NCBI GenBank assembly: GCA_963809895.1
Contig: CAWELD010000003.1
Location: 3,168,001-3,232,000 of the forward strand
Length of the DNA stretch: 64,000 nucleotides
Reading direction: 5' to 3'
From: an uncultured Gemmatimonadales bacterium
Lineage (GTDB): Bacteria; Gemmatimonadota; Gemmatimonadetes; Longimicrobiales; Gaopeijiaceae
Below, piece after piece: positions 1-64,000 of this stretch. The notes under the pieces are model-generated. The model was given only the letters and a program-made list of their open reading frames with translations, had not been told where the DNA came from and searched no databases. The translations under genes were made by a program, and so were the position numbers. Positions within the stretch are counted from its first letter, which is position 1, and every line of letters begins with the position of its first letter.

Positions 1-1161
1 CCGCTCCACCTCGGTAGCCTCGTCCACCTGTCGCACAAGGATGCGTCCGTCGGGCATGAATCCCACGGGGAACGGGCTGTCCGCAGGCAGGGTGCCCACG
101 TACGCCCCACTGGCGTCGAAGAGGTCGATGGGCCCGTCCTCGCCCTGGGCCGCCACGAAGCGCCGCACCCACAGCGTGCCGTCGGGCGCCACCGCCAGCG
201 TTCCGAGCCACGGCATGACCGGCGCGAAGCCCCGCTGCTCCACGACCTCGTCGGGCTCACAGGTGCGCATGCCGCCGGGGGTGCCGATCTGCATGCCCTC
301 GCCGACGCTGGCCAGCGCCAGCTCCGCGGTGGCAGGCCGGGGCTCGAGCCCCCGCTCGATGCGGCGCACCACGCCGCCGTCCCGGTAGACCCGGATGGCG
401 TAACGGGCGTCGGGCGCCACGTACAGCGCCCCACCGCCGGCCACCCACGGCGTACCGGGCTCGAAGATCGGCGGCATGCCGTTGATGGAGATCCCACAGC
501 TCTTGAATTCCACCGCCCGGCCCGGCGAGCCCTGCACCGAGAAGAGCCGCACCGAATCCCCACTCTCGGAGATGCGGAAGAGCGAGCGCTGCTGCCCCTC
601 CGCCTGCAGCTCGCTGCGGAGCAGGACCAGGCCGTCGCCGTCCCACATCACCTCGCCGCCGGTGACCCGGAACGGAAGCGGCCACTCCCCCACGAACTCG
701 CCGCCGGCGAAGCGCTGCAGGGCGACCTTGCTCAGGTCCATCACCACGCTCTCTCCACCCGGCGACACCGCCATCCCCCCGGGAAAGGACAGCTCACCGG
801 GCCCTTCGCCCTGCCCTCCTGCGCTCCACAGGAAGCTGCCCGTGTCGTCGAAGGCCACGACCCGATAGGACTGACGGTCCAGCACGTAGATGTGACCCAG
901 GCTGTCGGTGCCCACCAGGGAGCGGTGGATCTGGTAGAAGGACTCCTGGTCGGTCTCCTTCCCGCCCAGCGTGAATTCGGGCGTGAACACCGCGGTGAGC
1001 GGTTGATCCTCTGCGAGGCTGGTGACGATCTCCACGCCCGCCGAGTCCCGGCGCTCGACCTCGTCGCCCTGCCCCGACGTGCCGTCCCCGCACGCCGACA
1101 CACCGCCCACCGCCAGCACCGCCGCCACCGTGGTCACCGCCGCCGTCGACCGTCTCCGCAT
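1..1161 (-). CDS. 6-bladed beta-propeller (NHL-like) lipoprotein, runs off left edge
   Basis: Read manually from ATG 1161: signal peptide with lipobox VSAC, then GHIYVLD...GGQGEGPGELSFP propeller motifs. Confidence 0.75.
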   Translation of the reverse strand, partial: MRRRSTAAVTTVAAVLAVGGVSACGDGTSGQGDEVERRDSAGVEIVTSLAEDQPLTAVFTPEFTLGGKETDQESFYQIHRSLVGTDSLGHIYVLDRQSYRVVAFDDTGSFLWSAGGQGEGPGELSFPGGMAVSPGGESVVMDLSKVALQRFAGGEFVGEWPLPFRVTGGEVMWDGDGLVLLRSELQAEGQQRSLFRISESGDSVRLFSVQGSPGRAVEFKSCGISINGMPPIFEPGTPWVAGGGALYVAPDARYAIRVYRDGGVVRRIERGLEPRPATAELALASVGEGMQIGTPGGMRTCEPDEVVEQRGFAPVMPWLGTLAVAPDGTLWVRRFVAAQGEDGPIDLFDASGAYVGTLPADSPFPVGFMPDGRILVRQVDEATEVER

Positions 1162-1174
1162 CCCGCGCCTCCTG

Positions 1175-2200
1175 TCAGGGCTTCACGACCAGCTTACCGA
1201 ACACGTCTCCCGCCTCCAGCAGCTCGTGTCCCGCACGCACCTCGTCCAGCGACAGCACCTGGTGCACCACGGGCTTCAAGTGGCCCTGGAAGACCAGCTG
1301 CATCACCGTGCGGTACTCGGCCGGCGTACCCATGGTGGTGCCCAGGATGGAGAGCTGTTTCCAGAACAGATGCCGGATCTCGGTGGTGCCGTTGGCTCCG
1401 GTGGTGGCGCCGTAGCTGACCAGGCGCCCCCGCACCGCCAGCGAGCGCAGCACCGATTCCCACAGCGCCGCGCCCACCGAGTCCAGCGCCACGTCCACGC
1501 CGCGCCCCCCGGTCCGTTCCTTGAGCGGCCTCACCCAATCCCCCGCCGTGCGGTCGTAGGCGTGGTGCGCACCCAGCGCCTCCACGCGGGCCACGTTGTC
1601 GGGGCCGGAGGTGACGGCGTGTACCCGGGCACCCGCCAGCGCCGCGATCTGCACCGCCATCGTGCCCACACCGCCCGAGGCGCCGGTCACGAGGACGTCT
1701 TCGCCCGCCCGGAGCCCGCCCCGGGCCATGAGCCCCCGCCACGCCGTCACCGCCACCAGCCCCGCCGCCGCCGCGGTCTCGAACGACACCCCATCGGGGA
1801 GCTGCAGGAGGTTCCGGGCCGGCACGATGGCGTACTCGGCAAACCCCCCGTTGGTGTGCTCGCCCAGGAGCCGCATGGGCGGATCGTCGAAGGCCTCGCC
1901 CCGCGGCCGCCGTTCGTACCACTCGTAGTCCAGCGCCGGATCCACGGCGACCCGCGCACCCACGGCCGACGTCTCCACCCCGGGACCCACCGCGTCCACG
2001 ACCCCGGCCACGTCGGCGCCGCCGATGTGGGGCATGGTGGTCTCGATGGGAAGCCTGCGCCGCACCCACAGGTCCAGGTGGTTGAAGGCCGCGGCCCGCA
2101 CGGCCAGGCGCACCTCGCCGGGACCGGGCTCGGGGGTGGGAACGTCCTCGACCCGAAGGACCTCGGGTCCACCGAATTCGTGGAAGAGCGCGGCACGCAT
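1175..2200 (-). CDS. Zinc-binding/NADPH quinone oxidoreductase (MDR family)
   Basis: MRAALFHEFGGPEVL start, NHLD, GASGGVG nucleotide-binding motif, FGKLVV end. Confidence 0.9.
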   Translation of the reverse strand: MRAALFHEFGGPEVLRVEDVPTPEPGPGEVRLAVRAAAFNHLDLWVRRRLPIETTMPHIGGADVAGVVDAVGPGVETSAVGARVAVDPALDYEWYERRPRGEAFDDPPMRLLGEHTNGGFAEYAIVPARNLLQLPDGVSFETAAAAGLVAVTAWRGLMARGGLRAGEDVLVTGASGGVGTMAVQIAALAGARVHAVTSGPDNVARVEALGAHHAYDRTAGDWVRPLKERTGGRGVDVALDSVGAALWESVLRSLAVRGRLVSYGATTGANGTTEIRHLFWKQLSILGTTMGTPAEYRTVMQLVFQGHLKPVVHQVLSLDEVRAGHELLEAGDVFGKLVVKP

Positions 2201-2333
2201 GGGCGGTCCGGGATGGGGAGCAGTCCCCGGATCGGCCACGGCACTCGCCGTCCGGGGTTCGGTCACGCGGGGTGCTACGGTATCCGCACGGGACGGTCCC
2301 GTCCAGCCCGCGCCCCCGTTACCTTTCTTGTCC

Positions 2334-2693
2334 GTGACCGACACCGATGCTCCCCCTCCCGCAGACCCCGGCGATCCGGACGAGACCACGCTGGGTGGTT
2401 ACCTCCGGATCCATGAGCGTCCCCCCGCTTTCGAGGGGACGGACGGACATCCCTACACCGTGTCCATCGAGGTGGAGAAGACCCCGGACCTGAGAGCTCC
2501 GTACGAGGGGTTCCTGGTCTTTCCGCGCTGGGCCACCACGGGCGTCGGCATCGTCGGTCACCTGGAAACGCCCACCCTCTGGCAGGGTACCGGGCGCGAC
2601 GAGGTCCTTCGGCAGGCGGGTGACACCTCGCTGCTCCGGGTCAAGGAGCTCCTGGACGAGGCCATCCGCCGTGAATCCAACGACGACGGATGA
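2334..2693 (+). CDS. Conserved hypothetical protein
   Basis: Protein-like ORF (TLGGYLRIHERPPAFEG...) heading an apparent operon; GTG start inferred. Confidence 0.65.
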   Translation: MTDTDAPPPADPGDPDETTLGGYLRIHERPPAFEGTDGHPYTVSIEVEKTPDLRAPYEGFLVFPRWATTGVGIVGHLETPTLWQGTGRDEVLRQAGDTSLLRVKELLDEAIRRESNDDG

Positions 2694-2697
2694 ACCC

Positions 2698-3666
2698 GTG
2701 GCCATCCTCAGAGACTCCCTGATCTTCCTGTCCCAGTCGGGCGCCGCCAAGGCGGTAGTGACCCGCACCCCACTCCGGGCCATGAGCCGGCGCTTCGTAC
2801 CCGGCGAGAAGGTGGACGACCTGGTGGGCGCCATCAAGGACGCCAACGCCGCCGGGTGCACGGCAACCGGCAACTATCTGGGTGAGTCCGTCCACGACGA
2901 GCCCAACGCGCGGCTCGCGGCCTCGGTCTACCTGGACATCCTGGACCGCATCGAGAAGGAGGGCCTGGACGCCAACGTCTCGCTCAAGTTCACGCAGCTC
3001 GGCCAGGACATCAGCGACGCGTTCCTCGCCGACAACCTGGGCCAGGTGCTGGAGCGGGCCAGGGCCATCGACAGCTTCGTGCGCTTCGACATGGAGGACT
3101 CGGAGCACACGCAGCGTACCCTGGACGCCTTCGAGACCCTGTGGAGCGAGGGCTGGCGCAACATCGGCGTGGTGCTCCAGTCCTACCTGCGCCGCTCGGC
3201 CGGCGACGTGGCGCGCATGAACCAGCTCGGTGCCCGGGTGCGGCTCTGCAAGGGCGCCTACGCCGAGCCGCCCGAGGTGGCCTTCCAGGCCCGACAGGAG
3301 GTGGACGCCAGCTACGTCGAGCTCATGAAGATGCTCCTGGAAGACGGCAACTACCCGGGCATCGCCACCCACGACGAGCGCATGATCGACGCCACCCTGG
3401 ATTTCGCCCGGGAGCGGGGCTACAGCCCCGATCGCTTCGAGTTCCAGATGCTCTACGGTGTGCGCCGCGACCTGCAGCAACAGCTGGTTTCCGAGGGATG
3501 GCGGGTGCGCGTGTACGTGCCCTTCGGCGAGCACTGGTATCCCTATCTGATGCGGCGGCTGGCCGAGCGCCCGGCGAACATGCTCTTCTTCGCGGGCAGC
3601 GTGGTGAAGGAGTCCCCGCTGGGCTTCCTGTGGCCGGGTGCGAAGGATGGCCGCAACGGACGCTGA
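2698..3666 (+). CDS. Proline dehydrogenase (monofunctional)
   Basis: SLKFTQLG, RFDMED, VRLCKGAY, IATHD, FEFQMLYG, YLMRRLAERP motifs. Confidence 0.93.
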   Translation: MAILRDSLIFLSQSGAAKAVVTRTPLRAMSRRFVPGEKVDDLVGAIKDANAAGCTATGNYLGESVHDEPNARLAASVYLDILDRIEKEGLDANVSLKFTQLGQDISDAFLADNLGQVLERARAIDSFVRFDMEDSEHTQRTLDAFETLWSEGWRNIGVVLQSYLRRSAGDVARMNQLGARVRLCKGAYAEPPEVAFQARQEVDASYVELMKMLLEDGNYPGIATHDERMIDATLDFARERGYSPDRFEFQMLYGVRRDLQQQLVSEGWRVRVYVPFGEHWYPYLMRRLAERPANMLFFAGSVVKESPLGFLWPGAKDGRNGR

Positions 3667-4339
3667 CACGCAGGACGCACCCTTCCTGCGCGTCACGGAG
3701 ATCTTCCACTCCCTCCAGGGCGAATCCACCTGGGCGGGGCTGCCCTGCACCTTCGTGCGCCTCACGGGCTGCCCGCTGCGCTGCTCGTGGTGCGACACGG
3801 CCTACGCCTTCCACGGCGGCGAGCGCATGACGCTGGACGCCATCCTGGCCGAGGTGGCGGCCATGGGCACACCCCTGGTGGAGATCACCGGGGGCGAGCC
3901 GCTGGCCCACAAGGGGGCCTTCACGCTGGCCGACCGGCTGCTCGAGCGGGGCTATACCGTGCTGGTGGAGACCTCCGGCGCCTTCGACGTGTCGCCGCTG
4001 GACGCGCGCGTCCACAAGATCATGGACCTCAAGTGCCCCGGCTCGGGCGAGGTGGACCGCAACCTGTGGTCCAACCTCGACCACCTGACGCCGCGTGACG
4101 AGGTCAAGTTCGTGGTGGCGGACCGGGGGGATTACGAGTGGGCCCGGAACGTCGTCCGGGCCCGGGGGCTGGACCGCCGGGTGCAGGAGGGCGCGCTGCG
4201 GGCGATCCTGATCTCGCCCGTCTGGGACGCGGTGGATCTGGAGGGTCTCGCCGGGTGGATCCTGGAAGACCACCTGCCCGCGCGCTTCCAGATCCAGCTC
4301 CACAAGCTCATCTGGGGCCCCGATCGCACCGGGGTGTAG
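3647..4339 (+). CDS. queE: 7-carboxy-7-deazaguanine synthase (radical SAM)
   Basis: EIFHSLQGE, CPLRCSWCDT, TGGEPL, QLHKLIW. Confidence 0.92.
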   Translation: MAATDADTQDAPFLRVTEIFHSLQGESTWAGLPCTFVRLTGCPLRCSWCDTAYAFHGGERMTLDAILAEVAAMGTPLVEITGGEPLAHKGAFTLADRLLERGYTVLVETSGAFDVSPLDARVHKIMDLKCPGSGEVDRNLWSNLDHLTPRDEVKFVVADRGDYEWARNVVRARGLDRRVQEGALRAILISPVWDAVDLEGLAGWILEDHLPARFQIQLHKLIWGPDRTGV

Positions 4340-4442
4340 GCGCTCTCCGCGGGCTACCAGTGCCCCCTGTCGCTGTCGCAACGTTTACGCGACAGGCCTC
4401 GTCCAACAGTCTGACCCTCGGTCCCCCACAGCTTCGATCGAC

Positions 4443-5774
4443 ATGAGCCTCCGATGCCCATCGCGGACGCCGTCCGCGACCCGCGTCCTCGCGGCGCCCG
4501 CGACGTTCCTGGCCCTGGTTCTGACCGCCGGCTGCGGCGGTGACGCCGACGCCGGATCCACCCTGGAGGTGGTCCGGGACACGGTGGCCGACACCCTGGT
4601 GGTGCGCACCGTCGCCGGGAGCGAGTGGGGCGCGGGCGCCACCCTGGTGCCCGAGGTGACCATCGGCGTCATGGAGGGCGACGAGCACTACATGTTCGGC
4701 ACCCTGCGCTCCATGGCCGTGGGGCCCGACGGGACCATCTACGTCATGGACGGTCAGATCCCCGCCGTGCGGGTCTACGACGCCGACGGCACCTATCGCA
4801 CCACCCTGGGCCGCAACGGCGAGGGTCCCGGTGAGTTCGGCCAGCCCGACGGCGGCATGGCCATCCTCTCCGACGGCCGACTCGTGGTGCGCGACCCCGG
4901 CAACGCGCGCCTGCAGGTCTTCGGGCCCGACGGCCAGGCCATCGACACCTGGCCGGTGATCAGCGGGGGATTCCACACCTCCACGCCCCTCTACATGGGA
5001 CCCGGCGACACCCTGCTGACACCGGTGCTGATGGACGCCCAGGCCGACGTCAGCGAATGGCGGTCCGGCCTCCAGCGCATGAGCCCCGTGGACGGCAGCA
5101 TCGTGGACACCCTGGAGGTACCGGACGTGGGGTACGAAGCACCCCAGATCGAGGCTCGCATGGTGCAGGGGGAGAGCCAGAGCGTCTCCATCAACTCGGT
5201 GCCGTTCTCGCCCACCGAGGTGTGGGCCTATCACCCTGACGGCTTCTTCATCCACGGAGTGAGCACGCAGTACGCGTTCTCACTCCTGCGCGAGGGATCG
5301 CCCCTGCGCATCGAGCGCGTGGCGGACCCCGTGCCGGTGGCCGGCGGCGAGAAGGACGAGGCCGAGGCCGAGGCCACCCGCAACATGCGCTTCACCGACC
5401 CCAACTGGCGCTGGAACGGGCCCCCGATTCCCGATACCAAACCTCCGTTCTCGGTCATCCTGGTGGGCCGCGACCGGCGCATCTGGGTCCAGGTGCCCAT
5501 GCCCGGCATCGAGGGGGAGGATCCCACCTACGACCCCACCGATCCCGACGCCCTGCCGGACCGCTGGAAGGCGCCCGTGGCCTTCGACGTCTTCGAGGCC
5601 GACGGCACCTATCTGGGCCACGTGGACACCCCCATGGGATTCAGCCTCTATCCGCGGCCGATCCTCGACGGCGACCAGGTGTGGGCCGTGACCCGCGACG
5701 ATTTCGACGTGGCCCAGGTCGTGCGCTTCCGCCTGCAGCGGCGCGGCGACGCGGTGGCGGCGAACGGCGGCTGA
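4443..5774 (+). CDS. 6-bladed beta-propeller lipoprotein
   Basis: Lipobox-like LTAGC, GTIYVMD, GEGPGEF motif. Confidence 0.8.
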   Translation: MSLRCPSRTPSATRVLAAPATFLALVLTAGCGGDADAGSTLEVVRDTVADTLVVRTVAGSEWGAGATLVPEVTIGVMEGDEHYMFGTLRSMAVGPDGTIYVMDGQIPAVRVYDADGTYRTTLGRNGEGPGEFGQPDGGMAILSDGRLVVRDPGNARLQVFGPDGQAIDTWPVISGGFHTSTPLYMGPGDTLLTPVLMDAQADVSEWRSGLQRMSPVDGSIVDTLEVPDVGYEAPQIEARMVQGESQSVSINSVPFSPTEVWAYHPDGFFIHGVSTQYAFSLLREGSPLRIERVADPVPVAGGEKDEAEAEATRNMRFTDPNWRWNGPPIPDTKPPFSVILVGRDRRIWVQVPMPGIEGEDPTYDPTDPDALPDRWKAPVAFDVFEADGTYLGHVDTPMGFSLYPRPILDGDQVWAVTRDDFDVAQVVRFRLQRRGDAVAANGG

Positions 5775-5859
5775 CTGCGCGAGTCGGTGGCGCCGGACCC
5801 CGGCTCACCGGTGCCGTGCGGGGTTGGTCGAAGGTAGTGGATGGATTTATTCTTGAAGA

Positions 5860-6480
5860 ATGAACGACCCACGTTTGCACGCCGTACGAGAGGCGCTGGC
5901 GGCCTACGCCGCCGATGCCGACGATCCTCCCGTCACCGACGAAGACGTCATCCAGGCCGCCGTGTCGGTGATCCTGCGTGCGCACCACGACGATGTGGAT
6001 CTCCTGCTCATCAAGCGGGCCCACAACCCACGCGATCCCTGGTCCGGCCACATGGCGCTCCCCGGCGGCCGCCGTGACGCGGCCGACGAGTCGCTGCTGG
6101 ACACGGCCGTGCGCGAGACCATGGAGGAGACGGCCGTGAAGCTCTCACCGGACCGCTCACGGGGATTCCTGGGCAGCCTGCCCCGGGTGATGCCCAGCAG
6201 CCCTCGGCTCCCCCGGCTCACCATCGCGCCCTACGTGTTCGGGGTCCCGGCCGACACCGAGGCCCGGGTGGCCTCGCGCGAGGTGGACCGCGTGCACTGG
6301 GTGTCGCTGGGATACCTGCGCGACCCCGGGACCGCGGGCACGGTGGAGATCGACCTGCCGGGCGGCCCCAGGAGCTTTCCCTGCCTGCGGGTGGACGACG
6401 AGGTGGTGTGGGGACTGACCTACCGGATCCTCGTCGACCTCTTCCAGCGCTTTCCCGACCCGCTGGGCGTTCCGGGCTGA
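5860..6480 (+). CDS. Nudix hydrolase, CoA pyrophosphatase-like
   Basis: WSGHMALPGG...TAVRETMEE Nudix box, VWGLT. Confidence 0.88.
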   Translation: MNDPRLHAVREALAAYAADADDPPVTDEDVIQAAVSVILRAHHDDVDLLLIKRAHNPRDPWSGHMALPGGRRDAADESLLDTAVRETMEETAVKLSPDRSRGFLGSLPRVMPSSPRLPRLTIAPYVFGVPADTEARVASREVDRVHWVSLGYLRDPGTAGTVEIDLPGGPRSFPCLRVDDEVVWGLTYRILVDLFQRFPDPLGVPG

Positions 6481-6573
6481 GCCGGATGCGCCCGGCGGGC
6501 CGGGTGCCGTGTCTTCGCCCCTGGCCGGCGGCCTTCCGGCCCGCCGAAGGCGGCGATCAGCGCGTGCGCGCCG

Positions 6574-7689
6574 TCACATCCCCGACGACGCGGTGTCCGG
6601 CGACTCCACCCACTCGGCGATGAAGACGTTGGTGTTGCCCGGATGCGAGGGATTCCGGTTGGAGCCCCACACCAGGTAACGGCCGTCGGGGCTCCACATG
6701 GGGAAGCCGTCGAAGTCCGCGGCGTAGGTGATCTGCTCCTGCCCCGTGCCGTCTTCGTTGATCATGTAGAGATCGAACTCTCGGCCCGTGGGGTCGGCCA
6801 TGTTCGACGCGAAGATGATCCGGTGACCGTCGGGGTGCCAATACGGGCCGAAGTTGGCGGCGCCGTTGTTCGTCACCTGATGCGCGTTGGAGCCGTCGGC
6901 GTCGGCCACCCAGATCTCCAGCTCGTTGGGCCGGATGAGCCCGTCGGCCAGCAGGGAGCGATAGTCCGCCAGCTCCTCGTCCGTCTTCGGATACCCGGCG
7001 CGCCACACGATCCTGGAGCCGTCGGGCGAGAAGAAGGCGCCGCCGTCGTAGCCGGGCTTGTCGGTGAGCCGGCGCACGTCGCTGCCGTCCAGGTTCATGG
7101 AGTAGAGGTCCAGGTCGCCGTCACGCACGCTGGTGAAGACGATGCGGTCGCCCACCGGCGAGATGGTGGCCTCGGCATCGTAGCCGGGGGTGTCGGTGAG
7201 CCGCTGGATGTTGCTCCCGTCGGCGTTGGCCGTGAAGATGTCGTAGCCCGGATAGACGGCCCACACGTAGCCTCGGGACATGTCCGGCGGCGGCGGGCAC
7301 GCCGAATCCGCCATGAAGGTGGACGAGTAGAGGATCCGCTGGTCACCCGGGAAGTAGTAGGAACAGGTCGTGCGGCCCTCTCCGTTGCTCAGCATCTGGG
7401 TGTCGCCGGTGGTCAGATCCATGGTGTAGATCTGGTCGCAGCCGCCGTCGGGACGCGTGCGCTGGAAGATCAGCCGGGTGCCGTCGTTGGAGAAATACGC
7501 CTCGGCGTTCTCCCCTTCGAAGGTGAGCTGACGCAGATTACGGAGGTGCACTTCTCGCGGATCCGCCTCGAAGGGGGTCCCGGCCGTCACCGTGAACGCT
7601 GCCTGGTTCGAGGTTTCCTCGTCGCCCGCCGTGCGGGCCTGGTCCGCGGTTTCCCCTCCCCCGCAGGACACCGCAGCCAACCATCCCAA
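6574..7689 (-). CDS. TolB-like PD40-repeat lipoprotein
   Basis: Repeated FSPDG/WHPDG/WSPDG units; start uncertain (TTG before AAVSC). Confidence 0.8.
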   Translation of the reverse strand: MGWLAAVSCGGGETADQARTAGDEETSNQAAFTVTAGTPFEADPREVHLRNLRQLTFEGENAEAYFSNDGTRLIFQRTRPDGGCDQIYTMDLTTGDTQMLSNGEGRTTCSYYFPGDQRILYSSTFMADSACPPPPDMSRGYVWAVYPGYDIFTANADGSNIQRLTDTPGYDAEATISPVGDRIVFTSVRDGDLDLYSMNLDGSDVRRLTDKPGYDGGAFFSPDGSRIVWRAGYPKTDEELADYRSLLADGLIRPNELEIWVADADGSNAHQVTNNGAANFGPYWHPDGHRIIFASNMADPTGREFDLYMINEDGTGQEQITYAADFDGFPMWSPDGRYLVWGSNRNPSHPGNTNVFIAEWVESPDTASSGM

Positions 7690-7739
7690 CGAGACACAAG
7701 AGCGAAGAAGTATGTTCGAGCTCAGAGAAAGATCGTCGC

Positions 7740-9479
7740 ATGATTCGTCATCCGTGGCTTGTGGCCGCCGGGGGACTCCTGATGGCGGTGCCGGGCCTCT
7801 CGGCCCAGAGCTGTCCCGCACCTGGGGCTCCCGCGGCGGACGAGACCGGGGCCATGGCCCACGTACGTTATCTGGCTGACGACGCCCTGGAGGGTCGGGA
7901 AGTCGCCTCGCCTGGGGCGCACTGCGCTGGCGACTACATCGCCGCGCACTTCCAGGCGCTCGGACTCGAGCCCGCCGGCGACGGCGGAACCTACTTCGAG
8001 TCCTTCCCGGTGCGCGTGGGCAGCAGCCTCGGCACCGGAAACGTCCTCGGAATCTCCGGGAACACCTGGGTCCTGGGCAAGGGCTGGACGCCCTTCGGAT
8101 TCTCCGCCACCGCCGACGTGGACGGCCCCCTGACCTATCAGGGCGCCGGCGTGGAGCGGCCTTCGGGCGAGGACGTGGACTCGGCGGCGCTGAATCGCTT
8201 CGCCGGCCAGGTGGTGGTGCTGGAGGCGGTGGGCGCCGACGAGACGCCGGGCACCTTCTCCACCGACCCCCACCTCAAGGCCAGCGCGGCCCAGAGCCTG
8301 GGCGCCGCGGGAGTGATCCTGCTGCTCTCCGACGGCGAGGCGCTGCCCTCGCCCGACGCCGAGCGCCGCCCCTATCTGCGGGTTCCGGTGGCCGCCGTGG
8401 GCGGCGATGCGGCCGAGGCCGTGCGCCGGGCGGCCCGGGCCGGTGAGGTCGTGCACATGGTGACGGTGGTGGAGCCCCGTACCGCCCAGGGACGCAACGT
8501 GGCCGCCCTGTTGCCGGGCAGCGATCCGGCGCTGGCCGCCGAAGTGGTGGTCCTCGGCGCGCACTACGATCACCTGGGCCACGGTGGCGAGGGGTCGCTG
8601 GCGCCGGACTCGCACGAGGTCCACAACGGCGCCGACGACAACGCCTCCGGCACCGGCGCGCTCCTGGAAGCGGCCCGTATCATGAGCCAGGGTCCCCGTC
8701 CGCGCCGGCCGGTCCTCTTCCTCTCCTTCACCGGCGAGGAGCGCGGGCTGCTGGGCTCGGCGTGGTACGTGGAGCACCCCACGGTGTCGCTGGACTCGGC
8801 GGTGGCCATGATCAACATGGACATGGTGGGGCGGCTGCGGGACAACACCCTCACCGTCTACGGCATGGGCACCGCCCAGGAGTGGGACGGGCTGGTGGCC
8901 GAGGTGAACCAGGCCCAGGCCCAGCCCTTCCAGCTCTCGCTCCTGCCCGACGGCTTCGGGCCCTCCGACCACTCCTCGTTCTACGGTCGGGGGATTCCGG
9001 TGCTGCACTTCTTCACCAACACCCACGCCCAGTACCACCGGCCCGAAGACGACTGGCAGCTCATCAACGGCCCAGGCCTGGAGCGGGTGGCCGAATTCGC
9101 CGCCGCCGTGGCCGGACGGTTGGCGGGCACCCCCGAACGGGTGGCCGCATCGCTCACCCCGGTGGCCGGCGCCGGCCAGCCTCAGGCCTCCGGCGAGTCG
9201 TCGGGCCGCGGCTACGGACCCTACTTCGGCAGCATCCCGGACATGAGCCCGCAGGACTACGGCGTGCGCCTGAGCGGCGTGCGCGAGGACAGCCCCGCGG
9301 CCCGCGCAGGCCTGGAAGCCGGCGACATCCTCATCCGCTTCGGAGGCGAGGAGGTGGCCGACCTGTACGGCTTCACCTACGCGCTCCGCGACCGCAAGCC
9401 CGGCGACCGCGTGGAGGTGGTGGTGCTCCGCGACGGCCAGCGCATCACCATGTACGCGGTGCTGGGGGAGCGGCGGTAG
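7740..9479 (+). CDS. M28 family aminopeptidase with PA and PDZ domains
   Basis: GAHYDH, GADDNASG, GEERGLLGS, NMDMVG, SDH, YH; C-terminal PDZ. Confidence 0.9.
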   Translation: MIRHPWLVAAGGLLMAVPGLSAQSCPAPGAPAADETGAMAHVRYLADDALEGREVASPGAHCAGDYIAAHFQALGLEPAGDGGTYFESFPVRVGSSLGTGNVLGISGNTWVLGKGWTPFGFSATADVDGPLTYQGAGVERPSGEDVDSAALNRFAGQVVVLEAVGADETPGTFSTDPHLKASAAQSLGAAGVILLLSDGEALPSPDAERRPYLRVPVAAVGGDAAEAVRRAARAGEVVHMVTVVEPRTAQGRNVAALLPGSDPALAAEVVVLGAHYDHLGHGGEGSLAPDSHEVHNGADDNASGTGALLEAARIMSQGPRPRRPVLFLSFTGEERGLLGSAWYVEHPTVSLDSAVAMINMDMVGRLRDNTLTVYGMGTAQEWDGLVAEVNQAQAQPFQLSLLPDGFGPSDHSSFYGRGIPVLHFFTNTHAQYHRPEDDWQLINGPGLERVAEFAAAVAGRLAGTPERVAASLTPVAGAGQPQASGESSGRGYGPYFGSIPDMSPQDYGVRLSGVREDSPAARAGLEAGDILIRFGGEEVADLYGFTYALRDRKPGDRVEVVVLRDGQRITMYAVLGERR

Positions 9480-9765
9480 GGCTGGCGGCTGGCGGGCCGC
9501 CGGCGAGGTGACGAAAGGACCGAGCGTCGAGGTCTCACGGGCGTCGGGTCCCATTCAGCGCGCCTACGGTGCTCGCGTGGGGTGATGGTGCCGAGCCGGC
9601 CGAGCGCTTGGTCCGTTCGGCTCCCATTGCGTGATGAAGTCGGCCAATCGCCCGACTCCCGGTCGCGAGTGGTCTGTTCGCACCTGGTCTGGTTGCCGGC
9701 GGGCCAGAGGTCGTCGGGGCTCCGCCGGTGCCGCCGGTGCCGCCGGTGCGCCCGGAGCACCCCCC

Positions 9766-11223
9766 TCAGCGCAGCCCCACCGTGCCCTTCACCGAGGCGA
9801 ACAGCTTGGCGCTGTCGTAGCCGACGCCGTCCTTGAAGACGAGCTCCACCTGCTCGATGGCGCTCACGTCGGTCACGGGATTTCCGCGCACCAGGACCAG
9901 ATCGGCGCGCTTGCCCGACTCCACCGTGCCCAGCTCGTCGTCCCGCCCCAGCGCCTTGGCGCCGTTGAGGGTGGCGATGCGGATGGCCTCGGCGAAGTCG
10001 TAGCCCTCCTCCACCAGCAGCTCGATGGCGCGCAGGTTCGAGTAGCCCGCCACCACGCCGCCGTAGCCCGTGGGATCGGTGCCCACGGTCAGCAATCCCC
10101 CGGCGTCGTGGAAGGCCTTCTCCATGGCCATGCCCTTGGCGAAGACCGTGGACCACGGCGACGACGAGCCCTGTTGCTGCACCTGCTCCCAGCGCTGCAC
10201 GTAGGCGTCGCGCAACTGCGGTAGCAGGGCGTCCAGCGCGCCCTGGGGTGCCTCGGGCCGCCCGGGGGTGAAGGTCTCGAAGACGGTGAGCGTCGAGGTC
10301 ATGGCCACGCCGCGCTCCACCAGGTGCTGCACCAGATCGCGAAAGGCGGGGCTGTCCAGGTCGAGCGCCGCGTACGACTGCGTGGCGGCTCCCCCCGCCG
10401 GACACCGGTCGGGCTCCTTGTCCGGCACCCAGTCCGTGGCTGCCAGGAAGCCGTGCTCGAGCTGATCGATGCCCAGGTCGGCGGCTTCGCGGTAGGTGAT
10501 GGAGCACAGGTGGCCCGTGACCCGGAGGCCGCGCGCGTGGGCTTCCTCCACCGCGGCGCGCAGCATGTCCCTGGACAGCAGGTTGTAGACCTTGAACGAG
10601 GTGACGCCGGCATCGGCCCAATAGCGCACCATGTCGCGGATCTCGTCGGCGTCGGCGGCACCGTGGACCGAGACGATGGGCAGCCCCTCTCCCTCCAGGT
10701 AGGGTCCGGTGACGTCCATGCGGGGCCCGACCCGCTGCCCGGCATCGATGAGGTCCCGGAGCTTCAGGTCCGTGTAGGGCTCCATGCTGCCGGCGGTGCG
10801 GATGGTGGTGGCGCCGCCGGCCAGATACAGGGGCGGAAAGCTCGAGGAGTTGGTGTTGTAGCGCCCGTCGCCCGACACGTAGAAGAGGTGCTCGTGGGTC
10901 ATGACGAAGCCGGGCATGAGCGTGCGGCCGGCGCCGTCGATGACCCGGGCGCCGTCGGGCACCGCCACCTCGCCGTCGGCGCCCACCGCCTGGATGCGGC
11001 CGTCGGCCACGAGCACGGTCTGCCCCTCGCGCACCGGGCCGCCGGTCCCGTCCACGAGGCGCACGCCCCGGATGGCCACCACCGGCTCGTCCACGGCGAT
11101 GAAGGGTCGCACCCGGGGTCCGAAGGTGTCGGGGCGCTGAGCCCGTACCGCAAGCGGGGCCAGACCGGCAGCCGCGGCGGCCAGCCACATCGCGAGCACG
11201 CCACGGACGGCGCCGGCGCTCAC
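9766..11223 (-). CDS. Amidohydrolase family protein
   Basis: PGFVMTHEH, EHG, GTD, GKRADLVLV. Confidence 0.88.
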   Translation of the reverse strand: MSAGAVRGVLAMWLAAAAAGLAPLAVRAQRPDTFGPRVRPFIAVDEPVVAIRGVRLVDGTGGPVREGQTVLVADGRIQAVGADGEVAVPDGARVIDGAGRTLMPGFVMTHEHLFYVSGDGRYNTNSSSFPPLYLAGGATTIRTAGSMEPYTDLKLRDLIDAGQRVGPRMDVTGPYLEGEGLPIVSVHGAADADEIRDMVRYWADAGVTSFKVYNLLSRDMLRAAVEEAHARGLRVTGHLCSITYREAADLGIDQLEHGFLAATDWVPDKEPDRCPAGGAATQSYAALDLDSPAFRDLVQHLVERGVAMTSTLTVFETFTPGRPEAPQGALDALLPQLRDAYVQRWEQVQQQGSSSPWSTVFAKGMAMEKAFHDAGGLLTVGTDPTGYGGVVAGYSNLRAIELLVEEGYDFAEAIRIATLNGAKALGRDDELGTVESGKRADLVLVRGNPVTDVSAIEQVELVFKDGVGYDSAKLFASVKGTVGLR

Positions 11224-11253
11224 CTGCCCCGGCGCGACGGGCCCCTCTCTTCC

Positions 11254-11685
11254 TCACCGCCACACCTCGGCGGTGATCCGCAGGTCCGCGCCTTCGGACA
11301 GCCACAGCCAGCGACCCTCGATCTGATAGCCGTCCACCGCCTGCAACGCTTCGAGGATGGTGCGCTCACGTGCCTGGCCCGCCGGGGCCCGGCACGTCGT
11401 GCGGGTGGTGGCCAACGGACCGAAGGTGACGTGCGTGCCGTCGGACCGGTACGGGCCCGAGAAGCGGTTGCATCCGGTGGCGCCGTAGACCTTGCCCTCG
11501 GCGGACAGGATCAGCAGGTGCGGCGCCAGGTTCACGTCGTTCCCGGCGGGCACGGGCTGACCGTTCACCTGAACGATGCGCCAGGTCGTGCCCTCCAGGA
11601 CGGCGGGCACGTCGCTACGGCCACCACCGGTGGCACAACCCAGTACGAGGAGCGATGCGGCGAACATCGGGGCCAGGCGGCGCAT
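11254..11685 (-). CDS. META (HslJ) domain lipoprotein
   Basis: LVLGC lipobox, LEGTTW, GCNRFSG, FGPLATTR. Confidence 0.85.
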   Translation of the reverse strand: MRRLAPMFAASLLVLGCATGGGRSDVPAVLEGTTWRIVQVNGQPVPAGNDVNLAPHLLILSAEGKVYGATGCNRFSGPYRSDGTHVTFGPLATTRTTCRAPAGQARERTILEALQAVDGYQIEGRWLWLSEGADLRITAEVWR

Positions 11686-11737
11686 ACGACGCTCCAGAGC
11701 AGGCGAGAGGGTCAGGCGAGACCGGATCCGAACAATG

Positions 11738-12907
11738 TCACGACGGATCCTCTGGCGCACCACCCGCCGCCGACTCGGGGCGGGGCAGCACCGCGGTGGC
11801 CGCCCGCGCCAGCACGTGTCGCAACGGGAACATGACGGCGGCGGCCAACGCCCCGGCCAGGAGCGAGCCCGTGAAGCCCGGCAGGCCGAGCGTGGCCTCC
11901 ACCCACGACGACAGCGCGTTCTCGAGCCCCGCGAACAGGAGCAATCCCCCGGCGCCCAGCGCCCCGTACACGGTGCTGCGGCGGAGCACCAGGCCCGGGT
12001 CCACCGCGCCGTCGTAGAAGACCGCGACCGCCGTGCTCACGACCAGCACCGTGGGCGCCAGCAGCACGAGCGCGGCCATGACGGCCATGAGCGGATCGGG
12101 GATCGAGACGTCCGTGGCAGCCAGCAAGGCGAACACGGAGGGAATCACCAGGATCAGCCAGCCGGCGGTGACCAGGCCGACGACCAGCCACAGGACCGGC
12201 CGTCGCTGCCCGGGGGTCGCGAGACGATAGCCGGTGACGAGATTGCGCGCCCCGAGCCCGATGGCCGCCAGCGGCGCCAACAGCATGAGCACGACGGACG
12301 GCCCCAGGCCCAGTACCAGCGCCAACTGCGGCCGCTGTTCGGGCTCGATCCACCCGGCGGCGCTGGCGCCGATCCGCGTCAGGGCCACCGCCACCAGCGC
12401 CGTGCCCCAGACCACCGACGGACGGAAGAGCGCCACCCGCACGCGCCGCAGAAAAGCCAGGTGCCGGGCGGGCCGAAGATCCGTTCCCCGGAGGGGTGCC
12501 GGAAAGAGCACCGACACGCGCAGGAAGGCGGCCGCGGCCAGGATCATGCCCGCGCTGGCCAATGCCAGGCTCCAGCCGCCGGCGGCTACGTTCACGCTCA
12601 CCGTGCCCGGCACCACCGACACCTCCAGGAAGCGCAGCAGGGATCCCCACACGGCGGCCAGGAAGGCCAGGAAGAGCGCCAGGCTGCGGGCGCCGCTGCG
12701 GTGCCACGAGCGCACCACCAGCACGCCGGCCAACACGCACGCCCCCAGTGCCGTCACCACGGTCAGCGCCACGGCCCACAGCACGATCTGGAAGCGCGCG
12801 GGCAGAACGCCGCTCAGCTCCGCGAAGCGCGGGAGCAGCAGGGCCACGTGCGCCAAGGCCGCCAGCACCAGGGCGCCGGTGAAGAGCCTGGACAGCCGTG
12901 CGGGCAT
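11738..12907 (-). CDS. Multi-pass membrane protein, unknown function
   Basis: Many hydrophobic helices; VLRRSTVYG motif as in sensor membrane domains. Confidence 0.7.
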   Translation of the reverse strand: MPARLSRLFTGALVLAALAHVALLLPRFAELSGVLPARFQIVLWAVALTVVTALGACVLAGVLVVRSWHRSGARSLALFLAFLAAVWGSLLRFLEVSVVPGTVSVNVAAGGWSLALASAGMILAAAAFLRVSVLFPAPLRGTDLRPARHLAFLRRVRVALFRPSVVWGTALVAVALTRIGASAAGWIEPEQRPQLALVLGLGPSVVLMLLAPLAAIGLGARNLVTGYRLATPGQRRPVLWLVVGLVTAGWLILVIPSVFALLAATDVSIPDPLMAVMAALVLLAPTVLVVSTAVAVFYDGAVDPGLVLRRSTVYGALGAGGLLLFAGLENALSSWVEATLGLPGFTGSLLAGALAAAVMFPLRHVLARAATAVLPRPESAAGGAPEDPS

Positions 12908-13026
12908 ATCCGCCAAGAGACCTCCCGACCGAAGGACGAGGGAAGAATCTAGCGAAGAAGAACGCAACGGGCCCCACCGTTCATCCGGCAGGGCCCGTCG
13001 AAGCAGGTCGCTCGTGGCGGCGCTGC

Positions 13027-14352
13027 CTACCCCCGGCCGGAGGGCCGCGCCACGTTCCCGTGCGCCACGGAGAGCTCGGCCTCGATCATCTCCGGCTGCT
13101 GCAGCGGTTGCCAGATCTGGATCACCGGGAAGGTGGTCAGGAACCAGCGCAGCGACGCCAGGAACAGCCCCAGGAATCCCACGCCGATGAGCACCTGGAA
13201 GACCTCGGCCTTCGGATCGTAGGCCGGCAGCAGCGAGGGGGCCACCAACATGTAGCGCTCGCTCCAGAGCCCGAACAGGATGACGCCGGTGAAGAACTGC
13301 AGGATGCCCGGTGTGAGCTTGGGCTTGCGGCCCAGCAGCCCGGCGAAGGGGATGATGAAGCAGAGCACCACCACGGTGGCGGAATAGGGGCCCCAGGCCG
13401 CGCCGCTCCGATGCACCACGTAGGCCTGCTCCCAGGGAAGCTTGCCGTACCAGATCACCAGGTACTGGGACCAGAACAGGTAGGTCCAGAACACGCAGAA
13501 GGCGAAGGCGAGCTTGCCCAGGTCGTGGCGCTGCTGCAGCCCGATGGCCCGGGAGACCTCACCGTCCTTGCGCCGCAGCCAGACCGCGGCGACCGCGGTG
13601 GCCGCGATCCCCCCCCAGAACGCGCCCATGAAGAACCAGGCCCCGAACAGCGTGCTGTACCAGTGGGGCTCCAGGCTCATGACGAAGTCGTACGCCAGGA
13701 AGCTCATGACCGTGGCGTAGACCAGCACCAGCACGGGAGCCAGGCGGGCCATGCGCTGCGAGCTCCGCACCTCCTCGGCCTCCTGACCCAGCCAGCCGGA
13801 CATGATGCGGTCGCGCCAGCTCGCGCGGGCCGGATCCAGCGAGGGCCCGTCCACCAGGCCCATGTCGGGACGCACCGCCATGTAGACGAAGTAGAGGCCC
13901 AGCCCGAACAGGAGGAGCGGTCCCACCACGTTGCGGGTCACGAAGAAGGGCACGTTCAGGTACGCGGCCTTCTTCTGCAGGACCGGATCGTGGGCCATCT
14001 CGGCGATCCACGGAAAGTAGTTCTCCCGCAGCCCGAGGAGCATGGGTATCAGCAACACCAGCGCGATGGGCAGGAAGGCGCCGAACGCCACGCTGATGCG
14101 GCGCACCGACCAGTTCCACTTGGCCTTCACGATGGTGGTGGCGGCGGCGAAGATCACCGCGCCCATGGCCACGCTCGTGAAGAAGAGCCAGTTGGAGACG
14201 TAGCTCACCCACGCCATGGTGGGATCCTGGCCCCGGGCGACGAAGAACGCGACCACGCCCACGAGCGCCATGGCCCCGTAGACCAGGTTGGCGCCCTTGC
14301 TCCGGTCCAGATAGCGGACCGGGATGTGGTCGGGAATGTGGATCTGGGCCAT
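13027..14352 (-). CDS. actF: Alternative complex III subunit ActF
   Basis: MSLEPHWYSTLFG, YLFWSQYLVIWYG; operon position. Confidence 0.85.
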   Translation of the reverse strand: MAQIHIPDHIPVRYLDRSKGANLVYGAMALVGVVAFFVARGQDPTMAWVSYVSNWLFFTSVAMGAVIFAAATTIVKAKWNWSVRRISVAFGAFLPIALVLLIPMLLGLRENYFPWIAEMAHDPVLQKKAAYLNVPFFVTRNVVGPLLLFGLGLYFVYMAVRPDMGLVDGPSLDPARASWRDRIMSGWLGQEAEEVRSSQRMARLAPVLVLVYATVMSFLAYDFVMSLEPHWYSTLFGAWFFMGAFWGGIAATAVAAVWLRRKDGEVSRAIGLQQRHDLGKLAFAFCVFWTYLFWSQYLVIWYGKLPWEQAYVVHRSGAAWGPYSATVVVLCFIIPFAGLLGRKPKLTPGILQFFTGVILFGLWSERYMLVAPSLLPAYDPKAEVFQVLIGVGFLGLFLASLRWFLTTFPVIQIWQPLQQPEMIEAELSVAHGNVARPSGRG

Positions 14353-14355
14353 GGC

Positions 14356-15015
14356 TCAGCGCTCCCCGCCGGCGCCGGCGCTGTCCGCCGCCTGGGCCTG
14401 ATTTGCGTTGTACTGTGCCTGAAGTCGTCGCACGTAGTTGATCACGTTCCAGCGGTCGAAATGGGTGATCTGGTGCGCGTACGAGGGCATGAGCCCCCGG
14501 CCCACCCGGATCATCCCGTAGATGTAGCCGTCGGGATAGCCCTGCACCTGGGGGCCGGCCAGGTTGTAGACCTGCAGCGCCGGCCATTTGTCCACGATGA
14601 GGGCGTCGGCGCCGATCCCTTCGGGCCCGTGACAGACGATGCAGGTGCGGTTGTAGATGACCTGGCCACGAGCCAACGAGGCCGAATCGGCCGGCACCGG
14701 ATTCTGGAGGTTCTGCAACACCGCCGTGCCCGGAGGCACCGCGGTGGCGGCCTGCGTGAAGTCCGGCACCGTGTAGTCGGTCTCCAGCGGCTCGCCGATG
14801 TTCACGTCGCCCGGTGCGGGCGGGAAGTTGCCCGACGAGAAGGAGATGGCGCCCTCGGCGGGCATGCGCGTGTTCTCGTAGGGATCGAACGACGCCTGGC
14901 TGCGCATGCTGCGCCCGAAGATGGCCACCATGGCGTCGTCGAGGGCGGTGCAGGCCGAGGCGCTGAAGGCCACGGTCAGGATCGTCAGGGCCCGGAGCAG
15001 GCGCGCGCTACGCAT
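14356..15015 (-). CDS. actE: Alternative complex III monoheme cytochrome c lipoprotein ActE
   Basis: Lipobox ASAC, single CIVCH, GRGLMPSY. Confidence 0.85.
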   Translation of the reverse strand: MRSARLLRALTILTVAFSASACTALDDAMVAIFGRSMRSQASFDPYENTRMPAEGAISFSSGNFPPAPGDVNIGEPLETDYTVPDFTQAATAVPPGTAVLQNLQNPVPADSASLARGQVIYNRTCIVCHGPEGIGADALIVDKWPALQVYNLAGPQVQGYPDGYIYGMIRVGRGLMPSYAHQITHFDRWNVINYVRRLQAQYNANQAQAADSAGAGGER

Positions 15016-15532
15016 GGGCGCCCTCCGTGTCCTCGAGGAGCTCGATGGGATGATGCTCCTCGAGGATGGCCCGGGCCTCCTCGAGACGCTTGCCCTCGGC
15101 CGAGACGTAGATGCCGAAGCGTCCCGCGCTGAACTCGGGATCGTAGACCACCATGGGCTTGGTCTTGGGCAGGCGGCTGTTGATGAAGAGCCCCAGCACC
15201 GTGGCCAGCGCGCCGAACAGGATGGTCAGCTCGAAGGCGATCACCACGTAGGCGGGGATCGACAGGATCGGCTTGCCCCCGGTGATCAACGGCCAGTCCA
15301 CCGAGGTGAACGAGGTGAAGGCGAAGCCCGTGGCGGTCCCCGTGAGCGCCCCCACCAGGGTGAACACGCGCACGGGGCTCTGATCGTAGCCCATGGCGTG
15401 CTCCAGGTGGTGCTCCGGGAAGGGTGCGTACGCGGTCAGGTCCTGGAACCCTTCCTTCCGCAGCCTGGTCACGGACGCCACGATGTCGTCCAGGTATTCG
15501 AACGAAGCCAGAAGGCCGGTGGTGCCGCTCAT
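15008..15532 (-). CDS. actD: Alternative complex III subunit ActD (DUF3341)
   Basis: WPLITGGKP, FELTILFG. Confidence 0.85.
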   Translation of the reverse strand: MSGTTGLLASFEYLDDIVASVTRLRKEGFQDLTAYAPFPEHHLEHAMGYDQSPVRVFTLVGALTGTATGFAFTSFTSVDWPLITGGKPILSIPAYVVIAFELTILFGALATVLGLFINSRLPKTKPMVVYDPEFSAGRFGIYVSAEGKRLEEARAILEEHHPIELLEDTEGAHA

Positions 15533-15533
15533 G

Positions 15534-16913
15534 TTATGCCTCCGCCTCCTGGTGTTGCCTGCCCCGCAGGGGTGCCGGCAACACCTCCTTCAACTCGGCG
15601 ATGGCCACGGGCGGCAGCAGCCGGGTGAAGAGCAGGAACCAGAACCCGAACCAGGCGAAGCTGCCGATGAGGATGCCCATCTCCACGATGGAGGGCCGGT
15701 AGACACCCCACGCGAAGGGCTCGTACTCGTGGGCCAGCGAGGTGACGATGATGACGTAGCGCTCGAACCACATCCCGATGTTGACGAAGATCGAGATGAC
15801 GAACAGCGCCGGGATGGAGCGCCGGATGCGCCGGAACCACAGCATCATGGGCACGAAGCCGTTGCAGGTGAGCATGGTCCAGCTCGCCCACCAGTAGTTG
15901 CCGAAGAGCCGGTTCCAGAACACCTGCCGCTCCGGCGCCTCGCCGCTGTACCACGCCATGAAGAACTCGGTGAGGTACGAGTAGAAGACGATGAGCGACG
16001 TGAGCAGGCAGAGCTTGGCCAGCGCGTCGAAGTGCTTCGGCGTGAGGTAGGCCTCGAGGCCGAACATCTTGCGCATGGGCACGGCCAGGGTGATGACCAT
16101 GGCCACGCCCGAGTAGATGGCGCCGGCCACGAAGTACGGCGCGAAGATGGTGGCGTGCCAGCCGGGCACGATCCCCATGGCGAAGTCCCAGGACACCACC
16201 GAGTGCACCGACAGCACCAGCGGCGTGGCCAGGGCGGCGAGGAAGATGTAGGCCTTGCCGAAGTGGTGCCATTCGCGGTCCGTGCCGCGCCATCCCAGCG
16301 ATGCGATCTGGTAGAGCTTCTTGCGTAGCCCGGTGGCCCCGTCACGCGCGGCGGCGATGTCCGGGATCGTTCCCAGGTAGAAGAAGACCGCCGACACGGT
16401 GAAGTAGGTGGTCACCGCGAACACGTCCCACACCAGCGGTGACCGGAAGTTGGGCCACAGGAAGCGGGCGTTGGGATACGGGATCAGCCAGTAGGCGTGC
16501 CAGACCCGGCCCACGTGGATGAGCGGGAAGAGCCCGGCGGTCATGACCGCGAACACGGTCATGGCCTCGGCGGCACGGTAGACCGACTGCCGCCAGGGTG
16601 CCCGGAACAGGAAGAGAATCGCCGAGATGAGCGTTCCCGAGTGGGCGATACCGACCCAGAAGACGAAGGTCGTGATGTAGACCCCCCATCCCACCGGGTT
16701 CATGAGCCCACTCACCCCGATGCCCCGGTAGATCTGCCATCCCCAGGACACGAAGAACAGGCCCACGCCCGCCAGAAGGAGGGCGAACATCGCCCACCAC
16801 GCCTTGCCGGGAGCGGACAGCGCCTTGAGCACGTCGTTGTTGACGTCGGCATAGCGCTCGACGTCGGGGTGCGTCAGTGCTCCCCGCCTCTGGGATTCCG
16901 TCAACGTCGCCAT
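15534..16913 (-). CDS. actC: Alternative complex III NrfD-type subunit ActC
   Basis: FVFWVGIAHSGTLIS, RSPLVWDVFAV, HSVVSWDF, GMWFER. Confidence 0.92.
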   Translation of the reverse strand: MATLTESQRRGALTHPDVERYADVNNDVLKALSAPGKAWWAMFALLLAGVGLFFVSWGWQIYRGIGVSGLMNPVGWGVYITTFVFWVGIAHSGTLISAILFLFRAPWRQSVYRAAEAMTVFAVMTAGLFPLIHVGRVWHAYWLIPYPNARFLWPNFRSPLVWDVFAVTTYFTVSAVFFYLGTIPDIAAARDGATGLRKKLYQIASLGWRGTDREWHHFGKAYIFLAALATPLVLSVHSVVSWDFAMGIVPGWHATIFAPYFVAGAIYSGVAMVITLAVPMRKMFGLEAYLTPKHFDALAKLCLLTSLIVFYSYLTEFFMAWYSGEAPERQVFWNRLFGNYWWASWTMLTCNGFVPMMLWFRRIRRSIPALFVISIFVNIGMWFERYVIIVTSLAHEYEPFAWGVYRPSIVEMGILIGSFAWFGFWFLLFTRLLPPVAIAELKEVLPAPLRGRQHQEAEA

Positions 16914-16971
16914 AGTCGACCCTGGCTCTCTCTCCGAGCAGTCACGCCGCACACCTCCGGGGTCAGCCGGC

Positions 16972-19900
16972 TCAATGCTCGGCCGACGCCACTTCGTGGA
17001 AGGTCACCTTCTTCAGGTAGCTCACCGCGGGCTGGGTGTTGATCATCTCGTCCAGCACGCGGTAGGTCCTCTCGTTCTGCACCTTCTGCGCGACCCGTGA
17101 CTCCGGGTCGCGGATGTTGCCGAAGACGATGGCCTCGGCGGGACAGCTCTGCTGACACGCCGGTACCACGTCGCCGTCGCGCACGCCGCGATCCTCCAGC
17201 ACGGCCCGGTTCTGGGCCTCGCGGATGCGCTGCACGCAGAACGTGCACTTTTCCATCACCCCGTTCTCGCGAACCGTGACGTCGGGGTTGAACTGCCAGT
17301 TCATGGGCTCCGGCACGTCGGTGTACGTGTACCAGTTGAACACGCGCACCTTGTAGGGGCAGTTGTTCGCGCAGTAGCGCGTGCCCACGCAGCGGTTGTA
17401 GACCTGGCCGTTGAGTCCGTCGGGCGTGTGGTACGCCGCGAACACCGGGCACACCGGCTCGCAGGGAGCGTTGCCGCAGTGCTGGCAGAGCATGGGCAGG
17501 TGGCGCACGTCCACCGGGCCCGCCTCGGCGGCGTTGACGTCCTCGTAGTACCGCTCGATGCGGATCCAGGCGAGGTCGCGGCCCATGCGCACCTGGTCCT
17601 CGCCCACCCACGGCACGTTGTTCTCGGACTGGCAGGCCACCACGCACGCGGAGCAGCCGGTGCACTTGTCCAGATCGATGGCCATGGCCCAGCGCGGGGT
17701 GTTGGCCGGATCGGCGTAGCCACCGTACTCGGCCCCGGGTAGCGGGTAGTCCTGCGGCCGGCCCTCGGTCTCGACGGGAACGAACCCGCCCACGGCCTGG
17801 AGCTCGTGGCGCAGCTCGCCCTCGCCCTCACCCGCTTCGCCTTCTTCGGCGGCCATGGGCTCGTGGCCCAGATCCGCCAACGCCACCGCCGGGGCGACGT
17901 TGCGATCGTGCTGGGTCTCGGCCCCTGCGATGGTGGCCAGGCGCATGTGGTCGCCGGTGGGCTCCACCGATACGCGGGTGGCCAGATGCACCAGGCCTCC
18001 CGAGGGCTGCTCGGCCACCGCCGGCAACAGCACCATGGGATTCACACCGAAGCCGGCGGCCCAGCGTCCGGTGCTGCGGCCGCTGCCCATGGCGATGGCC
18101 ACCGTGTCGGCCCGGATGCCCGGATAGACCCACACCGGCACGTTCAGATCGCCGTGGGGCGAGGTGACGTGCACGATGTCGCCGTTGGCGACGCCCAGGC
18201 GCTCGGCGGCATCGGGATGGACCTCCACCCAGGAGTGCCAGGCCAGCTTGGACACCGGGTCCGGAAGCTCGCGCATCCAGGGCCGGTTGGCCTGGCGCCC
18301 GTCGCCGAAGCGCGACGAGGGATAGACGATGAGGGCGAACTCCCCGTCGCCGTCCAGCCCCGGCCGCTCGAAGGTGAGCGCCGCATCGGCCGAGCGCAGC
18401 GCGGTGCCCTCGTCGGTGCCGGCGCCCTCCACCGTCACCACGCCGTGCTTGAGCGCCCACTTCCACCAGGTCTCGAAGTCCTGCCCGCCGCCGGCCATGC
18501 CGTGGATCTGCTGCCAGCGGGTGCGCAGGTGGTCGTAGAAGGTGTCGGCGCCCAACGGATTGCCGGTGCGGTTCGCCACCGACAGGAACACGTCGCCCAC
18601 CTGCTTGGTGTCGAAGTGCGGCACCGGTCGCATGACCGGCTGGCGCACGGCGAACACCCCGGGCCGCGGACGCGAGTCGCCCCACGCCTCCAGGAAGTGG
18701 CGGTCCGGCAGAATCAGGTCCGCCATCTCGGCCGTCTCGTCGGGCTCGTGGGCGAAGGCCACCTTGAAGGCCACCCCGCCGAAGGCGTCGCTGAAGCCCG
18801 ACGCCGGTGGCAGCGAGTGCACCGGATTGGCGCCGTGCACCATGACCACGCCGACGTTGCCGCCGGCCATGGACCGGATCGCCGACTCCATGTCGCCGTA
18901 GGGAGCGGACGCGGCCGAGGCCGTGGTGGTGGCGAGTTGGACCGTGCGGCCCACGTTGCCGGCCACGGCGTTCAGAATCAGCACCGCCAGGTTCGAGGCC
19001 GTGGCGTTGCGGTGCTGTCCGGCCACGCCCGGGCCCAGCGCCACGCTGGGACCGTTGGCGGTGAAGCGCGAGGCCAGATCGCGGAGCGTCTCCACCGAGA
19101 TGCCGGCGTCGCGGGCCGCGGTCTCGGGATCGTAGGCGGCGAGCACCGAGGCGTAGGGGCCGGCGTCGGCGCCGTTCGCGGCCAGGATCGAGGCCATGCC
19201 CAGGGCCACGGCGGCTTCGGCACCGGGGGCCACGGGGATCCACTCGTCGGCGTTCTGACCGGTGAGCGAGAGACGGGGGCCCACGTAGACGAAGGGGGCC
19301 TTGTCACCTTCCTCGCTCACGCCCGACGCCTGGGCGAACTGCCGGCCGTACTCCACCGGCGACAACCAGGTCTCCAGGAAGTCGGCGCCGAAGGACAGCA
19401 CGAAGTTGGCGCCCTCGAGATCGTAGTGCGGCACCACGTCGCGGCCGAAGGCGATGCGCGTGGCCTCACGGAGCGGCGCCTCGGACAGGCCCTCGTACTC
19501 CACCCGCGTGCCGCCCACGGCGCTGAGGAAGCGGTCGGCCAGATCCGTCATCGAGGGCCCCATGGTCCCCGAGATCAGCAGCACGTTGCCCGCGGCCCCA
19601 CGAATGCGATCGGCCAGCAGGGCTTCCGCCTCTTCCCAGGTGGCGGAGCGGAGCTGGCCGTTCTCGCGGATCATCGGTCCCGTGTAGCGGTCCGCGCTGT
19701 AGAGGCCCTGCAGCGAGGAGTGCCCCCGAGCGCACAGGGCGCCCTGCGACACCGGGTGACGGGGGTTGCCCTCCACCTTGACCACCCGACCCTCGCGGGT
19801 CTTGACCCACATGCCGCACTCGGCGGGGCATTCCTGGCAGACCGTGGTGTACCAGGTCGCCACGCCCGGCGTGATGTCCTCCGGGGGGACCACGTAGGGG

Positions 19901-20004
19901 AGGAGCTTCTCCACCTTCTGGGTGGAGCAGCCGATGAGCCCGGCCCCGGCGCTGCTGACGCCCAGGACCTTGAGGAAATCCCGCCTCTTGATGCCGTCGC
20001 TCAT
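16972..20004 (-). CDS. actB: Alternative complex III ActB (molybdopterin-oxidoreductase-like plus 4Fe-4S dicluster fusion), Tat signal
   Basis: RRDFLK Tat motif; C-terminal CTGCSACVVAC, CQHCGNAPCEPVC, CVGTRYCANNC, CTFC. Confidence 0.9.
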   Translation of the reverse strand: MSDGIKRRDFLKVLGVSSAGAGLIGCSTQKVEKLLPYVVPPEDITPGVATWYTTVCQECPAECGMWVKTREGRVVKVEGNPRHPVSQGALCARGHSSLQGLYSADRYTGPMIRENGQLRSATWEEAEALLADRIRGAAGNVLLISGTMGPSMTDLADRFLSAVGGTRVEYEGLSEAPLREATRIAFGRDVVPHYDLEGANFVLSFGADFLETWLSPVEYGRQFAQASGVSEEGDKAPFVYVGPRLSLTGQNADEWIPVAPGAEAAVALGMASILAANGADAGPYASVLAAYDPETAARDAGISVETLRDLASRFTANGPSVALGPGVAGQHRNATASNLAVLILNAVAGNVGRTVQLATTTASAASAPYGDMESAIRSMAGGNVGVVMVHGANPVHSLPPASGFSDAFGGVAFKVAFAHEPDETAEMADLILPDRHFLEAWGDSRPRPGVFAVRQPVMRPVPHFDTKQVGDVFLSVANRTGNPLGADTFYDHLRTRWQQIHGMAGGGQDFETWWKWALKHGVVTVEGAGTDEGTALRSADAALTFERPGLDGDGEFALIVYPSSRFGDGRQANRPWMRELPDPVSKLAWHSWVEVHPDAAERLGVANGDIVHVTSPHGDLNVPVWVYPGIRADTVAIAMGSGRSTGRWAAGFGVNPMVLLPAVAEQPSGGLVHLATRVSVEPTGDHMRLATIAGAETQHDRNVAPAVALADLGHEPMAAEEGEAGEGEGELRHELQAVGGFVPVETEGRPQDYPLPGAEYGGYADPANTPRWAMAIDLDKCTGCSACVVACQSENNVPWVGEDQVRMGRDLAWIRIERYYEDVNAAEAGPVDVRHLPMLCQHCGNAPCEPVCPVFAAYHTPDGLNGQVYNRCVGTRYCANNCPYKVRVFNWYTYTDVPEPMNWQFNPDVTVRENGVMEKCTFCVQRIREAQNRAVLEDRGVRDGDVVPACQQSCPAEAIVFGNIRDPESRVAQKVQNERTYRVLDEMINTQPAVSYLKKVTFHEVASAEH

Positions 20005-20020
20005 GCTCTGATCCAGGGTC

Positions 20021-20587
20021 TCAGTAGTGGCAGACCGTGCAGTCACGGCTGACGTTTCGTTCCACGTGACAGCTCACGCACCACCCCATCTTGCCCTTGC
20101 CCCACTGGGGGAGGGGCTCCGTGAGCACCGTCTGCTCCTGGATCGGACCGTGGCAGTCCTGACACTGGAGACCCGCCTTGATGTGCCGCATGTGGGGGTA
20201 GTGGACGTGGTCCGCGACCTTGTGGATGCGGACCCACGGGATCTGCTCACCCCGCTCGAAATAGCCCTTCAGCTTGTCCACTTCCTGGGGGTTGGCCGTA
20301 CCCGGGATCATGGTGTGGCACCCCATGCACGTGTAGACCGGAGGAAGCCCCGCATCCACCGAGCGCTCGGCCGAGAAGTGGCAGTACTGGCAGTCGATGT
20401 TGTAGGTCCCCGCGTGGATGTCGTGCGGGAACTGGATGGGCTGGGCCCGGGGGTCCGTGGAGCCGGCGTCGGCGGTGGCCGCCTGACCGGTGTCGGTGCC
20501 CTGGCCCTGCTCCTGGCTCTGGACGAAGGCCAGCGTTCCGGCCGTCGCCAGGACCGCAACGGCCGCAATCATCCAATGGTTCTTCAT
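20021..20587 (-). CDS. actA: Alternative complex III pentaheme cytochrome c ActA
   Basis: Five CxxCH motifs (CQYCH, CMGCH, CQDCH, CVSCH, CTVCH). Confidence 0.9.
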   Translation of the reverse strand: MKNHWMIAAVAVLATAGTLAFVQSQEQGQGTDTGQAATADAGSTDPRAQPIQFPHDIHAGTYNIDCQYCHFSAERSVDAGLPPVYTCMGCHTMIPGTANPQEVDKLKGYFERGEQIPWVRIHKVADHVHYPHMRHIKAGLQCQDCHGPIQEQTVLTEPLPQWGKGKMGWCVSCHVERNVSRDCTVCHY

Positions 20588-20828
20588 AGCGCCCTGACGC
20601 CCGTGTCGAGGGGTTCAAAACGGAGGTGCACCCAAGCTCGGCAGGAGCCTCGCTTGTGATCCCGTGGTGCAAGCCGAACGAAGGTAGACGGGGCGATTCC
20701 GGGTGTCAACGCGTCGTGAGGCCGCTCTGGAGGACCCTTTCCAGCGTTCCGGGTGTTATAGTTCGACCTCCTCCGTGACCTCGCCGCGCCCCCCTCGTCC
20801 ACCCGTATTCCCGCAACCTGGGAGGGTC

Positions 20829-21799
<971 letters not shown>

Positions 21800-21803
<4 letters not shown>

Positions 21804-22849
21804 GACGGCTCCGCGCCGCCTGGGCCCGCATGCGGGCCTGGCGCCGCATCCGCTTCACCACCGCGGGCTCCGTGTTCACGGCCGGCGCGCTGGCCGTGGG
21901 CTTCGCCGCCATCAACACCGGCAACAACCTCCTCTATCTCCTGCTCGGCGCCATGCTGGGCGCCATGGCCGTGAGCGGCTGGCTTTCGGAGCAGACCATC
22001 CGCGACGTGCACGTGAGCCGGAGCGTGCCCCGGGGCACGGCCGCCGGCCAGGAAGTCCGGATCCGCTACCATGTGCGCAACAGGAAGCGTCGCCTTTCGA
22101 CCCTGGCGTTGGAGATCGGCGAGAACGGACTGCCCGGCTCGGCCTTCGTCGACCGCATCCCCCCGCAGGGCACTCGCGAGGTACGCGCGGTCAACACCTT
22201 CGAGCGCCGGGGCGTGTACCCGCTGGAAGCCGTCACCCTCTCCACCGACTTCCCCTTCGGCCTCTTCCGCAAGGAGCGCGATCTGCGCGCCCCCGGCGAG
22301 CTGGTGATCTGGCCGGTCACCGACCGTCCGGTGCGGGCACCGCTCCCCGGTAGCGGCCGACGCCGCTCGCGCCTGGCCCCCATGACCACCGCGGGTCCCG
22401 GGGGGCGCGGCGAGTACCGTGGACTCAGGGCGTACCGGCCCGGCGACGAGCCCCGGGACATCCACTGGCGCACCTCGGCCCGCGTCGACGCGCCGGTGGT
22501 GCGCGTGTACGAGCGCGACGCGTCGGAAACCCTCTGGATCTGCCTGGACCTGGGCGCCGAGCCCGGCCAGGCCGCCGAGGTGACGGTGGAAATCGCCGCG
22601 GCGCTGGCCGCCCGTGCGGCGGACGAGGGCAAGCGCTTCGCCCTGGTGGCCGGCGAGGGCTTCCTGCCACCCGGCACCGGAGCGGCCCACCTGGAGGCCG
22701 CCCTCGAGCGGCTGGCCCGGGTGGATTTCCGGCCGGGCACGCCGCCCCCGTCGCCGCCCATCGAGCGTGTCGCCTGCGTGCTGGTCTCGGTGAGCGGCCG
22801 CGACGGAGCCGCCTACGCCGACGTCTACCGGCCGGGGGCCGACGCGTGA
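21800..22849 (+). CDS. DUF58 domain protein
   Basis: FPFGLF, LRAYRPGDEPRDIHWRTSAR. Confidence 0.9.
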
Positions 22850-24849
22850 GCCTGGACCGCACGCACCGTCGCCTGAGCGTGGCGCTGGCGCTGAGCGCGC
22901 TGGCCGCCTTCTCCGGAGGCGCCGGCTTCGAGCCCGTGGGCGGCCTGCTGGCCGCGGTCCTGCTCCTGGCCATCCTGGTGCGTCCGCCCAACGCCCGGGT
23001 CGCACGGGTCGCGGAGCGGATCCTCGGCCCTCTGGCCGCCCTCCTCGTGCTCCGGGTGCTGGTCCACATCTTCGTGTTGGGCGGCGATGTCGTGATGCCC
23101 GTGGTGGACCTGCTGCTGTTGCTGCTGTGCGGCGAGTGCATGCGGGCGCCGGAGTCGAAGAACGAGGTGCGCATCTACGCCCTGGCGTTCGCTCTCCTGC
23201 TGGCGGCCACCGCCTACCGCCCCGGCGTGCTCTTCGCCCTGGCCTTCGTGGTCTTCGTGGCCCTGGCGTCGGTGACCGTGCCCGTGGGACTGCTGCGCCG
23301 GAAGGCCGAGCGCTTCGGGCTGCGAGAGGTGAAGCTGGACCGGGCGTTCGTGGGCACCAGCCTGGCGTTGTCGCTGGTCACCCTGGGGGCCAGCGCGGTG
23401 GTCTTCCTGGCGTTTCCCAGGGTGTCCCGTGCCGGACCCGGCGGCGCCGATCGCATGGCCCGCTCCGTGGCGGGGTTCTCGGACCAGATCTCCATCGGCG
23501 AGCACGGCTCGCGCATCTACGCCAATCCCGAGATCGTGCTGCGGGTGGAGTTTCCCGACGGGCGGCCGCTGGACTTCCTCTCCTTCCACTGGCGAGGTCG
23601 TTCGTACGATCGCTTCGACGGCGTGCGCTGGCACCGCACCCGGGGGATCCGCCCGTCGGCCGCGCCCCCGCGCTGGTACGACGACCGCTGGCCCGGCCCG
23701 CGCATCCGCCAGGAGATCTGGGCGGCGCCGCTGGACGTGCGCGTGCTGTTCGCGCTGCACCCGGTGGTGGAGCTGGACACGCGCCCGGGCCTCCGTCCCC
23801 TCATGGACAACGTGGGCGACCTGTCGTACTGGGGATCGAGCACCCCCGCCTACACCGCCGTCTCGGTGGTGGGCCGTCCGCGGCCCGACTCGCTGCGCGC
23901 CGCCGACGGGGGATTCGGTCCCGACCGCGCCCGCTACCTGCAGCTCCCCGAGCTTCCGGCGCGCATCCACGCGCTGGCCGACTCCCTGACCCGCGACCAG
24001 CCCACGCGCTACGACAAGGTGGTGGCGGTGGAGCGCTACCTGCGGAGCTTCCGCTACACCCGCGAGCTTCCGCGTACCGCCGAGCAGACCTCGCTCGACT
24101 ACTTCCTCTTCGAGCGCAAGGCGGGGCACTGCGAGTACTTCAGCACGGCCATGGTGGTGCTGCTTCGCGAGGCCGGCATCACCGCCCGCAACGTGAACGG
24201 CTTTCTCGGGGGACGCTGGAACGAGGTGGGGGCCTACCTGGCCGTCACCCAGAACGAGGCCCATTCGTGGGTCGAGGTGTGGTTCCCCGAGTACGGGTGG
24301 GTGACCTTCGATCCCACCCCCTCGGGCGATACGGCGGGCACCGAGGCCACCGCCTGGTTCTGGCCCGGGCGCTTCCTGCTGGACGGGCTGCAGCACCGCT
24401 GGAGCAAGTGGATCCTGGACTACTCGCTCACCGAGCAGACCAGCGCCTTCCGGACGCTGCGGCGCTGGCTCACTCCGGACCGGCCCCAGGAGCTGGGGGG
24501 GCCCGGCTCCTGGATGAACGACACCCGGATCTGGCTCGGACTCCTGGCGCTCATGGTGGGGCTGGCCGCCCTCCGCTGGCTGCGGCTGCGGGCCCGGCGG
24601 CGTCCCGAGTCCGTGGCCTACCGGAAGGCCCTGCGGCTGGCCCGCCGCGCCGGCATCGTCGAGGGAGGGCAGGTCGCGCCCCTGGCGCTGTTGAGGCGGA
24701 TCCGGACCCGGGCGCCGGCGGCGGCCCCGGCGGCGGAGACGCTGGTGGAGCTCTACCTGGAGGCCCGCTTCTCGGGCCGGCCGCCTCCGCCCGACCTGCG
24801 CTCGTCCATGGGCTCGGCGCTGTCCGGCCTGAGGCGCGCCCTCCGCTGA
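22846..24849 (+). CDS. Membrane transglutaminase-like protein (TgpA/DUF3488)
   Basis: N-terminal TM helices; GHCEYFST, AHSWVEV, FDPTP. Confidence 0.9.
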   Translation: MSLDRTHRRLSVALALSALAAFSGGAGFEPVGGLLAAVLLLAILVRPPNARVARVAERILGPLAALLVLRVLVHIFVLGGDVVMPVVDLLLLLLCGECMRAPESKNEVRIYALAFALLLAATAYRPGVLFALAFVVFVALASVTVPVGLLRRKAERFGLREVKLDRAFVGTSLALSLVTLGASAVVFLAFPRVSRAGPGGADRMARSVAGFSDQISIGEHGSRIYANPEIVLRVEFPDGRPLDFLSFHWRGRSYDRFDGVRWHRTRGIRPSAAPPRWYDDRWPGPRIRQEIWAAPLDVRVLFALHPVVELDTRPGLRPLMDNVGDLSYWGSSTPAYTAVSVVGRPRPDSLRAADGGFGPDRARYLQLPELPARIHALADSLTRDQPTRYDKVVAVERYLRSFRYTRELPRTAEQTSLDYFLFERKAGHCEYFSTAMVVLLREAGITARNVNGFLGGRWNEVGAYLAVTQNEAHSWVEVWFPEYGWVTFDPTPSGDTAGTEATAWFWPGRFLLDGLQHRWSKWILDYSLTEQTSAFRTLRRWLTPDRPQELGGPGSWMNDTRIWLGLLALMVGLAALRWLRLRARRRPESVAYRKALRLARRAGIVEGGQVAPLALLRRIRTRAPAAAPAAETLVELYLEARFSGRPPPPDLRSSMGSALSGLRRALR

Positions 24850-24949
24850 GCGGACCAGCGGACGGCCGCGGGCGGGGCAGCCGTTGCACCGGAACCCGCC
24901 GCGGGACATCCTGAAGCACGAAGTCCCCATTCCACGCCGACGCCACGCC

Positions 24950-25711
24950 ATGCCACACGGCCATCCCTGGGGCACCCACGCCCTTCCCGAGCACGAGGAC
25001 CTGGTTCTAGCGCTGGGTCCCACCGAGATCCGCCTGCGCCGCCAGGAGGGGGAGCTCCGCGCCCGCGTCACCCGCGAGGGATCGGTGCCCGACGAGGACG
25101 AGGGCTGGACCCGCTGGGCCGCCGGCGACCTGGAGAGGGTGGCCGTGGAGCCCGTCTTTCCGGACCGGCCCCTGGTGGTGGAGCCCGAGGTGCCGTTCTG
25201 GCTGTTGGGCGGCGGCGATGCCCGCATCTACGTGCGCGTGCCGCTGTGGCTGCACCTCGAGGGACTGGGTCGCGCGCGCCATTCGCTGCTCCGGGTCCCC
25301 AGCATGGCGCTGTCCGACACCTGGTGGGGGACCCCGGAAGAGGGCGAGCTCTGCTACTGGCTGGGCACGCACGCGCGCCGCGCCATCGCGCCGGAGCTCT
25401 ACCAGCCCCACCTGGCCATCTGCCCGCTCCAGCTCGTGAACCGGGCCGAGGAGGACCTGCACGTGGACAAGATCGCGCTGCGGGTGGCCTTCCTGTCGCT
25501 CTACCAGTACGGCGAGGCGCTGTGGGCCGACGAGACCCGGGTGCTCTACCTGGGCGAGGACGAGGGTAGTCGCCTGGAGATGGCGGGGCGGGCGCCCACC
25601 GAGGCGCCGGGCGCCGGACGCATCACGCCCCCGGCCGAGCCCATGAGCCGGGGATTCCGGGCCCGGACCTTCCGGCGCCTGCGCCACCTCACGGGAGGAC
25701 TCTTCGGATGA
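24950..25711 (+). CDS. DUF432-like protein
   Basis: PVFPDRPLVV, LSDTWWG...GELCY; adjacent to mscS. Confidence 0.6.
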   Translation: MPHGHPWGTHALPEHEDLVLALGPTEIRLRRQEGELRARVTREGSVPDEDEGWTRWAAGDLERVAVEPVFPDRPLVVEPEVPFWLLGGGDARIYVRVPLWLHLEGLGRARHSLLRVPSMALSDTWWGTPEEGELCYWLGTHARRAIAPELYQPHLAICPLQLVNRAEEDLHVDKIALRVAFLSLYQYGEALWADETRVLYLGEDEGSRLEMAGRAPTEAPGAGRITPPAEPMSRGFRARTFRRLRHLTGGLFG

Positions 25712-26601
25712 GCGCCGTGGCCGGCGTTCTCGCGGCGCTGCAGCAGGCGAGCACCGGCGACGGTGGGAGCTGGGTGGACAACCTCCGGTTCGCCGATCCC
25801 GCCTCGGTCCTGCGCGCGCTGGCCTTTCTGGTGGTGGGGCTTCCGGTGGCGCTGCTCCTGTCCAAGTGGATCCGGGCCTGGGTGGTGCAGCAGTCCAACC
25901 CGCAGCGCGGGCTCGTCATCGGCAAGCTGATCTGGTACGTGGGGCTGGCCATCATCATCGTGTCGACGCTGAACGAGCTGGGCTTCAGCCTGGCGCCGCT
26001 CCTGGGCGCCGCCGGCATCCTGGGCATCGCACTGGGCTTCGCGTCGCAGACCTCGGTGTCCAACGTCATCAGTGGCTTCTTCCTCATGGCGGAGCAGCCC
26101 TTCGTCGTCGACGACGTCATCCAGGTGGGCGACACCGTGGGGCGCGTCCTCTCCATCGACATGATCTCGGTGAAGCTCCGCACCTTCGACAACCGCTTCA
26201 TCCGCATCCCCAACGAGACCATCGTCAAGAGCCAGGTCACCACCATCACGCGCTTTCCGATCCGCCGCGTGGACGTGCGCGTCGGCGTGGCGTACAAGGA
26301 GGACCTGGCCCGGGTGCGGGAAGTGCTCCTGCAGGTGGCCGACGCCAACCCACGCTGCCTCATGGAGCCCGAGCCGCAGGTGATGTTCCAGGGCTACGGG
26401 GAGTCGTCGCTGGACTTCCTGTTCGCCGTGTGGGCCACGCGCGAGAACTGGCTGCAGCTCAAGAACTCGATCCACGAAGAGATCAAGACGCGCTTCGACG
26501 AGGAGGGCATCGAGATCCCCTTCCCGCACCGGACGCTGTACGCCGGCAGCGTCACCGATCCCTTCCCCGTGCGGGTGGTGGAGGACACGCCGAAGGAGTG
26601 A
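25708..26601 (+). CDS. mscS: Small-conductance mechanosensitive channel
   Basis: GAAGILGIALGFASQ, IRIPNE, GIEIPFP. Confidence 0.9.
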   Translation: MSAVAGVLAALQQASTGDGGSWVDNLRFADPASVLRALAFLVVGLPVALLLSKWIRAWVVQQSNPQRGLVIGKLIWYVGLAIIIVSTLNELGFSLAPLLGAAGILGIALGFASQTSVSNVISGFFLMAEQPFVVDDVIQVGDTVGRVLSIDMISVKLRTFDNRFIRIPNETIVKSQVTTITRFPIRRVDVRVGVAYKEDLARVREVLLQVADANPRCLMEPEPQVMFQGYGESSLDFLFAVWATRENWLQLKNSIHEEIKTRFDEEGIEIPFPHRTLYAGSVTDPFPVRVVEDTPKE

Positions 26602-26748
26602 GATGGCGGGGTCAGCGCGCCCCGGCGTGGTAGCCGGGCGCCGGGCGTCACACTAGAGACGCGGACGGCGCCGTGCTACTGTAGAGGCGGCAGGCCGCAG
26701 GCGTCCGGCGCCCGAGCCCGCCTCAGTCCCGTCGCAGCCCGAACGCCC

Positions 26749-27060
26749 ATGTCCGACGAAACCACCCCTCCCGCCGACGCCGAGTCCCACGGCCCTCCTT
26801 CCCAGGGACACCACCTGGCCACCGTGAGCCAGGGGGGCCGCTTCTGGGACGTGTACGTGGAGTTCGACGACGATCCGCGCCGACAGGACTCGTACGGCGC
26901 GCTGCTGTGCTTCTCGCCCGCCGACTCGGAAGACGGCGCCGGCACGGTGCGCACGGCGACCATCCTCATCGAGCCCTCGTACGAAGAGATCCTGTACCGG
27001 GCCCGGAGCTTCGAGGACCACCAGCTCGTGGGGCTGCTGCGCTCCTGCCTGCCGGACTGA
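26749..27060 (+). CDS. Hypothetical protein
   Basis: Compact protein-like ORF in an intergenic gap. Confidence 0.6.
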   Translation: MSDETTPPADAESHGPPSQGHHLATVSQGGRFWDVYVEFDDDPRRQDSYGALLCFSPADSEDGAGTVRTATILIEPSYEEILYRARSFEDHQLVGLLRSCLPD

Positions 27061-27097
27061 ATCCGGACCGGGTCCAACCGGCGCCCGGGCCGGAGCC

Positions 27098-28336
27098 CTA
27101 CGCTTCGCGCACCCAGCGCACCAGCTCGGGCAGCGTGGGACGCTTGCCCGACATGAGGATCCCCACCTTGTAGATGCGTCCGGCCACCCAGGCCACGGCC
27201 ACCACCGTCAGCGCCATGAGCACCACGCTGAGCCCCACCTGCCAGAGCGGGGCGGCGCCGATGGACGCCCGGGCGAACATGAGCACCGGGCTGAAGAAGG
27301 GGATCAACGAGAGCGTCACCGACATGCCGCTGTTGGGCTCCTTGATGATCTGCGTCACGAAGACGATGGGGATGATGAGCAGCATCATCACCGGGAGCTG
27401 CGCCTGCTGGGTCTCCTCTTCGGAGTTGCACATGGCGCCCACGGCGGCGTAGGTGCCCGAGAAGATGAAGTAGCCGCCCAGGAAGTAGATGAGGAAGTAG
27501 ACCATGTAGCTCATCCCGGGCAGCACGGCGGCGAAGTCCGACATCTCGCCCAGCTCCGGCCGCGCCGCCAGCAGCATCGGCACCCCGGCGCTGGCGATGA
27601 CGATGCCCGACGCCACCCAGATGCCGAGCTGCGTCAGCCCCACGGCGCCCACCCCCAGGATCTTGCCCAGCATGAGGTCGAAGGGCCGCATGCTGGAGAG
27701 CACCACCTCCACCACCCGGCTGGTCTTTTCCTCCAGCACCGAGCGCATGATGGAGACCGCGTACAGGAGGATCACCATGTAGAGCAGGAAGGCCCCGATG
27801 TAGGCGCGCGCGAAGCCCGCCTCGTCCTGGGCACCGTTGTCGGACAGGACGGTGAGCACCAGGTCGCCGCCGGCCAGGAGGCTCCGCACCTCGTCGGTGT
27901 CGGCCTGGAGCCGGGCCTCCAGCGCGCTCTGCACCACCGCCTGCCGCAACGTGAGCATGCGGATGGCCGAGGGACTGCTCTCGGCGTGGAGCTCGGCCCG
28001 GCCCCGGGCCAGCGTCTGGTCGGAGAGCACCAGGTAGCCGCCCAGATCGCCGTCGCGGATGCTCTGCTCCAGCGAGGCCTCGTCGCCCGCCGAGGCCTGC
28101 TCCACCGTGTAGCCACCGTCTTCCAGCCGGGGCGCCAGCCGCCCGTAGAGCACCCCGGTCTGGTCCACCACGGCCAGCGTGCGGTCCACCTGCTGGCCCC
28201 GCGACTGCATGAGCGCCGGCACCACGATCAGGCCCAGCAGGAAGAGGGGGCCCGCCACCGTGGCGAACACGAACCAGCGCGAACGCACGCGCTGCAGATA
28301 CTCGCGGCGGATCACCGCACCGACCACGCTGCTCAT
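27098..28336 (-). CDS. ABC-2 type transporter permease (NatB/YhaP-like)
   Basis: IRREYLQRVR, EEKTSRVVEVVLSS, GKILG. Confidence 0.88.
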   Translation of the reverse strand: MSSVVGAVIRREYLQRVRSRWFVFATVAGPLFLLGLIVVPALMQSRGQQVDRTLAVVDQTGVLYGRLAPRLEDGGYTVEQASAGDEASLEQSIRDGDLGGYLVLSDQTLARGRAELHAESSPSAIRMLTLRQAVVQSALEARLQADTDEVRSLLAGGDLVLTVLSDNGAQDEAGFARAYIGAFLLYMVILLYAVSIMRSVLEEKTSRVVEVVLSSMRPFDLMLGKILGVGAVGLTQLGIWVASGIVIASAGVPMLLAARPELGEMSDFAAVLPGMSYMVYFLIYFLGGYFIFSGTYAAVGAMCNSEEETQQAQLPVMMLLIIPIVFVTQIIKEPNSGMSVTLSLIPFFSPVLMFARASIGAAPLWQVGLSVVLMALTVVAVAWVAGRIYKVGILMSGKRPTLPELVRWVREA

Positions 28337-29295
28337 GACACACCTCCCGCCGCCGCGGCTTCCAGGGGCACACCGGCGGCCTCGGCGGCCTCCGTCCCGG
28401 CATGGCGCACGAAGATCTCGTGCAAGCGGGGCTCCACCATCTCGAAGCGCCGGATGCGCACGCCCGCGTCCACGGCGCGGCGCAGGATCGCCTGGGGATC
28501 GGCGTCGTCGGAAAGCAGGAGATGCACCGCCTCGCCCACGTGATCCCGGCTGAGCACGTCGGGGCCGTCGAGCCAGGCGTCCGGACCCTCGAAGACCACC
28601 GCCAGCACGCCCTTGCGCTCGGCCTTCTTGATCTCGCGCAGGTCGCCGTCCAGCACCTTCTTGGCCCGGCTGATGAGGCAGACGCGCTCGCACAGGCGCT
28701 CGGCCTGATCCATGAGATGCGTGGAGAAGAGGATGGTGGTGCCGCGCTCGTGGAAGTCCAGGATGATCTCCTCGAGCACGTCCTGGTTGATGGGATCCAG
28801 CCCGCTGAAGGGCTCGTCCAGGATGAGCAGGTCCGGCTCGTGCAGGACCGTGGCGATGAACTGGACCTTCTGCTGCATCCCCTTGGACAGGTCCTCGGCC
28901 CTCTTCTGCTCGGTGTCGCCCAGCCCCAGGCGCTCGAGCCAGGCACCGGCGCGCTTGCGGCCCTCGCTCCGGGCCACGCCCCGGATCTCGGCCAGGAAGG
29001 TGAGCAGGTCCAGCACCTTCATCTTCTTGTAGATGCCCCGCTCTTCGGGCAGATAGCCCACGTGGTGGCGCCGCGTCTCCTCGGGATCGCCGCCGAACAG
29101 GTCCACGGCACCCTCGTCGGGGTGGAGAATCCCCATGATCATGCGAATGGAGGTCGTCTTGCCCGAGCCGTTGGGTCCCAGGAGCCCGTAGAGGCTGCCC
29201 CGGGGGATCTCCAGGTCGAGATGGTCCACCGCCGTGTGCTTGCCGAAGCGCTTGGTGACGCCACGGAGTCGAACGGCGACATCGTGCTCGCTCAT
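28333..29295 (-). CDS. ABC transporter ATP-binding protein
   Basis: GPNGSGKT, LSKGMQQK, LDEPFSGLDP. Confidence 0.93.
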   Translation of the reverse strand: MSEHDVAVRLRGVTKRFGKHTAVDHLDLEIPRGSLYGLLGPNGSGKTTSIRMIMGILHPDEGAVDLFGGDPEETRRHHVGYLPEERGIYKKMKVLDLLTFLAEIRGVARSEGRKRAGAWLERLGLGDTEQKRAEDLSKGMQQKVQFIATVLHEPDLLILDEPFSGLDPINQDVLEEIILDFHERGTTILFSTHLMDQAERLCERVCLISRAKKVLDGDLREIKKAERKGVLAVVFEGPDAWLDGPDVLSRDHVGEAVHLLLSDDADPQAILRRAVDAGVRIRRFEMVEPRLHEIFVRHAGTEAAEAAGVPLEAAAAGGVS

Positions 29296-29480
29296 GCGGG
29301 TCTCTCGGGTACGGGTGTGGGAGTCGGGGGATCGCGGGTCGGCAGCGCGAGTCCGGTGTCGTGTACGGATCAGGGCGGCGGAGCCTTCATCGAGCCCTCC
29401 TGGGGTCCTCCGTCATTGCCGCATGTGGAAAACCTCATAGATTCAGTGTTCTCGGGAAACTGTAGAACTCAGGAGGCTGA

Positions 29481-29675
29481 ATGGCCATCTACCGGACGCT
29501 CTATTACGGGGACGTCAACGTCGGCGTCGGCGGTCGGATCACCATCCCGCAGGATATGCGAGACGATCTCCGAATCGAAGAAGGCGACAACCTCACGGTC
29601 CGGGTCGAGGAGAATCCGAACGGCATCCGTCAGATGGTCATCTGGCGAGCCGAGCAGCAACCCGAGGACGAATAG
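29481..29675 (+). CDS. AbrB/MazE/SpoVT family DNA-binding protein
   Basis: GRITIPQDMRDDLRIEEGD. Confidence 0.8.
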   Translation: MAIYRTLYYGDVNVGVGGRITIPQDMRDDLRIEEGDNLTVRVEENPNGIRQMVIWRAEQQPEDE

Positions 29676-29681
29676 TCGTCC

Positions 29682-30194
29682 ATGGCTCCCCTCGTCCGGG
29701 TCGAGGAGGGGGACATCGCCACGTTCCGCGGCGACGCCGTCGTGAACGCGGCCAACAACCATTTGCGCCTGGGCGCCGGCGTGGCCGGAGCCATCGCGCA
29801 GGCGGGCGGCCCCGCCATCCAGGCGGAGTGTGACGAGCACATCCGACGGCACGGTCCTCTCCCGGTGGGCGACGCCGCCATCACCGGCGCCGGGAATCTC
29901 CCGGTGCGCTGGGTGATCCACGCCGCGGCCATGGGTGACGAGCCCGCGTCGGAGGCCTCCATCCGCGGCTCCACGCGCCGCTCCCTGGAGCTCGCCGCCG
30001 AGCACGACATCCGGAGCCTGGCCTTCCCGGTCCTGGGCACCGGCGTCGCGGGCTTCCCCTTCGACGCGTCGGCCCGGGCCATGCTGGAAGAGGTGCACGC
30101 CCACGGCGCCACCGCCGAGCTGCCGGAGACGGTGGTGTTCTACGGCTACGGCCCGGACCAGGCCGCCGCGCTCCGGCGCATCATCGCCGGCTGA
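29682..30194 (+). CDS. Macro domain (ADP-ribose binding/hydrolase) protein
   Basis: GDI, VNAAN, GVAGAI, LGTGVAGF. Confidence 0.9.
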   Translation: MAPLVRVEEGDIATFRGDAVVNAANNHLRLGAGVAGAIAQAGGPAIQAECDEHIRRHGPLPVGDAAITGAGNLPVRWVIHAAAMGDEPASEASIRGSTRRSLELAAEHDIRSLAFPVLGTGVAGFPFDASARAMLEEVHAHGATAELPETVVFYGYGPDQAAALRRIIAG

Positions 30195-30236
30195 GTCACG
30201 CGGGGCCCCTCCGTCGCGGTGCGACTCCACCCGGCG

Positions 30237-31606
30237 TCACCGGGACGCATCCGCCGACCATTCCACCGTGCGGGCCAGACGCCGTAGCGGCCCCTGCCCG
30301 TCGTGCAGCCACCACGCCGGCGGGAACGGGATCTCGGCCAGGGGCGCCACCCGGGAGCCTCCGGCCCGGGCCACCACCTCGGCCAGGCGGGTCTCGTCGT
30401 CGCCGTCCAGTCCCGCCACCCCCACGCTCTGCAGGTGGCGGGCGGCCGGCGCCAGGACCCGGGCCAGCGCCTCCACCGAGGGGACCGGCGTCAGGTGGAT
30501 GGTGCGTACGAGGCAGGAGGGCCTCAGCTGCCGCGCCGGATCCAGCACCACGGTCCAGGTCAGGCCCTCGCCGGTGAGGAGCGTGACCCCTTCGCCCGCG
30601 GCGGCACGCAGCTCGGCGGTGCCACGGAGCTGTTGGACCGCCGCGGCTTCGCCCGGCTCGGGCCCAACCGGCGGCAGGGTGAGCGCCGCCCGCTCCAGCG
30701 CATCGGCCAGGTGGCGGGCGAAAGCCCGGGCCGTGTCGGCGTCGGCTCCGACCAGGAAGGCCTGCTGCGGACAGACGCAGCCCCGTTGATCGAAGCTGGA
30801 CACGGCGGTGGCCAGGGCATCGGCGGCACCCGGGTCCGCGAACGCGCCGGCGCCCAGCACGGCCACGCTGACGCGGTGGGCGTAGGGCACCACCTGCACG
30901 CTTCCGGACAGGCGGCTCCGCACCGAGCGCACCGTGTCGTCGCTGCCGTAGATCACCACCTGATCCGCCGCGGCCAGCACCCGGCTCTCCAGCGCCTCGG
31001 CGTCCTCGCTCCCCCGGGCCAGTAGAGCACCGCGGCAGCCGCGGACAGCCGCCGGCCCACCTGGCCGGCGTCGGCCAGGGCCCGCTGGAACAGGACCGGC
31101 AACACCACGTCGCCGGCCCCGGGTTTGAGCAGCACCGCGCCCTTGAGGAGCAGCCCGCGCACGAGCGAGGTGACCGACACGCCGGGCACGGTGCCGCTGC
31201 ACAGGTGGACCGAGAGCTCGGGTCCCAGCACCCGCAGCCGCCGCGAGGCCCCAGCGCCGGCGCGCGCAGGCATGTCGCGAAAGCCGTCCAGTACGCCCGG
31301 ATCGTGGAACTCCTCCCGGAGCAGTCGCTGGAGCCGCTCACGGGTCCAGTCCCTCGCCATGCCGTCCAGGATGTAGCGGACCTGCGGCGCCGACATGCCC
31401 GCGTGGGCCGGCAGGAGCTCCAGGGCGCGCCGGCGAAGCGGATCGGCGGGATCGACGAAACGCTCGCCCACCCGGCCCAGCGCCTCCGCCACCTGCGCCA
31501 CCGGCACGTCCCGGAGCGCGGCCGCACCCTGGCGGAGATCCGCGAGCAGCCCCTCGAGCTCGGCGGGCGTGGGCAGGGGCCCGGCGTCGAACGTGGGTTC
31601 GCTCAC
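30237..31606 (-). pseudogene. LuxC-like acyl-CoA reductase, split by one frameshift near 31015 (may be a sequencing indel)
   Basis: N-half (GTVPGVSVTSLVRGLLLK...LYWPGG) and C-half (VVIYGSDDTV, FDQRGCVCPQ, HDG) in different frames. Confidence 0.75.
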
Positions 31607-32718
31607 CGGTGTCCGGCCGCCAGGAGATCCTCCAGCGCCAGCGAGCAGCCCCGGGGCTCGGCGCCAGGCGCCCGCCCCAGGACCTCGAAGCCGTCCCTCC
31701 AGCGCACCCCGAGATCCTCGGTGAGGACGGCGGCCACCGACCCCAGGTTGGCCAGGTCCAGGTGGCAGAGGAGCCCGGGCTCTCCGTCGGCCACCTCCTC
31801 CAGCGTCTCGGGGTGGAGGACGCGCGTGCGCACCCAGGGCGGACCCCGGTGTCGGCGCGGGCTCCCGGCCCCCTCCAGAAGCACCGGCTCGTAGAACTGC
31901 GACAGCAGCTCGGTCATCCCGTATTCGTTGACCATGCGCGCCGAGGGGATGCCCGTGCGCAGCTCGAGCTCGCGGTAGAGCACGTCGCGGGGCACTTCGC
32001 GGGAGCGGCCCTTGAAGCCACCGGTTTCCATGATGCGGGAACCGGCGGGCAGGCGGACCTGCCACGCCCGCTCCCGGACCTCGTCGAGCCAGTGCACGAA
32101 GGCGAACGCCGTGCCGGCGACCAGCACCGGGGTCGCCTCGTCCACGGCCCGGCGGAGGGCCGCGCCGAAGGCTTCGTGGTCCACGCCCCGCTCCGGGTGC
32201 GCGAAGCCGGTGCTTCCCGGTGCGCCGAAGTCCCGGACGGCGAAGTCCATCATGGTGGAGAGCGACGAGTGCGGCTGCGCCTCGGCCGAGGGGATCAGCG
32301 ACAGGATGCGAATGCGGCCGCCCTCGGGGAGCAGATGCGCACGCAGGTTCGGGAGCGCGGACGCCCGGTAGAGATCCAGCGACAGGACGTGATGCTCGCC
32401 CCGGTCGCTCCGGCCCCGGGAGGTGCCGCTGGTCCGGAAGACACGCTCCACGCGCGCAGGGTCGCCGGCCACCAGCGGCAGGTGCTTGAAGGCGGTGGTC
32501 GGCACCGGGGGGATTCCCCGCCAGTCCTTCAGGTCGGTGGGCGTGATCCCCCGCCCCCGGGCGAAGGCGCCGTAGGCGTGGTTGGCCTCGAACTGATAGG
32601 CGAACACCCGTAGCGCCAGGTCGCCGAAGCGCTCCTCGCCCCAGGGTGCGGCGACCCCTTCGGCGAACCCGTCGGCCAGCTCCCGGGCCAGACCGTCGAA
32701 GGTGGCGGACGCTTGCAT
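31603..32718 (-). CDS. LuxE-like acyl-protein synthetase
   Basis: FRTSGTS, METGGFKGR, EYGMTELLSQ, DLAN, TEDLG, RGCS. Confidence 0.85.
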   Translation of the reverse strand: MQASATFDGLARELADGFAEGVAAPWGEERFGDLALRVFAYQFEANHAYGAFARGRGITPTDLKDWRGIPPVPTTAFKHLPLVAGDPARVERVFRTSGTSRGRSDRGEHHVLSLDLYRASALPNLRAHLLPEGGRIRILSLIPSAEAQPHSSLSTMMDFAVRDFGAPGSTGFAHPERGVDHEAFGAALRRAVDEATPVLVAGTAFAFVHWLDEVRERAWQVRLPAGSRIMETGGFKGRSREVPRDVLYRELELRTGIPSARMVNEYGMTELLSQFYEPVLLEGAGSPRRHRGPPWVRTRVLHPETLEEVADGEPGLLCHLDLANLGSVAAVLTEDLGVRWRDGFEVLGRAPGAEPRGCSLALEDLLAAGHR

Positions 32719-33930
32719 TCACGTGCCGAAGCGCCTCGGCGCCAGCAGCGCGGCTTCCGGTCCCGGGTCCCGGCCCTTCACGATGTCGGCCATGATGCGC
32801 CCGCACTCGAAGGCGAAGGGGAGCCCGCCGCCGCTGAATCCCGACACCACCATCTCGGCTGTGGTGCCCGGGAGCGATCCCACCAGCGGCAGGTAGTCGG
32901 CGGTCCAGCCGTAGATCCCGCTCCACTGGCTGGTGACCCGGAGCTCCACGCCGGGGAAGGCGGCCCGGAACCAGGCCAGCAGGCCGTCCTGCAGGTCCGT
33001 GTCCACCTCGGGCCGGGTCTTCCAGTAGGAGCGGTCCCATGCGTCGTGACGCCATCCCCCCAGATGCACCCGACCCTTGGGACTGCGGCGCCAGACGTTC
33101 AGCTTCCAGTGGGTCGTGTAGCCGCCGTCGGGCAGCTCGCCCTTCGCGATCTCGGCCGCCAGCGCCTGCCCGCGAATGGGTACGATCTCGTCGCCCAGGA
33201 GCGCCGAGAAGCGGCGGGACTCGGTGTGCACGGCGTAGACCACCATCTCGCACTGCACGGGCCCGGCGCTGGTCCGACACACGAGCCGGCCCTCTTCGCG
33301 GTCCACGGTGTCGACCTTCACGCCCTCGGCCACCCGAGCGCCGCGTCCGGCCGCGCCCCGTACGAGCAGACGGGCCGTGGCCGCGGGGTTCAACGCGCCG
33401 CCGCCCTCCAGGCGCATGCCTCCCACGAACCCGCGGCCGCGGGTGCGCTCGCGGATGTCGGCGCCGTCGAGCCAGGTGACCGGGAAGCCGGCCTCGTTGA
33501 GCGTACGGAAGGAGCGCTCCACCTCGTGGACCGTGTAGGGCTCGGCCAGCACGTAACCCCCGGACAGGTCGAGCTCGGCCTCGGCCGCGGCGCCCATGGC
33601 GGTGAGCGCCTCGCCCAGCGAGGTCACGGAGCGGTGCGCCAGACGCCAGATCGCCACCGCCTCCTCTTCGCCCCGGTCCCGGGCCGTCTCGTGGAAGGGC
33701 TGGCGCATGGGCGGGGACAGCACGCCCACCGCGGCGCCGGTGGCGCCGCCTCCTACCGTGCCCCGATCGAGGAGCAGGGCGTCGACCCCGGCGCCGGCCA
33801 GGTGATGGAGAACCGACGCCCCGGCAATGCCACCACCCACCACCACGACCTCCACACGCTCCGGGAGCGTGTCCACGGTTTCGATGGGAAGATCACGGGC
33901 CCGGGGGGCCTCGCTGCCGTCGTCGCGCAT
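32719..33930 (-). CDS. FAD-dependent oxidoreductase (DAO family)
   Basis: VVGGGIAG, WSGIYGWTADYLPLVG, GFSGGG. Confidence 0.87.
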   Translation of the reverse strand: MRDDGSEAPRARDLPIETVDTLPERVEVVVVGGGIAGASVLHHLAGAGVDALLLDRGTVGGGATGAAVGVLSPPMRQPFHETARDRGEEEAVAIWRLAHRSVTSLGEALTAMGAAAEAELDLSGGYVLAEPYTVHEVERSFRTLNEAGFPVTWLDGADIRERTRGRGFVGGMRLEGGGALNPAATARLLVRGAAGRGARVAEGVKVDTVDREEGRLVCRTSAGPVQCEMVVYAVHTESRRFSALLGDEIVPIRGQALAAEIAKGELPDGGYTTHWKLNVWRRSPKGRVHLGGWRHDAWDRSYWKTRPEVDTDLQDGLLAWFRAAFPGVELRVTSQWSGIYGWTADYLPLVGSLPGTTAEMVVSGFSGGGLPFAFECGRIMADIVKGRDPGPEAALLAPRRFGT

Positions 33931-34087
33931 CCGTCCCTCCTCGGGAACCGGTCAGGAGAGGAGGTCATGGACGGCACACGGGATATGGCTCCCGCGCACC
34001 TGCTCGCTCCCCGTCCTGAAGGGTGGGGCGTCCTGTGGTTTGCCAGAAGGGGAGGGTCCGTTCCTCGAACATAATACTCCGGACGCG

Positions 34088-34351
34088 TCAGATCATGCGC
34101 CGGACCCGTCCCGGTTCCAGGCCGCCGGCATGCAGGATCTTTTCCTGGAGGCGCTGCGCTTCCTCGTCGACGAAGGTGCGGAGCTCCTCCAGCTTCGAGC
34201 GGGCGCCCGCATAGGCGTCGGCCGGAAAGTCCTCGGCTTCGGCGTGCTGGAGCGCGCCCTGGAGATCCCGCAGCTCCCGGAGGCTCTTCTCCACCGAGCG
34301 GCGCAGGCGCTGGAGCGCCTTGCGGGCTTCGGACTCTGCCGTCGTGCTCAC
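34088..34351 (-). CDS. Small helical hypothetical protein
   Basis: ORF overlapping start/stop geometry with SD GGGGA. Confidence 0.6.
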   Translation of the reverse strand: MSTTAESEARKALQRLRRSVEKSLRELRDLQGALQHAEAEDFPADAYAGARSKLEELRTFVDEEAQRLQEKILHAGGLEPGRVRRMI

Positions 34352-34367
34352 CGTGTCCCCTCCTGAT

Positions 34368-35606
34368 TCAAAGCACCCCCAGCGACTGGAAGACGCTGAT
34401 CAGGGCGCGCACCCCCAGCCCGGCGGCCACCAGGACCACCACCAACCCCACCAGATTGGCGAGCCACCCGTTGGCCCGCGCCCCCATCCAGCGGCGGTCG
34501 TTCACCGCCGCCAGCAGGAAGAGCGCCACCGCCGGGAGCAGAATGCCGTTGGCCGCCTGCGCGAACAGGATGGCGGGCACCGGCCGCAGTCCCACCAGCG
34601 CCAGCAGCACCCCCACCCCCAGCACGCCGCCCCACACCGTCCGCAGCCGCGGTGAGGTGAGGTCCTGGCTCCATCCCAGGGCGCCCGCGGTGGCGTAGGC
34701 CGCCGCCAGCGGGGCGGTGATGGCCGACGTCATGCCGGCGGCGAACAGGCCCACGGCGAACACGGCACGGGCCCAGGGTCCCAGAATCGGCTCCAGGCTC
34801 GCGGCCATGTCGGCGGCGCTGCTCACCTCGGCGCCGGTGCCCGCCAGCGTGCCCGCCGCCGTCACCAGGACCGCCATGCTCACCACTCCGCCGGCACCGA
34901 TGGAGAGCACCAGATCACGCCGCGCCGCGGGCAGGTCGTTCTCGCCCTCCCAGCGCTCCCGCACCGCCGACGCGTGCAAGAAGAGGTTGTAGGGCACCAC
35001 CGTCGTGCCCACCAATCCCACCACCAGGAAGAGCGAGCCGTCGGGGAGCGCCGGCACGAACAGTCCCCGGAGCAGGTCGCTCGCCGCGGGCAACACCAGG
35101 ACCGCGGTGGCCAGGAAGGCCACGGACATGAGGCCCACCATGAGCACCATGGCGCGCTCTACCGCACGATAGCTGCCCGACCACAGCAGGCCGGCGGCGA
35201 GGGCGCCGATGAGGAGGGCCCACAGCCGCACGTCGCCACCCACCGCGCCCTCCAGCCCGAGCGCGCCACCCAGGAGGTTGCCGGTCTCGTAGGCCGCGTT
35301 GCCGCCGGCGATGGCGGCGATCACCAGGGCCGCCGCGACCACGCGCCACGGGCCCTCGAAGCGTCGTCGCACCGCCTCGCCCAGCCCCTGCCCCGTGACC
35401 AGGCCGAGACGCGCCGCCATCTCCTGGAACGCCATGGTGGCCAGGGTCGAGAACAGCAACGCCCACAGAAGCGCCGTGCCGAATCCGGCGCCCGCCAGGG
35501 TGGCGGTGGTGACCGTGCCCGGTCCGATGAAGGCCGCGGCCACGATCCATCCGGGGCCACCGCCCCGGCGGCGTGGCGGCGGGACCGTCGAGTCGTCCTG
35601 GCTCAT
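34368..35606 (-). CDS. Nramp family divalent metal transporter
   Basis: AAFIGPGT, QEMAARLG, GTTVVPYNLFLH. Confidence 0.88.
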   Translation of the reverse strand: MSQDDSTVPPPRRRGGGPGWIVAAAFIGPGTVTTATLAGAGFGTALLWALLFSTLATMAFQEMAARLGLVTGQGLGEAVRRRFEGPWRVVAAALVIAAIAGGNAAYETGNLLGGALGLEGAVGGDVRLWALLIGALAAGLLWSGSYRAVERAMVLMVGLMSVAFLATAVLVLPAASDLLRGLFVPALPDGSLFLVVGLVGTTVVPYNLFLHASAVRERWEGENDLPAARRDLVLSIGAGGVVSMAVLVTAAGTLAGTGAEVSSAADMAASLEPILGPWARAVFAVGLFAAGMTSAITAPLAAAYATAGALGWSQDLTSPRLRTVWGGVLGVGVLLALVGLRPVPAILFAQAANGILLPAVALFLLAAVNDRRWMGARANGWLANLVGLVVVLVAAGLGVRALISVFQSLGVL

Positions 35607-35873
35607 GGCGGCTCTTCGATGGGGGGCTCATGGGCTCGGTCGCCCGCAGGCCGACCGGCCGGTGGCAACCTACGGGGCAGACCGCGTGGCGGAAACCGAG
35701 AGGGTTTGCCCGGGGCGCGGGCGCGGGACCCGACGGGCGGCTCGTCGGAACCCCGACCGGCACCACGGGTCTTGAAGGGCTGTCGAGAGACGAGAGCGCG
35801 CTGGCCCCGTGGTGCTTCACCCCGACGGGCCGGATGCGCGCTCCCGCCCGACCCGCATTCCGAAGGACGATTC

Positions 35874-36872
35874 ATGACCGACACACTGGACCTGGCCGTG
35901 GTAGGCGCCGGCCCCTGCGGCATCGCCGTGGGCGCCGCGGCGGCCCGAGAGGGCCTCTCCGCCACGCTCTACGATCGCGGCTGCATCACCAGCTCGCTGA
36001 TCGATTATCCGTACTACATGACGTTTTTCAGCACCGCCGCCAAGCTGGAGATCGGTGGCGTGCCCTTCACGATCCCCGAGCCCAAGCCCACGCGCCGTGA
36101 GGCGCTGGCGTATTACCGGTGCGTGGTGGACCACTACGGGATCCGGGTCAGGCAGTACGAGAACGTGGAGCGCATCGAAGGGAGCGACGGGGACTTCCGG
36201 CTGCACACCCGTCAGCGCGACGGCGAGGAACGCGAAGTGCGGGCCCGCGCCGTGGTGGTGGCCACCGGGGGATTCCATCAGCCCAACTACCTGGACGTGC
36301 CCGGCGAGGAGCTGTCCAAGGTGCTCCACTACTACAAGGAGCCCTATCCCTTCACCGATCAGGACGTCCTGGTCGTCGGCGGCGGCAACTCGTCGGTGGA
36401 ATCGGCGCTGGAGATGTTCCGGAACGGGGCCCGGGTCTCACTGGTGCACTTCGAAGACAAGATCGACCGGGGTGTGAAGCCCTGGGTCGTGCCCGACATC
36501 ACCAACCGCCTGGAGAAGGGTGAGATCCCCGTCTACTGGCGGCACCGCATCGCCGAGATCCGCTGGAGCGAGGTGGTTCTGCGACACGTGGACACCGGTG
36601 CCGCCACCACCATCCCCAACGACTGGGTGCTGGCCATGACCGGCTGGCGCGCCAACCCCGTGCTCCTGCAGCAGCTCGGCGTGAGCATCGACGCCGACAC
36701 GGGGATCCCCACGCACGATCCGGAGACCATGGAGACCGACGTGCCCGGGGTCTACATCGCCGGCGTGCTGGCGGCGGGTCACAACGCCAACAAGATCTTC
36801 ATCGAGAACGGCAAGGAGCACGGCGGCCTGATCGTGGCCGACCGCAAGGCACGGGTGGGCGCGGGCGACTGA
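35874..36872 (+). CDS. ypdA: YpdA family (putative bacillithiol) disulfide reductase
   Basis: GAGPCG, YMTFFST, KPTRREALAYY, GGGNS, IFIENG. Confidence 0.85.
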   Translation: MTDTLDLAVVGAGPCGIAVGAAAAREGLSATLYDRGCITSSLIDYPYYMTFFSTAAKLEIGGVPFTIPEPKPTRREALAYYRCVVDHYGIRVRQYENVERIEGSDGDFRLHTRQRDGEEREVRARAVVVATGGFHQPNYLDVPGEELSKVLHYYKEPYPFTDQDVLVVGGGNSSVESALEMFRNGARVSLVHFEDKIDRGVKPWVVPDITNRLEKGEIPVYWRHRIAEIRWSEVVLRHVDTGAATTIPNDWVLAMTGWRANPVLLQQLGVSIDADTGIPTHDPETMETDVPGVYIAGVLAAGHNANKIFIENGKEHGGLIVADRKARVGAGD

Positions 36873-36886
36873 CGCGCGGGGACGGG

Positions 36887-38041
36887 TCAGCCCGGCCGCT
36901 CCTCCGCCGCCTCCACCGCTTCCACCACGGCCGTCACCCCGTCCGCCGACCCCACTCGCACGCTCGCGCCCGGCTCCACCTCGCGGCGCACGTAGGCGAG
37001 GGCCAGGGTGCCCAGACGGGGGGAGAGCGCCACCGAGGTGACGACGCCCACGGGTCTGGCGGCGCGAGCGCTACCCTCGCTGCCTCCGTCTCCATCACGG
37101 CCGCTCGCCGCCTCTTCCGCCCACACCTCCACGCCGGGCGTGGGCGTGGGCGCATCGCCCAGGCGCAGCCGCCGCAGGTGGCGATTGACGTGGCCGCGGT
37201 CGCGGATGCGCACCACGACTTCCTGGCCCGTGTAGCAGCCCTTGGTCTGGTCCACCACGCGGCCCACCAGCCCGGTCTCGGGCAGCAGGGTGTCGATGTC
37301 CATGTCGGCGCCGTAGGCCGGGCGGCCGGCTTCGAGGCGGAGCGCCTCCCACACGCCCGAGCCCAGCGGCGACGCGCCGACCTCCAGCAGACGCGACCAG
37401 AGGGCCCGGATGGTGGCGCGATCGGCCACCACGTCCCAGGCGGGGGCGGCGATCTCGCTGGTCCGTATCACGAACAGGCCTTCGCCCACCCGCCGTAGGT
37501 CGCCTTCGGCCATGGCCTCCAGCACCGGGGGATCCACCCGGAGCCCGGTGACCTCGCGGCTCAACAGCGCCGGCGCCTCGGGGCCCACCAGGGTGAGCAT
37601 GCCGGTGTCGGCGCTCCTGTCCTCCACGGTGGCGAAACGGGGCGGCAGGTAGCGGCCCAGGTGCTCCATGAGCGGGCCGGCGCCGGCCGCGGGCACGTCG
37701 GCCTCCAGCATCTCGCCCTCACCCTCCGCCCGCCACAACCGCAGATCGGTGACCACGCGCCCCTTGGGCGTCAGCACCGCGTTGGGCTCGGCCCTGCCTT
37801 GCCACACCTCCGGCTCCACATCGGCCAGCGGGCCGGGAACGCGCCCGGTGACGATCCCCCGGAGCATGGCCGCGGGCTGCCGGCCGCTGAAGCGGAGGCG
37901 CACCCGGTGGCTGCGATCGCGAACGGCCGTGCCAGCGGTGGCGGCCTGGAATTCCCCGGCGGGATCCCCGTAGCGCCGTGGCACCTCCACGCCCCGCAGC
38001 ATCCCGAACACGGCCCCGGCGGCCTCGTGCAGATCCCTCAC
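36887..38041 (-). CDS. ygfZ: YgfZ/GcvT family folate-binding protein
   Basis: KGCYTGQE signature. Confidence 0.85.
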   Translation of the reverse strand: MRDLHEAAGAVFGMLRGVEVPRRYGDPAGEFQAATAGTAVRDRSHRVRLRFSGRQPAAMLRGIVTGRVPGPLADVEPEVWQGRAEPNAVLTPKGRVVTDLRLWRAEGEGEMLEADVPAAGAGPLMEHLGRYLPPRFATVEDRSADTGMLTLVGPEAPALLSREVTGLRVDPPVLEAMAEGDLRRVGEGLFVIRTSEIAAPAWDVVADRATIRALWSRLLEVGASPLGSGVWEALRLEAGRPAYGADMDIDTLLPETGLVGRVVDQTKGCYTGQEVVVRIRDRGHVNRHLRRLRLGDAPTPTPGVEVWAEEAASGRDGDGGSEGSARAARPVGVVTSVALSPRLGTLALAYVRREVEPGASVRVGSADGVTAVVEAVEAAEERPG

Positions 38042-38898
38042 CCGTCACCCTCTCCGGCGTTGCCGGCCTCGGTCTCCTCGTCGAGTCCCTGCAGGAACGC
38101 GCGCACGCGAGGGGCCTCGGGGGAGCCGGGCTCCTCCTCGAGGAAGGTGCGCAGGTGCTCGGCGGCCTCGGCGGTGCGACCCATGCGCGCCAGCACCATC
38201 CCCAGAAGCCGGCGCTCGGGCGCGGCCCCGGGACGGAGCAGGAGGATGCGCTCCAGCGCCGCCGACGCCTTGAAGTCGTCGTTCACGTTCAGGTACAGGC
38301 TCTTCAGGTTCGTGAGCAGCCGCACCAGCATGTCCTGGCGCGTCGCCACGCGCAGGAACGAGGGACGCACGCGCACCATCCCCCCGTAGACCCGGTCCAG
38401 GAACTCCTGCGCCTGATCCTCGAAGCGCACCTGGCCGCCGTCGAAGGGATCCACCAGCAGGTCGAAGGCGTCGCCGCGATAACGCACCAGGAAGTGGTGC
38501 GGAAAGTTGACGCCCTCGAGGCGGAGCCCCAGGCGCCATCCCACTTCCAGGATCACGATGCCCAGGGTCAGGGGGATGCCCAGGCGCCGATCCAGGACGT
38601 CGTTGAGGAAGGAGTTGCGGGGATCGTAGTACGCCTCGCGATTCCCCTTGAAGCCGTTGCGCTCGTAGACGGTGGCCAGGAGCTCCTGCAACACCACCGG
38701 CGGCGCGGTCTCGTCGTCCAGCCGGTCACGCACCTCTTCGGCGAGCTGATCCAGCCGCCCCAGATACGGCTCCACCGGCATCTGGGGATACTCCTCCTTG
38801 GCCACCAGCAGCGACGCGCGGGCGAGGTCCAGGTCGGCCTCGCCGCGCGACACCTCGCGGGCGAACAACTGCCGTGCCGAGCGGGCGGGTGCGGTCAC
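38038..38898 (-). CDS. SirB1-like transglutaminase-fold protein with TPR
   Basis: YYDPRNSFLNDVLDRRLGIP, NFPHHFL, LLTNLK. Confidence 0.87.
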   Translation of the reverse strand: MTAPARSARQLFAREVSRGEADLDLARASLLVAKEEYPQMPVEPYLGRLDQLAEEVRDRLDDETAPPVVLQELLATVYERNGFKGNREAYYDPRNSFLNDVLDRRLGIPLTLGIVILEVGWRLGLRLEGVNFPHHFLVRYRGDAFDLLVDPFDGGQVRFEDQAQEFLDRVYGGMVRVRPSFLRVATRQDMLVRLLTNLKSLYLNVNDDFKASAALERILLLRPGAAPERRLLGMVLARMGRTAEAAEHLRTFLEEEPGSPEAPRVRAFLQGLDEETEAGNAGEGDG

Positions 38899-39005
38899 GT
38901 CTCGCGGTGCAGATCGGGGGGACTGTAGGTTGCTCTGCGCGGTACCCACGTGACCGCCCATGTTTCCAACGTTCCAGTGACCGTTCCCTCGATCCCCAGG
39001 AGCCC

Positions 39006-40067
39006 ATGGCCGACGAGCCCCGGGACCAGCGTCCGCGCATCCGGCTCAGCCATCTGTCTCACGGCGCCGGTTGAGCGTGTAAGCTCGGGATGACCGAGCT
39101 GGCGCAGGTTCTGCGTCCCCTTCTGCCCGTCGACGACCCCAACGCCCTGGTGGACGCCTCCACCGGGGACGATGCCGCCGTGTATCGCATCGCCGGGGGA
39201 CGGGCGCTGGTGGTGACGCTGGACTTCTTCACGCCGGTGGTGGACGACCCCCTCGACTTCGGCCGCATCGCAGCCGCGAACTCCCTTTCGGATATCTACG
39301 CAATGGGAGCCCGGCCCCTCTTTGCCCTCAACCTTCTGGGATTCCCCCGGGATCTCCTGTCCGAGGGCCTGGTGGAGCGCATCATCGAGGGCGGCGCCAT
39401 GGTGGCCCGCGAGGCGGGGATTCCCATCCTGGGTGGCCACAGCATCGACGATCCCGAACCCAAGTACGGGATGGTGGCCGTCGGCGAGGTGGCCGAAGAT
39501 GCCCTCATGACCAACGCCGGCGCCCGCCCCGGCGACGTCCTGGTGCTCACCAAGGCACTGGGCACCGGCATCGTCACCACGGCGCTCAAGGCCGGCGAGG
39601 CGTCGGACGAGGCCGTGGCCGAGGCCGTGGCGTCCATGACCACGCTCAACGCCGGAGCCGCGGCGGCGGCCGGCGAGATCGGCGTGCACGCGGGCACCGA
39701 CGTCACCGGCTTCGGATTCCTGGGACACCTGCGGAGCCTGCTGCGGGCCTCGGGCGTGGCGGCGCAGGTCGAGGCCATCTCCATCCCCCTGCTCGAGGGT
39801 GCGCTGGAGCTGGCGGCGGCGGGTCACGTGCCCGGGGGGAGCAAGCGGAACCTCGAGGATCTGGTGGGCGACGTGGAGTTCGCCCATTCGCTCGGGCCCG
39901 AGCTCCGCACCGTGCTGGCCGACGCCCAGACCTCCGGGGGATTGCTCCTGGCCGTGGCCCGGGACCGCGTCGATGCCCTCCTGGAAGCGCTGGACGGCCG
40001 GGCGCCGTATGCGGCCGTCGTGGGGCGGATCGTCGAGGGCGAGGCCGGCACGATTCGGATATCCTGA
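39006..40067 (+). CDS. selD: Selenide, water dikinase; selenoprotein with in-frame TGA (Sec) at 39072-39074
   Basis: HGAG-TGA-ACK joins two in-frame ORFs; DDAAV, DFFTP, GGHS, TDVTGFG, DAQTSGGLL. Confidence 0.93.
39082..39117 (+). promoter_or_regulatory. Candidate bacterial SECIS hairpins
   Basis: AGCTCGG-GATGA-CCGAGCT and GGCGCAG-GTT-CTGCGTC just 3' of the TGA; the second resembles the fdhF GCAGGUCUGC apex. Confidence 0.6.
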
Positions 40068-40137
40068 AGCTTCCTTGTAGGACCGAAGACCCGTTCGCAT
40101 ATTGGCCGACCATCACTCACCGTCCCGGAGACGCTTC

Positions 40138-41112
40138 ATGCTTCGCCTCCCTCGCTGGCAGCTCGGTGCCGCCGCCCTGCTCCTCACCCTGTCCGCGTGT
40201 CAGGACGACTCCGTGGTCACCCCCGAGGCGTCACCGTACGTCGCGCCTCCCGCGCTCGGGCGCGTCGTGCGGGGCCAGGACCCGGCGGCCCAGATCTCGG
40301 CGCAGATGGACGCGACGAACCGGGCGTTGGCCGCCAGCGGCTCCAACCTCCGGGTGGCGAAGGCGGAGTACATCGGCAGCGGGCAGGAGGCGGGTGCCCA
40401 GGTCGTGCAGAAGGATCTCGGCAACAAGCGGCTCCGGGATGGCGACTTCGTGCCCAACGATCCCCGGCGCACCTGGAGCGGCGCGCCCGGGGGCGCAACC
40501 GACGACATCACCTACGCCATCGATCAGGTGGACGCGGTCCCGTTGAGCCCCGGGCTCAGCGCGGCGGCCACGAACGCGGCCATCGACGCCGCCATGGCCA
40601 CCTGGAACGCGGTGCGCTGTTCGAACCTCGGGATTCGCAGGGTGTCGGATCAGGGCGCCGATCTAGGTGCCATCGCCGCCATCAACGGGCTCGGCGGAAG
40701 CCAGACCATCGCAGCCGACATCATGCACGCCGGCTTCAGCGACATCGACTTCGCGGGCCTGGTGATCGGCTCCACCTTCACCTTCATCTTCATCGACACG
40801 AGCACGGGCGATCCCACCGACATCGACAACAACGGCCTGCAGGACGTGGCGTTCCGGGAGATCTACTACGACCCGTCGTGGCTGTGGACCGACGGCAGCT
40901 TTGTCGGGGTCGACGTGCAGTCCATCGCGCTGCACGAGGCCGGCCACGGGCTGAGCCAGGCCCATTTCGGCAACCTGACCATGAAGAAGGGCGTGCTGAG
41001 CGCCTCGCCTCGTGCCGTCATGAACGCCCTCTACCAGGACGAACAGCGGAGCCTGTACGGTTCGGACGTCGGCGGACATTGCGGCAATTGGGCGCAGTGG
41101 CCCAACAACTGA
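40138..41112 (+). CDS. Matrixin-like zinc metalloprotease lipoprotein
   Basis: LSAC lipobox; HEAGHGLSQAH and AVM Met-turn. Confidence 0.75.
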   Translation: MLRLPRWQLGAAALLLTLSACQDDSVVTPEASPYVAPPALGRVVRGQDPAAQISAQMDATNRALAASGSNLRVAKAEYIGSGQEAGAQVVQKDLGNKRLRDGDFVPNDPRRTWSGAPGGATDDITYAIDQVDAVPLSPGLSAAATNAAIDAAMATWNAVRCSNLGIRRVSDQGADLGAIAAINGLGGSQTIAADIMHAGFSDIDFAGLVIGSTFTFIFIDTSTGDPTDIDNNGLQDVAFREIYYDPSWLWTDGSFVGVDVQSIALHEAGHGLSQAHFGNLTMKKGVLSASPRAVMNALYQDEQRSLYGSDVGGHCGNWAQWPNN

Positions 41113-41152
41113 CGGGCGAGGACCGACCGCGGACCGCCGGGCGGAAGGTCGC

Positions 41153-41500
41153 TCAGACCTCCACGGCCCGGTAGCGGGTGCCGGCCCACACCACCAGGAT
41201 GACGGCCCCCATCACCAGGTAGAAGTTGCGGGCCGTGCCCACCCATCCCGCCAGGAAGGGCAGCGCCACCAACGCCACGCCCACCCCCAGCTCCACCGCC
41301 GCGTGGATGGAAAGCGGGATCACCCCGCCCCGACCCGGCTCGAAGCTCGTCATCAGCGTCATGGCGAGATGAACGATGGCCAGCGCCCACGCCAGCCACG
41401 CGGCCGGACCCACCAGCCCCAGCGCCCAGGGGGCCACCGCGAAGATCAACACCGTCACGTAGTCCAGCGCTCCGTGCACCCCCACGCTCAGGAACTTCAT
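41153..41500 (-). CDS. Small membrane protein (SPW-repeat like)
   Basis: HGALDY...APW; four hydrophobic segments. Confidence 0.7.
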   Translation of the reverse strand: MKFLSVGVHGALDYVTVLIFAVAPWALGLVGPAAWLAWALAIVHLAMTLMTSFEPGRGGVIPLSIHAAVELGVGVALVALPFLAGWVGTARNFYLVMGAVILVVWAGTRYRAVEV

Positions 41501-41616
41501 GTCGGACTCCTCGTCCGAAGGAAGGAGGGCCTGCAAGGGCAATGTAGGGCGCGCCTGGTGATCCTGCCGCGAAATTTCCTGGCCCGACACGCGCCACGGG
41601 TGCATCTTGGCGCCCG

Positions 41617-43203
41617 ATGACCGACCTGCCCTCCCGCCAGTCCGCTGCCCTCTCCGACCGCGACCGCATCGGGCGGCCCGGCGAGCTCCTCTCGGAGCGG
41701 GTGGCGGGGGGGATGCTCCCGCGCGTCCTCAACACCTTCGACATGGTCGCGATCTTCGTGTCGATCGTGCTGTTCATCACCAACGCGGCGGTCATCCAGA
41801 GCGCGGGCCCCGCGGCCTTCGGCTGGTGGATCATCGGATTCCTGGCCTTCCTGATCCCCGGCGCCATCGTCACCGGTCAGCTGGGCCGCATGTTCCCCGG
41901 CGAGGGCTCCATCTACCTGTGGACCCAGAAGGCGTTCGGCCCGTTCTGGGGATTCTTCGCGGGATTCTGCGCGTGGTGGCCCGGAGTGCTCGTCATGGTC
42001 GCCACCGGCACCGTGGTGCTCAGCTACCTGGGCTACGTGTTTCCGTCGACCATCGGCTCGGCCGGCGTGCAGGCGCAGGGCGCGCTCATCATCGCCTTCA
42101 TCGTGGCCTCGGCGGTGCTGGCCAACCAGCGCTTCCGCCTGACCCAGAACATCGTCAACGTCGTGTTCGTGCTCTACGCGCTGGCCATCGGGCTCGTGGT
42201 CCTGGCCGGCGTGGTGCACGTGGCCGGCGGCGAGCCGGTGGCGACCGACCCCACCCAATGGTCGGCCTGGGCGCCCTCGGCACCCACCGGCCTCAACCTC
42301 GGCAACTGGAGCTTCTTCGGCCTGGTGGTGCTCGCGCTCCTGGGCGTGGAAGTGCCCCTCAACATGGGCGTGGAGATCAAGCACGAGCGCTCCATCACCC
42401 GTTATCTCCTGTGGGGATCGCTGGCCGTGATGGTGGCCTACCTGCTGTGCACCTGGTCCGTGATGGTGACCGTGCCCTCCGCCGGCGGCGAGTCCGCCGA
42501 GGTGACGGCGCTGGCTACCGCCGTGGGCACCACCCTGGGCGCCGCGGCCGGCAAGTTCGTGGCGATCCTCCTGGCCGGCTTCTTCCTGTTCATCACCGTG
42601 GTCTACAACTTCTCGTTCGCCCGCCTGGTGTTCGTCTCCGGACTCGATCAGACGCTCCCCGCGGCCATGGCCAGGGTGAACCGGCACCGGGTGCCCAGCA
42701 ACGCGGTGTGGGCCCAGACGGTGATCGCCTCGCTGTTCGCGCTGGTGGCCTTCATCGCGCTCCCGTCACTGGGCATCGGTGGCGGACGCCCCATCGACAT
42801 CCAGACCCGCACCTACGACGTGCTTCAGGCCGCCGTCACCGTGATCTGGTGCCTCTCCATGGTGGTGCTCTTCGTCGACGTGGTGATCATCATCCGGCGC
42901 TTCCTGCCCCGCTACCAGGAGACCAGGATGGCGCGCCCCGCCGTGTTCTACGCCTGCGCGGCCATCGGCGGCCTGTCCACGCTGATCGCCATGATCGCCA
43001 CTCTGAGCGGCTCCTGGACGCCGCTCATCTCCAACGATTCCGGTACCCTCGCCATGGGCGGCGCCGAGATCGCCTACGGGACCTGGTTCTATCTCGTCGG
43101 GGGGATGGCCGCGCTGTCGCTGCTGGTCGCGGTGGTCGTCTACTGGCTCGGCAACTTCTCGCGCGCGCGCGCGATGCGGGAAGTCGCTCCCGGGCAGGAG
43201 TAG
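41617..43203 (+). CDS. APC family amino acid permease
   Basis: FPGEGSIYLW, GVEVPLNMGVEIK, many TM helices. Confidence 0.88.
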   Translation: MTDLPSRQSAALSDRDRIGRPGELLSERVAGGMLPRVLNTFDMVAIFVSIVLFITNAAVIQSAGPAAFGWWIIGFLAFLIPGAIVTGQLGRMFPGEGSIYLWTQKAFGPFWGFFAGFCAWWPGVLVMVATGTVVLSYLGYVFPSTIGSAGVQAQGALIIAFIVASAVLANQRFRLTQNIVNVVFVLYALAIGLVVLAGVVHVAGGEPVATDPTQWSAWAPSAPTGLNLGNWSFFGLVVLALLGVEVPLNMGVEIKHERSITRYLLWGSLAVMVAYLLCTWSVMVTVPSAGGESAEVTALATAVGTTLGAAAGKFVAILLAGFFLFITVVYNFSFARLVFVSGLDQTLPAAMARVNRHRVPSNAVWAQTVIASLFALVAFIALPSLGIGGGRPIDIQTRTYDVLQAAVTVIWCLSMVVLFVDVVIIIRRFLPRYQETRMARPAVFYACAAIGGLSTLIAMIATLSGSWTPLISNDSGTLAMGGAEIAYGTWFYLVGGMAALSLLVAVVVYWLGNFSRARAMREVAPGQE

Positions 43204-43290
43204 CCGGGGGACTTTCCAGGGCGGACGCCCTCCCCTCGATCCGTCCCGGTCCGTCATGGCTTCGCCCCGCTCCACGGGCGTCTTTCCGTC

Positions 43291-44394
43291 ATGGACACCT
43301 CACAGAAGCGCGCCCCGCCCCGTCGTCCATGCCTGGTCCGCGTGGCCGACCGCGGCGACGTGCTGGAGATCGCGTTCGGCCGGGGATTCACCGAGTCCGA
43401 TGTCGCCACCGTGAAGGCGCTCCCCCAGCGCCGCTGGGACGCCGAGCGGAGCGTCTGGATCGTGCCCAAGGCCGAGGGCGTCGACGAGGCGCTCGAGCGA
43501 AGCTTCGGCGCCCGCATCCGACGCACCCGGGCCGAGCCGCCCGCGAACCCCGAGGGTCCCGAGACCCTCCTGGACCGCACCCGCACCGAGCTCGTCATCC
43601 GGGGCTACGCGAGGCGCACACAGAAGATCTACCTCGGCCACCTGCGCCGCTTCCTGGAGTGGTGCGACCACGACCTCGGCTCCGATCCTCCTCGCCGCAT
43701 GCGTGCCTACCTGCTCCACCTGGTGGAGGACCGGGGCGCCTCGCGGAGCTATCACAACCAGGCCGTCAGCGCCCTGAAGCTCCTGTGCGAAGCGGTGCTC
43801 GGCGAGCCCCGCCTGGCCGAGCGGGTCCCCCGCCCCAAGCCCGAGAAGCGCCTGCCACAGGTCTTGAGCCGCGCCCAGGTGCGTCGCCTCGTGAACCAGA
43901 TCCGCCATCCCAAGCACCGCGCCATCGTTCTCCTGCTCTATTCCGCGGGACTCCGGGTCGGCGAGGTCGTCCGGCTCAAGAAGGAGGACCTGGACACCGA
44001 CCGCGGCCTCCTGCGCGTGCGCCAGGGCAAGGGCAGCAAGGACCGCTACACCCTGCTCTCCACCCGTGCCCTCGAAGCCGTCCGCATCTATCAAGCCGCG
44101 TATCCTTCAGAGGAGCGCTGGCTCTTTCCCGGCGAGCGCAGGGGGCGCCACTACGGCAGCCGCTCCGTGCAGAGGATCGTCCGCGAGGCCGCCCGCAAAG
44201 CCGGCCTCGGCGAGCACGTCACGCCCCACGTGCTCCGTCACTCCTTCGCCACCCACCTACTCGAGGCCGGCACCGACCTCCGCTACATCCAGGAGCTCCT
44301 CGGCCACAAGAGCAGCCGCACCACCGAGATCTACACCCACGTCAGCTCCACCCGCCTGGCGGCCATCCGGAGTCCGCTGGACGAGGAGGGGTGA
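43291..44394 (+). CDS. Tyrosine recombinase, integron-integrase-like but without the I2 insertion; N-terminal HARP-like domain
   Basis: GLRVGE, QGKGSKDR, HVLRHSFATH, LLGH, IYTHV intact; IntI-like N-terminal SAM region (RGYARRTQKIY, SYHNQAVSALK). Confidence 0.92.
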   Translation: MDTSQKRAPPRRPCLVRVADRGDVLEIAFGRGFTESDVATVKALPQRRWDAERSVWIVPKAEGVDEALERSFGARIRRTRAEPPANPEGPETLLDRTRTELVIRGYARRTQKIYLGHLRRFLEWCDHDLGSDPPRRMRAYLLHLVEDRGASRSYHNQAVSALKLLCEAVLGEPRLAERVPRPKPEKRLPQVLSRAQVRRLVNQIRHPKHRAIVLLLYSAGLRVGEVVRLKKEDLDTDRGLLRVRQGKGSKDRYTLLSTRALEAVRIYQAAYPSEERWLFPGERRGRHYGSRSVQRIVREAARKAGLGEHVTPHVLRHSFATHLLEAGTDLRYIQELLGHKSSRTTEIYTHVSSTRLAAIRSPLDEEG

Positions 44395-44484
44395 GCGAAG
44401 GACTCACGGAGTGGCCGCGACCAGCGCATCTCACCCACGCCCGGGTTAGATTGCCACTGATCGCGCACTCGACGGAGGGGCGCC

Positions 44485-44691
44485 ATGGCGGAAGTGACAG
44501 TGTCGACCAGGTACCGGATCGTAATCCCCAAAGCGGTACGGGAGACGCTCGGGGTCGAGATCGGCCAGAAGCTCCAGGCCTTCGCGGGCCCACGTCAGAT
44601 CATCCTCGTCCCCGTGGAGCCCCTACCCGTCATGAGGGGATTCCTGAGCAGGCTCGAGAACGACTTCGACCGCGCACTCGATGAAGGGTGA
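44485..44691 (+). CDS. AbrB/MazE-type antitoxin-like protein (no adjacent toxin)
   Basis: VSTRYRIVIPKAVRETLG; SD GGAGG. Confidence 0.75.
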   Translation: MAEVTVSTRYRIVIPKAVRETLGVEIGQKLQAFAGPRQIILVPVEPLPVMRGFLSRLENDFDRALDEG

Positions 44692-44959
44692 CGGCAGCGC
44701 GGGCCCGCCCCTCAGACGGTGGCAAGTGGCCTGCGTCATCGAGGGCGTAGCACTGATGATCGGGCTCGTGATGCCCGTCACGCCCAGTAAGACCGGATCC
44801 GATTGGAGCATGGCGCAGCTTGTCTTCCCGGAGCCCTCGTACCTCCAGGAGGTGCTCGTCTACTTCGTGCTGACGAACCTTCTGATCGTCGCGTTCGTCG
44901 GAACCCTGTGGCTGTTCGTCCGGCTCGAGCAGCGGCGCCCGAAGGCCTCGGGGGATTAG
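44681..44959 (+). CDS. Small two-TM membrane protein
   Basis: Two hydrophobic segments. Confidence 0.55.
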   Translation: MKGDGSAGPPLRRWQVACVIEGVALMIGLVMPVTPSKTGSDWSMAQLVFPEPSYLQEVLVYFVLTNLLIVAFVGTLWLFVRLEQRRPKASGD

Positions 44960-45137
44960 GGGCCGATCCTCGCCGCCCAACCCACCGAGGCCCAAGCATT
45001 GCGGCTAGGGTGTGCCCGGTGCAATATGAAGTCGGGGGATTCACGAGGCGCAGAGGCCAGGGCCCGAAGAGGACCTAAGGCCCGACCACACCTTCGGAAA
45101 TCTCCGGGCGATGGGCGAACTCGTGCCAGACACACCC

Positions 45138-45163
45138 AACGCCCATAAGGAGTTATGCAAAAT
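45138..45163 (+). other. attI-like primary recombination site
   Basis: CCCATAAGGAG|TTATGC: first GTTA of the array with no upstream attC hairpin; pairs with cassette-1 inverse core GCATAAC. Confidence 0.65.
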
Positions 45164-45465
45164 GCGGTGGTGCGGCCTGGGTCGCTGGCGCCGGACGAAG
45201 CCTTCGGAAAAGGGCGAGCGATCGGGTCGAGTGACCGCCTCCCCAGCCCCTCTTCATGGGTTGGCACCCTTCCCTTTCCCGACCCATTCTAAGCCGGCCA
45301 TGGCTTCGATCCCCGAGCTCCGGCAGGGGCTGGGTTCGGCTACCATCGTCGCCCCGGGGTCCAACTCAGCCTTCGAGAGGCAACGGCTTCCTCCGGCCTA
45401 CGGCTCCTCGCCGGGCTGCGGTACGTGGGCCATCGGTGATCACTCCGCAGCACCTCACGCACTCT
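45153..45465. repeat. ORF-less structured cassette body, copy 1
   Basis: Homologous to 45627-45934 and 50253-50559; nested inverted repeats. Confidence 0.85.
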
Positions 45466-45632
45466 GCATAACAACAAGGCTTCCGGCTCCGCGCCCGCCG
45501 TGCACGGCGCGGCCTCCGCGCAACCGGCCCACGACCAAGTGGAAGACCCTGGCGAAGCCGGCAGCAACTCAGCGTAACCTGCGAGTCGAACGATTGGACG
45601 GGGGCCGGTTCGGAAGCCCCGTCACGTTATGC
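45466..45632 (+). repeat. attC-like site 1 (family A)
   Basis: GCATAAC-aacaa-GGCTTCCG...CGGAAGCC-ccgtcac-GTTATGC. Confidence 0.88.
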
Positions 45633-45934
45633 AAAATGCGTGGTGCGGCCTGGGTCGCTGGCGCCGGACGAAGCCTTCGGAAAAGGGCGAGCAATCGGGT
45701 CAGATGACCGCCTCCCCAGCCCCTCTTCATGGGTGGATGCCCTTCCCTTTCCCGGCCCATTCTAAGCCGGCCATGGCTTCGATTCCCGAGCTCCGGCAAG
45801 GGGCTGAGATCGGCTACCGTCGTCGCCCTGGGGTCCAACTCAGCCCTCGGCGGCCCGGCTTCCTCCGGCCTACACTCCTCGCCAGGCTGCGGTACATGGG
45901 CCATCGATGTCACTCCGCAGCACCCACGCACTCT
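45627..45934. repeat. ORF-less structured cassette body, copy 2
   Basis: Tandem, diverged copy of cassette 1. Confidence 0.85.
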
Positions 45935-46100
45935 GCATAACAACAACGCTTCCGGCTCCGCGCCACGCCTGAACGGCGCGGCCTCCGCGCAACCGGCCCA
46001 CGAGCAGGTGGAAGACCCTGGCGGAGCCGGCAGCAATCAGCGTAACCTGCGAGTCGAACGATTGGACGGGGGCCGGTTCGGAAGCCCCGACACGTTATCG
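45935..46100 (+). repeat. attC-like site 2 (family A)
   Basis: GCATAAC...GCTTCCG...CGGAAGC...GTTATCG. Confidence 0.88.
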
Positions 46101-46173
46101 GGCAGCGCGGAATCGGCGTGTCTGGAAGTACGGTTGTACGATGCTCGGCAACTGAGACGTGCGTGGTGTTCTC

Positions 46174-46380
46174 ATGGCAAACAGCGCGAAATCCCTTCAG
46201 AGAGTCCTGGCGGCCTTGGTGGGGTTGGGCCTTGGTGGTGTGGGGTCTGGCGTGTTGGTCATGCTGTGGGGCATCGCAGGTTGGCCCCTCTTGATTCCAA
46301 TGCTCGTGGGCCTCGCAGCGGGCGCGATGTTCGGGGATTGAGGAATCGGCCTCTTGGCCCGTGCCCTCGCTGGGCTGTAG
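46174..46380 (+). pseudogene. Cassette small membrane protein with internal TGA at 46339
   Basis: Hydrophobic ORF continues in frame after TGA (GIGLLARALAGL*). Confidence 0.5.
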
Positions 46381-46423
46381 TCGACCGGAGTCGGTGGATT
46401 GGGGAATGGTGGGCGGCGCCGCC

Positions 46424-46513
46424 CGATAACAATGCGGGTGGCGCCTGCGCTCGCTACGCTCGCTCCGGGGAACACGGCACGCGATGCGCGCCGCGCCGGA
46501 CCCTTGGAACGTT
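46424..46513 (+). repeat. attC-like site 3 (family C-like), R' split by IS insertion
   Basis: CGATAAC...ggaacGTT| then IS; continues ATGTGC at 48019. Confidence 0.8.
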
Positions 46514-46526
46514 GATATGGAAGGGC

Positions 46527-46756
46527 CTGTCAAGGTATGTAGCGCGAAGTGTGGGGAGCCCGGGGCGGCTTCGACGATGAATCCTGCTGATATTCGATGG
46601 TTGAGCCCGTCAGGGCCCAGAGCATCAGGAGACGGATTCGTCGGGAGCTGGCTGGAGTCTATTCGCGGGGATTGGGCGCTGGGCCGTACCCCGTAACGTT
46701 TTCGGGCGTTCTCCTATCGTGCCCCGAGACTCCCCAATGTTCGCTCGCTGGTTGAA
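46527..46756 (-). ncRNA. Putative bridge/seek RNA-encoding non-coding end of the IS
   Basis: Non-coding region 3' of transposase; contains AACGTTA (target match) and ATATCAG (circle-junction match). Confidence 0.6.
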
Positions 46757-47906
46757 TCAGGCGGCGCGGCTCACCTCCTGAAGCTGAGAGACATCCACGT
46801 CGCGGAGGACGGCCCAGAGGAAGCCGACCATCTCGCGGGCGACGGCCGTGGCGGCCACCGGCCTGGGCTTCTTGGCGGCGAGTCGATGGAAGAGAGTGTA
46901 GAGGCGATGCTGACACTTCCAGGCGTGCTGAATGACGGCGGGATCCTGGCCGCGTTGACGGCGGCGGAGGGACGCGCCGACGGCCGGGCGCTTCCGATAG
47001 TGCCATGCAGCCTGGATCAGGATATGGCGGCACACGTGTGTTGCCGGCCTTGGTGATGGCGCCCAGGCGTCGCCGCTCTCCCGAGGAGTGCTCGCTGGGG
47101 ATGAGGCCGACGTAGGCCATGAGCTGGCGCGGACTCTCGAAGCGGCGAACGTCGCCGAGCTCGGTAGCGAGGACCATGGCGGCCTGGGTCTTGAAGCCGC
47201 GGAAGCAGCGGAGGCGGTCGACCAGGGGCTTGTAGCGCGGCGTGAGGGCGAGGTCCTCGATGCGACGGTCCAGCTCGTCGCGTCGCTGGAGCTTGTACTC
47301 GAGCAGCGCGAGGTACTCCGAGAGCACGATCTGGTCTTCGTCGGCGAAGGTGCCGGGGTCGAGCATGTGGCGGATCCAGTCGAGGTGGCGCACGGTCCAG
47401 TGGGTGCCCTCGCGATAGATGAAGCCTCGGCGGCGCATGAACTTGAGGATATAGTGGCGCGATTTGACGATCTCGCGCTGGAAGGTCTCGCGGCAGCGGA
47501 CCAAGTCGCGCACCCGCTCGTCGGCCTCGGTGGGCACGTGAATGAGGACGAGGCGGTCGTCACGGAAGTCACGAGCGATCTTGATGGCGTCGCGGCGGTC
47601 GGACTTGCGGTGCTCGCCCGGCCGCGCGCGGGATCAGCGAGGGCGCGGCCAGATCGCAGGGCGACGCCCCAGTCGACGAGGGAGCGCTGGAGCACGTAAC
47701 CCGCACCCGAGGCCTCGTAGCAGGCGCGCACGGACGCCCTCGGCTTGGAGCCGCTGGAAGTAGCGGCGGACTTTGCGGAGATCGTAGGGGAGGCGGTCGA
47801 CGCGCATGGGCTCCGGATCACGGTCCCGGAACACGGCCGCAGTGACGGAATCCTTGTGGACGTCGAGGCCGACCCAGAAGATTGGGGCACGATGGGATGA
47901 TGACAT
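46757..47906 (-). pseudogene. IS110 family transposase with several frameshifts
   Basis: VGLDVHKD, CYEASG, RFESPRQLMAYVGLIPSEHSSG, ITKAGN, AVARE spread over three frames. Confidence 0.88.
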
Positions 47907-48071
47907 GGGGCTGGTCTCCTGTCGGTTGCGGCTCGACCGCCGCATGTGGCGCTGGCGTTGCCTCTCACGCGACGCTAATCCACGACATCCGCGGGAGGCC
48001 AGCCCTTCCATCGTGTCTATGTGCAATCGCGGGGACGAGAGGTCGCGCGAAGCGGAGCGTTCGACCTGGCG

Positions 48072-48569
48072 ATGATGACAGGAGATGCCTGGGTGGTCGA
48101 GTTTGACCGTAGGAAGCCGTTCGGAATCACGGTGGCCATGGTGTTCCTCGGCCTCCTTGCCAGTCTCGGGTCGGTTGCCGGCCTCGCCAATCTCCTCACG
48201 TCACTCTTCGGCGAAGGGCCGTTCCTAATGAACGGCGTCATCGTGCCAAGGCACGAGTTTCTCCGTTTCGCTCTTCCATTCATTCTATTCTACCTCAGTC
48301 TGTGCACTCTGGCTGGGGCCGCCGCGTGGTCCATCCATGTTGAGCATCCACGTTCCAGGCCCTTGTTGTTGATCTATGCGGCTTCTCTCGTCTTCACGAG
48401 CCCGTGGTCCCTTGCCCTTGGAGTGCCAGCCGCGGACGTGGCCTCATCAACGCTGTCCGCAGCCTTGGTCACAGGATTGGTCTGGTTCTACTTGTATCGA
48501 AAGAAGGCGGTGGTTCAGTACTACGACGCGATCAGGATCGCCCAGATGGCGCGCCCGGAACGACACTAG
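48072..48569 (+). CDS. Cassette membrane protein, unknown function
   Basis: Four hydrophobic helices; fills cassette 4. Confidence 0.7.
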   Translation: MMTGDAWVVEFDRRKPFGITVAMVFLGLLASLGSVAGLANLLTSLFGEGPFLMNGVIVPRHEFLRFALPFILFYLSLCTLAGAAAWSIHVEHPRSRPLLLIYAASLVFTSPWSLALGVPAADVASSTLSAALVTGLVWFYLYRKKAVVQYYDAIRIAQMARPERH

Positions 48570-48601
48570 CGGTGGCGCCTCAACGCAATTGTGGCGACCG
48601 C

Positions 48602-48761
48602 ACATAACAACAGGGCGTTCCGGCTCCGGCCGCAGGTGCGGCCTCCGCTGCAACCGGCCCACGAACATGAGGAAGACCCTGGCGCAGCCGGCAGCAATCA
48701 GCGTAACCTGCGAGTCGAACGGTTGGAGCGGGGCCGGTTCGGAAGCCCCTTCACGTTAAGC
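48602..48761 (+). repeat. attC-like site 4 (family A)
   Basis: ACATAAC...CGGAAGCC-ccttcac-GTTAAGC. Confidence 0.87.
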
Positions 48762-48777
48762 GAAGTCGCGACAATCC

Positions 48778-50001
48778 CTGGTTGGCGCGCATGTTCACCG
48801 TGAGTGGAGGTATGCTATCCGGACTTGGCGATTCCTGGCCGTAGCGACCGCCTGGGTCACTCCCGCCCTTGGCGCTTGCACGGCCGACGAGGAACCGACC
48901 GAAGACACGGCTCCTGCGGCGCGTCTTGAGGAGACGCTGCGTGTCGGATCGGTAGAGGGAGATCTGTCCTTCGGTACGATCCTGAACGTTGCCCGGGGAC
49001 CGGGAGGCCGGACGTATGTGGTCGAGCCGGTCGGGTCTCGAGTCTCGATCCTAGATTCGGACGGGACACGGGTCGGAACGGTCGGTGGCGCCGGCATGGG
49101 CCCAGGGGAGTTTGCTCGTCCAGGTCGGATGGGATGGGTCGGGGACACTCTCTGGATCTTGGACGGGGCGAACTACCGGTTCTCGCTCTTCTCCCAGGCC
49201 GGCGAGTTCATCGGCGAGGTCAATCCGCAGATCGCCGAGCGGCAAGACCCTTCCGACATACCTCCTCGACCCGTGGGTCTCTTGCCGGGCGGCGTCCTCT
49301 TCGCGAGGACTTCGGTGCCCTCCCATCTGGTGGCGCAGGGTGTCATCGACAGCCTCACGTACTACTCGCTCGATCGGGACGGCGCCATTCTCCGAGAGCT
49401 GCATCGCACGCGGGCTACGCCGCCGCTATGGATTCACAACCCGGACTCGCGGAATCCGATCTCGGGCCGCTTCAAGGCACAGCCTTTCGTCACAGGGGAA
49501 CTTGTCGTGCCCAGCCCCGATGGCGCGTTCGTGACCGCCACGGCGAGTGAGGGTCGGACGGTCGTGACGAAGATCAGCCTCGACCTCGATACGATGTGGA
49601 GTCGCACTCTTCCTGTGAGTCCACCCCCACTCTCGGAAGCCACGATCGACAGTCTCATTGAAGCCGAGTCTGAGAGCTTCGCGCGGTCTCCGGCGGCTGA
49701 GGGCGCCACAGCAGCTCGTATCGCGACGTGGGTACGAGATGCTCTGGTGACTCCGGAGGTCAGGCCCGGATTGGAGGAGATGGTCGTCGGTCACGACGCC
49801 AGCATCTGGATCGCTCATCCGGACACTGCCGGAGCTCGGCAGTGGGTGGTTCTCTCGAGCGACGGGAGGGTCCAAGCGAGAGCAGCCCTGTCGCGAGAGG
49901 TGACGGTCTTCGATGGGTGGGAGAACGGACTGATCGGCGTAGTCCACGACGCTCTCGATGTCCCTCGGATCGTGAGGTACGAGCTACGAGGCGGAGGCTA
50001 G
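48778..50001 (+). CDS. Cassette 6-bladed beta-propeller lipoprotein (start uncertain)
   Basis: Frame open upstream of 49018 with lipobox LGAC; GMGPGEF motif; no canonical in-frame start before the lipobox. Confidence 0.7.
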   Translation: MVGAHVHREWRYAIRTWRFLAVATAWVTPALGACTADEEPTEDTAPAARLEETLRVGSVEGDLSFGTILNVARGPGGRTYVVEPVGSRVSILDSDGTRVGTVGGAGMGPGEFARPGRMGWVGDTLWILDGANYRFSLFSQAGEFIGEVNPQIAERQDPSDIPPRPVGLLPGGVLFARTSVPSHLVAQGVIDSLTYYSLDRDGAILRELHRTRATPPLWIHNPDSRNPISGRFKAQPFVTGELVVPSPDGAFVTATASEGRTVVTKISLDLDTMWSRTLPVSPPPLSEATIDSLIEAESESFARSPAAEGATAARIATWVRDALVTPEVRPGLEEMVVGHDASIWIAHPDTAGARQWVVLSSDGRVQARAALSREVTVFDGWENGLIGVVHDALDVPRIVRYELRGGG

Positions 50002-50094
50002 CGGGGTTCGACGGACCGACCGCTGCTTCCTCCTCCAGAGGTCGGGCGCGTTGGCGCCGAAGGCCGGCGCGATGTGCGTCTCGATTGCGACCTC

Positions 50095-50258
50095 GCTTAA
50101 CTGCGGGCTTCCGGCTCCGCGCCGCTGAACGCGGCGCTCCGTCCCAACTGGCCGCGGCCGTCAGCGGAAGGGTCTGGCGGTCAGGCTGCGGGCGAACGTA
50201 CTCTGGCCACCTGAAGCACTGCTGACGGGGCCAGTTCGGAAGCCCTGACACGTTATGC
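50095..50258 (+). repeat. attC-like site 5 (family A)
   Basis: GCTTAAC...GGCTTCCG...CGGAAGCC...GTTATGC. Confidence 0.87.
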
Positions 50259-50559
50259 CCAATGTGGAGGCGCGTCGTGATCGCGGGCACCGGAGGAAGC
50301 CTTCGATAGGTCGCGAGCGAGAAGGTCAGTTGACCGCCTCCCCAGCCCCTCTTCAGGGGTTGGCACCCTTCCCTTTCCCGACCCCTTGAGCCAGCCATGG
50401 CTTCGATCCTCGAGCTCCGGCTTGGGGCTGGGTTCGGCTACCATCGTCGCCCCGGCGCGCAACCCAGCCTTCGAGAAGCAAGGGCTTCCTCCGGTTTCGG
50501 CTCGTCGCCGGGCTGCGGTACGCGGGCGATCCCGACCACTTCCCAGCGCCTCCCCACAG
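50253..50559. repeat. ORF-less structured cassette body, copy 3
   Basis: More diverged homolog with compensatory substitutions. Confidence 0.85.
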
Positions 50560-50729
50560 GCATAACAACAAGGCTTCCGGCTCCGCGCCACGCCGTTGAA
50601 CGGCGCGGCGCTCCGTCCCAACCGTCCCACGACCAAGCGGAGGACCCTGGCGGAACCGGCTGCTCTCAGCGTACCCTGCGAGTCGAACGGTTGGACGGGG
50701 GCCGGTTCGGAAGCCCCTTCACGTTAGGC
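50560..50729 (+). repeat. attC-like site 6 (family A)
   Basis: GCATAAC-aacaa-GGCTTCCG...CGGAAGCC-ccttcac-GTTAGGC. Confidence 0.88.
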
Positions 50730-50772
50730 GTAATGTTCCGTGCCAAGTTATCCATTGTGACGGAGACAACTG

Positions 50773-52338
50773 GTGGTGCTTGAGCCCTTGCTAATTCCAA
50801 ACGTATCTTTGGAACCCCTTCGCGTTCTGTCAACATACGAGGGGGGCTTTGGTCGGGTTTACATCGTGGAGGCAAGCGACGGAGAGCGTTATGCCCTCAA
50901 GACACTGAAATGGGAGCTTGGCCAAGACCGTGCCACCCTACGCGACGAAGCAAGCAAGCTCGCCGACGTCACGAATCATGCAAATGTCGTCGAGATCATT
51001 GGTGTCTTCTGGCATCGAGACGATCCCTTCATCGGTATGCCATACTATCCCGCGACACTTCGCACCTACTTCTCCCAAGCCCACCTCTCCCTCGACCGCC
51101 TGACTAGTGCCATTGCCGATGTTGCCCGAGGTCTCGCTCATCTCCATGACCTTGGCGTGCTACACTTGGATCTCAAACCTGAGAACGTTCTTGCGTCTGC
51201 AGACGGCCACTTGGCCATTTCGGACTTCGGCTTATCTGCCGCCCTACCGCCGGTTACAGCCTCCAGCAAACATCGGCAGCTCTTCATGTCTGGTGTCACT
51301 GGCACCTTGGCGTATATGAGTCCCGAACACTTCGTCACGAGGCGTCTTAGCGCGAAGTCCGACGTCTTCGCACTTGGCACCATGATGTTTGAGGGGCTGA
51401 CGGGTCGTCATCCATTCCTTGCCGGATCACCAGAGGAAACGGTGCAGCATATCCTTCTGGTGAACCCGGCCTTTCAGCTTGCCGAGCGGCTTCGGCTGCC
51501 TGGGGTCTTGCGGGAACTTTGCCTGGCCTGCCTATCTAAGGCTCCGGAGCAGCGTCCGACCGCTCGCGAGGTGGCAACCTGTCTCCAAGGAAGGACCGGC
51601 CTTCCCACAGGGGCCAAGACACAAGACGTGGACCCATCTCGTCTGGTGAACAAGGCCAGCACGCTTCGCGCTGTGGGCAGGGTGGACGAGGCGCGCCAGA
51701 TACTTGAGGACTGTCTTCGCCACCACCCGTGGTATCTTTCGGCGCTCATCGGCCTTGCTTACACCCACTGGGACCAACACAACATACCGGAGGCGGCAGC
51801 AGTACTTGAGACTGCCCTTGAAGCCGAGGAGTGGATTGGGACCCCCGAGGAGATGGGAAACCTGCTCACCAATCTATCGTTCTACTATCTCAGTAGTGAT
51901 CCGGAGAGCAGCATACGTTTTGCCCGGCATGCCGCGGCCATCAATGAGAATGATTGGCAGGCGCTCGGCAATCTAGCCGAGGCATGCCGCCTCCTTGGCT
52001 CCCGTCGTCAGGGTTTGTTGGAGGAGGGACTGGATGTCTGTCGTCGCGCGATGAAGATCAACCCTGATGACTTGAAGCTGAAGGTGACTTACGGAGGTCT
52101 GCTGCTGGAGGCCAGTAATGCTGTCGAACTGTGGCCATTTGTTACGTCTCTGATCAACACTCATGGTGCTGATGACGTGCCGCTCCGCTTCTTGCTAATC
52201 GCTACCTTGGCATTCTACCGCAAGTTCGAAGACGCCGAACGGTGGCTGGCGCCTATGCGTCAGTACTCCAACCTACAACCGGTAGTGCAGGCAGCAGAGG
52301 AGGAGATCGCTCGGCGAAAGGGGGATGGACGCGTGTGA
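50773..52338 (+). CDS. Cassette Ser/Thr protein kinase with C-terminal TPRs
   Basis: GGFGRVY, ALK, HLDLKPEN, DFG, YMSPE, SDVFALG; helical repeats. Confidence 0.9.
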   Translation: MVLEPLLIPNVSLEPLRVLSTYEGGFGRVYIVEASDGERYALKTLKWELGQDRATLRDEASKLADVTNHANVVEIIGVFWHRDDPFIGMPYYPATLRTYFSQAHLSLDRLTSAIADVARGLAHLHDLGVLHLDLKPENVLASADGHLAISDFGLSAALPPVTASSKHRQLFMSGVTGTLAYMSPEHFVTRRLSAKSDVFALGTMMFEGLTGRHPFLAGSPEETVQHILLVNPAFQLAERLRLPGVLRELCLACLSKAPEQRPTAREVATCLQGRTGLPTGAKTQDVDPSRLVNKASTLRAVGRVDEARQILEDCLRHHPWYLSALIGLAYTHWDQHNIPEAAAVLETALEAEEWIGTPEEMGNLLTNLSFYYLSSDPESSIRFARHAAAINENDWQALGNLAEACRLLGSRRQGLLEEGLDVCRRAMKINPDDLKLKVTYGGLLLEASNAVELWPFVTSLINTHGADDVPLRFLLIATLAFYRKFEDAERWLAPMRQYSNLQPVVQAAEEEIARRKGDGRV

Positions 52339-52409
52339 TGTCGATATCATCCGAGCGCAAGGCGGTGTCGCGATCATCATGCTAACGCCGACCAGGCACT
52401 GAACACTAC

Positions 52410-52567
52410 GCCTAACAAATGCGTTGCGCCTACGCCGCGCAAGCGCGGCTCCGGAGAACACCGGCGCAGCGGGGCTGGTGGCCCGCAGGAAGCGGACGGA
52501 GTGATCGCCTGGAGCGCACCGTTCGCAGGTTGTGATGCGCCGACGTCGCAACTCTTGAACGTTAAGT
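52410..52567 (+). repeat. attC-like site 7 (family B variant)
   Basis: GCCTAAC...GTTGCG...CGCAAC-tcttgaac-GTTAAGT. Confidence 0.85.
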
Positions 52568-52655
52568 GTCATGCCGCGGCTGGCCGAACAAACGCCGAAA
52601 GGCTATCTTTCCCAAACAGAACGTAACCGTCCCCACTTCCGTCGAGAGGATCGAA

Positions 52656-53447
52656 TTGGCTGATCGGAGCGACATCGAGTGGACCGACGCTACGTGGAAC
52701 CCTACGACGGGTTGCACAAAGGTCTCACGCGGGTGTGACAACTGCTACGCCGAGGCCTTGGCACATCGCCTTCTTTCTGACACCTATCGTCGTCGACTCC
52801 CGGTAGTCCAGTCCCCTGAGAATCTGGCTGATCCGTTTGCAGTTCGGGTCTGGCCAGACCGTCTAGGAATTCCCCGGTCGTGGAAGGCGCCGCGGCGGGT
52901 GTTCGTGAATTCCATGTCAGATCTGTTCCACGCAGACGTGCCGGAACTCTTCGTTAGGCGGTGCTTCGAGGCGATGCTCGAAGCGGACTGGCATGAGTAC
53001 CAGATCCTGACAAAGAGGCCGTCGCGGGCTGCCAGATTCGTCGCTCGCAACTCTGATCTCTTCGAGCAGAACGGACTTCCAGCCCATATCTGGATCGGAA
53101 CGTCGGTGGAGGATCAGGCCGTTTCCCATCGCATCCGACACCTCCTCGCGGTGCCGGCAGCCGTACGATTCCTCAGTTGTGAGCCGCTTATCGGGGCTCT
53201 GTCCATTGCTGGCGATCTGGAGGAGCCGGACCCTGGAGTCCACTGGGTTATCGCGGGTGGCGAGAGCGGTGTCGGGGCGCGTCCAATGGAGCTGAGTTGG
53301 GCCCGCCGCCTCCGAGATGAGTGTGACGCGCTAGGGATCCCGTTTTTCTTCAAGCAGTGGGGAGGTAGGACCCCCAAGGCCGGAGGACGGGAACTCGATG
53401 GACGAACGTGGGACGAGTATCCCGAGAGTCGGCTTGCGTCGAAGTAG
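52656..53447 (+). CDS. Phage Gp37/Gp68 (DUF5131) radical-SAM-like protein
   Basis: IEWTDATWNPTTGCTKVSRGCDNCYAE, FVNSMSDLFH, GGESG, FFKQWGG. Confidence 0.92.
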   Translation: MADRSDIEWTDATWNPTTGCTKVSRGCDNCYAEALAHRLLSDTYRRRLPVVQSPENLADPFAVRVWPDRLGIPRSWKAPRRVFVNSMSDLFHADVPELFVRRCFEAMLEADWHEYQILTKRPSRAARFVARNSDLFEQNGLPAHIWIGTSVEDQAVSHRIRHLLAVPAAVRFLSCEPLIGALSIAGDLEEPDPGVHWVIAGGESGVGARPMELSWARRLRDECDALGIPFFFKQWGGRTPKAGGRELDGRTWDEYPESRLASK

Positions 53448-53454
53448 ATCAATC

Positions 53455-54548
53455 ATGGCGCAAGACGATGGAACGCTCTGGCCGCGGGGACCTCACACGG
53501 AGGGGAAGCACCTGGTCCTGAAGAACTACCTCGACGCATGGCTGCCAATCCTCGGTAGTTGGAACGGCCGCATCCTCTTCGTCGACGGGTTCGCGGGACC
53601 GGGCGAATACGAAGACGGAGAGGACGGATCTCCGATAATCGCTCTAAAGGCCTTCATCGACCATGCGCACAAGAGGGTCATTCGCGGCGAAGTGGCGTTC
53701 TTCTTTGTCGAGGAGGATGAGGCGCGTGCCACTCATCTCCGTGGGCGTGTGGAAGCGCTCAAGCCCGACCTGCCAGAAAACGCCAGGATTGAGATCCGCA
53801 CGGATCGATTCGAAGAGTCGATGAACGCGGTGCTGGACGAGATCGAAGATCGGGGTAAGAGACTCGCCCCATCGTTGGTGATGGCCGATCCTTTCGGTGT
53901 GTCGGGCACGCCGATGAGCGTGATGGAGCGCATTCTCGGGTATCCGACCTGCGAGCTTTACATCTCGTTCATGTACGAGAGCATCAATCGCTTCCTTGGC
54001 ACCGAGGAATTTGCTCCCCACCTCGATGGTCTCTTCGGCACAGATGAGTGGAGAGCCGGACTCGATTTGGCTGGTGAGGAAAGAAAACGGCTCCTGTACG
54101 CGCTTTACGCGCGCCGCCTTAAGGACATCGGAGCCGAGCATGTGGTGCACTTCGACTTGTATGAGGGCAATCGGCTGGTGTATGCCATCTTCTTCGCGAC
54201 GCGGCACTTGAAGGGGTGCGACCTGATGAAGAAGGCGATCTGGAAGGTCGCACCGTCTGGGGACTTCGCGTTTCGCGGTGCCAGGAATGATCAGCTGGTG
54301 CTTGGAGTCGACAACCCGGATTTTTCCCGCTGAGGGCGCTACTCGCGGAGCGGTTCCGCGGGCAGGAATGGGTGGAGATCGACGACGTCCTCGAGTTCAT
54401 GGCGTCTGACGAGGTGGAGTATCACACGGGCCACCTGAAGAAGCAGGTTCTGAAGCCAATGGAGATCGAAGGTCAGATCGAAGTGGACGAGTCGAGTCGT
54501 AATCGCAAGAAGACCTACCCGAGCGGAAGCCGGATCCGCTTCATTTAG
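53455..54548 (+). CDS. Three-Cys-motif partner protein (TcmP-like), frameshift near 54325
   Basis: HTEGKH, DGFAGPG, DPFG, MKKAIWK; C-terminus continues in another frame after GATTTTTCCC. Confidence 0.8.
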
Positions 54549-54586
54549 GCATTGAGTCAGGCCACCGTGCGGAACGAAGGCACGAC

Positions 54587-54682
54587 ACTTAACTCAAGGT
54601 TGCCGCCTCCGTTCGCCTTCGCTCACTTCGGTGAATCACGGCGCCTCCTGGGCGCCGCGCCGGCAACCCCGACACGTTAACC
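54587..54682 (+). repeat. attC-like site 8 (family B)
   Basis: ACTTAAC-tcaag-GTTGCCG...CGGCAAC-cccgacac-GTTAACC. Confidence 0.88.
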
Positions 54683-54745
54683 GACATGGCTCAAGGCCTG
54701 CAACCTGAAAGGAGGCAGTGGCATGCGACACGCAAAGGCCTTCCG

Positions 54746-55765
54746 ATGACCGCGAAATCTAAGGGGCTGGATGAGAGTGGCTTCCAGAACTTGGGGATCA
54801 TCTACTCGTTATTGTTTTTTCTCTTGGGGATCGCCCTCCTCGTGGGAAGCACGTATGTGACACATGAGCTCGTGTCGCATCTGTTGAGGGATATGGGGCT
54901 CGCGGCGTTAGTCGGCCTCTATCTCATGTGGACACTCGAGAGACTGAACAAACGCCGAGTACAGGCCGAGGTGCAGGAGTATATCGAAAGCGTCGGGGAA
55001 AACTTTATAAGTACCGTCTATGGGCGCTTCCTGCCGCCCGCTCTGTTCGACGTGATCCGCCGTTCCCTGTTCGACCAGAGCTTCTTAAGGACGGTATATA
55101 GCATTGACCTCTCTCTACAGAACCTCACATCAGCCGCGATCGATTCTGCGTCAGGCCCGGTGCGAGACATGCTAAGCGCATTCGTCGCGAGAGCTGACGC
55201 TGAAAGCTTGGATCGCCAGGACCTCATAGTCTTGCAGATGACCCTGTATTACGAGGTCCGGAACGTCGCCGCGGCAGCAGATGACTACGCTGTACGGTTG
55301 GAGATTCCGAAACCCTTCGGCAGAGAATACGAGGGTCTGGCCGGCATAACATCGGTGAGTATAGACGGACGGGAGATGATCAGTGAAGCGCCGTACTGGG
55401 GTGAGGAGTCCGAAGGACGCAACCCGAATATGGTCTTTTTCTCGGAGGGCGTGAGAATGAAGCCCGATCAGACGATCCGGGTGACACTTGAAGCATACTC
55501 TGTCCGGCGAATGGATGACTGGGAGCCGTGGCAGACCATGGTCCCTTCGCACGGCATGACGGTGAGAGCAAGGGATCTCGATGGTGACAAGGACATCACG
55601 TTAAGCTTGGACGCGCCCCTGTTGGAAGGAGAGGCGACATACGCGGACAAGGACCAACGGACCAACCGGGCAGTGTTGATGGTTTCCCAGTACTTGCTAC
55701 CGTTTCAGGGGGTGACGATTAGTTGGAGGAGACGGCGGGACGCGAAGGAGGATGGGGTGGAGTAG
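54746..55765 (+). CDS. Cassette protein with two N-terminal TM helices and a beta-rich soluble domain
   Basis: Long ORF filling cassette 9. Confidence 0.75.
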   Translation: MTAKSKGLDESGFQNLGIIYSLLFFLLGIALLVGSTYVTHELVSHLLRDMGLAALVGLYLMWTLERLNKRRVQAEVQEYIESVGENFISTVYGRFLPPALFDVIRRSLFDQSFLRTVYSIDLSLQNLTSAAIDSASGPVRDMLSAFVARADAESLDRQDLIVLQMTLYYEVRNVAAAADDYAVRLEIPKPFGREYEGLAGITSVSIDGREMISEAPYWGEESEGRNPNMVFFSEGVRMKPDQTIRVTLEAYSVRRMDDWEPWQTMVPSHGMTVRARDLDGDKDITLSLDAPLLEGEATYADKDQRTNRAVLMVSQYLLPFQGVTISWRRRRDAKEDGVE

Positions 55766-55824
55766 TAGTGGGGGGACCTTGGGCGGGGGTGTGAGAGCGT
55801 GGAAGTGGTGAGCTGCGCCACGTC

Positions 55825-55842
55825 GGTTAAAAGGAGTTAAGT
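55825..55842 (+). other. Minimal attI-like cassette junction
   Basis: GGTTAA-AAGGAG-TTAAGT with no hairpin. Confidence 0.75.
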
Positions 55843-55910
55843 GCCACTGCCATTGGAACGGTCTCCGTACGGGGCTCACTGGAAACCTAGAGCTGGAAGA
55901 GGGTGCGGCG

Positions 55911-57653
55911 ATGCGAATCGAGAGCGTTGAGATCGAGGGATTTAGGTCGTTCGGGCTCGACCCTGTCTTGATCCGCTTCCCGGAGATTGACGTGCCGATA
56001 TCAGTCATCGGGCACAACAACTCGGGGAAGAGCAACTTCCTCGCCGCGCTGCTGCACGGCACCGCCACGCGGCCGTCCTACCCGAACAACTTCAGTCTGG
56101 ATGACCTTTTTGGACGGGATGAAGGGACGATCTGCAACATCGACGTGCGGATCTCGCCACCCCTACTGAGTGCGAATGCCTTCAACAACGTGACCGAGAT
56201 GCCTTCGCTTCGGCTTCGGATACAATGCGAGGCGGGCGTGATCGAAACGTCCCATTACTGCTTCGATCCTGACGGGAAGCAGGTCTACAACGTTCGGTCG
56301 GTCAAGCGAAGTAAGAGCAAGGTCTATTCGGAGGACGAAAAGGAGACGCTGACGACGTACGCGCGCACCGGCGCGGAGCAGGTGCACAAATGGCGCTCCA
56401 AGATCCCCATCTACTACATCGGTCCGGAGACGCTGTATAAGGAGCTGACTCCGTCCCGGTTCAGTCTGCTGGGGAAGGTGATCGACTCGTTCCGGGCCGA
56501 GTTTGAGGACCCGGAGAGCACGATGGAGGCGGCGGACGGCGTGGTGGACTCCCACATCGGGCGACCGCGTGCCGAGATCTACGAACAGGCGATGCGATAC
56601 ATCGAGGAGCACGTTCTCCCGGCATCTGGCTTTCGGGCTTTCGTAGATGAAGTTGAGGCGATCGTCCGGGAGCAACTCGCCGTAGACGAGGAGTCGTTCG
56701 GGGTTCGATTCAGACCACCAGTTGCGGACGCGTTCTTCAAGAACCTTCGGTTTCACATCAGGGAGAATGAGCATCGACCGTTGCTCCCGATCGACCGGAT
56801 GGGGTCCGGCTTCGTCTCTCTGTTTGTGGTGGCCCTACTGCGAGCCCTCGTCGACACCGACGAGGGTGGAAAGATCTTCTTGCTCGAAGAGCCCGAGACC
56901 TATCTCCACGAGCACTACCAGGACTACTTCTACGAAGTGCTGTGCGAGCTCGCTGAGTCAAACCAGGTGGTCTACACGACTCACTCGAAGAAATTCGTGA
57001 ACGTCTTCCGGCCGGAGTCCATCATTCGACTTAGCGCGACTCCCGACGGGACTGTCCCCGTGACGGCGGGGGGCGGGGCCGTAGACTTCCCGGACGGCGT
57101 TGACGGCTACGAGCTGAAGAGCCCCGAGGACTTCCCGAAGTTTCTTTGTACCCTGGAGCCGAATCTCGGGAACACAGTGTTCGCTTCACGCGTCGTTGTG
57201 GTAGAGGGCCCGCACGACCTCTTGGCCTACCGAACCGCCCTCGACGGATCCGTCGAATGGGGACTTCGGAACACCGCGGTGGTCAGTGCGTGGGGTAAGG
57301 ACACCGTCGCGGCGCTAGTTGAACTCTGCCACGCCTTCGAAGTACCTGTCTTCGCGATCCACGACCGAGATCTTCCGCAAGAGATCAGTGACGACGATCC
57401 GGTTGATTCCCTGACTCCCGGTCAGAAAGCCCAGCGGACCAAGAATGCACGGATCGCGGGCTTGTCGGGACCCAATCACGTCCACCAGAATCGACCGAAT
57501 CTCGAGGGCGTCCTGGGGATCCCACCGGAGGAGAAGTCCGCCGAAGCCGTCTTCGGCGCGTTAGCTGGGAAGGATCTCCACGAGGTTCGGACCGAGTTCC
57601 CTGGGCTGATTCCCGACGCTCTCCTCGAGTTTCTTCAAGTACCGACCGATTAG
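55911..57653 (+). CDS. OLD family ATP-dependent endonuclease (ABC ATPase + TOPRIM)
   Basis: GHNNSGKS, MGSG, LLEEPE, TTHS, VEGPHD, HDRD. Confidence 0.9.
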   Translation: MRIESVEIEGFRSFGLDPVLIRFPEIDVPISVIGHNNSGKSNFLAALLHGTATRPSYPNNFSLDDLFGRDEGTICNIDVRISPPLLSANAFNNVTEMPSLRLRIQCEAGVIETSHYCFDPDGKQVYNVRSVKRSKSKVYSEDEKETLTTYARTGAEQVHKWRSKIPIYYIGPETLYKELTPSRFSLLGKVIDSFRAEFEDPESTMEAADGVVDSHIGRPRAEIYEQAMRYIEEHVLPASGFRAFVDEVEAIVREQLAVDEESFGVRFRPPVADAFFKNLRFHIRENEHRPLLPIDRMGSGFVSLFVVALLRALVDTDEGGKIFLLEEPETYLHEHYQDYFYEVLCELAESNQVVYTTHSKKFVNVFRPESIIRLSATPDGTVPVTAGGGAVDFPDGVDGYELKSPEDFPKFLCTLEPNLGNTVFASRVVVVEGPHDLLAYRTALDGSVEWGLRNTAVVSAWGKDTVAALVELCHAFEVPVFAIHDRDLPQEISDDDPVDSLTPGQKAQRTKNARIAGLSGPNHVHQNRPNLEGVLGIPPEEKSAEAVFGALAGKDLHEVRTEFPGLIPDALLEFLQVPTD

Positions 57654-57686
57654 GGTGTGCTCGCGTGCGCCCGAGAGGCGATTCAT

Positions 57687-58232
57687 ATGAGGATTAGGTC
57701 CCTCAAAGGCCTTCTCGCGAAGTACGATGCGGCCCCAGGACGGGTGCGTGCCTACTTCCCTCACTTCAAGCAACTCGCTGAAGACTTCCCGTATGACGTA
57801 GTCCTTGCCTACGTGTTTGGTCAGGTCGAGCTAGCGCAGAACATGACGCTGTATTGTGGGATCGTGAAGCTGCATCGCGCCGATGCGAGCTTGGCTCGAA
57901 AGGTGGTCGACTCCCACCACATGACCCGACCGGGGTTCAGGGAGAAGGTCAAGGTGGTTTACGGCACGCCAATCCCCGCCGATATCACCGCGAAACTCGA
58001 CAGGGCCGAGAAGACGCGAGACAAAGTGATGCACGGGAAGGCCTGTACGGACGCTGAGAAGCGGAACGCGTTGGGCTACGTTCTAGAGTATGCCGAGGAC
58101 TTGAATGCCCACCTAGAGGAGTTGGCCGGCATTCAGCCGTTCGGGGACCTTCGTGGCTTCAAGGGACGAGCCAAGAGTCTCGATAAGAAAACGACCAGGT
58201 GGATCCTGAAGGGTATGGGTTTCGGCGCATGA
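57687..58232 (+). CDS. Putative HEPN-like protein
   Basis: All-helical character, RDKVMH (Rx4H) motif. Confidence 0.5.
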   Translation: MRIRSLKGLLAKYDAAPGRVRAYFPHFKQLAEDFPYDVVLAYVFGQVELAQNMTLYCGIVKLHRADASLARKVVDSHHMTRPGFREKVKVVYGTPIPADITAKLDRAEKTRDKVMHGKACTDAEKRNALGYVLEYAEDLNAHLEELAGIQPFGDLRGFKGRAKSLDKKTTRWILKGMGFGA

Positions 58233-58240
58233 GCAGCGTC

Positions 58241-58399
58241 ACTTAACTGAGTGTTGCCGCCTTCGTTCGCTTCGCTCACTTCGGTGAATCACGGCCCCGA
58301 ACTCTTCTGGCTGTTGGAGCAGTAGCTGGAGCGTGAGCTGACCGGTGTGCCAGGCCGGCTCGGTTTTCGGGCCGCGCCGGCAACACAATCACGTTATAT
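58241..58399 (+). repeat. attC-like site 10 (family B)
   Basis: ACTTAAC...GTTGCCG...CGGCAAC-acaatcac-GTTATAT. Confidence 0.88.
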
Positions 58400-58482
58400 G
58401 AAACTCGGAACGAGCATGTGGAGGGGACGGACCTGAGGGTGTATACTCTGGTGAACCTCATGTTGTCCGGGAGGGCTGAGCC

Positions 58483-58713
58483 ATGAACGACGAGTCTACA
58501 AAGGATGAGGTGGTCGAGGAGTTGAACCGATTGGCCGAAGCCGATCGGCGTCGGGTCCTGGACTACGCTCGTTCACTCGGCCGCCGCGTTTCGAAGGGCG
58601 TGGCCGGCGACTCACTTCTGTCGCTGGCTGGGTCGTTACCAGAGGCGGAGGCATCGGCCATGGAGGCGGCCATTGAGGATGGGTGTGAGCGGGTGAACCT
58701 CGGTGCCTGGTAG
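58483..58713 (+). CDS. Putative antitoxin (VapB-like)
   Basis: Small ORF overlapping a PIN toxin start. Confidence 0.65.
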   Translation: MNDESTKDEVVEELNRLAEADRRRVLDYARSLGRRVSKGVAGDSLLSLAGSLPEAEASAMEAAIEDGCERVNLGAW

Positions 58714-59221
58714 GGCACTTCTCGATACGAGTGCCGTCGTCGGGCTCCTGCGCGGCGACAAGTCTGCAGTGAAGAAGGTCGGATCTCTGGACGAGGCATT
58801 CACGAGCATCGTGGTGATCGGCGAACTCCTTTACGGAGCTCGCCTCTCGACGGGTGCAGAAACGAACCTGGCGCTGGTTGCCTCGTTTGCGTCGTCGATC
58901 ACCGTCCTCGTTGCCAAGGAACTGGACGTGTCTCTATCGAAGGTGCCGGAACTTAGGGCAAGGTTCGAGCGGGCCCGCGACATTGTGGACGCGGCAACCC
59001 CCGCAGACGCCTTCCGGAGAGGTGTCCGCTATTCGATCCAGGACGCCCTCGAGGAAGGTCTGGGGTCCCCCGAGGCGATCGAACGCCTGGTCGTACAGAT
59101 TTGCTACAGGGCTGCCGATCTGAGTGTGTTGTTGGACTCGGAGGGGAGTGCGTTGTCCGACTACTCCGCCGAGCTCCGTGTCGAATCGGATGTCTCAGGT
59201 CTTGGCGGCGAGGGTATGTAA
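58703..59221 (+). pseudogene. Truncated VapC/PIN toxin fused to an unrelated ORF tail
   Basis: LLDTS and VIGELLYG present; second half lacks PIN C-terminal acidic motifs. Confidence 0.65.
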
Positions 59222-59253
59222 TGGCGGGCTGAGCCTTGGGGCGGGCCAACAGC

Positions 59254-59271
59254 AGATAAAAGGAGCTATCT
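59254..59271 (+). other. Second minimal attI-like junction (GTT mutated to GCT)
   Basis: AGATAA-AAGGAG-CTATCT; right part complements the inverse core CAGATAAC at 60150. Confidence 0.65.
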
Positions 59272-59334
59272 GAAGCTGGCTTCGCAACCCGCACTCACGC
59301 GTCGCGACGGGAACTGACTGGGAGAGTCTGGCGT

Positions 59335-59358
59335 GAGTATACTAGTATCGGTATACTC
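59335..59358. promoter_or_regulatory. Palindromic operator / -10 region of TA operon
   Basis: GAGTATAC-N8-GTATACTC containing TATACT. Confidence 0.6.
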
Positions 59359-59387
59359 GTTCATGAGCAGACGCGACGCCCAAGCCG

Positions 59388-59732
59388 GTGGTCTGGCTCG
59401 GATCGGCCCGATCGGACCTACGCTCGTTCCCGGAGGAGGTCCGTACAGACGTGGGCTTCGCCCTCTGGGTGGCACAACGGGGTGGACGGCCCGCCCAGGC
59501 GAAGACGCTCAAGGGAATCGTCTCCGGTGCGGGCGTGCTCGAGCTGGTCGAGCGCCGCGACGGGGACACCTATCGAGTGGTGTACACAGTACGGTTCGCG
59601 GATGCGGTGTACGTACTCCACGCATTCCAGAAGAAGTCGAAGCGCGGAATCAAGACGCCGAAGCATGAGATCGACCTGATTCGGTCGCGGCTCAAGGCCG
59701 CGGAAGAGCACTACGGTGGGAGCGGACGATGA
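59388..59732 (+). CDS. RelE/HigB-like toxin (Gp49/DUF891)
   Basis: TYRVVYTVRFADAVYVLHAFQKKSKRGIKTP. Confidence 0.88.
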   Translation: MVWLGSARSDLRSFPEEVRTDVGFALWVAQRGGRPAQAKTLKGIVSGAGVLELVERRDGDTYRVVYTVRFADAVYVLHAFQKKSKRGIKTPKHEIDLIRSRLKAAEEHYGGSGR

Positions 59733-60058
59733 CCAAGGACCAGATTGAGGAGAGTTCGGGGAACGTATTCGCGGACCTAGGTCTCGCCGAGGCGGAAGAA
59801 CTCCATACAAAGGCTCAGCTTGCGCATCGGATCGGCGAGATCGTTCGCGGTCGCCACCTCACGCAGGCCGAGGCTGCGGACGTGCTTGGTGCGACGCAGC
59901 CGATCGTCTCGAGGCTGATGCGTGGCCAGCTGCACGGATTCTCGCTAGAGCGTCTCATGCGGTTCCTCAACGCTCTGGACCGCGACGTTGAGATCGTGGT
60001 CCGGCGCCGGCCACGGAGTCGAGATCACGGCGAGACACGGGTGAAGGTCACCGGCTGA
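59729..60058 (+). CDS. XRE/HTH antitoxin (HigA-like)
   Basis: SSGNVFADLG, LTQAEAA, GFSLERL. Confidence 0.88.
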   Translation: MTKDQIEESSGNVFADLGLAEAEELHTKAQLAHRIGEIVRGRHLTQAEAADVLGATQPIVSRLMRGQLHGFSLERLMRFLNALDRDVEIVVRRRPRSRDHGETRVKVTG

Positions 60059-60150
60059 CCCGCCGGGTAACGACAGTCACCCGCTTGGAGAGACGCCCGA
60101 GTTGGGTTCGTTTAAGCCGCTCTGGTTCTCCGACCAACGAAGCCATCAAC

Positions 60151-60314
60151 AGATAACTCCAGGCTCCCGGCTCCGCACCGCTGAACGCGGCGCTCCGTCC
60201 CAACTGGCCTCGGCCGTCTCGGAAGGGGGTTTCGCATCGGCTGCGAAGGGACGTATGCTGGCCGCATGAAGCCGTGCTAACGGGGGCCAGTTCGGAAGCC
60301 CCTTCACGTTAGAC
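60151..60314 (+). repeat. attC-like site 12 (family A, close to site 5)
   Basis: AGATAAC...CGGAAGCC-ccttcac-GTTAGAC. Confidence 0.85.
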
Positions 60315-60362
60315 GGAATGGCATCGTCAACGAGTGGACCATCTGGCTTGGAAGCGGAGTCT

Positions 60363-60857
60363 ATGGAGGTAAGTAGAGCGAACTCGGCCGACCAACAGGT
60401 CGCAGAGGCCCTTCGCTGGATTAGCGAGATCTTCGATCGCATCGGCGCACAGTACCAAGTCGTGGGCGGACTCGCCGCGCGTGCGTATGGGGCGACTCGT
60501 CCCCTGATCGACCTCGACTTCTATGTCCGAGCCGAAGATCTGCCCCGAGTATTGGCTTGTGTGGGCGACTCATGTGTTTGGGGACCAGAGCATTTCAAGG
60601 ACGAGAACTGGGACCTGACGTTCGCCAAGCTCGAGAGGCGGGGAGTTCAGATTGAGTTGGCCGAAGCGGAAGGAGCTCGATACTACAGTCCGGGCACCGG
60701 TGAGTGGCTGGACCAGGACATCGCATTCCAGGACTCCGAGCGACACACGGTGCTTGGGGTGGAGATACAAGTGATGCGCAGGGGCCAGCTCGTCGCGTAC
60801 AAGCGAGCCTTGGATCGCCCGGTAGACAGGCTGGACCTCAGTGAGATAGCGGAATGA
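60363..60857 (+). CDS. Nucleotidyltransferase-fold protein
   Basis: VVGGLAA...DLDF, KRALDRPVD. Confidence 0.75.
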   Translation: MEVSRANSADQQVAEALRWISEIFDRIGAQYQVVGGLAARAYGATRPLIDLDFYVRAEDLPRVLACVGDSCVWGPEHFKDENWDLTFAKLERRGVQIELAEAEGARYYSPGTGEWLDQDIAFQDSERHTVLGVEIQVMRRGQLVAYKRALDRPVDRLDLSEIAE

Positions 60858-60931
60858 GCGTGGGGCGATGCCGAGGAAGTAGCCCGACTGAGAACCGGAT
60901 CCAACAGGCGGGTCGCCGACCATGCCACTGC

Positions 60932-61023
60932 GTATATCAAACGGGTACCGCCTTCGCTCACTACGTTCGCTCCAGAGAACACGGCTCGCGTTGCAGCCGC
61001 GTCGGTACCCCGACACGTTATCA
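60932..61023 (+). repeat. attC-like site 13 (family C, degenerate R'')
   Basis: GTATATC-aaacg-GGTACCG...CGGTACC-ccgacac-GTTATCA. Confidence 0.75.
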
Positions 61024-61113
61024 GACACACGAACAAGAAGGCGGAGTGGAGCCGGGGCGCGTTGGCGGGGTAGAAGGCCCATTGCGCTGCTCAGATTGCC
61101 ATGGAGGTCTCAA

Positions 61114-61344
61114 ATGCGAACCGGTGCCGAAGAGCTCGAATTGGCGGTTCTCTCTCTCCCGGCGGGAGATCGTGCTCGGTTGGCGAGACGCCTGATCGAG
61201 AGCCTTGATCAGGACCCCGAGATCGAAGCGGCTTGGGAGAAGGAAATCGCTCGACGGGTAGCCAAGATCGAGTCCGGCGACGCGACACTCGTTGCTGCGA
61301 AGGACGTGTTCTCGGAGGCGCGTCGCCTGATCGATGCGTCGTGA
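61114..61344 (+). CDS. Addiction module antitoxin component
   Basis: LSLPAGDRARLARRLIESLD...AWEKEIARR. Confidence 0.85.
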   Translation: MRTGAEELELAVLSLPAGDRARLARRLIESLDQDPEIEAAWEKEIARRVAKIESGDATLVAAKDVFSEARRLIDAS

Positions 61345-61631
61345 CCCTCCGGTTCGAAGCGGAAGCAGCTGAGGAGTTCTACCGCGCGATCCAGTACTAC
61401 GAGGGCCAGTCTCCAGGCCTCGGTGCGGAACTCCTCGCCGATCTCGAGCGCTTGGAAGGCCTGCTCATCGCGAATCCTGAGATGGGCAGTCCTGGTCCAA
61501 TACACACCCGCCGTGTGCTTCTCTCACGGTTTCCATTTGTTCTGGTCTACCGGCTCTTTGACGGTGAGCCGGTCGTCCTCGCCTTCGCTCATCAACGGAA
61601 GAAGCCAGGGTATTGGCTAGATCGGGTCTGA
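61341..61631 (+). CDS. ParE/RelE family toxin
   Basis: YYEGQSPGLG, RFPFVLVY, AHQRKKPGYW. Confidence 0.87.
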   Translation: MTLRFEAEAAEEFYRAIQYYEGQSPGLGAELLADLERLEGLLIANPEMGSPGPIHTRRVLLSRFPFVLVYRLFDGEPVVLAFAHQRKKPGYWLDRV

Positions 61632-61644
61632 GCGCTGTACCGGT

Positions 61645-61665
61645 CGGTACCCTGGAACGTTAAGC
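61645..61665 (+). repeat. Right half of a deleted attC-like site (family C)
   Basis: CGGTACC-ctggaac-GTTAAGC with no upstream TAAC. Confidence 0.65.
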
Positions 61666-61721
61666 GCCATGACGTGGACGGAGTGCAGGAGGCAGCATTC
61701 GTCTCGAAGGAGGAGGTGTGT

Positions 61722-61949
61722 GTGACCCGGCTCCAAGGTCAGTACTTAGCGTTCATCGCTGTCTATACCAAGATCAATGGCAAGGCGCCTGCGGAAGCTG
61801 ATTTGCAGAGGTACTTCAAGGTGACCCCACCGAGCGTCCACGATATGATTCTGCGGCTTGAAGCATCGGGATACGTACGCCGCACGCCGGGACGGGCGCG
61901 ATCGCTGGAGGTTCTCATACCAGAGGAGGAGGTGCCACAACTTGAATAG
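61722..61949 (+). CDS. Stand-alone LexA-like winged-helix DNA-binding protein
   Basis: QGQYLAFI...PAEADLQRYF...PPSVHDM...PGRARSL. Confidence 0.75.
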   Translation: MTRLQGQYLAFIAVYTKINGKAPAEADLQRYFKVTPPSVHDMILRLEASGYVRRTPGRARSLEVLIPEEEVPQLE

Positions 61950-62321
61950 TACCTGTCGGAGGTCGGCACGCATCCGATGGTGTGAAGGATGTGGTCTCGT
62001 GAGGTCCGACAAGAGCTTCAATCGGATAGGGCTCATTGGATAGGATCCGCATTCCCTTCGGGTCGAGAATCGACGTCCCGCTGGCTCAGAAGCATCGTGA
62101 GCTGATCCGTGAGCATACGTTCATCGATCCTGAGACTGAACGTGCCTTGAACCTGGCAGTCTCTGATGGGGCGAACCTCCTGGCCCGATTGAGAATGGAG
62201 GACCTCGACGATCTCATTAGGGGGATCCGTAGATAGGAAGGCGAGTTGGCTACAGTATGGATGGTGGGTGGAGGAGGTCGGCCCGTTCTCGTTACGGCTT
62301 ATCCATGGAAGGGGGAGACGC

Positions 62322-62546
62322 ATGAACGAACTAGACACGGTTGTGCTACGACGCGCTCTGCCGGACTTCGGTCTGGTGGAAGGTGATGTCGGAGCCATCG
62401 TCCATGTCCACGCCCCCGATGCATTCGAGGTTGAATTCGCGACCGGTGAGGGAACGACGCTGGCTGTCGTGACGCTCCGGGCAGCCGACCTGCGGCCGAT
62501 CGACGCTCACGAGTTGCTTCACGTCCGCACGGTCGCGCACGGCTGA
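62322..62546 (+). CDS. DUF4926 domain protein
   Basis: ELDTVVL...GDVGAIVHV...FEVEF. Confidence 0.82.
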   Translation: MNELDTVVLRRALPDFGLVEGDVGAIVHVHAPDAFEVEFATGEGTTLAVVTLRAADLRPIDAHELLHVRTVAHG

Positions 62547-62589
62547 CCCGGCGGATGTCGACGGTGGGACCTGCACGGACAGCGGCAGC

Positions 62590-62684
62590 AGCGAACTGAA
62601 AAGTTGCCGCCGCCGTTCGCTCACGCTCACTTCGGTGAAGCACGGCCCTGTTCGGGCCGCGCCGGCAACTCCGACACGTTAGAA
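62590..62684 (+). repeat. attC-like site 15 (family B)
   Basis: AGCGAAC...GTTGCCG...CGGCAAC-tccgacac-GTTAGAA. Confidence 0.82.
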
Positions 62685-62687
62685 GAA

Positions 62688-63173
62688 ATGGGCCGTGTCA
62701 CGGGCGAAGTCGAAGGAGTAGCGGTGTTGAACAGTGCATTTCGCCTTGCGACGGTTTCTCTTCTGATCGTATGCTTCGGAGCCAAAGGCACTCAACTCTC
62801 CTCGTTACCCGCCTGTTTCGACGTGACGTCCTCGCCCTGGAACCTGCGGGCCGATGAGGTGCCTCGTGCGGCCCGACTGACGCTGACTTCCGAGCCATTC
62901 TACTTCGAGCTCTACGGCCCCGATCCTCTCGGATTCCGCGCGACACTCTTCTTCGAAACCGGCGACTCTGCCTCCTTGGCCTGGCATCTCTCCGAGGGGA
63001 ACGACACTCTGTCCGCGTCGTTCGGGGTCCACGAGCGCTATGCCCTGATCGTGACTCCCGCCGGCGATCGGACTCTCGACGGCGAACTGCGGTGGGAAGA
63101 CGACGGCGGGGGAACCGCAGTGTCATCTGTGCTGCTCCATCCTGTGGGTTGCGCCGAGGTGGCTAGACGATGA
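62688..63173 (+). CDS. Cassette hypothetical secreted protein
   Basis: ORF filling cassette 16, N-terminal hydrophobic stretch. Confidence 0.55.
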   Translation: MGRVTGEVEGVAVLNSAFRLATVSLLIVCFGAKGTQLSSLPACFDVTSSPWNLRADEVPRAARLTLTSEPFYFELYGPDPLGFRATLFFETGDSASLAWHLSEGNDTLSASFGVHERYALIVTPAGDRTLDGELRWEDDGGGTAVSSVLLHPVGCAEVARR

Positions 63174-63259
63174 CGGTCAACGCCCGGCGGTCGAGGGAGA
63201 CCTGACTACCCAAGTTGAGGAGAGTCAGCGGTCAGCTTCGTCCGACCGCGGCCCACTCC

Positions 63260-63320
63260 TTCTAACAGGAAGGCTTCCGGCTCCGCGCCGCTGGCGCGGC
63301 CTCCGTCCCAACCGGCCTCC
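63260..63320 (+). repeat. Left part of attC-like site 16 (family A), interrupted by IS
   Basis: TTCTAAC-aggaa-GGCTTCCGGCTCC...CAACCGGCC then similarity ends. Confidence 0.8.
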
Positions 63321-64000
63321 ATGAGAAGGCCCGCCGTGTCAAGCTCGGTCGCATCATAGTTCGAGTCGTGCCCTCGCCGTGCCTCCATTCGCAGTCCTGG
63401 TCGGCCGCTCGGGCCTGCTGCATGCTGGTGTCCGTCCCTGCCGGGCGCTGCAATCCCTTTGACGGTCTTGAGAGACCTGGGCCGGTAGCGCAGTCACCCG
63501 GACAGGGCGTCGAGCGCGTCTCGTGTCGTGAAGCGACCTCGTGGTCGTCGGAACCTCCGAGTGTGATCGGTGCGATTCGTGTCGGTTCAGGGGATCAGGC
63601 GGCGACCTCCGCGCCGGCCTCCGGGACCTCCGTGTCGGCGTTGTGCAGCGGCTCGTAGACCTCACCCGTGACCCAGAGTCGGTGAAGGAGCACGGCCAGT
63701 TTGCGGGCAACCGCGATGATGGCCCTCCTCTTGGCCGCCGGCCCGCCTCGTTCCGCGAGCCGGAGTCCCCAGCGTCTCAGATCGGTGTCCGGTCCGAAGG
63801 GTCCGAGGACGTAGTGGGCCGACTGCACGAGGAGGGTGCGGAGCATCCGGTCGCCGGCCTTCGTGGTCGAGAGCTCCGGACTCGACTCGCCTGACTGGTG
63901 CCGTCGAGGCACAAGCCCCAGGTAGGGGCCCACAGCCCGGCTCGTGGAGAACCGATCCGGGCTCTCGAGCGTCAGCAGGTAGGTGAGCGCCGTGAGCGTT
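63321..64000 (-). mobile_element. Second IS110 family element (partial; right end approximate)
   Basis: Transposase C-terminus, about 270 bp non-coding tail, outward TTGACA at 63342-63337. Confidence 0.8.
63595..64000 (-). CDS. IS110 family transposase, C-terminal part
   Basis: YLGLVPRRHQSG, TKAGDRMLRTLLVQSA, AVARKLAVLLH. Confidence 0.9.
   Translation of the reverse strand, partial: TLTALTYLLTLESPDRFSTSRAVGPYLGLVPRRHQSGESSPELSTTKAGDRMLRTLLVQSAHYVLGPFGPDTDLRRWGLRLAERGGPAAKRRAIIAVARKLAVLLHRLWVTGEVYEPLHNADTEVPEAGAEVAA

Follow-up and report, generated by a model that had tools for sequence, protein, structure and literature searches.

A putative second type of integron-like cassette array headed by an I2-less tyrosine recombinase in a Gemmatimonadota genome

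Introduction

Integron recombination is regarded as centred on two co-evolved elements, the I2 domain of the integrase and the extrahelical bases of the cassette site, whose joint origin is presented as a chicken-egg paradox in the accessible part of PMC4792948. In class 1 integrons, it is a truncated attI and not an attC site that closes delta-attI-type cassettes, according to the available portion of PMC12901181. A literature search, conducted mostly at the level of titles and abstract openings and covering subscription journals thinly, returned no description of an I2-less, bulge-free cassette system. Here we analyse a window of 64,000 nucleotides from an uncultured Gemmatimonadales bacterium (assembly GCA_963809895.1, contig CAWELD010000003.1), in which an original prediction had placed a non-canonical integron-like system. 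The window array is probably a second type of sedentary, integron-like platform whose recombinase is the I2-less enzyme encoded next to it. Features lie on the forward strand unless stated otherwise.

Results

The gene at 43291..44394 has an open, unbroken frame and encodes a tyrosine recombinase of 367 amino acids with PF13495 and PF00589 domains, which scores 227.2 against NF040815 (cut-off 220), a model named 'recombinase/integron integrase', and falls below cut-off in both the XerC and the XerD models. The RKHRH-Y set by which an integron's tyrosine recombinase is recognised is intact, and its residues R222, K247, H313, R316, H339 and Y348 are kept across 134 aligned homologs. The IntI-specific additional domain (I2) is missing by three measures: TIGR02249 matches as two pieces that leave profile positions 172-218 unmatched, for a score of 210.6 (cut-off 265), GKG and HxLRH lie 67 aa apart where the 12 IntIs that allow this measurement have 106-108 aa, and the alignment of 2A3V to the recombinase jumps residues 172-223. 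The enzyme is therefore intact and without an I2 insertion, as originally predicted. By sequence as well as by structure, it is matched best by XerA proteins (4A8E, 5HXY). The family is very large: of 8000 candidates scored, 6971 reach E <= 1e-30, a tally that takes in IS-partner and other relatives too. A quick tree, built without one duplicate, every frame below 260 aa and three loci in which the HxLRH pattern is missing, places the I2-less group outside the IntI clade, and the relation of the two stands there as a fork.

Residues about 14-80 (43330..43530) form a separate, confidently predicted alpha/beta domain, which agrees with the extra N-terminal domain noticed at the outset. In a Foldseek search of this domain the HARP domain of SMARCAL1 ranks top (E 0.035); Pfam HARP (PF07443) reaches E 0.00039 in one of five N-terminal pieces, below its cut-off; a profile search again gives 4o66 (E 0.77); and comparison with the N-terminus of UvsW yields a structural Z of 5.7. 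A wide structural search using a single-sequence model of the isolated domain (pLDDT 74) gave a best Z of 4.3, to unrelated folds and with no standout. Residues 10-82 matched unnamed ESM Atlas clusters at 0.83-0.84, a lead only. The HARP and UvsW matches, all below significance or curated cut-offs, weakly suggest a HARP-like domain. The HARP domain binds branched DNA.

A candidate attI-like site heads the array beside the recombinase gene and is identified by its pattern: the core CCCATAAGGAGTTATGC at 45142..45158 follows the ATAA-NNAG-TTA pattern found behind homologous genes, which is indicated by closure of the first cassette in four homologous loci (L019, L125, L126 and L135) and in this genome. 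Cassette 1 begins within this core, at 45152. The predicted attI-like site thus exists, with its position corrected to about 750 bp 3' of the recombinase gene, beyond two ORFs (44485..44959). The first of these (44485-44691) is an AbrB/MazE-type antitoxin-like gene and the second is hypothetical; they are possibly the remains of decayed cassettes. The GTTA at 44445 was rejected as attI, having no matching closing core and fitting the family core poorly. The attI-like core may resemble a short dif-type inverted repeat. Between 43000 and 46200, a sigma-70 scan for a Pc promoter that would drive the cassettes gave 0 matches (0.2 expected; the host is high-GC) and a terminator scan found none.

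Behind the recombinase lie 17 cassette units, the first junction starting at 45152 and the last at 62678, and the array extends to window position 66.7 kb or further; the array of about 16 cassettes and more than 18 kb that had been foreseen is real, slightly richer in units and continuing past the window. GC content drops from 0.708 to 0.620 on entering it. The claim that cassettes begin and end in complementary sequence bore up well: in 10 of the 11 units whose closing core could be identified, the opening GTTRRRY and the closing RYYYAAC are fully complementary at their four variable bases; 40 of 44 bases match against a permutation mean of 21.8, and none of 100,000 permutations reached 40. 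Six units were omitted: an IS splits one, and in the other five no closing core could be recognised. In the unit starting near 61659 the cores mismatch in either one-base register. Their complementary ends indicate that the cassettes were once circular units, joined at the G/TT point. Among sequencing runs, no RNA data set was listed as containing this DNA, and no clean excision joint was found in contigs of three metagenomes that contain small shares of it. The joints seen there, one leading from 50726 back to 45167 and one from 59246 to 52438, fall at repeated sites, occur as single low-depth contigs and are not counted as evidence. A hairpin-site detector returned 8 sites in 44395-64000 (7 true and 1 chance), 0-2 in shuffles (n=20) and none in 1-43290 on the two strands, and Rfam gave no match at gathering score in 43000-64000.

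In the attC-like sites the AAC/GTT cores are paired, the unpaired spacer is uneven (about 4-5 versus 7-8 nt), and the bulge-free L stem of 8-9 bp leads into a predicted three-way branch. Bulge-free sites lie at 45466..45632 (8-bp stem, branched), 45935..46100, 50095..50258, 50560..50729, 54587..54682 (short, 96 nt, branched) and 58241..58399. The stem is imperfect at 46424..46517 (short type) and 52410..52567 and has one mismatch at 60151..60314, and the left core is degenerate at 60930..61023 and 62590..62684 (the latter of short type). The predicted absence of L-box bulges holds for most window sites, including five of the six strict ones; the sole exception, at 48602..48761, is of the same sequence family but carries a bulged G at position 9. 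Overall, the cassette sites are alike in structure, not in sequence. Stem positions 6-12 each show 2-4 different pair types, and this covariation indicates a folded substrate. Two internal delta-attI-type junctions, which had likewise been predicted, are present at 55825..55842, with AAGGAGTTA in common with the attI core, and at 59254..59271, with GTT changed to GCT; they do not set the locus apart, as delta-attI cassettes are published for class 1 integrons in the consulted part of PMC12901181.

The cargo is typical of sedentary arrays on chromosomes and consists of toxin-antitoxin pairs, defence-like genes and structured cassettes without genes. Gene-less cassette 1 (45152..45625) has ends that pair together and a folding z of -3.7 on both strands; gene-less cassettes 2 (45626..46093) and 3 (50252..50722) are 91% and 83% identical to it. 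A Ser/Thr kinase with TPR repeats is encoded at 50773..52338, a two-gene DUF5131 and TcmP cassette at 52561..54675 matches the PADLOC candidate pair PDC-M30/M41, and the cassette at 55836..58392 carries an OLD-family ATPase-TOPRIM nuclease together with a hypothetical gene. The toxin-antitoxin cassette at 59265..60307 (Gp49-like and HTH_37) has a 98% copy at 65727 on the window scale, behind an attC-type junction, and the two copies start at the identical base behind two different junction types. A ParE-type toxin-antitoxin cassette (61017..61665) ends in a truncated site of which the right arm only is left.

This copy of the array is partly decayed, with two IS110 copies, deletions and truncated sites. 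An IS110-family element with a broken transposase frame (46700..48017, reverse strand) sits within a junction, in its right core of 7 bases. The stretch 63260..64000 comprises the left arm of an attC-like site and a second IS110-type element that interrupts this site, whose right arm lies beyond the window, at 64877 on the same scale. A decayed canonical-type attC is found in the distal array region, about 5 kb beyond the window. Neighbours flagged by their cysteine pattern only are presumably 'IS91-like'.

The bulge-free site type travels with the I2-less enzyme family. Among 15 informative homologs (at least 7.9 kb of flank), 12 head downstream bulge-free arrays of 3-23 same-strand sites (shuffles 0.1-0.4), and L021, L130 and L131 have no array behind them; related genomes in these counts are not independent. 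TIGR02249 has no match over cut-off in 7 of the 12 array genomes (G162 and G411, both single contigs, and G192, G084, G536, G399 and G379); the others comprise two with IntI fragments (G369, G421) and three with a match over cut-off. Nine further loci contributed 77 bulge-free sites out of 78. In four homolog arrays the cassette ends are complementary in 18/27, 10/11, 30/31 and 2/3 cases, against 2/30, 0/14, 4/34 and 0/4 when the two cores of one linear site are compared. Outside the phylum the association is patchier: of the 8 N-terminal-domain homologs whose flank reached 10 kb, 3 had at least 3 sites, and a looser detector was applied to Bacteroidota, most of whose sites the strict detector missed.

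Of the 67 sites that follow I2-less enzymes in five genomes, 66 have no bulge at position 9, whereas all 50 behind canonical IntIs carry it. A multiloop at most 6 nt from the stem is predicted on the bottom strand in 64 of the 67 and 2 of the 50, respectively, the branch counts being those of predicted folds with the stem forced, for sites chosen for 8/8 pairs.

Discussion

It is proposed that the I2-less enzyme would join the folded single strand of a cassette site to the attI core, the latter being double-stranded, in a single strand exchange that replication resolves, as for IntI. The branch after the L stem may be read by the enzyme in place of the I2/extrahelical-base contact, and the reader would most simply be the HARP-like domain.

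The cognate enzyme might instead exchange both strands in the classical way, its sites being double-stranded or cruciform, or depend on a host partner, as with XerCD on the folded CTX-phage site; the N-terminal domain would then have a role other than branch reading. Without extrahelical bases there is no known block to a second exchange, the nearest solved structures are XerA proteins, and XerCD, which lack I2, recombine a bulge-free folded phage site according to the part of PMC4792948 at hand. The bases to the left of GTT, however, vary among the sites and against attI, so the spacer homology required by double-strand exchange is missing, and the stem covariation also speaks against it. We consider this explanation unlikely.

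Because a canonical intI (387.8 bits, open frame) lies on another contig of the genome, C10, its action in trans on the window array needed testing. The array would then be a CALIN built and served by that enzyme, and the I2-less gene a neighbour or an early insertion. Such a scheme could draw on the intact IntI, on the recombination by IntI1 of some attC sites stripped of all extrahelical bases (in the portion of PMC5027507 available), which makes cross-reaction possible, on the one bulged site in the array and the decayed canonical-type site distal to it, and on one cassette gene family common to both arrays at 73% DNA identity. The C10 integrase, however, heads an array of its own with a site type unlike that of the window and without any bulge-free 8/8 site. 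Site types are strictly sorted by enzyme, also in G249, the second genome that holds both; a conserved attI-like core lies directly behind homologous genes; and arrays occur in the seven genomes without IntI over cut-off. A CALIN would have the site type of the genome's IntI and no adjacent cognate recombinase; the window array has another site type and a recombinase, probably cognate, at its head. Service in trans is thus improbable, and what was found is the reverse of a canonical integrase serving the array with I2-less homologs unlinked to such arrays. That the array is a degenerate offshoot of ordinary integrons that lost I2, or a static, dead relic, is hardly credible: the IS insertions, deletions and truncated sites of this copy would fit it, but not the intact catalytic set, the very large family, its place outside the IntI clade in the quick tree or the near-identical repeated cassettes.

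The second-type platform run by the adjacent recombinase is therefore retained as the preferred reading. The originally inferred distinct platform stands on its own sites, on the homologs linked to arrays and on the genomes without IntI over cut-off; two of the traits listed for it, co-orientation and the internal attI-type junctions, are not distinctive. The downstream, co-oriented array is present, but all eight canonical IntIs examined in this phylum have co-oriented downstream arrays too, and co-orientation was rejected as a distinguishing trait for that reason.

A broader proposal, on which we are nearly evenly divided and lean slightly against, is that of a second widespread integron class with its own recognition code, in which a HARP-fused I2-less recombinase reads a three-way junction instead of extrahelical bases. 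It would derive from, or preserve, a Xer-like pre-I2 state, be largely orthogonal to IntI in shared genomes, replace IntI in whole lineages and explain Gemmatimonadota and Bacteroidota arrays that current integrase profiles leave uncalled. A cassette system without I2 and without extrahelical bases would mean that neither is required to build oriented arrays, and would offer a testable intermediate or an independent solution to their origin. The two genomes holding both systems (this genome, G000, and G249) lend themselves to exchanging enzymes and sites in a 2 x 2 design. Such a platform would broaden the census of integrons and their defence-gene cassettes, and the enzyme could supply a structure-specific recombinase orthogonal to IntI.

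Among known systems, SMARCAL1 HARP and the T4 UvsW N-terminal domain share with the recombinase a small alpha/beta fold through weak fold, Pfam and profile matches; the recombinase domain differs in never rising above significance or curated cut-offs. The 'Integron-like' simple tyrosine recombinases, in the part of PMC8138268 consulted, include no I2-less member tied to cassette arrays or to a different site type. The two delta-attI-type junctions parallel those of PMC12901181, as far as that source was available, and appear to derive from the platform's own attI-like core. XerA proteins, together with XerCD on the folded site of the CTX phage (PMC4792948, in part), share the absence of I2 and a bulge-free folded substrate; unlike them, the window enzyme is patchy (47 of 301 genomes of the order) rather than near-universal, coexists with separate XerC/D-like genes in this genome and heads its own cassette array. 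Sedentary chromosomal integrons, including the co-oriented canonical ones of this phylum, share the SAM_4 and catalytic domains, the GTTRRRY and RYYYAAC cores, the G/TT junction and a same-strand, co-oriented array of toxin-antitoxin, defence-like and gene-less cassettes. The window system differs from them in an enzyme without I2 (about 40 aa shorter), with an extra N-terminal domain and in a separate clade of the quick tree, and in sites that lack the position-9 bulge and have a predicted three-way branch right after the stem.

The I2-less recombinase and its N-terminal domain

The window spans G000:C3:3168001-3232000, and its named homologs suggest a source in Gemmatimonadota / Longimicrobiales. 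The gene at 43291-44394 encodes a tyrosine recombinase of 367 aa (PF13495 and PF00589), whose catalytic-set residues R222, K247, H313, R316, H339 and Y348 are conserved among 134 aligned proteins. Judged from its sequence, and as the original prediction had it, the enzyme lacks I2, the insertion specific to integron integrases (IntIs), because its match to the integron-integrase model TIGR02249 (cut-off 265) is under the cut-off and split into two pieces in a profile search, its alignment to VchIntIA (2A3V) skips residues 172-223, and its GKG-to-HxLRH spacing is 67 aa, compared with 106-108 in 12 IntIs. A quick tree of 95 proteins places it within a 67-row group (SH-aLRT 95) that also takes in Bacteroidota homologs and recombinases adjoining IS91-like genes; 13 IntIs form their own clade (support 99), and the tree leaves the relation of this clade to the I2-less group unsettled. 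The genome G141 (loci L028 and L029) has seven copies of a 297-aa relative that lacks the N-terminal domain and adjoins an IS91-like gene; one of these copies neighbours the IntI match of that genome.

The extra N-terminal domain is borne out by the AlphaFold2 model as a separate alpha/beta fold (aa about 14-80, mean pLDDT 90.6). The predicted fold resembles HARP domains, on which three weak results agree: SMARCAL1 HARP is the top Foldseek match (E 0.035), the UvsW N-terminus aligns structurally with residues 14-83 (Z 5.7, rmsd 3.1 over 59 residues), and one of five N-terminal pieces matches Pfam HARP (E 0.00039, below cut-off). 4o66 also comes up by profile, weakly (E 0.77), and a wide structural search with the isolated domain gave no standout match. 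HARP domains bind branched DNA.

The cassette array

Junctions of the array start at 17 points from 45152 to 62678, and the array extends past the window end. Its first cassette begins inside a core at 45142-45158 (CCCATAAGGAGTTATGC), which is attI-like by pattern, since several homologous genes (L019, L125, L126, L135) are followed, at a distance of 110-450 bp, by an ATAA-NNAG-TTA core that is complementary to the closing core of the first cassette. The noted complementarity of cassette ends was recovered. A closing core could be identified in 11 units, the count leaving out one IS-split unit and five in which none was recognisable; in 10 of the 11, this core is the exact complement of the unit's own start, with 40/44 variable bases matching against a permutation mean of 21.8, and 0/100,000 permutations reached 40. 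Both flanks of the IS-split unit, when joined, complement the closing core at 48602, and end complementarity is also present in all four homolog arrays tested. Such ends are the footprint of cassettes that were circular and became inserted at G/TT. Internal attI-type junctions were likewise found, AAGGAG[T/C]TA being repeated at 55831 and 59260, where it marks a shortened attI; the accessible part of PMC12901181 already describes cassettes with the same kind of shortened-attI (delta-attI-type) junction in class 1 integrons. One toxin-antitoxin cassette is present in two copies (98% identical) with the same start base and different junction types before them.

The cargo comprises a kinase-TPR gene, DUF5131 plus TcmP, an OLD-family nuclease, several toxin-antitoxin pairs, unknown genes and three gene-less cassettes (45152-45472, 45626-45941 and 50252-50566; 83-91% identical). 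Gene-less cassettes are ~190-400 bp long with both ends pairing, and the one tested folds better than shuffles (z about -3.7). Several I2-less arrays contain them, often many times over (L015, at 6500-6802, 6956-7258 and 15139-15440; L017; many in L020), and copies of the window genome (G000) and G162 have motifs in common. They may belong to a family of structured RNA or DNA; an Rfam search of the window left them unmatched.

Decay shows in truncated sites, in deletions and in the presence of two IS110-type elements. The two elements (46700-48017 and 63350-64000 onward) are distinct and each single-copy in the genome; one is inserted in the right core of a cassette site and the other in the branched interior of a site. 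By analogy with IS1111-type elements, which target attC, they may target cassette sites. At 58703-59221 a deletion has fused a VapC-like gene to the end of an unrelated gene; just beyond the window is another copy, longer but frameshifted.

Two site types in one genome

A canonical intI (387.8 bits to TIGR02249, open frame) lies on another contig of the same genome, C10, and heads its own downstream array. In its sites the base at position 9, counted after AAC, is unpaired; the stem of the window sites runs uninterrupted for 8-9 bp. Under a strict 8-of-8 threshold, the bulge is absent from 66/67 sites that follow I2-less enzymes (five genomes) and present in 50/50 that follow canonical IntIs (eight genomes examined, sites from seven). 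When folds are predicted with a forced stem, 64/67 and 2/50 sites, respectively, form a multiloop <=6 nt from the stem on the bottom strand. Each of stem positions 6-12 shows 2-4 pair types, full pairing there being a consequence of site selection. G249, which holds both enzymes, sorts in the same way (28/28 GTTA sites bulge-free in one array, 16/16 scored as bulged in the other). The distinctive site features are the missing bulge and the early branch. Counting against a strict separation are the bulge in window site 48602-48761, to which the predicted bulge-free L box does not extend, a decayed canonical-type site in the distal region (C3:3237100-3237235, on the window contig) and one gene family common to both arrays. 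Nor does co-orientation of the downstream array mark a departure from integrons as predicted, since 8/8 canonical IntIs of the phylum examined share it. The spacer offset of the window sites (+2/+3) is no marker either, because canonical offsets vary from +1 to +4.

The C10 locus (L009-L010, G000:C10:600921-636000) is a complete canonical integron with a co-oriented array. Compared with the geometry of class 1 sites, the L'-R' spacer of its attC sites is lengthened by ~3 nt, and the offset is equal in G249. Further along the window contig, the distal zone (L011 from 7100-7235 onward; G000:C3:3237000-3262000) contains frameshifted genes and decayed sites of both types; among its contents are a canonical-type attC and one gene that the C10 array has as well. 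A lone decayed I2-less-type site (L013 8760-8920, minus strand; G000:C3:1892769 region) sits in a defence-like island, flanked on one side by restriction-modification-like genes and on the other by a reverse-transcriptase-like gene region (names given by reading the sequence), and a solitary canonical-type attC (G000:C3:653422, minus strand) is distant from both arrays.

Linkage of the enzyme family to arrays

Homologs occur in 25/251 genomes of the class (E <= 1e-60) and 47/301 of the order (E <= 1e-80; one unpublished genome included). We scanned 32 homolog loci, 20 picked for likely long flanks and 12 others, of which 15 were informative (downstream flank at least 7.9 kb). Twelve of these carry 3-23 same-strand sites (shuffles 0.1-0.4), and three (L021, L130, L131) have none. 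Among the other 17 loci, 13 stop <=1.6 kb from the gene, two exactly at GTTA. Seven of the 12 array-bearing genomes, including the single-contig assemblies G162 and G411, have no TIGR02249 match over the cut-off, two have IntI fragments and three a match over the cut-off. The proposed linkage of enzyme and array holds at the 12 of 15 informative loci.

The I2-less enzyme and IntI tend to be found in separate families, a split that is descriptive only because kin are not independent: the I2-less enzyme was counted in f1 13/62, f7 8/60, f5 1/45 and f8 0/26, and IntI, in another sample including three unpublished genomes, in f1 1/37, f7 1/15, f5 69/113 and f8 32/52. In a survey of 79 loci beyond the close homologs, Bacteroidota (including Flavobacteriaceae) homologs with the N-terminal domain head similar arrays (L041, 6 sites; L051, 5; L078, 5; L040, 4), the three-site level being reached at just 3/8 distant loci with this domain and a 10 kb flank. 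None of the 28 loci with a 10 kb flank and a match without the domain has more than one site.

Proposed mechanism and relation to integrons

Stem covariation and the lack of spacer homology between sites support the window sites acting as folded substrates, and we consider it quite likely that the window enzyme is the cognate recombinase acting on them. We propose a folded-single-strand reaction resembling that of IntI, in which a three-way branch and uneven spacer would set strand and orientation, and one-strand exchange would be followed by replicative resolution. That the N-terminal domain reads the branch is an even bet. An alternative is that a canonical intI acts on these sites; the C10 intI exists, but its array uses a different site type. 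Cross-reaction may nevertheless occur, because IntI1 tolerated removal of all extrahelical bases without noteworthy effect on 2/3 attC sites tested (PMC5027507, in the part available).

Our literature search found no description of such a system; the appendix and datasets of PMC8138268, outside the search, may list these proteins. As far as the accessible text of that tyrosine-recombinase classification goes, conservation of the insertion is incomplete within its 'integron-like' subgroup. Standard descriptions of integrons and CALINs are given in available parts of a review (PMC8618304) and an archaeal integron preprint (10.1101/2022.02.06.479319), the latter defining IntI by its additional domain. 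In integrons, according to the portions available of PMC4792948, PMC3053210 and PMC5027507, I2 accommodates extrahelical bases, and these prevent a second strand exchange and bias the reaction towards the bottom strand. In the window system the two are absent jointly, and an additional protein domain and an altered DNA structure appear as a pair. The system appears to work like an integron but lacks these two defining features, I2 and the extrahelical base. What the window contributes is the contrast with a canonical integron inside the same genome, together with site and linkage counts.

Follow-up and report, generated by a model that had tools for sequence, protein, structure and literature searches.

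Gene-less cassettes of a non-canonical integron-like array probably carry a ~300-nt structured non-coding RNA

Introduction

Gene-less cassettes are a known class of integron cassettes, and their role has been an open question since at least 2006. In the available text of Boucher et al. 2006 (PMC1382264), the paralogous cassettes without genes in Vibrio superintegrons are proposed to have a role as RNA, as promoters or as selfish elements; some gene-less cassettes have demonstrated promoter activity, and one small RNA is known. Integrons are regarded as canonical when their integrase contains the IntI-specific additional domain, as stated in the accessible part of PMC9668308. In this study, we analysed a cassette array of a bacterium, probably one of the Gemmatimonadota, in a window of 64,000 nt (the whole stretch of DNA considered here), in which a first-pass annotation had marked three similar cassettes as non-coding and structured.

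Results

The array consists of co-oriented cassettes with attC-like palindromes between them and an adjoining tyrosine recombinase gene (Table 1). The recombinase scored 227 bits with NF040815 (cut-off 220) but 211 bits with TIGR02249 (cut-off 265), and its residues 258-272 cover residues 171-224 of IntI4 (2A3V), so that at the place of the additional domain the protein is ~39 aa shorter than IntI4; residues 1-100 received no Pfam name. Junctions comparable to the attI-like one are found upstream of the first cassette in related integrons. Judged by its sequence, the system is integron-like and non-canonical.

Table 1. Coordinates of the recombinase gene, gene-less cassettes, attC-like sites and predicted helices in the window
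Feature	Position	Strand	Evidence or remark
Tyrosine recombinase at array head, same strand as cassettes, without IntI-specific insertion	43291..44394	+	PF00589, PF13495
attI-like junction; putative crossover G|TT at 45152/45153	45140..45154	+	sequence
Copy 1, array position 1; gene-less, predicted structured interior plus inverse core 45466-45472	45153..45472	+	sequence, folding, alignment
Helix P1 5' arm, copy 1; partner 45450-45461	45163..45173	.	both sides changed in 9/11 pairs
Helix P2 5' arm, copy 1; partner (3' arm) 45385-45397	45190..45202	.	both sides changed in 5/12 pairs; 91.7% of cells paired
Helix P3 5' arm, copy 1; partner 45325-45340, then conserved GGCTAC	45237..45251	.	
Apical hairpin with C-rich loop, copy 1	45256..45287	.	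C-richness the sole feature kept across lineages
attC-like site of copy 1 (long-class site of 167 nt)	45466..45632	+	
Copy 2, array position 2	45627..45941	+	sequence, folding
attC-like site of copy 2	45935..46100	+	
attC-like site of cassette 5, preceding copy 6	50095..50258	+	
Copy 6 (third copy), array position 6	50253..50566	+	sequence, folding
attC-like site of copy 6	50560..50729	+	

The copies that the first-pass annotation had placed at 45153-45465, 45627-45934 and 50253-50559 (array positions 1, 2 and 6) are all present, and a genome-wide count found these three and no others. Each starts with G|TT and ends at a complementary inverse core, followed by its own attC-like site of 166-170 nt; this is the layout of a gene-less cassette. 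Copies 1 and 2 are 90.9% identical, copies 1 and 6 83.6%, and copies 2 and 6 79.2%. The site family of the copy 1 attC-like site also occurs in 12 of 250 genomes of the host's taxonomic family. The G015 copies have a compensated GCT/AGC core, in which the change begins directly after the crossover G.

The gene-less family was found in 8 further genomes of the same taxonomic family, so that it occurs in at least 9 genomes, and falls into six lineages; its length stays within 278-321 nt at identities of 43-58%. Its members have differing neighbours and positions among arrays, which suggests that they are mobile, and in 6 of the 9 genomes a member is the first cassette. Weak R1 matches in 6 genomes (E 1e-3 to 1e-2) and pattern matches in G016, G337 and in 6 of 12 genomes were unconfirmed and are excluded from all counts. 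BLAST with copy 1 gave no homologues in 60 relatives or in plasmids, and only matches of up to 66 nt in 400 genomes of the class. Pattern scans returned chance matches in genome contigs (9 of 9) and metagenome contigs (8 of 8), and these blanks tell little about range because the patterns, derived from the three local copies, were unable to match divergent lineages; viral contig scans gave 0, 6, 0 and 3 matches, none of them confirmed.

The annotation had described a conserved rod of ~310 nt with covarying stems, all of which sit where they had been placed. The folding z-scores of copies 1, 2 and 6 are -3.9, -2.45 and -4.55, respectively, or -2.5, -1.0 and -3.0 without the 7-bp core. The covariation claimed among these three copies alone did not hold up, since only 6 of 104 consensus pairs had changed on both sides and the covariation term was unfavourable (+4.13). 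With the more distant homologues, three nested helices (P1, P2 and P3) were found to co-evolve (p 0.0014-0.003). In this cross-lineage swap test (720 permutations over 6 lineages, which are few and related to each other), each arm pairs best with its own partner, with p=0.0014 for P1, 0.0028 for P2 (0.0014 on the bottom strand) and 0.0014 for P3, whereas five other region pairings used as controls gave p=0.24-0.96. Among the 31 window pairs listed from an unbiased scan of 80 windows, 22 fall on P1, P2 or P3. For P1 and P2 together, on an alignment made from sequence only, 90% of 229 cells are paired and 14 of 23 pairs have changed on both sides; none of 500 shuffles paired as highly, and slid registers reached 36-42%. 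Selection on structure, as had been proposed from the three copies, thus finds its support in the divergent homologues, across which P2 and P3 co-evolve in six lineages and no peptide explains the conservation. The helices are nested as described, but multibranch junctions split them, so that the fold is a branched backbone rather than a plain rod.

Not all of this pairing is particular to the family. The ends of 81 coding cassettes of the system pair as well, and the inner part of the outer helix is shared; part of the end pairing belongs to the recombination-site design common to all cassettes. Within P1, the core-proximal part is generic in this sense, and the distal part is longer in the gene-less family. 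The central position of P2 is mismatched in most lineages, and the G292 lineage has no overall folding signal (z +1.4 and +0.4).

The cassettes had been called ORF-less, which is correct in that no frame is conserved, although copy 2 has an open frame of 103 codons (45629-45940) with no Pfam match and no conservation in homologues. A search for a conserved peptide found none: substitutions are spread over the codon positions, and indels are of 1-2 nt. The host assembly seems to carry indel errors elsewhere, seen as frameshifted genes. A decayed or cryptic small-protein cassette could be argued from the copy 2 frame, which fills its cassette, and from such apparent assembly errors, but stops and small indels interrupt every frame across the lineages and several interior indels recur in short-read contigs from other studies. 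Neutral DNA with stems left over from the making of the cassette would not be expected to preserve P2 and P3 through compensatory change at ~50% identity. Both ideas are therefore very improbable and, on the alignments, appear largely refuted.

As to which strand folds, the wobbles lean towards the bottom strand once the terminal 20 nt are set aside, with A.C outnumbering G.T by 12 to 4 and pyrimidine pairs outnumbering purine pairs by 11 to 2 when read on the top strand; in one lineage, 4 of 4 sequences have a G.U in P2 on the bottom strand. attC sites also fold on the bottom strand, which runs antisense to the array promoter. Single-sequence z-scores are divided (4 favour the top strand, 5 the bottom), and the alifold energy gap between the strands is mostly explained by base composition in a column-shuffle control. 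The strand difference between gene-less families, considered as support for RNA in either orientation, was likewise discarded as mostly compositional by this control.

Folding as single-stranded DNA would account for several of these features. The bottom strand of an excised cassette would zip into a dumbbell, with the attC on one side and P1-P2-P3 on the other, which would be protected and favoured for re-insertion at attI, and the element would be hypermobile and largely selfish. The wobble polarity is a signature reported for attC sites in the accessible part of PMC5027507, and P1 directly continues the core helix. In each of the three long arrays that were recovered without positional bias, the family occupies the first position (3 of ~18, 2 of ~11 and 8 of ~41 cassettes; chance ~0.006, calculated by hand), and tandem or circular junctions are seen in three other studies. 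At least seven gene-less families, unrelated to each other and 165-470 nt in length, are present in related arrays, the one described here among them, and other such families also show repeat copies and front-of-array placement. Moreover, single-stranded DNA and RNA motifs are hard to distinguish by comparison, according to the available text of Weinberg 2017 (PMC5737381). However, compact folding should need no fixed 300-nt multi-junction architecture with conserved bases, and the sequence of P2 and the GGCTAC that follows P3 are more conserved than pairing would demand, which is more than compact DNA folding alone should require. Pairing of the interior with its cognate attC is at the chance level (p<=0.003 in 3 of 3240 tests), P2 does not follow the L-box of the adjoining attC from lineage to lineage, and the strand energy gap is, as noted, mostly compositional. 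The DNA chemistry itself has to be assumed, because the recombinase is without the domain described as necessary for integron recombination. We regard this DNA fold as the main rival to an RNA, possible though well below an even bet.

At the apex, CCCTTCCCTTTC is kept in the three local copies, as had been reported, but the other lineages keep only a C-rich tract, and the stem below it is disrupted in copy 2. Over alignment columns 86-141, a stretch that takes in the P3 5' arm, the C fraction is 0.50-0.53, compared with 0.25-0.34 in the rest of the alignment. No partner-specific pairing of this tract was detected within the element (swap test p=0.83-0.96). Other conceivable pairings, pseudoknots included, were rejected for want of partner specificity: that of the purine tract with the C-rich tract, that of 5' GGCRCC with the 3' tail and that of the 5' linker with the 3' loop. 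A bottom-strand G-quadruplex was rejected too, since its motif is in the three local copies but in 0 of 7 other sequences.

Searches for known RNA classes gave no assignment. Rfam 15 had no match at gathering in the window (best E in the region 1.1) and, across 8 loci that are either homologous or related, none to the element; ARAGORN found no tRNA or tmRNA in 10 sources. A REP/REPIN element was rejected, there being only three copies, all in the array, and no PF01797 (RAYT, Y1 transposase) in the 95% complete genome; a retron or group II intron RNA was rejected since the sole RVT_1 match lies 1.3 Mb off in a separate island and no Rfam intron matched. HDV-like ribozymes, SRP RNA, Y RNA, REP feet and sigma-54 boxes were considered as possible resemblances, for which Rfam gave no support. 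The sequencing runs listed included none of RNA.

A promoter or other cis-regulatory cassette, driving or insulating the expression of downstream cassettes, has precedents: most tested gene-less cassettes of Vibrionaceae had promoter activity in the available text of PMC11014356, and an ORF-less first-position cassette with promoter activity is described in the accessible part of PMC6557892 for Treponema integrons with the same strand arrangement. The first position is common in the present family too. Against this stand a sigma-70 consensus scan of 44380-46150, which gave no sigma-70-like site on either strand (and no intrinsic terminator), an element G+C of 65-68%, and long-range co-evolving helices that a promoter does not need. 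We thus consider this role unlikely.

Discussion

The compensatory covariation of helices among divergent homologues is what would be expected of a structured RNA, and the cassettes probably carry one that is undescribed. Among the options raised by the first-pass annotation (non-coding RNA, regulatory cassette or selfish cassette), the non-coding RNA is favoured on comparative sequence grounds; we put the probability that a structured non-coding RNA of ~300 nt fills these gene-less cassettes at about 0.5. The interior would be transcribed from the array promoter when the cassette comes first, or else from the opposite strand. P1 would close both ends into one domain, and P2, P3 and the conserved junction bases may serve as a scaffold that a protein or tertiary contacts recognise. 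By being excised and re-inserted at attI, a cassette could bring its RNA to the position of highest expression and raise the copy number. Some regulatory sRNAs use C-rich loops to pair with G-rich RNA, for example ribosome-binding sites; our leading suggestion for the active part of the element, though unlikely when taken on its own, is that the C-rich tract above P3 stays single-stranded for such pairing.

A wider proposal, which we put forward tentatively, is that non-canonical integrons of this type maintain a cassette library of large structured RNAs. The present family, one of at least seven, may then be a functional RNA of ~300 nt (regulator, protein decoy or catalyst) that is switched on by recombination to the array front or drives its own re-insertion. 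If the RNA reading is true, integrons shuffle large structured RNAs besides proteins; if the DNA reading is true, the family is an example of a cassette tuning its own mobility. The divergent members are numerous enough for helices and conserved bases to be defined, by which an RNA function would become separable from DNA-level mobility, and the several further gene-less families in related Gemmatimonadota arrays are a source of RNA motif candidates.

Our searches of the published literature found no covarying gene-less cassette family of this kind, and the following comparisons refer to the accessible parts of the papers cited. Like the Vibrio superintegron cassettes (PMC1382264), the element has no ORF, several paralogous copies per array, full-length conservation and a narrow taxonomic range. 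Unlike them, it belongs to a different phylum and a non-canonical integron, and its homologues are 43-58% identical with compensatory helices, whereas those in Vibrio are >80% identical or absent and have no structure reported in that text. It is ORF-less like the promoter cassettes of Vibrionaceae and Treponema (PMC11014356, PMC6557892), and in Treponema integrase and array share a strand, with one such cassette in first place. Promoter activity was shown for those cassettes, and the term 'secondary structure' is absent from the available text of PMC11014356, whereas the present element has conserved long-range structure and no sigma-70-like site.

The sRNA-Xcc1 of Xanthomonas integrons is also a non-coding RNA on a cassette, reportedly oriented opposite to the array promoter (PMC6557892, PMC12444791), the RNA of the present element being predicted; sRNA-Xcc1 shares its cassette with symE (PMC12444791), whereas the element fills its whole cassette and has no Rfam match. 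Like attC sites (PMC5027507) and the DUF1874 motif (PMC5737381), the element would be a nucleic acid of cassette arrays that folds, and its predicted fold leans to the bottom strand in having G.T pairs and unpaired bases rich in purines there. Unlike an attC, it sits between the sites, with GTT first and AAC last, the reverse of attC, and its own attC adjoins it.

Gene-less cassettes and their distribution

The three gene-less copies proposed by the first-pass annotation (c1, c2, and c6) were borne out as array cassettes 1, 2, and 6, the rest of the genome being without further copies, and are 79-91% identical to each other. Contigs from three other sequencing studies (X1, X2, and X5; four runs examined) closely match the c2 and c6 types and repeat several of the local-copy indels; indel errors are apparently present elsewhere in the assembly. 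In these contigs a cassette start follows a c6-type attC, which implies tandem copies or circles. Because neither BLAST nor exact patterns derived from the local copies gave homologues, these were sought through the platform (attC family and recombinase), with profile searches of fetched arrays (~970 kb in one search) and genomes. Members were found in the related genomes G015 (two copies), G014, G445, G447, G490, G292 (eight copies, one truncated), G495, and G509 (cut by the contig end). Including G000, which holds the window, the family occurs in at least 9 of 314 genomes of the host taxonomic family, and no member was confirmed in 60 genomes from other families of the order. The six lineages compared share 43-58% identity and are 278-321 nt long. 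A long attC (158-170 nt) follows every member read with an assembled 3' end, and also 63% of coding cassettes. Both G015 copies carry the core GCT/AGC instead of GTT/AAC, altered at both ends, which places the crossover after the G.

Positions of the features discussed (window coordinates unless a genome, G, or a locus fetched from a related genome, L, is named)
Feature	Position	Remarks
Tyrosine recombinase	43291-44394	same strand as array
AbrB/MazE-type antitoxin-like gene and small membrane-protein ORF	44485-44956	between recombinase and attI
c1	45153-45472	
Long attC	45466-45632	
c2	45627-45941	
IS110-family element (PF02371)	46514-48018	sub-terminal inverted repeats; opposite orientation
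c6	50253-50566	
Downstream cassettes	50773-58232	Ser/Thr kinase with TPRs; DUF5131 and three-Cys-motif partner pair; OLD-like ATPase-TOPRIM protein
Island after pilC	G000:C3:1889900-1896100	
G015 family copies	L079:15540-15841, 17887-18188	
Further gene-less families		L153 (G604), L086 (G482), L159 (G417), L160 (G237), L082/L083 (G292), L091 (G563), L177 (G617), L154 (G559)

Recombinase and attachment sites

The genome around the window (C3:3168001-3232000; genome 5.3 Mb, 95% complete) carries the recombinase beside an array of ~18 units separated by attC-like palindromes. The host is probably a member of Gemmatimonadota, the phylum to which named homologues of the neighbouring SelD belong. 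The recombinase exceeds the NF040815 cut-off, does not reach that of the integron-integrase model TIGR02249, and is ~39 residues shorter than IntI4 at the site of the IntI-specific domain, described as the defining feature of IntIs in PMC9668308. The platform operates in an integron-like manner, yet its recombinase falls outside the IntIs by this domain. The recombinase is present in 96 of 313 genomes of the host family, and the attC family in 12 of 250.

Nearly all of 119 distinct cassettes from the window and related arrays, coding or not, have an extended terminal inverted repeat, in which the core is followed by three further pairs, an almost invariant A.C opposition at position 11, and another 3-8 pairs; the repeat may define the site of this insertion-less recombinase. 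In the long attC class (157-170 nt; the window site and 20 related ones), a central domain of near-constant length contains conserved CTGGCG and CGTAG motifs able to pair. Some of these sites could form a pseudoknot, although consensus folding of the class did not resolve this central pairing.

The IS110-family element, which we take to resemble IS1111-attC elements, is inserted just past the GTT in the third attC and has a frameshifted transposase. Several downstream cassettes look defence-related. Like the window, with the two genes listed above, G292 has an extra small gene between recombinase and attI. The separate, defence-like pilC island holds a reverse transcriptase with a frameshift, a small membrane protein, an apparent restriction-modification pair, and a single degenerate attC, which belongs to the type found at copy 1.

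A conserved nested structure

Every stem cited in the first-pass annotation is present in the sequence, and the copies fold better than shuffles (z of -3.9, -2.45, and -4.55 for c1, c2, and c6), more weakly without the 7-bp core (-2.5, -1.0, and -3.0). The covariation claimed for these stems is weak in the three copies alone (both sides change in 6 of 104 consensus pairs, and the covariation term is +4.13) and does not stand there, but it does with six lineages. In a swap test across these, each arm of the nested helices P1, P2, and P3 (outer to inner) had its own partner as the best one (p = 0.0014 for P1; 0.0028 on the top and 0.0014 on the bottom strand for P2; 0.0014 for P3), whereas five other region pairings gave p of 0.24-0.96. 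An unbiased scan of 80 windows placed 22 of the 31 window pairs listed on these helices. On a sequence-only alignment, 90% of P1 and P2 cells were paired, with both sides changed in 14 of 23 pairs, compared to 36-42% paired with slid registers.

The reading of P1 was changed by a control on coding cassettes. In 81 such cassettes of the same system, the eight positions adjoining the core give 648 oppositions, of which 487 are Watson-Crick, 111 A.C, 3 G.T, and 47 other. Extended end pairing, along with an A.C that hardly varies at position 11, therefore belongs to the site design, and the family-specific evidence is P2 and P3. Variable multibranch junctions separate the helices, and conserved bases are concentrated at three places: P2, the stretch following P3, and the 3' tail. 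Across the family the apical loop varies in sequence; the apical region is 50-53% C in all nine sequences checked.

Translation accounts poorly for this conservation. Although c2 has an open frame of 103 codons, a conserved peptide was not found: no frame is kept across 10 family sequences, where substitutions fall evenly on the three codon positions and indels measure 1-2 nt. A cryptic protein, or a neutral relic, is unlikely.

Folded strand and possible function

Non-Watson-Crick oppositions lean toward the bottom strand, both in P1-P3 (17 A.C versus 3 G.T, most of them in the generic portion of P1) and outside the terminal 20 nt (12 versus 4); consensus energies favour this strand in three lineages. 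Single-sequence z-scores are better for the top strand in four cases and for the bottom in five; by column shuffling, the strand energy gap reflects composition except in the G445 lineage (~1.6 SD), and the G292 lineage lacks an overall folding signal. The folded strand is therefore only slightly more probably the bottom one. As attC sites also fold on the bottom strand, according to PMC5027507, RNA and single-stranded DNA are inseparable here.

In G000, G014, G015, G292, G445, and G490 the array opens with a family member next to the recombinase; G445 and G490 were reached via the recombinase, which biases toward this place. The copies found in G447, G495, and G509 come after an attC. In three long arrays free of that bias the member is first in all three, with a chance of ~0.006 under random placement (hand calculation from 3/18, 2/11, and 8/41). 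Six of 16 readable first cassettes belong to this family, and several others are apparently gene-less. Because new insertions enter at the first position, as PMC6557892 describes, the front position suggests that the cassettes are highly mobile, are selected for expression, or both.

In the main rival to an RNA reading, a bottom-strand DNA fold would speed cassette re-insertion. Cassette length is reported to affect excision under some conditions only (PMC5371416). A promoter cassette is a further candidate; no sigma-70-like site was found on either strand of 44380-46150. Fixed multi-junction architecture and conserved bases at ~50% identity seem to exceed the requirements of a promoter or of compact DNA folding, so we rank a cassette-borne structured RNA first, with a probability of about 0.5; re-insertion is a possible but clearly weaker candidate, and a promoter is doubtful. 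As a leading guess, the C-rich tract of such an RNA would pair with a G-rich RNA. As a separate observation, L126 of G292 has a G-rich stretch ahead of attI, 50 nt before the first cassette, whose sequence is complementary to the C-rich tract in the family copies of the same genome; no such stretch was observed ahead of the window's copy 1.

Comparison with known systems

Searches of Rfam for a known family, and ARAGORN likewise, gave no match. Related arrays hold further gene-less families of ~165, 236, 254, 262, 267, 415, and 445 nt, none matched by the profile of the present family; the 445-nt type occurs in seven copies within the first ~8 cassettes of G604. The second cassette of L079 in G015 (376 nt) is apparently gene-less, with two short hairpins that resemble tRNA T-arms, and ARAGORN detected no tRNA in it. 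In the literature searched, which reached few subscription papers, we found neither a covarying gene-less cassette family nor a study of these Gemmatimonadota arrays. Gene-less cassettes as such are known in Vibrio, Treponema, and Xanthomonas, as described in PMC1382264, PMC11014356, PMC6557892, and PMC12444791; the last two also cite sRNA-Xcc1 of Xanthomonas.

Follow-up and report, generated by a model that had tools for sequence, protein, structure and literature searches.

The cassette array in our window (the whole 64,000-nucleotide stretch analysed) raises the question of how two of its cassette boundaries came to carry an 18-base site without a hairpin, and which enzyme put it there. The preliminary description had claimed two such sites and both are present on the forward strand: site 1 at 55825-55842 (GGTTAA-AAGGAG-TTAAGT) and site 2 at 59254-59271 (AGATAA-AAGGAG-CTATCT). 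The pattern TAAAAGGAG has two matches in the window, against 0.05 expected, a count that none of 100 shuffles reached, and these are also its sole matches in the genome (5.33 Mb). Both sites were described as hairpin-less, and neither folds better than its shuffles (z 0.41 for site 1, −0.93 for site 2), whereas the adjacent normal attC-like hairpin site, upstream of the first cassette concerned (54587..54682, + strand), has a well-folding bottom strand at −28.7 kcal/mol (z −3.16), against z −1.07 for the top strand. The TAA-N6-TTA geometry proposed for both holds only at site 1; site 2 reads TAA-N6-CTA.

The hexamer shared by the two sites had been taken for the attI core, and the start of the array bears this out. 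Here the attI (45141..45158, + strand) was located as the first G|TT beyond the integrase gene with a matching downstream cassette end and no hairpin site before it. Its left arm, GCCCAT, is similar to the left arms of relatives, the hexamer AAGGAG occupies 45147-45152, immediately before the crossover G45152|T45153, and the array attI TAAGGAGTT is unique in the genome. Each short site thus reads as a cassette end, the last six bases of attI and the start of the next cassette: at site 1, the AA|C-cut end of a cassette (55825-55830), the hexamer (55831-55836) and the next start (55837-55842); at site 2, the end of cassette X (59254-59259), the hexamer (59260-59265) and the start of cassette Y, with C for its first T. 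Further down the array, beyond the window, a 97.9% copy of cassette Y follows a normal attC and starts with G|TTATCTG, so this C is a changed T (mutation or assembly error); the sequencing reads that we examined, small shares of four DNA runs, covered neither site. The breakpoints in the window are exact and recur at two different upstream cassettes: the cassette end contributes only AA (its next base is C) and attI only AAGGAG (its previous base is T).

The cassettes on either side fit this layout. Cassette A (54677..55830, + strand), whose attC is replaced at site 1, occurs once in the genome and holds a 359-aa open reading frame (54686-55765) that had no Pfam or NCBIfam match; its start and end match at 13 of 14 positions, with the A/C mismatch at position 10 that marks the family. 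The flank complementarity reported earlier for site 1 is confirmed: the left flank pairs at those 13 of 14 positions with the start of the upstream cassette (G|TT at 54676|54677), and 12 of 14 positions pair between the right flank and the end of the next one (58233-58247). That end belongs to cassette B (55837..58393, + strand), which encodes an AAA ATPase with an OLD-like TOPRIM domain (55911-57653; Pfam AAA_15, AAA_21, OLD-like_TOPRIM) and a 191-aa product (57657-58232) and has a normal attC (58241-58399). The unit before site 2 (58394..59259, + strand) is a fusion of the front of a VapBC-type cassette (to 58910) with the tail of another, cassette X (58911-59259): positions 58446-58910 are 97.2% identical to an untruncated VapBC-type copy further down the array, the PIN domain is confined to residues 6-97 (Pfam), and one run X2 contig, after matching 58913-59246, continues into attC-like sequence. 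Because of this deletion fusion at 58910/58911, the left flank of site 2 lacks a matching upstream start (8 of 14 positions), while its right flank matches at 11 of 14. Cassette Y (59266..60308, + strand) encodes a Gp49-like toxin and an HTH_37 antitoxin (Pfam) and has a normal attC (60151-60314).

Judged from its sequence, the recombinase that heads the array is a XerA-like integrase without the IntI-specific insertion (I2) that canonical integron integrases carry, which is what makes the case interesting. This tyrosine recombinase, P0001 (367 aa, 43291..44394, + strand, in the orientation of the array), scores 210.6 bits against TIGR02249, under the cut-off of 265 and with the match split in two pieces, but 227.2 against NF040815, over the cut-off of 220. 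It has 60 residues between the KG..DR and H..RHSF motifs, compared with 100 in the canonical IntI that the same genome encodes on contig C10 (387.8 bits), and its top PDB match is the archaeal XerC-like recombinase 4a8e; a single-sequence AlphaFold model reached a pLDDT of 38. The insertion is absent at 187 of 188 related loci. Its absence from P0001 had been overlooked in the preliminary description.

In other respects the array resembles sedentary chromosomal integrons, including the one on C10: attI lies beside the integrase gene, the tandem cassettes are cut at G|TT, and the attC sites tend to fold on the bottom strand, which gives the stabler hairpin at 181 of 243. Unlike those integrons, arrays of this type combine the insertion-less integrase with attC outer arms of 13-14 bases, a G.T pair at position 10 of the bottom strand (221 of 243 sites) and no extrahelical base in the L arm, the bulge being absent from 166 of the 177 attC sites that could be classified (66 of the 243 were unclassified) and present in canonical arrays at 123 of 138 sites. 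Spacer asymmetry in attC was considered as a further family mark and rejected, since it is found as well in canonical arrays from the same order.

We surveyed 58 regions of 50 genomes, which yielded 26 related arrays in 25 genomes with 255 attC junctions. These arrays contain eight short joints in four genomes (8 of 263 junctions), all of exactly six bases and all with C at position 10 of the left flank, as is typical of cassette ends of the insertion-less family; three of the eight left flanks lack a matching upstream start. The expectation that the hexamer follows the attI of its own array was upheld exactly in two of the four genomes (three joints) and to within one or two mismatches in the other two (five joints), and hexamers are alike within each array, the mismatching genomes included. 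In a blind test on genome G213, the joint ATGAAG was found first and the attI afterwards read ATGAAG; ATGAAGTTA occurs exactly twice in that genome. Genome G335 has AGCGAG twice and AGCGCG once against an attI of AACGAG, in the order AGCGCG, AGCGAG, AGCGAG by distance from attI and then the present AACGAG, and genome G118 has TAGACG twice against TGAACG, differences that call for drift of attI or import of the joints. G335 has AGCGMGTTA matches at other positions and G118 a third TAGACGTTA, but these proved not to be attI sites, so no second attI accounts for these hexamers. Summed over the four genomes, the mismatch to the own attI is 3.33, a value that other genomes' attI did not equal in any of 439,400 combinations. 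The pool for this comparison comprised 27 recurated sites; initial attI picks in G003, G127, G350, G351, G353 and G360 were wrong, and the recurated pool gave the same result.

This match to the own attI, better than all 439,400 combinations, bears on a sceptical reading, in which ordinary deletions of attC, or ribosome-binding sites, show a chance likeness to attI. AAGGAG does resemble a Shine-Dalgarno sequence, and internally deleted attC sites exist in such arrays (in G275 and in the tail of the window's array). Yet the hexamers ATGAAG, AGCGAG and TAGACG are not Shine-Dalgarno-like, and no open reading frame of at least 70 aa begins within 14 bases of any of the eight hexamers, the first in the window starting 74 and 67 bases downstream of the two sites; the worry that the hexamer serves only in translation is thereby answered. 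Deleted attC sites, moreover, retain the C after AA, which the joints do not, and the joint length is invariably six. We regard this reading as already largely refuted and its remaining probability as negligible.

When 175 loci were first searched for further copies of their cognate hexamer, the window's genome alone gave joints, most of these loci holding little array. The pattern HTAADNNNNGTTAD was sought in 201 genomes of the order, and the 50 loci checked included no cassette junction, being repeats, element ends and similar. There was no joint among 66 attC-type junctions at 23 loci of other phyla and no internal six-base joint among the 138 attC sites of canonical arrays of the same order; the excess in insertion-less arrays (8 of 263 junctions, compared with none of 138) is weak, with a two-sided p of 0.055 per junction and 0.55 per genome. 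Two further candidates were dismissed: a six-base match in a canonical array of G106, which is the end of an attC, and AAGCTCGTTAG at C10:632035, which no cassette end precedes.

The absence of such joints from canonical arrays also counts against an origin by another enzyme or array, such as the canonical IntI at work in trans or an integron of foreign origin, with the joints imported along with their cassettes. The genome does possess the canonical IntI on C10, one C10-type attC sits in the tail of the window's array, the canonical attI of G271 reads TAA-AAGGAG-TTA and that of G280 also ends in AAGGAG, the joints of G335 and G118 match their present attI inexactly, and cross-class delta-attI cassettes have been reported (PMC12901181). 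Against this, the attI hexamer on C10 (AGCTCG) differs from the window hexamer at four positions, the local hexamer is carried by two independent joints, cassette A bears the arm signature of the insertion-less family, and the one-contig genome G118 has two joints but no canonical IntI. Three genomes have both systems, and in each the joints resemble the insertion-less integrase's attI more closely than the canonical one. An origin by another enzyme or array seems to us unlikely.

We think it probable that P0001 itself made the joints, by exchanging top strands where attI is cut on its left and attC at R'' (AA|C), so that the joint likely records where an insertion-less integrase cuts DNA. Exchange at the left side of attI had been proposed in the preliminary description, and the joining of the R'' end (AA) to the last six bases of attI supports it. 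P0001 would cut attI with a six-base stagger; a misaligned single top-strand exchange between the attI left cut and attC R'', resolved by replication, would then set free one or more cassettes as a circle with the short joint as its closure, and this circle could re-enter attI through the short site or through an intact attC carried along. As short site and attI share the hexamer, both strands could be exchanged. The upstream cassette would thus lose its hairpin and probably be tied to its neighbour. The sequence fits either form of attC, since a folded top strand and a double-stranded left half give the same product. The reciprocal product (the attI left arm with the rest of attC) was not found in 15 integrase-proximal regions read by eye. 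The duplicate expected from re-entry of the circle is only hinted at in the window's array (downstream, Y followed by VapBC; here, VapBC..X followed by the joint and Y) and was not seen in G213, G335 or G118.

The earlier suggestion, which derives the joints from a second strand exchange when attI and attC recombine in the ordinary way, fares much worse. It draws on the lack of I2 in P0001 and of the L-arm bulge in its attC sites, a bulge that blocks the second cut in IntI, and on the proposal that bulge-poor attC sites favour a double-stranded route (PMC12901181). By our strand tracing, however, a second attC cut at the L box should leave closed hairpin ends and no R''-hexamer joint, the second exchange has been termed linearising and abortive (PMC4792948), and the joints retain R'' precisely up to AA. 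We consider this origin very improbable.

The proposed exchange by P0001 between attI and R'' has a counterpart: the joint type and its proposed origin are already known, and what is new is the setting, an insertion-less integrase with bulge-less attC sites. The delta-attI junction is known from integrons of classes 1 and 2, where exchange between attI L and attC R'' has been proposed as its source and where 1,685 integrons of class 1 contained 96 such cassettes and 57 of class 2 contained 14 (PMC12901181); according to that paper, these 'unusual' cassettes were treated by Partridge in 2000, 2002 and 2009, and a delta-attI-type case involves blaGES-1 (PMC4670013). As in those mobile integrons, known from the clinic, attC is here replaced from R'' onward by the cognate attI core, the same origin (attI L box x attC R'') is proposed, and the event is rare; the window sites and G213 are identical to their own attI in the replaced part, and the five joints of G335 and G118 differ by one or two bases. 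The window's array differs in being chromosomal, with non-resistance cassettes and an insertion-less enzyme. The joint length is fixed at six bases, against eight variants in class 1 and 2, and many independent cassettes are affected, against mostly one spread cassette in class 1 (blaOXA-10, 65 of 96). Unlike in class 1 and 2, the attI left arm here differs from the cassette end, so that the cut can be read to the base. IntI1, for its part, has shown dual single-stranded and double-stranded activity and top-strand cleavage of attI1 (PMC4792948): double-stranded attI1 x attI1 recombination likewise involved top-strand cleavage at the left of attI, with both attI strands reactive. That work concerned two attI sites and a canonical IntI; our case concerns attI and attC with an insertion-less enzyme, read from natural products.

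These arrays might, more tentatively, represent an undescribed and possibly ancestral integron type, in which an I2-less integrase cuts both attI strands with a Xer-like six-base stagger, strand choice on bulge-less attC hairpins is leakier than with IntI (for which the joint rates given above may be cited), and older parts of an array keep a layered record of earlier attI cores, as the G335 series given above would illustrate. As the joint type is known, the surprise is moderate. How delta-attI cassettes originate is still a matter of hypothesis, and at sites of class 1 the crossover is masked by a run of A; the two natural joints in the window place it at single-base resolution, and the length of six bases recurs in relatives. 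By linking attI, attC and the insertion-less integrase, the joints offer evidence from sequence that an enzyme without a domain thought necessary for integron recombination drives such arrays, and an 18-base minimal site with a defined cut may provide a handle on how single-strand recombination arose from Xer-like ancestors.

Two 18-base sites, at 55825-55842 (site 1) and 59254-59271 (site 2), lie where the preliminary description had placed them; in each, a cassette end, cut at AA|C, is followed by six attI bases and the start of the next cassette. The motif TAAAAGGAG matches twice in the window against 0.05 expected, a count reached by none of 100 shuffles, and has no further match in the whole 5.33-Mb genome. 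Neither site folds beyond chance, in agreement with their description as hairpin-less, whereas the neighbouring attC does so on its bottom strand. At site 1 the end of cassette A meets the start of cassette B, with the flank complementarity that had been claimed (end of A to start of A, 13/14 bases; start of B to end of B, 12/14). Because C follows AA in the cassette end and T precedes AAGGAG in attI, the former can have supplied no more than AA and the latter no more than AAGGAG; at the sequence level, the joint at site 1 is resolved to the single base. At 55911-58232, cassette B encodes an AAA ATPase bearing an OLD-like TOPRIM domain and, as its partner, a 191-aa protein without a family hit; the two look like a defence pair.

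Site 2 is built like site 1, with the tail of cassette X on the left and cassette Y on the right. The proposed TAA-N6-TTA geometry holds at site 1 but not at site 2, which has C in place of the first T; we read this C as a changed T, because a 97.9% copy of cassette Y downstream begins G|TTATCTG behind a normal attC. The front of X has been lost by deletion and its tail is fused to a VapBC cassette at 58910/58911. This VapC/X fusion point (58900-58915) falls at a G|TT, as expected of a secondary-site integrase deletion. One contig (depth 3) from sequencing run X2 matches 58913-59246 and then runs on into sequence resembling attC, as would be seen if X were an ordinary cassette elsewhere.

The cassette array starts at about 45.1 kb, extends beyond the window end and decays after about 66 kb. 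We take 45141-45158 (GCCCAT, AAGGAG, TTATGC) as its candidate attI, because it comes first in the array, is matched by a cassette end 319 bases further on, is preceded by no hairpin and has a left arm resembling those of relatives. The gap between integrase and attI (44400-45140) holds a 92-aa ORF and a short gene that we take, by resemblance, to be AbrB-like; an antitoxin-like gene occupies the same place in G213, another genome of the order. Short cassettes (about 380-480 bases) with no evident gene come first after attI (45152-45630, 45626-46098 and 50252-50735); they recur as three copies (85-92% alike) here, about seven in G213 and more than eight in a further genome, G118, where, as in G213, they also hold first array positions, and are possibly promoter or RNA cassettes. 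Two minus-strand transposase genes, presumably IS110-like, break into attC sites (46650-48020 and 63350-64000), and cassettes at 50773-54333 encode a Ser/Thr kinase-TPR protein and a DUF5131 + TcmP pair. The array tail (locus L089; G000:C3, window-equivalent 66000-84000) shows deleted attC sites and many frameshifts, reflecting decay or assembly error.

The array is headed by P0001 (43291-44394), a tyrosine recombinase that scores 210.6 against the integron-integrase profile (cut-off 265), in two pieces, and lies above the cut-off of the XerA-like NF040815. It has 60 residues in the region where the canonical IntI of the same genome has 100, and this region is equally short in 187 of the 188 related loci that span it. 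Its nearest named relative (52%) comes from a Gemmatimonadota genome, which makes this the probable phylum of the host; an attI-like G|TT site was picked, in some cases wrongly, behind P0001-like integrases in 84/175 loci, which their record titles assign to Bacteroidota, Bacillota, archaea and other groups. The canonical integron (G000:C10:600939-640000) has a co-oriented integrase, the attI geometry TAA-AGCTCG-TTA and bulged attC sites; the array that begins in the window carries one attC of this type in its tail (window-equivalent 69118-69227). The attC sites of the two systems differ: those of insertion-less arrays need no bulge in 166 of 177 classified sites (66/243 being unclassified), whereas a one-base left-arm bulge fits 123/138 sites of canonical arrays in the same order. 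Insertion-less-array attC sites have 13-14-base outer arms, a position-10 mismatch (C/A) that becomes G.T on the bottom strand in 221/243, and a more stable bottom strand in 181/243; the near-invariant mismatch is possibly a strand-selection mark of the insertion-less family (25 related arrays). With neither the IntI-specific I2 insertion in its integrase nor the attC bulge, the window's array falls outside the canonical integron class on both criteria, despite which it works like an integron.

Relatives of P0001 occur in 96/303 genomes of the order. Fifty-eight regions, with long contigs preferred, were fetched from 50 genomes, giving arrays in 26 regions of 25 genomes (two, G337b and G362b, behind a different integrase-transposase pair) and 255 attC junctions. 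The pattern TAA-six bases-[T/C]TA occurs nine times in 466 kb of array, eight of these being cassette joints from four genomes, all eight with the family's C at position 10 of the left flank. Candidate joints of other lengths were rejected as attC ends or as hits without cassette flanks on both sides. The suggestion that the hexamer tracks the cognate attI was borne out exactly in the window and in G213, where the joint ATGAAG was found first and attI afterwards read ATGAAG, a blind test; ATGAAGTTA has no other occurrence in the 4.7 Mb of that genome. Tracking was inexact in genome G335 (joints AGCGAG twice and AGCGCG once vs attI AACGAG) and in G118 (TAGACG twice vs TGAACG), where joints lie 22-45 kb from attI and are alike within each array, and where a search for a second attI carrying the joint hexamers found none. 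Deep in a metagenomic array, downstream of its integrase, L210:9219 is a second attI-like site with one hexamer mismatch, a similar left arm and an identical cassette start, which may be a longer copy of attI. Mismatches between joints and own attI sum to 3.33 (27 curated attI), a total matched by 0/439,400 combinations of other genomes' sites; this figure overstates the case because kin are not independent. The signal comes mostly from the window and G213, since G335 and G118 alone are matched equally well by 4/25 and 4/26 other attI sites. No six-base joints were found among 138 attC in 18 regions of canonical arrays, or among 66 junctions at 23 loci in other phyla; the excess in insertion-less arrays is weak (p 0.055 per junction, 0.55 per genome). 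A ribosome-binding-site reading of the hexamer was rejected, because no gene begins within 14 bases of any hexamer.

While the joint is present in the sequence, its formation we can only infer. The enzyme would cut attI six bases left of the G|TT cut and attC at AA|C in R'', and top-strand exchange would yield the joint, with the same product whether attC acts as a folded top strand or through its double-stranded left half. Within a single chromosome, such an exchange would release, after replication, a circle that the short joint closes. This circle could have two ways back in at attI. One is the joint itself, whose hexamer, being identical, would permit exchange of both strands; the other is an intact attC on the circle, in which case the joint needs no activity. 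Downstream, Y precedes VapBC; at site 2, VapBC..X comes before the joint and Y after it. This circular permutation hints at re-entry through intact attC; G213, G335 and G118 show no comparable pattern, and inspection of 15 regions by eye showed no reciprocal hybrid product. The idea of exchange at the left side of attI holds, and most of it has already been published for clinical integrons. The accompanying proposal, a second strand exchange in normal insertion, does not explain the joint, because by strand tracing it would cut attC at the L box and close both ends; PMC4792948 calls such an exchange abortive. P0001 is most likely the enzyme responsible, as joints are nearer the P0001-type than the canonical attI in 3/3 genomes having both, and canonical IntI is absent from G118. 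The joints may, though less probably, have been imported with their cassettes rather than made locally, since the canonical attI sites of G271 and G280, genomes of the same order, also carry the hexamer AAGGAG.

Judged on sequence, by every feature tested, the window sites are delta-attI joints, in which attC is replaced from R'' by the attI core. PMC12901181 counts delta-attI cassettes in class 1 (96 in 1,685) and class 2 integrons (14 in 57), credits an L box x R'' origin to Partridge 2000 while terming the origin largely unknown, suggests that bulge-poor attC sites favour their formation, and gives 4-28% excision for short sites. PMC4792948 describes top-strand cleavage of attI1, a second strand exchange when two attI sites recombine, and L-box events in 1/607 attI1 x attC recombinants; in PMC4670013, a blaGES-1 cassette with attC replaced by part of attI1 was not excised. 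Our searches, in which subscription journals were thinly covered, found no literature on such joints in chromosomal arrays, nor on arrays that an insertion-less integrase drives. Within that reach, three things are new: the length is fixed at six bases, the cut is exact to the base, and the joints are linked to an insertion-less enzyme. Tentatively, and with more doubt than confidence, we suggest that the joints may be footprints of an undescribed, possibly ancestral integron type, with an I2-less integrase, a six-base cut of both attI strands, leakier strand choice and a layered record of earlier attI cores.
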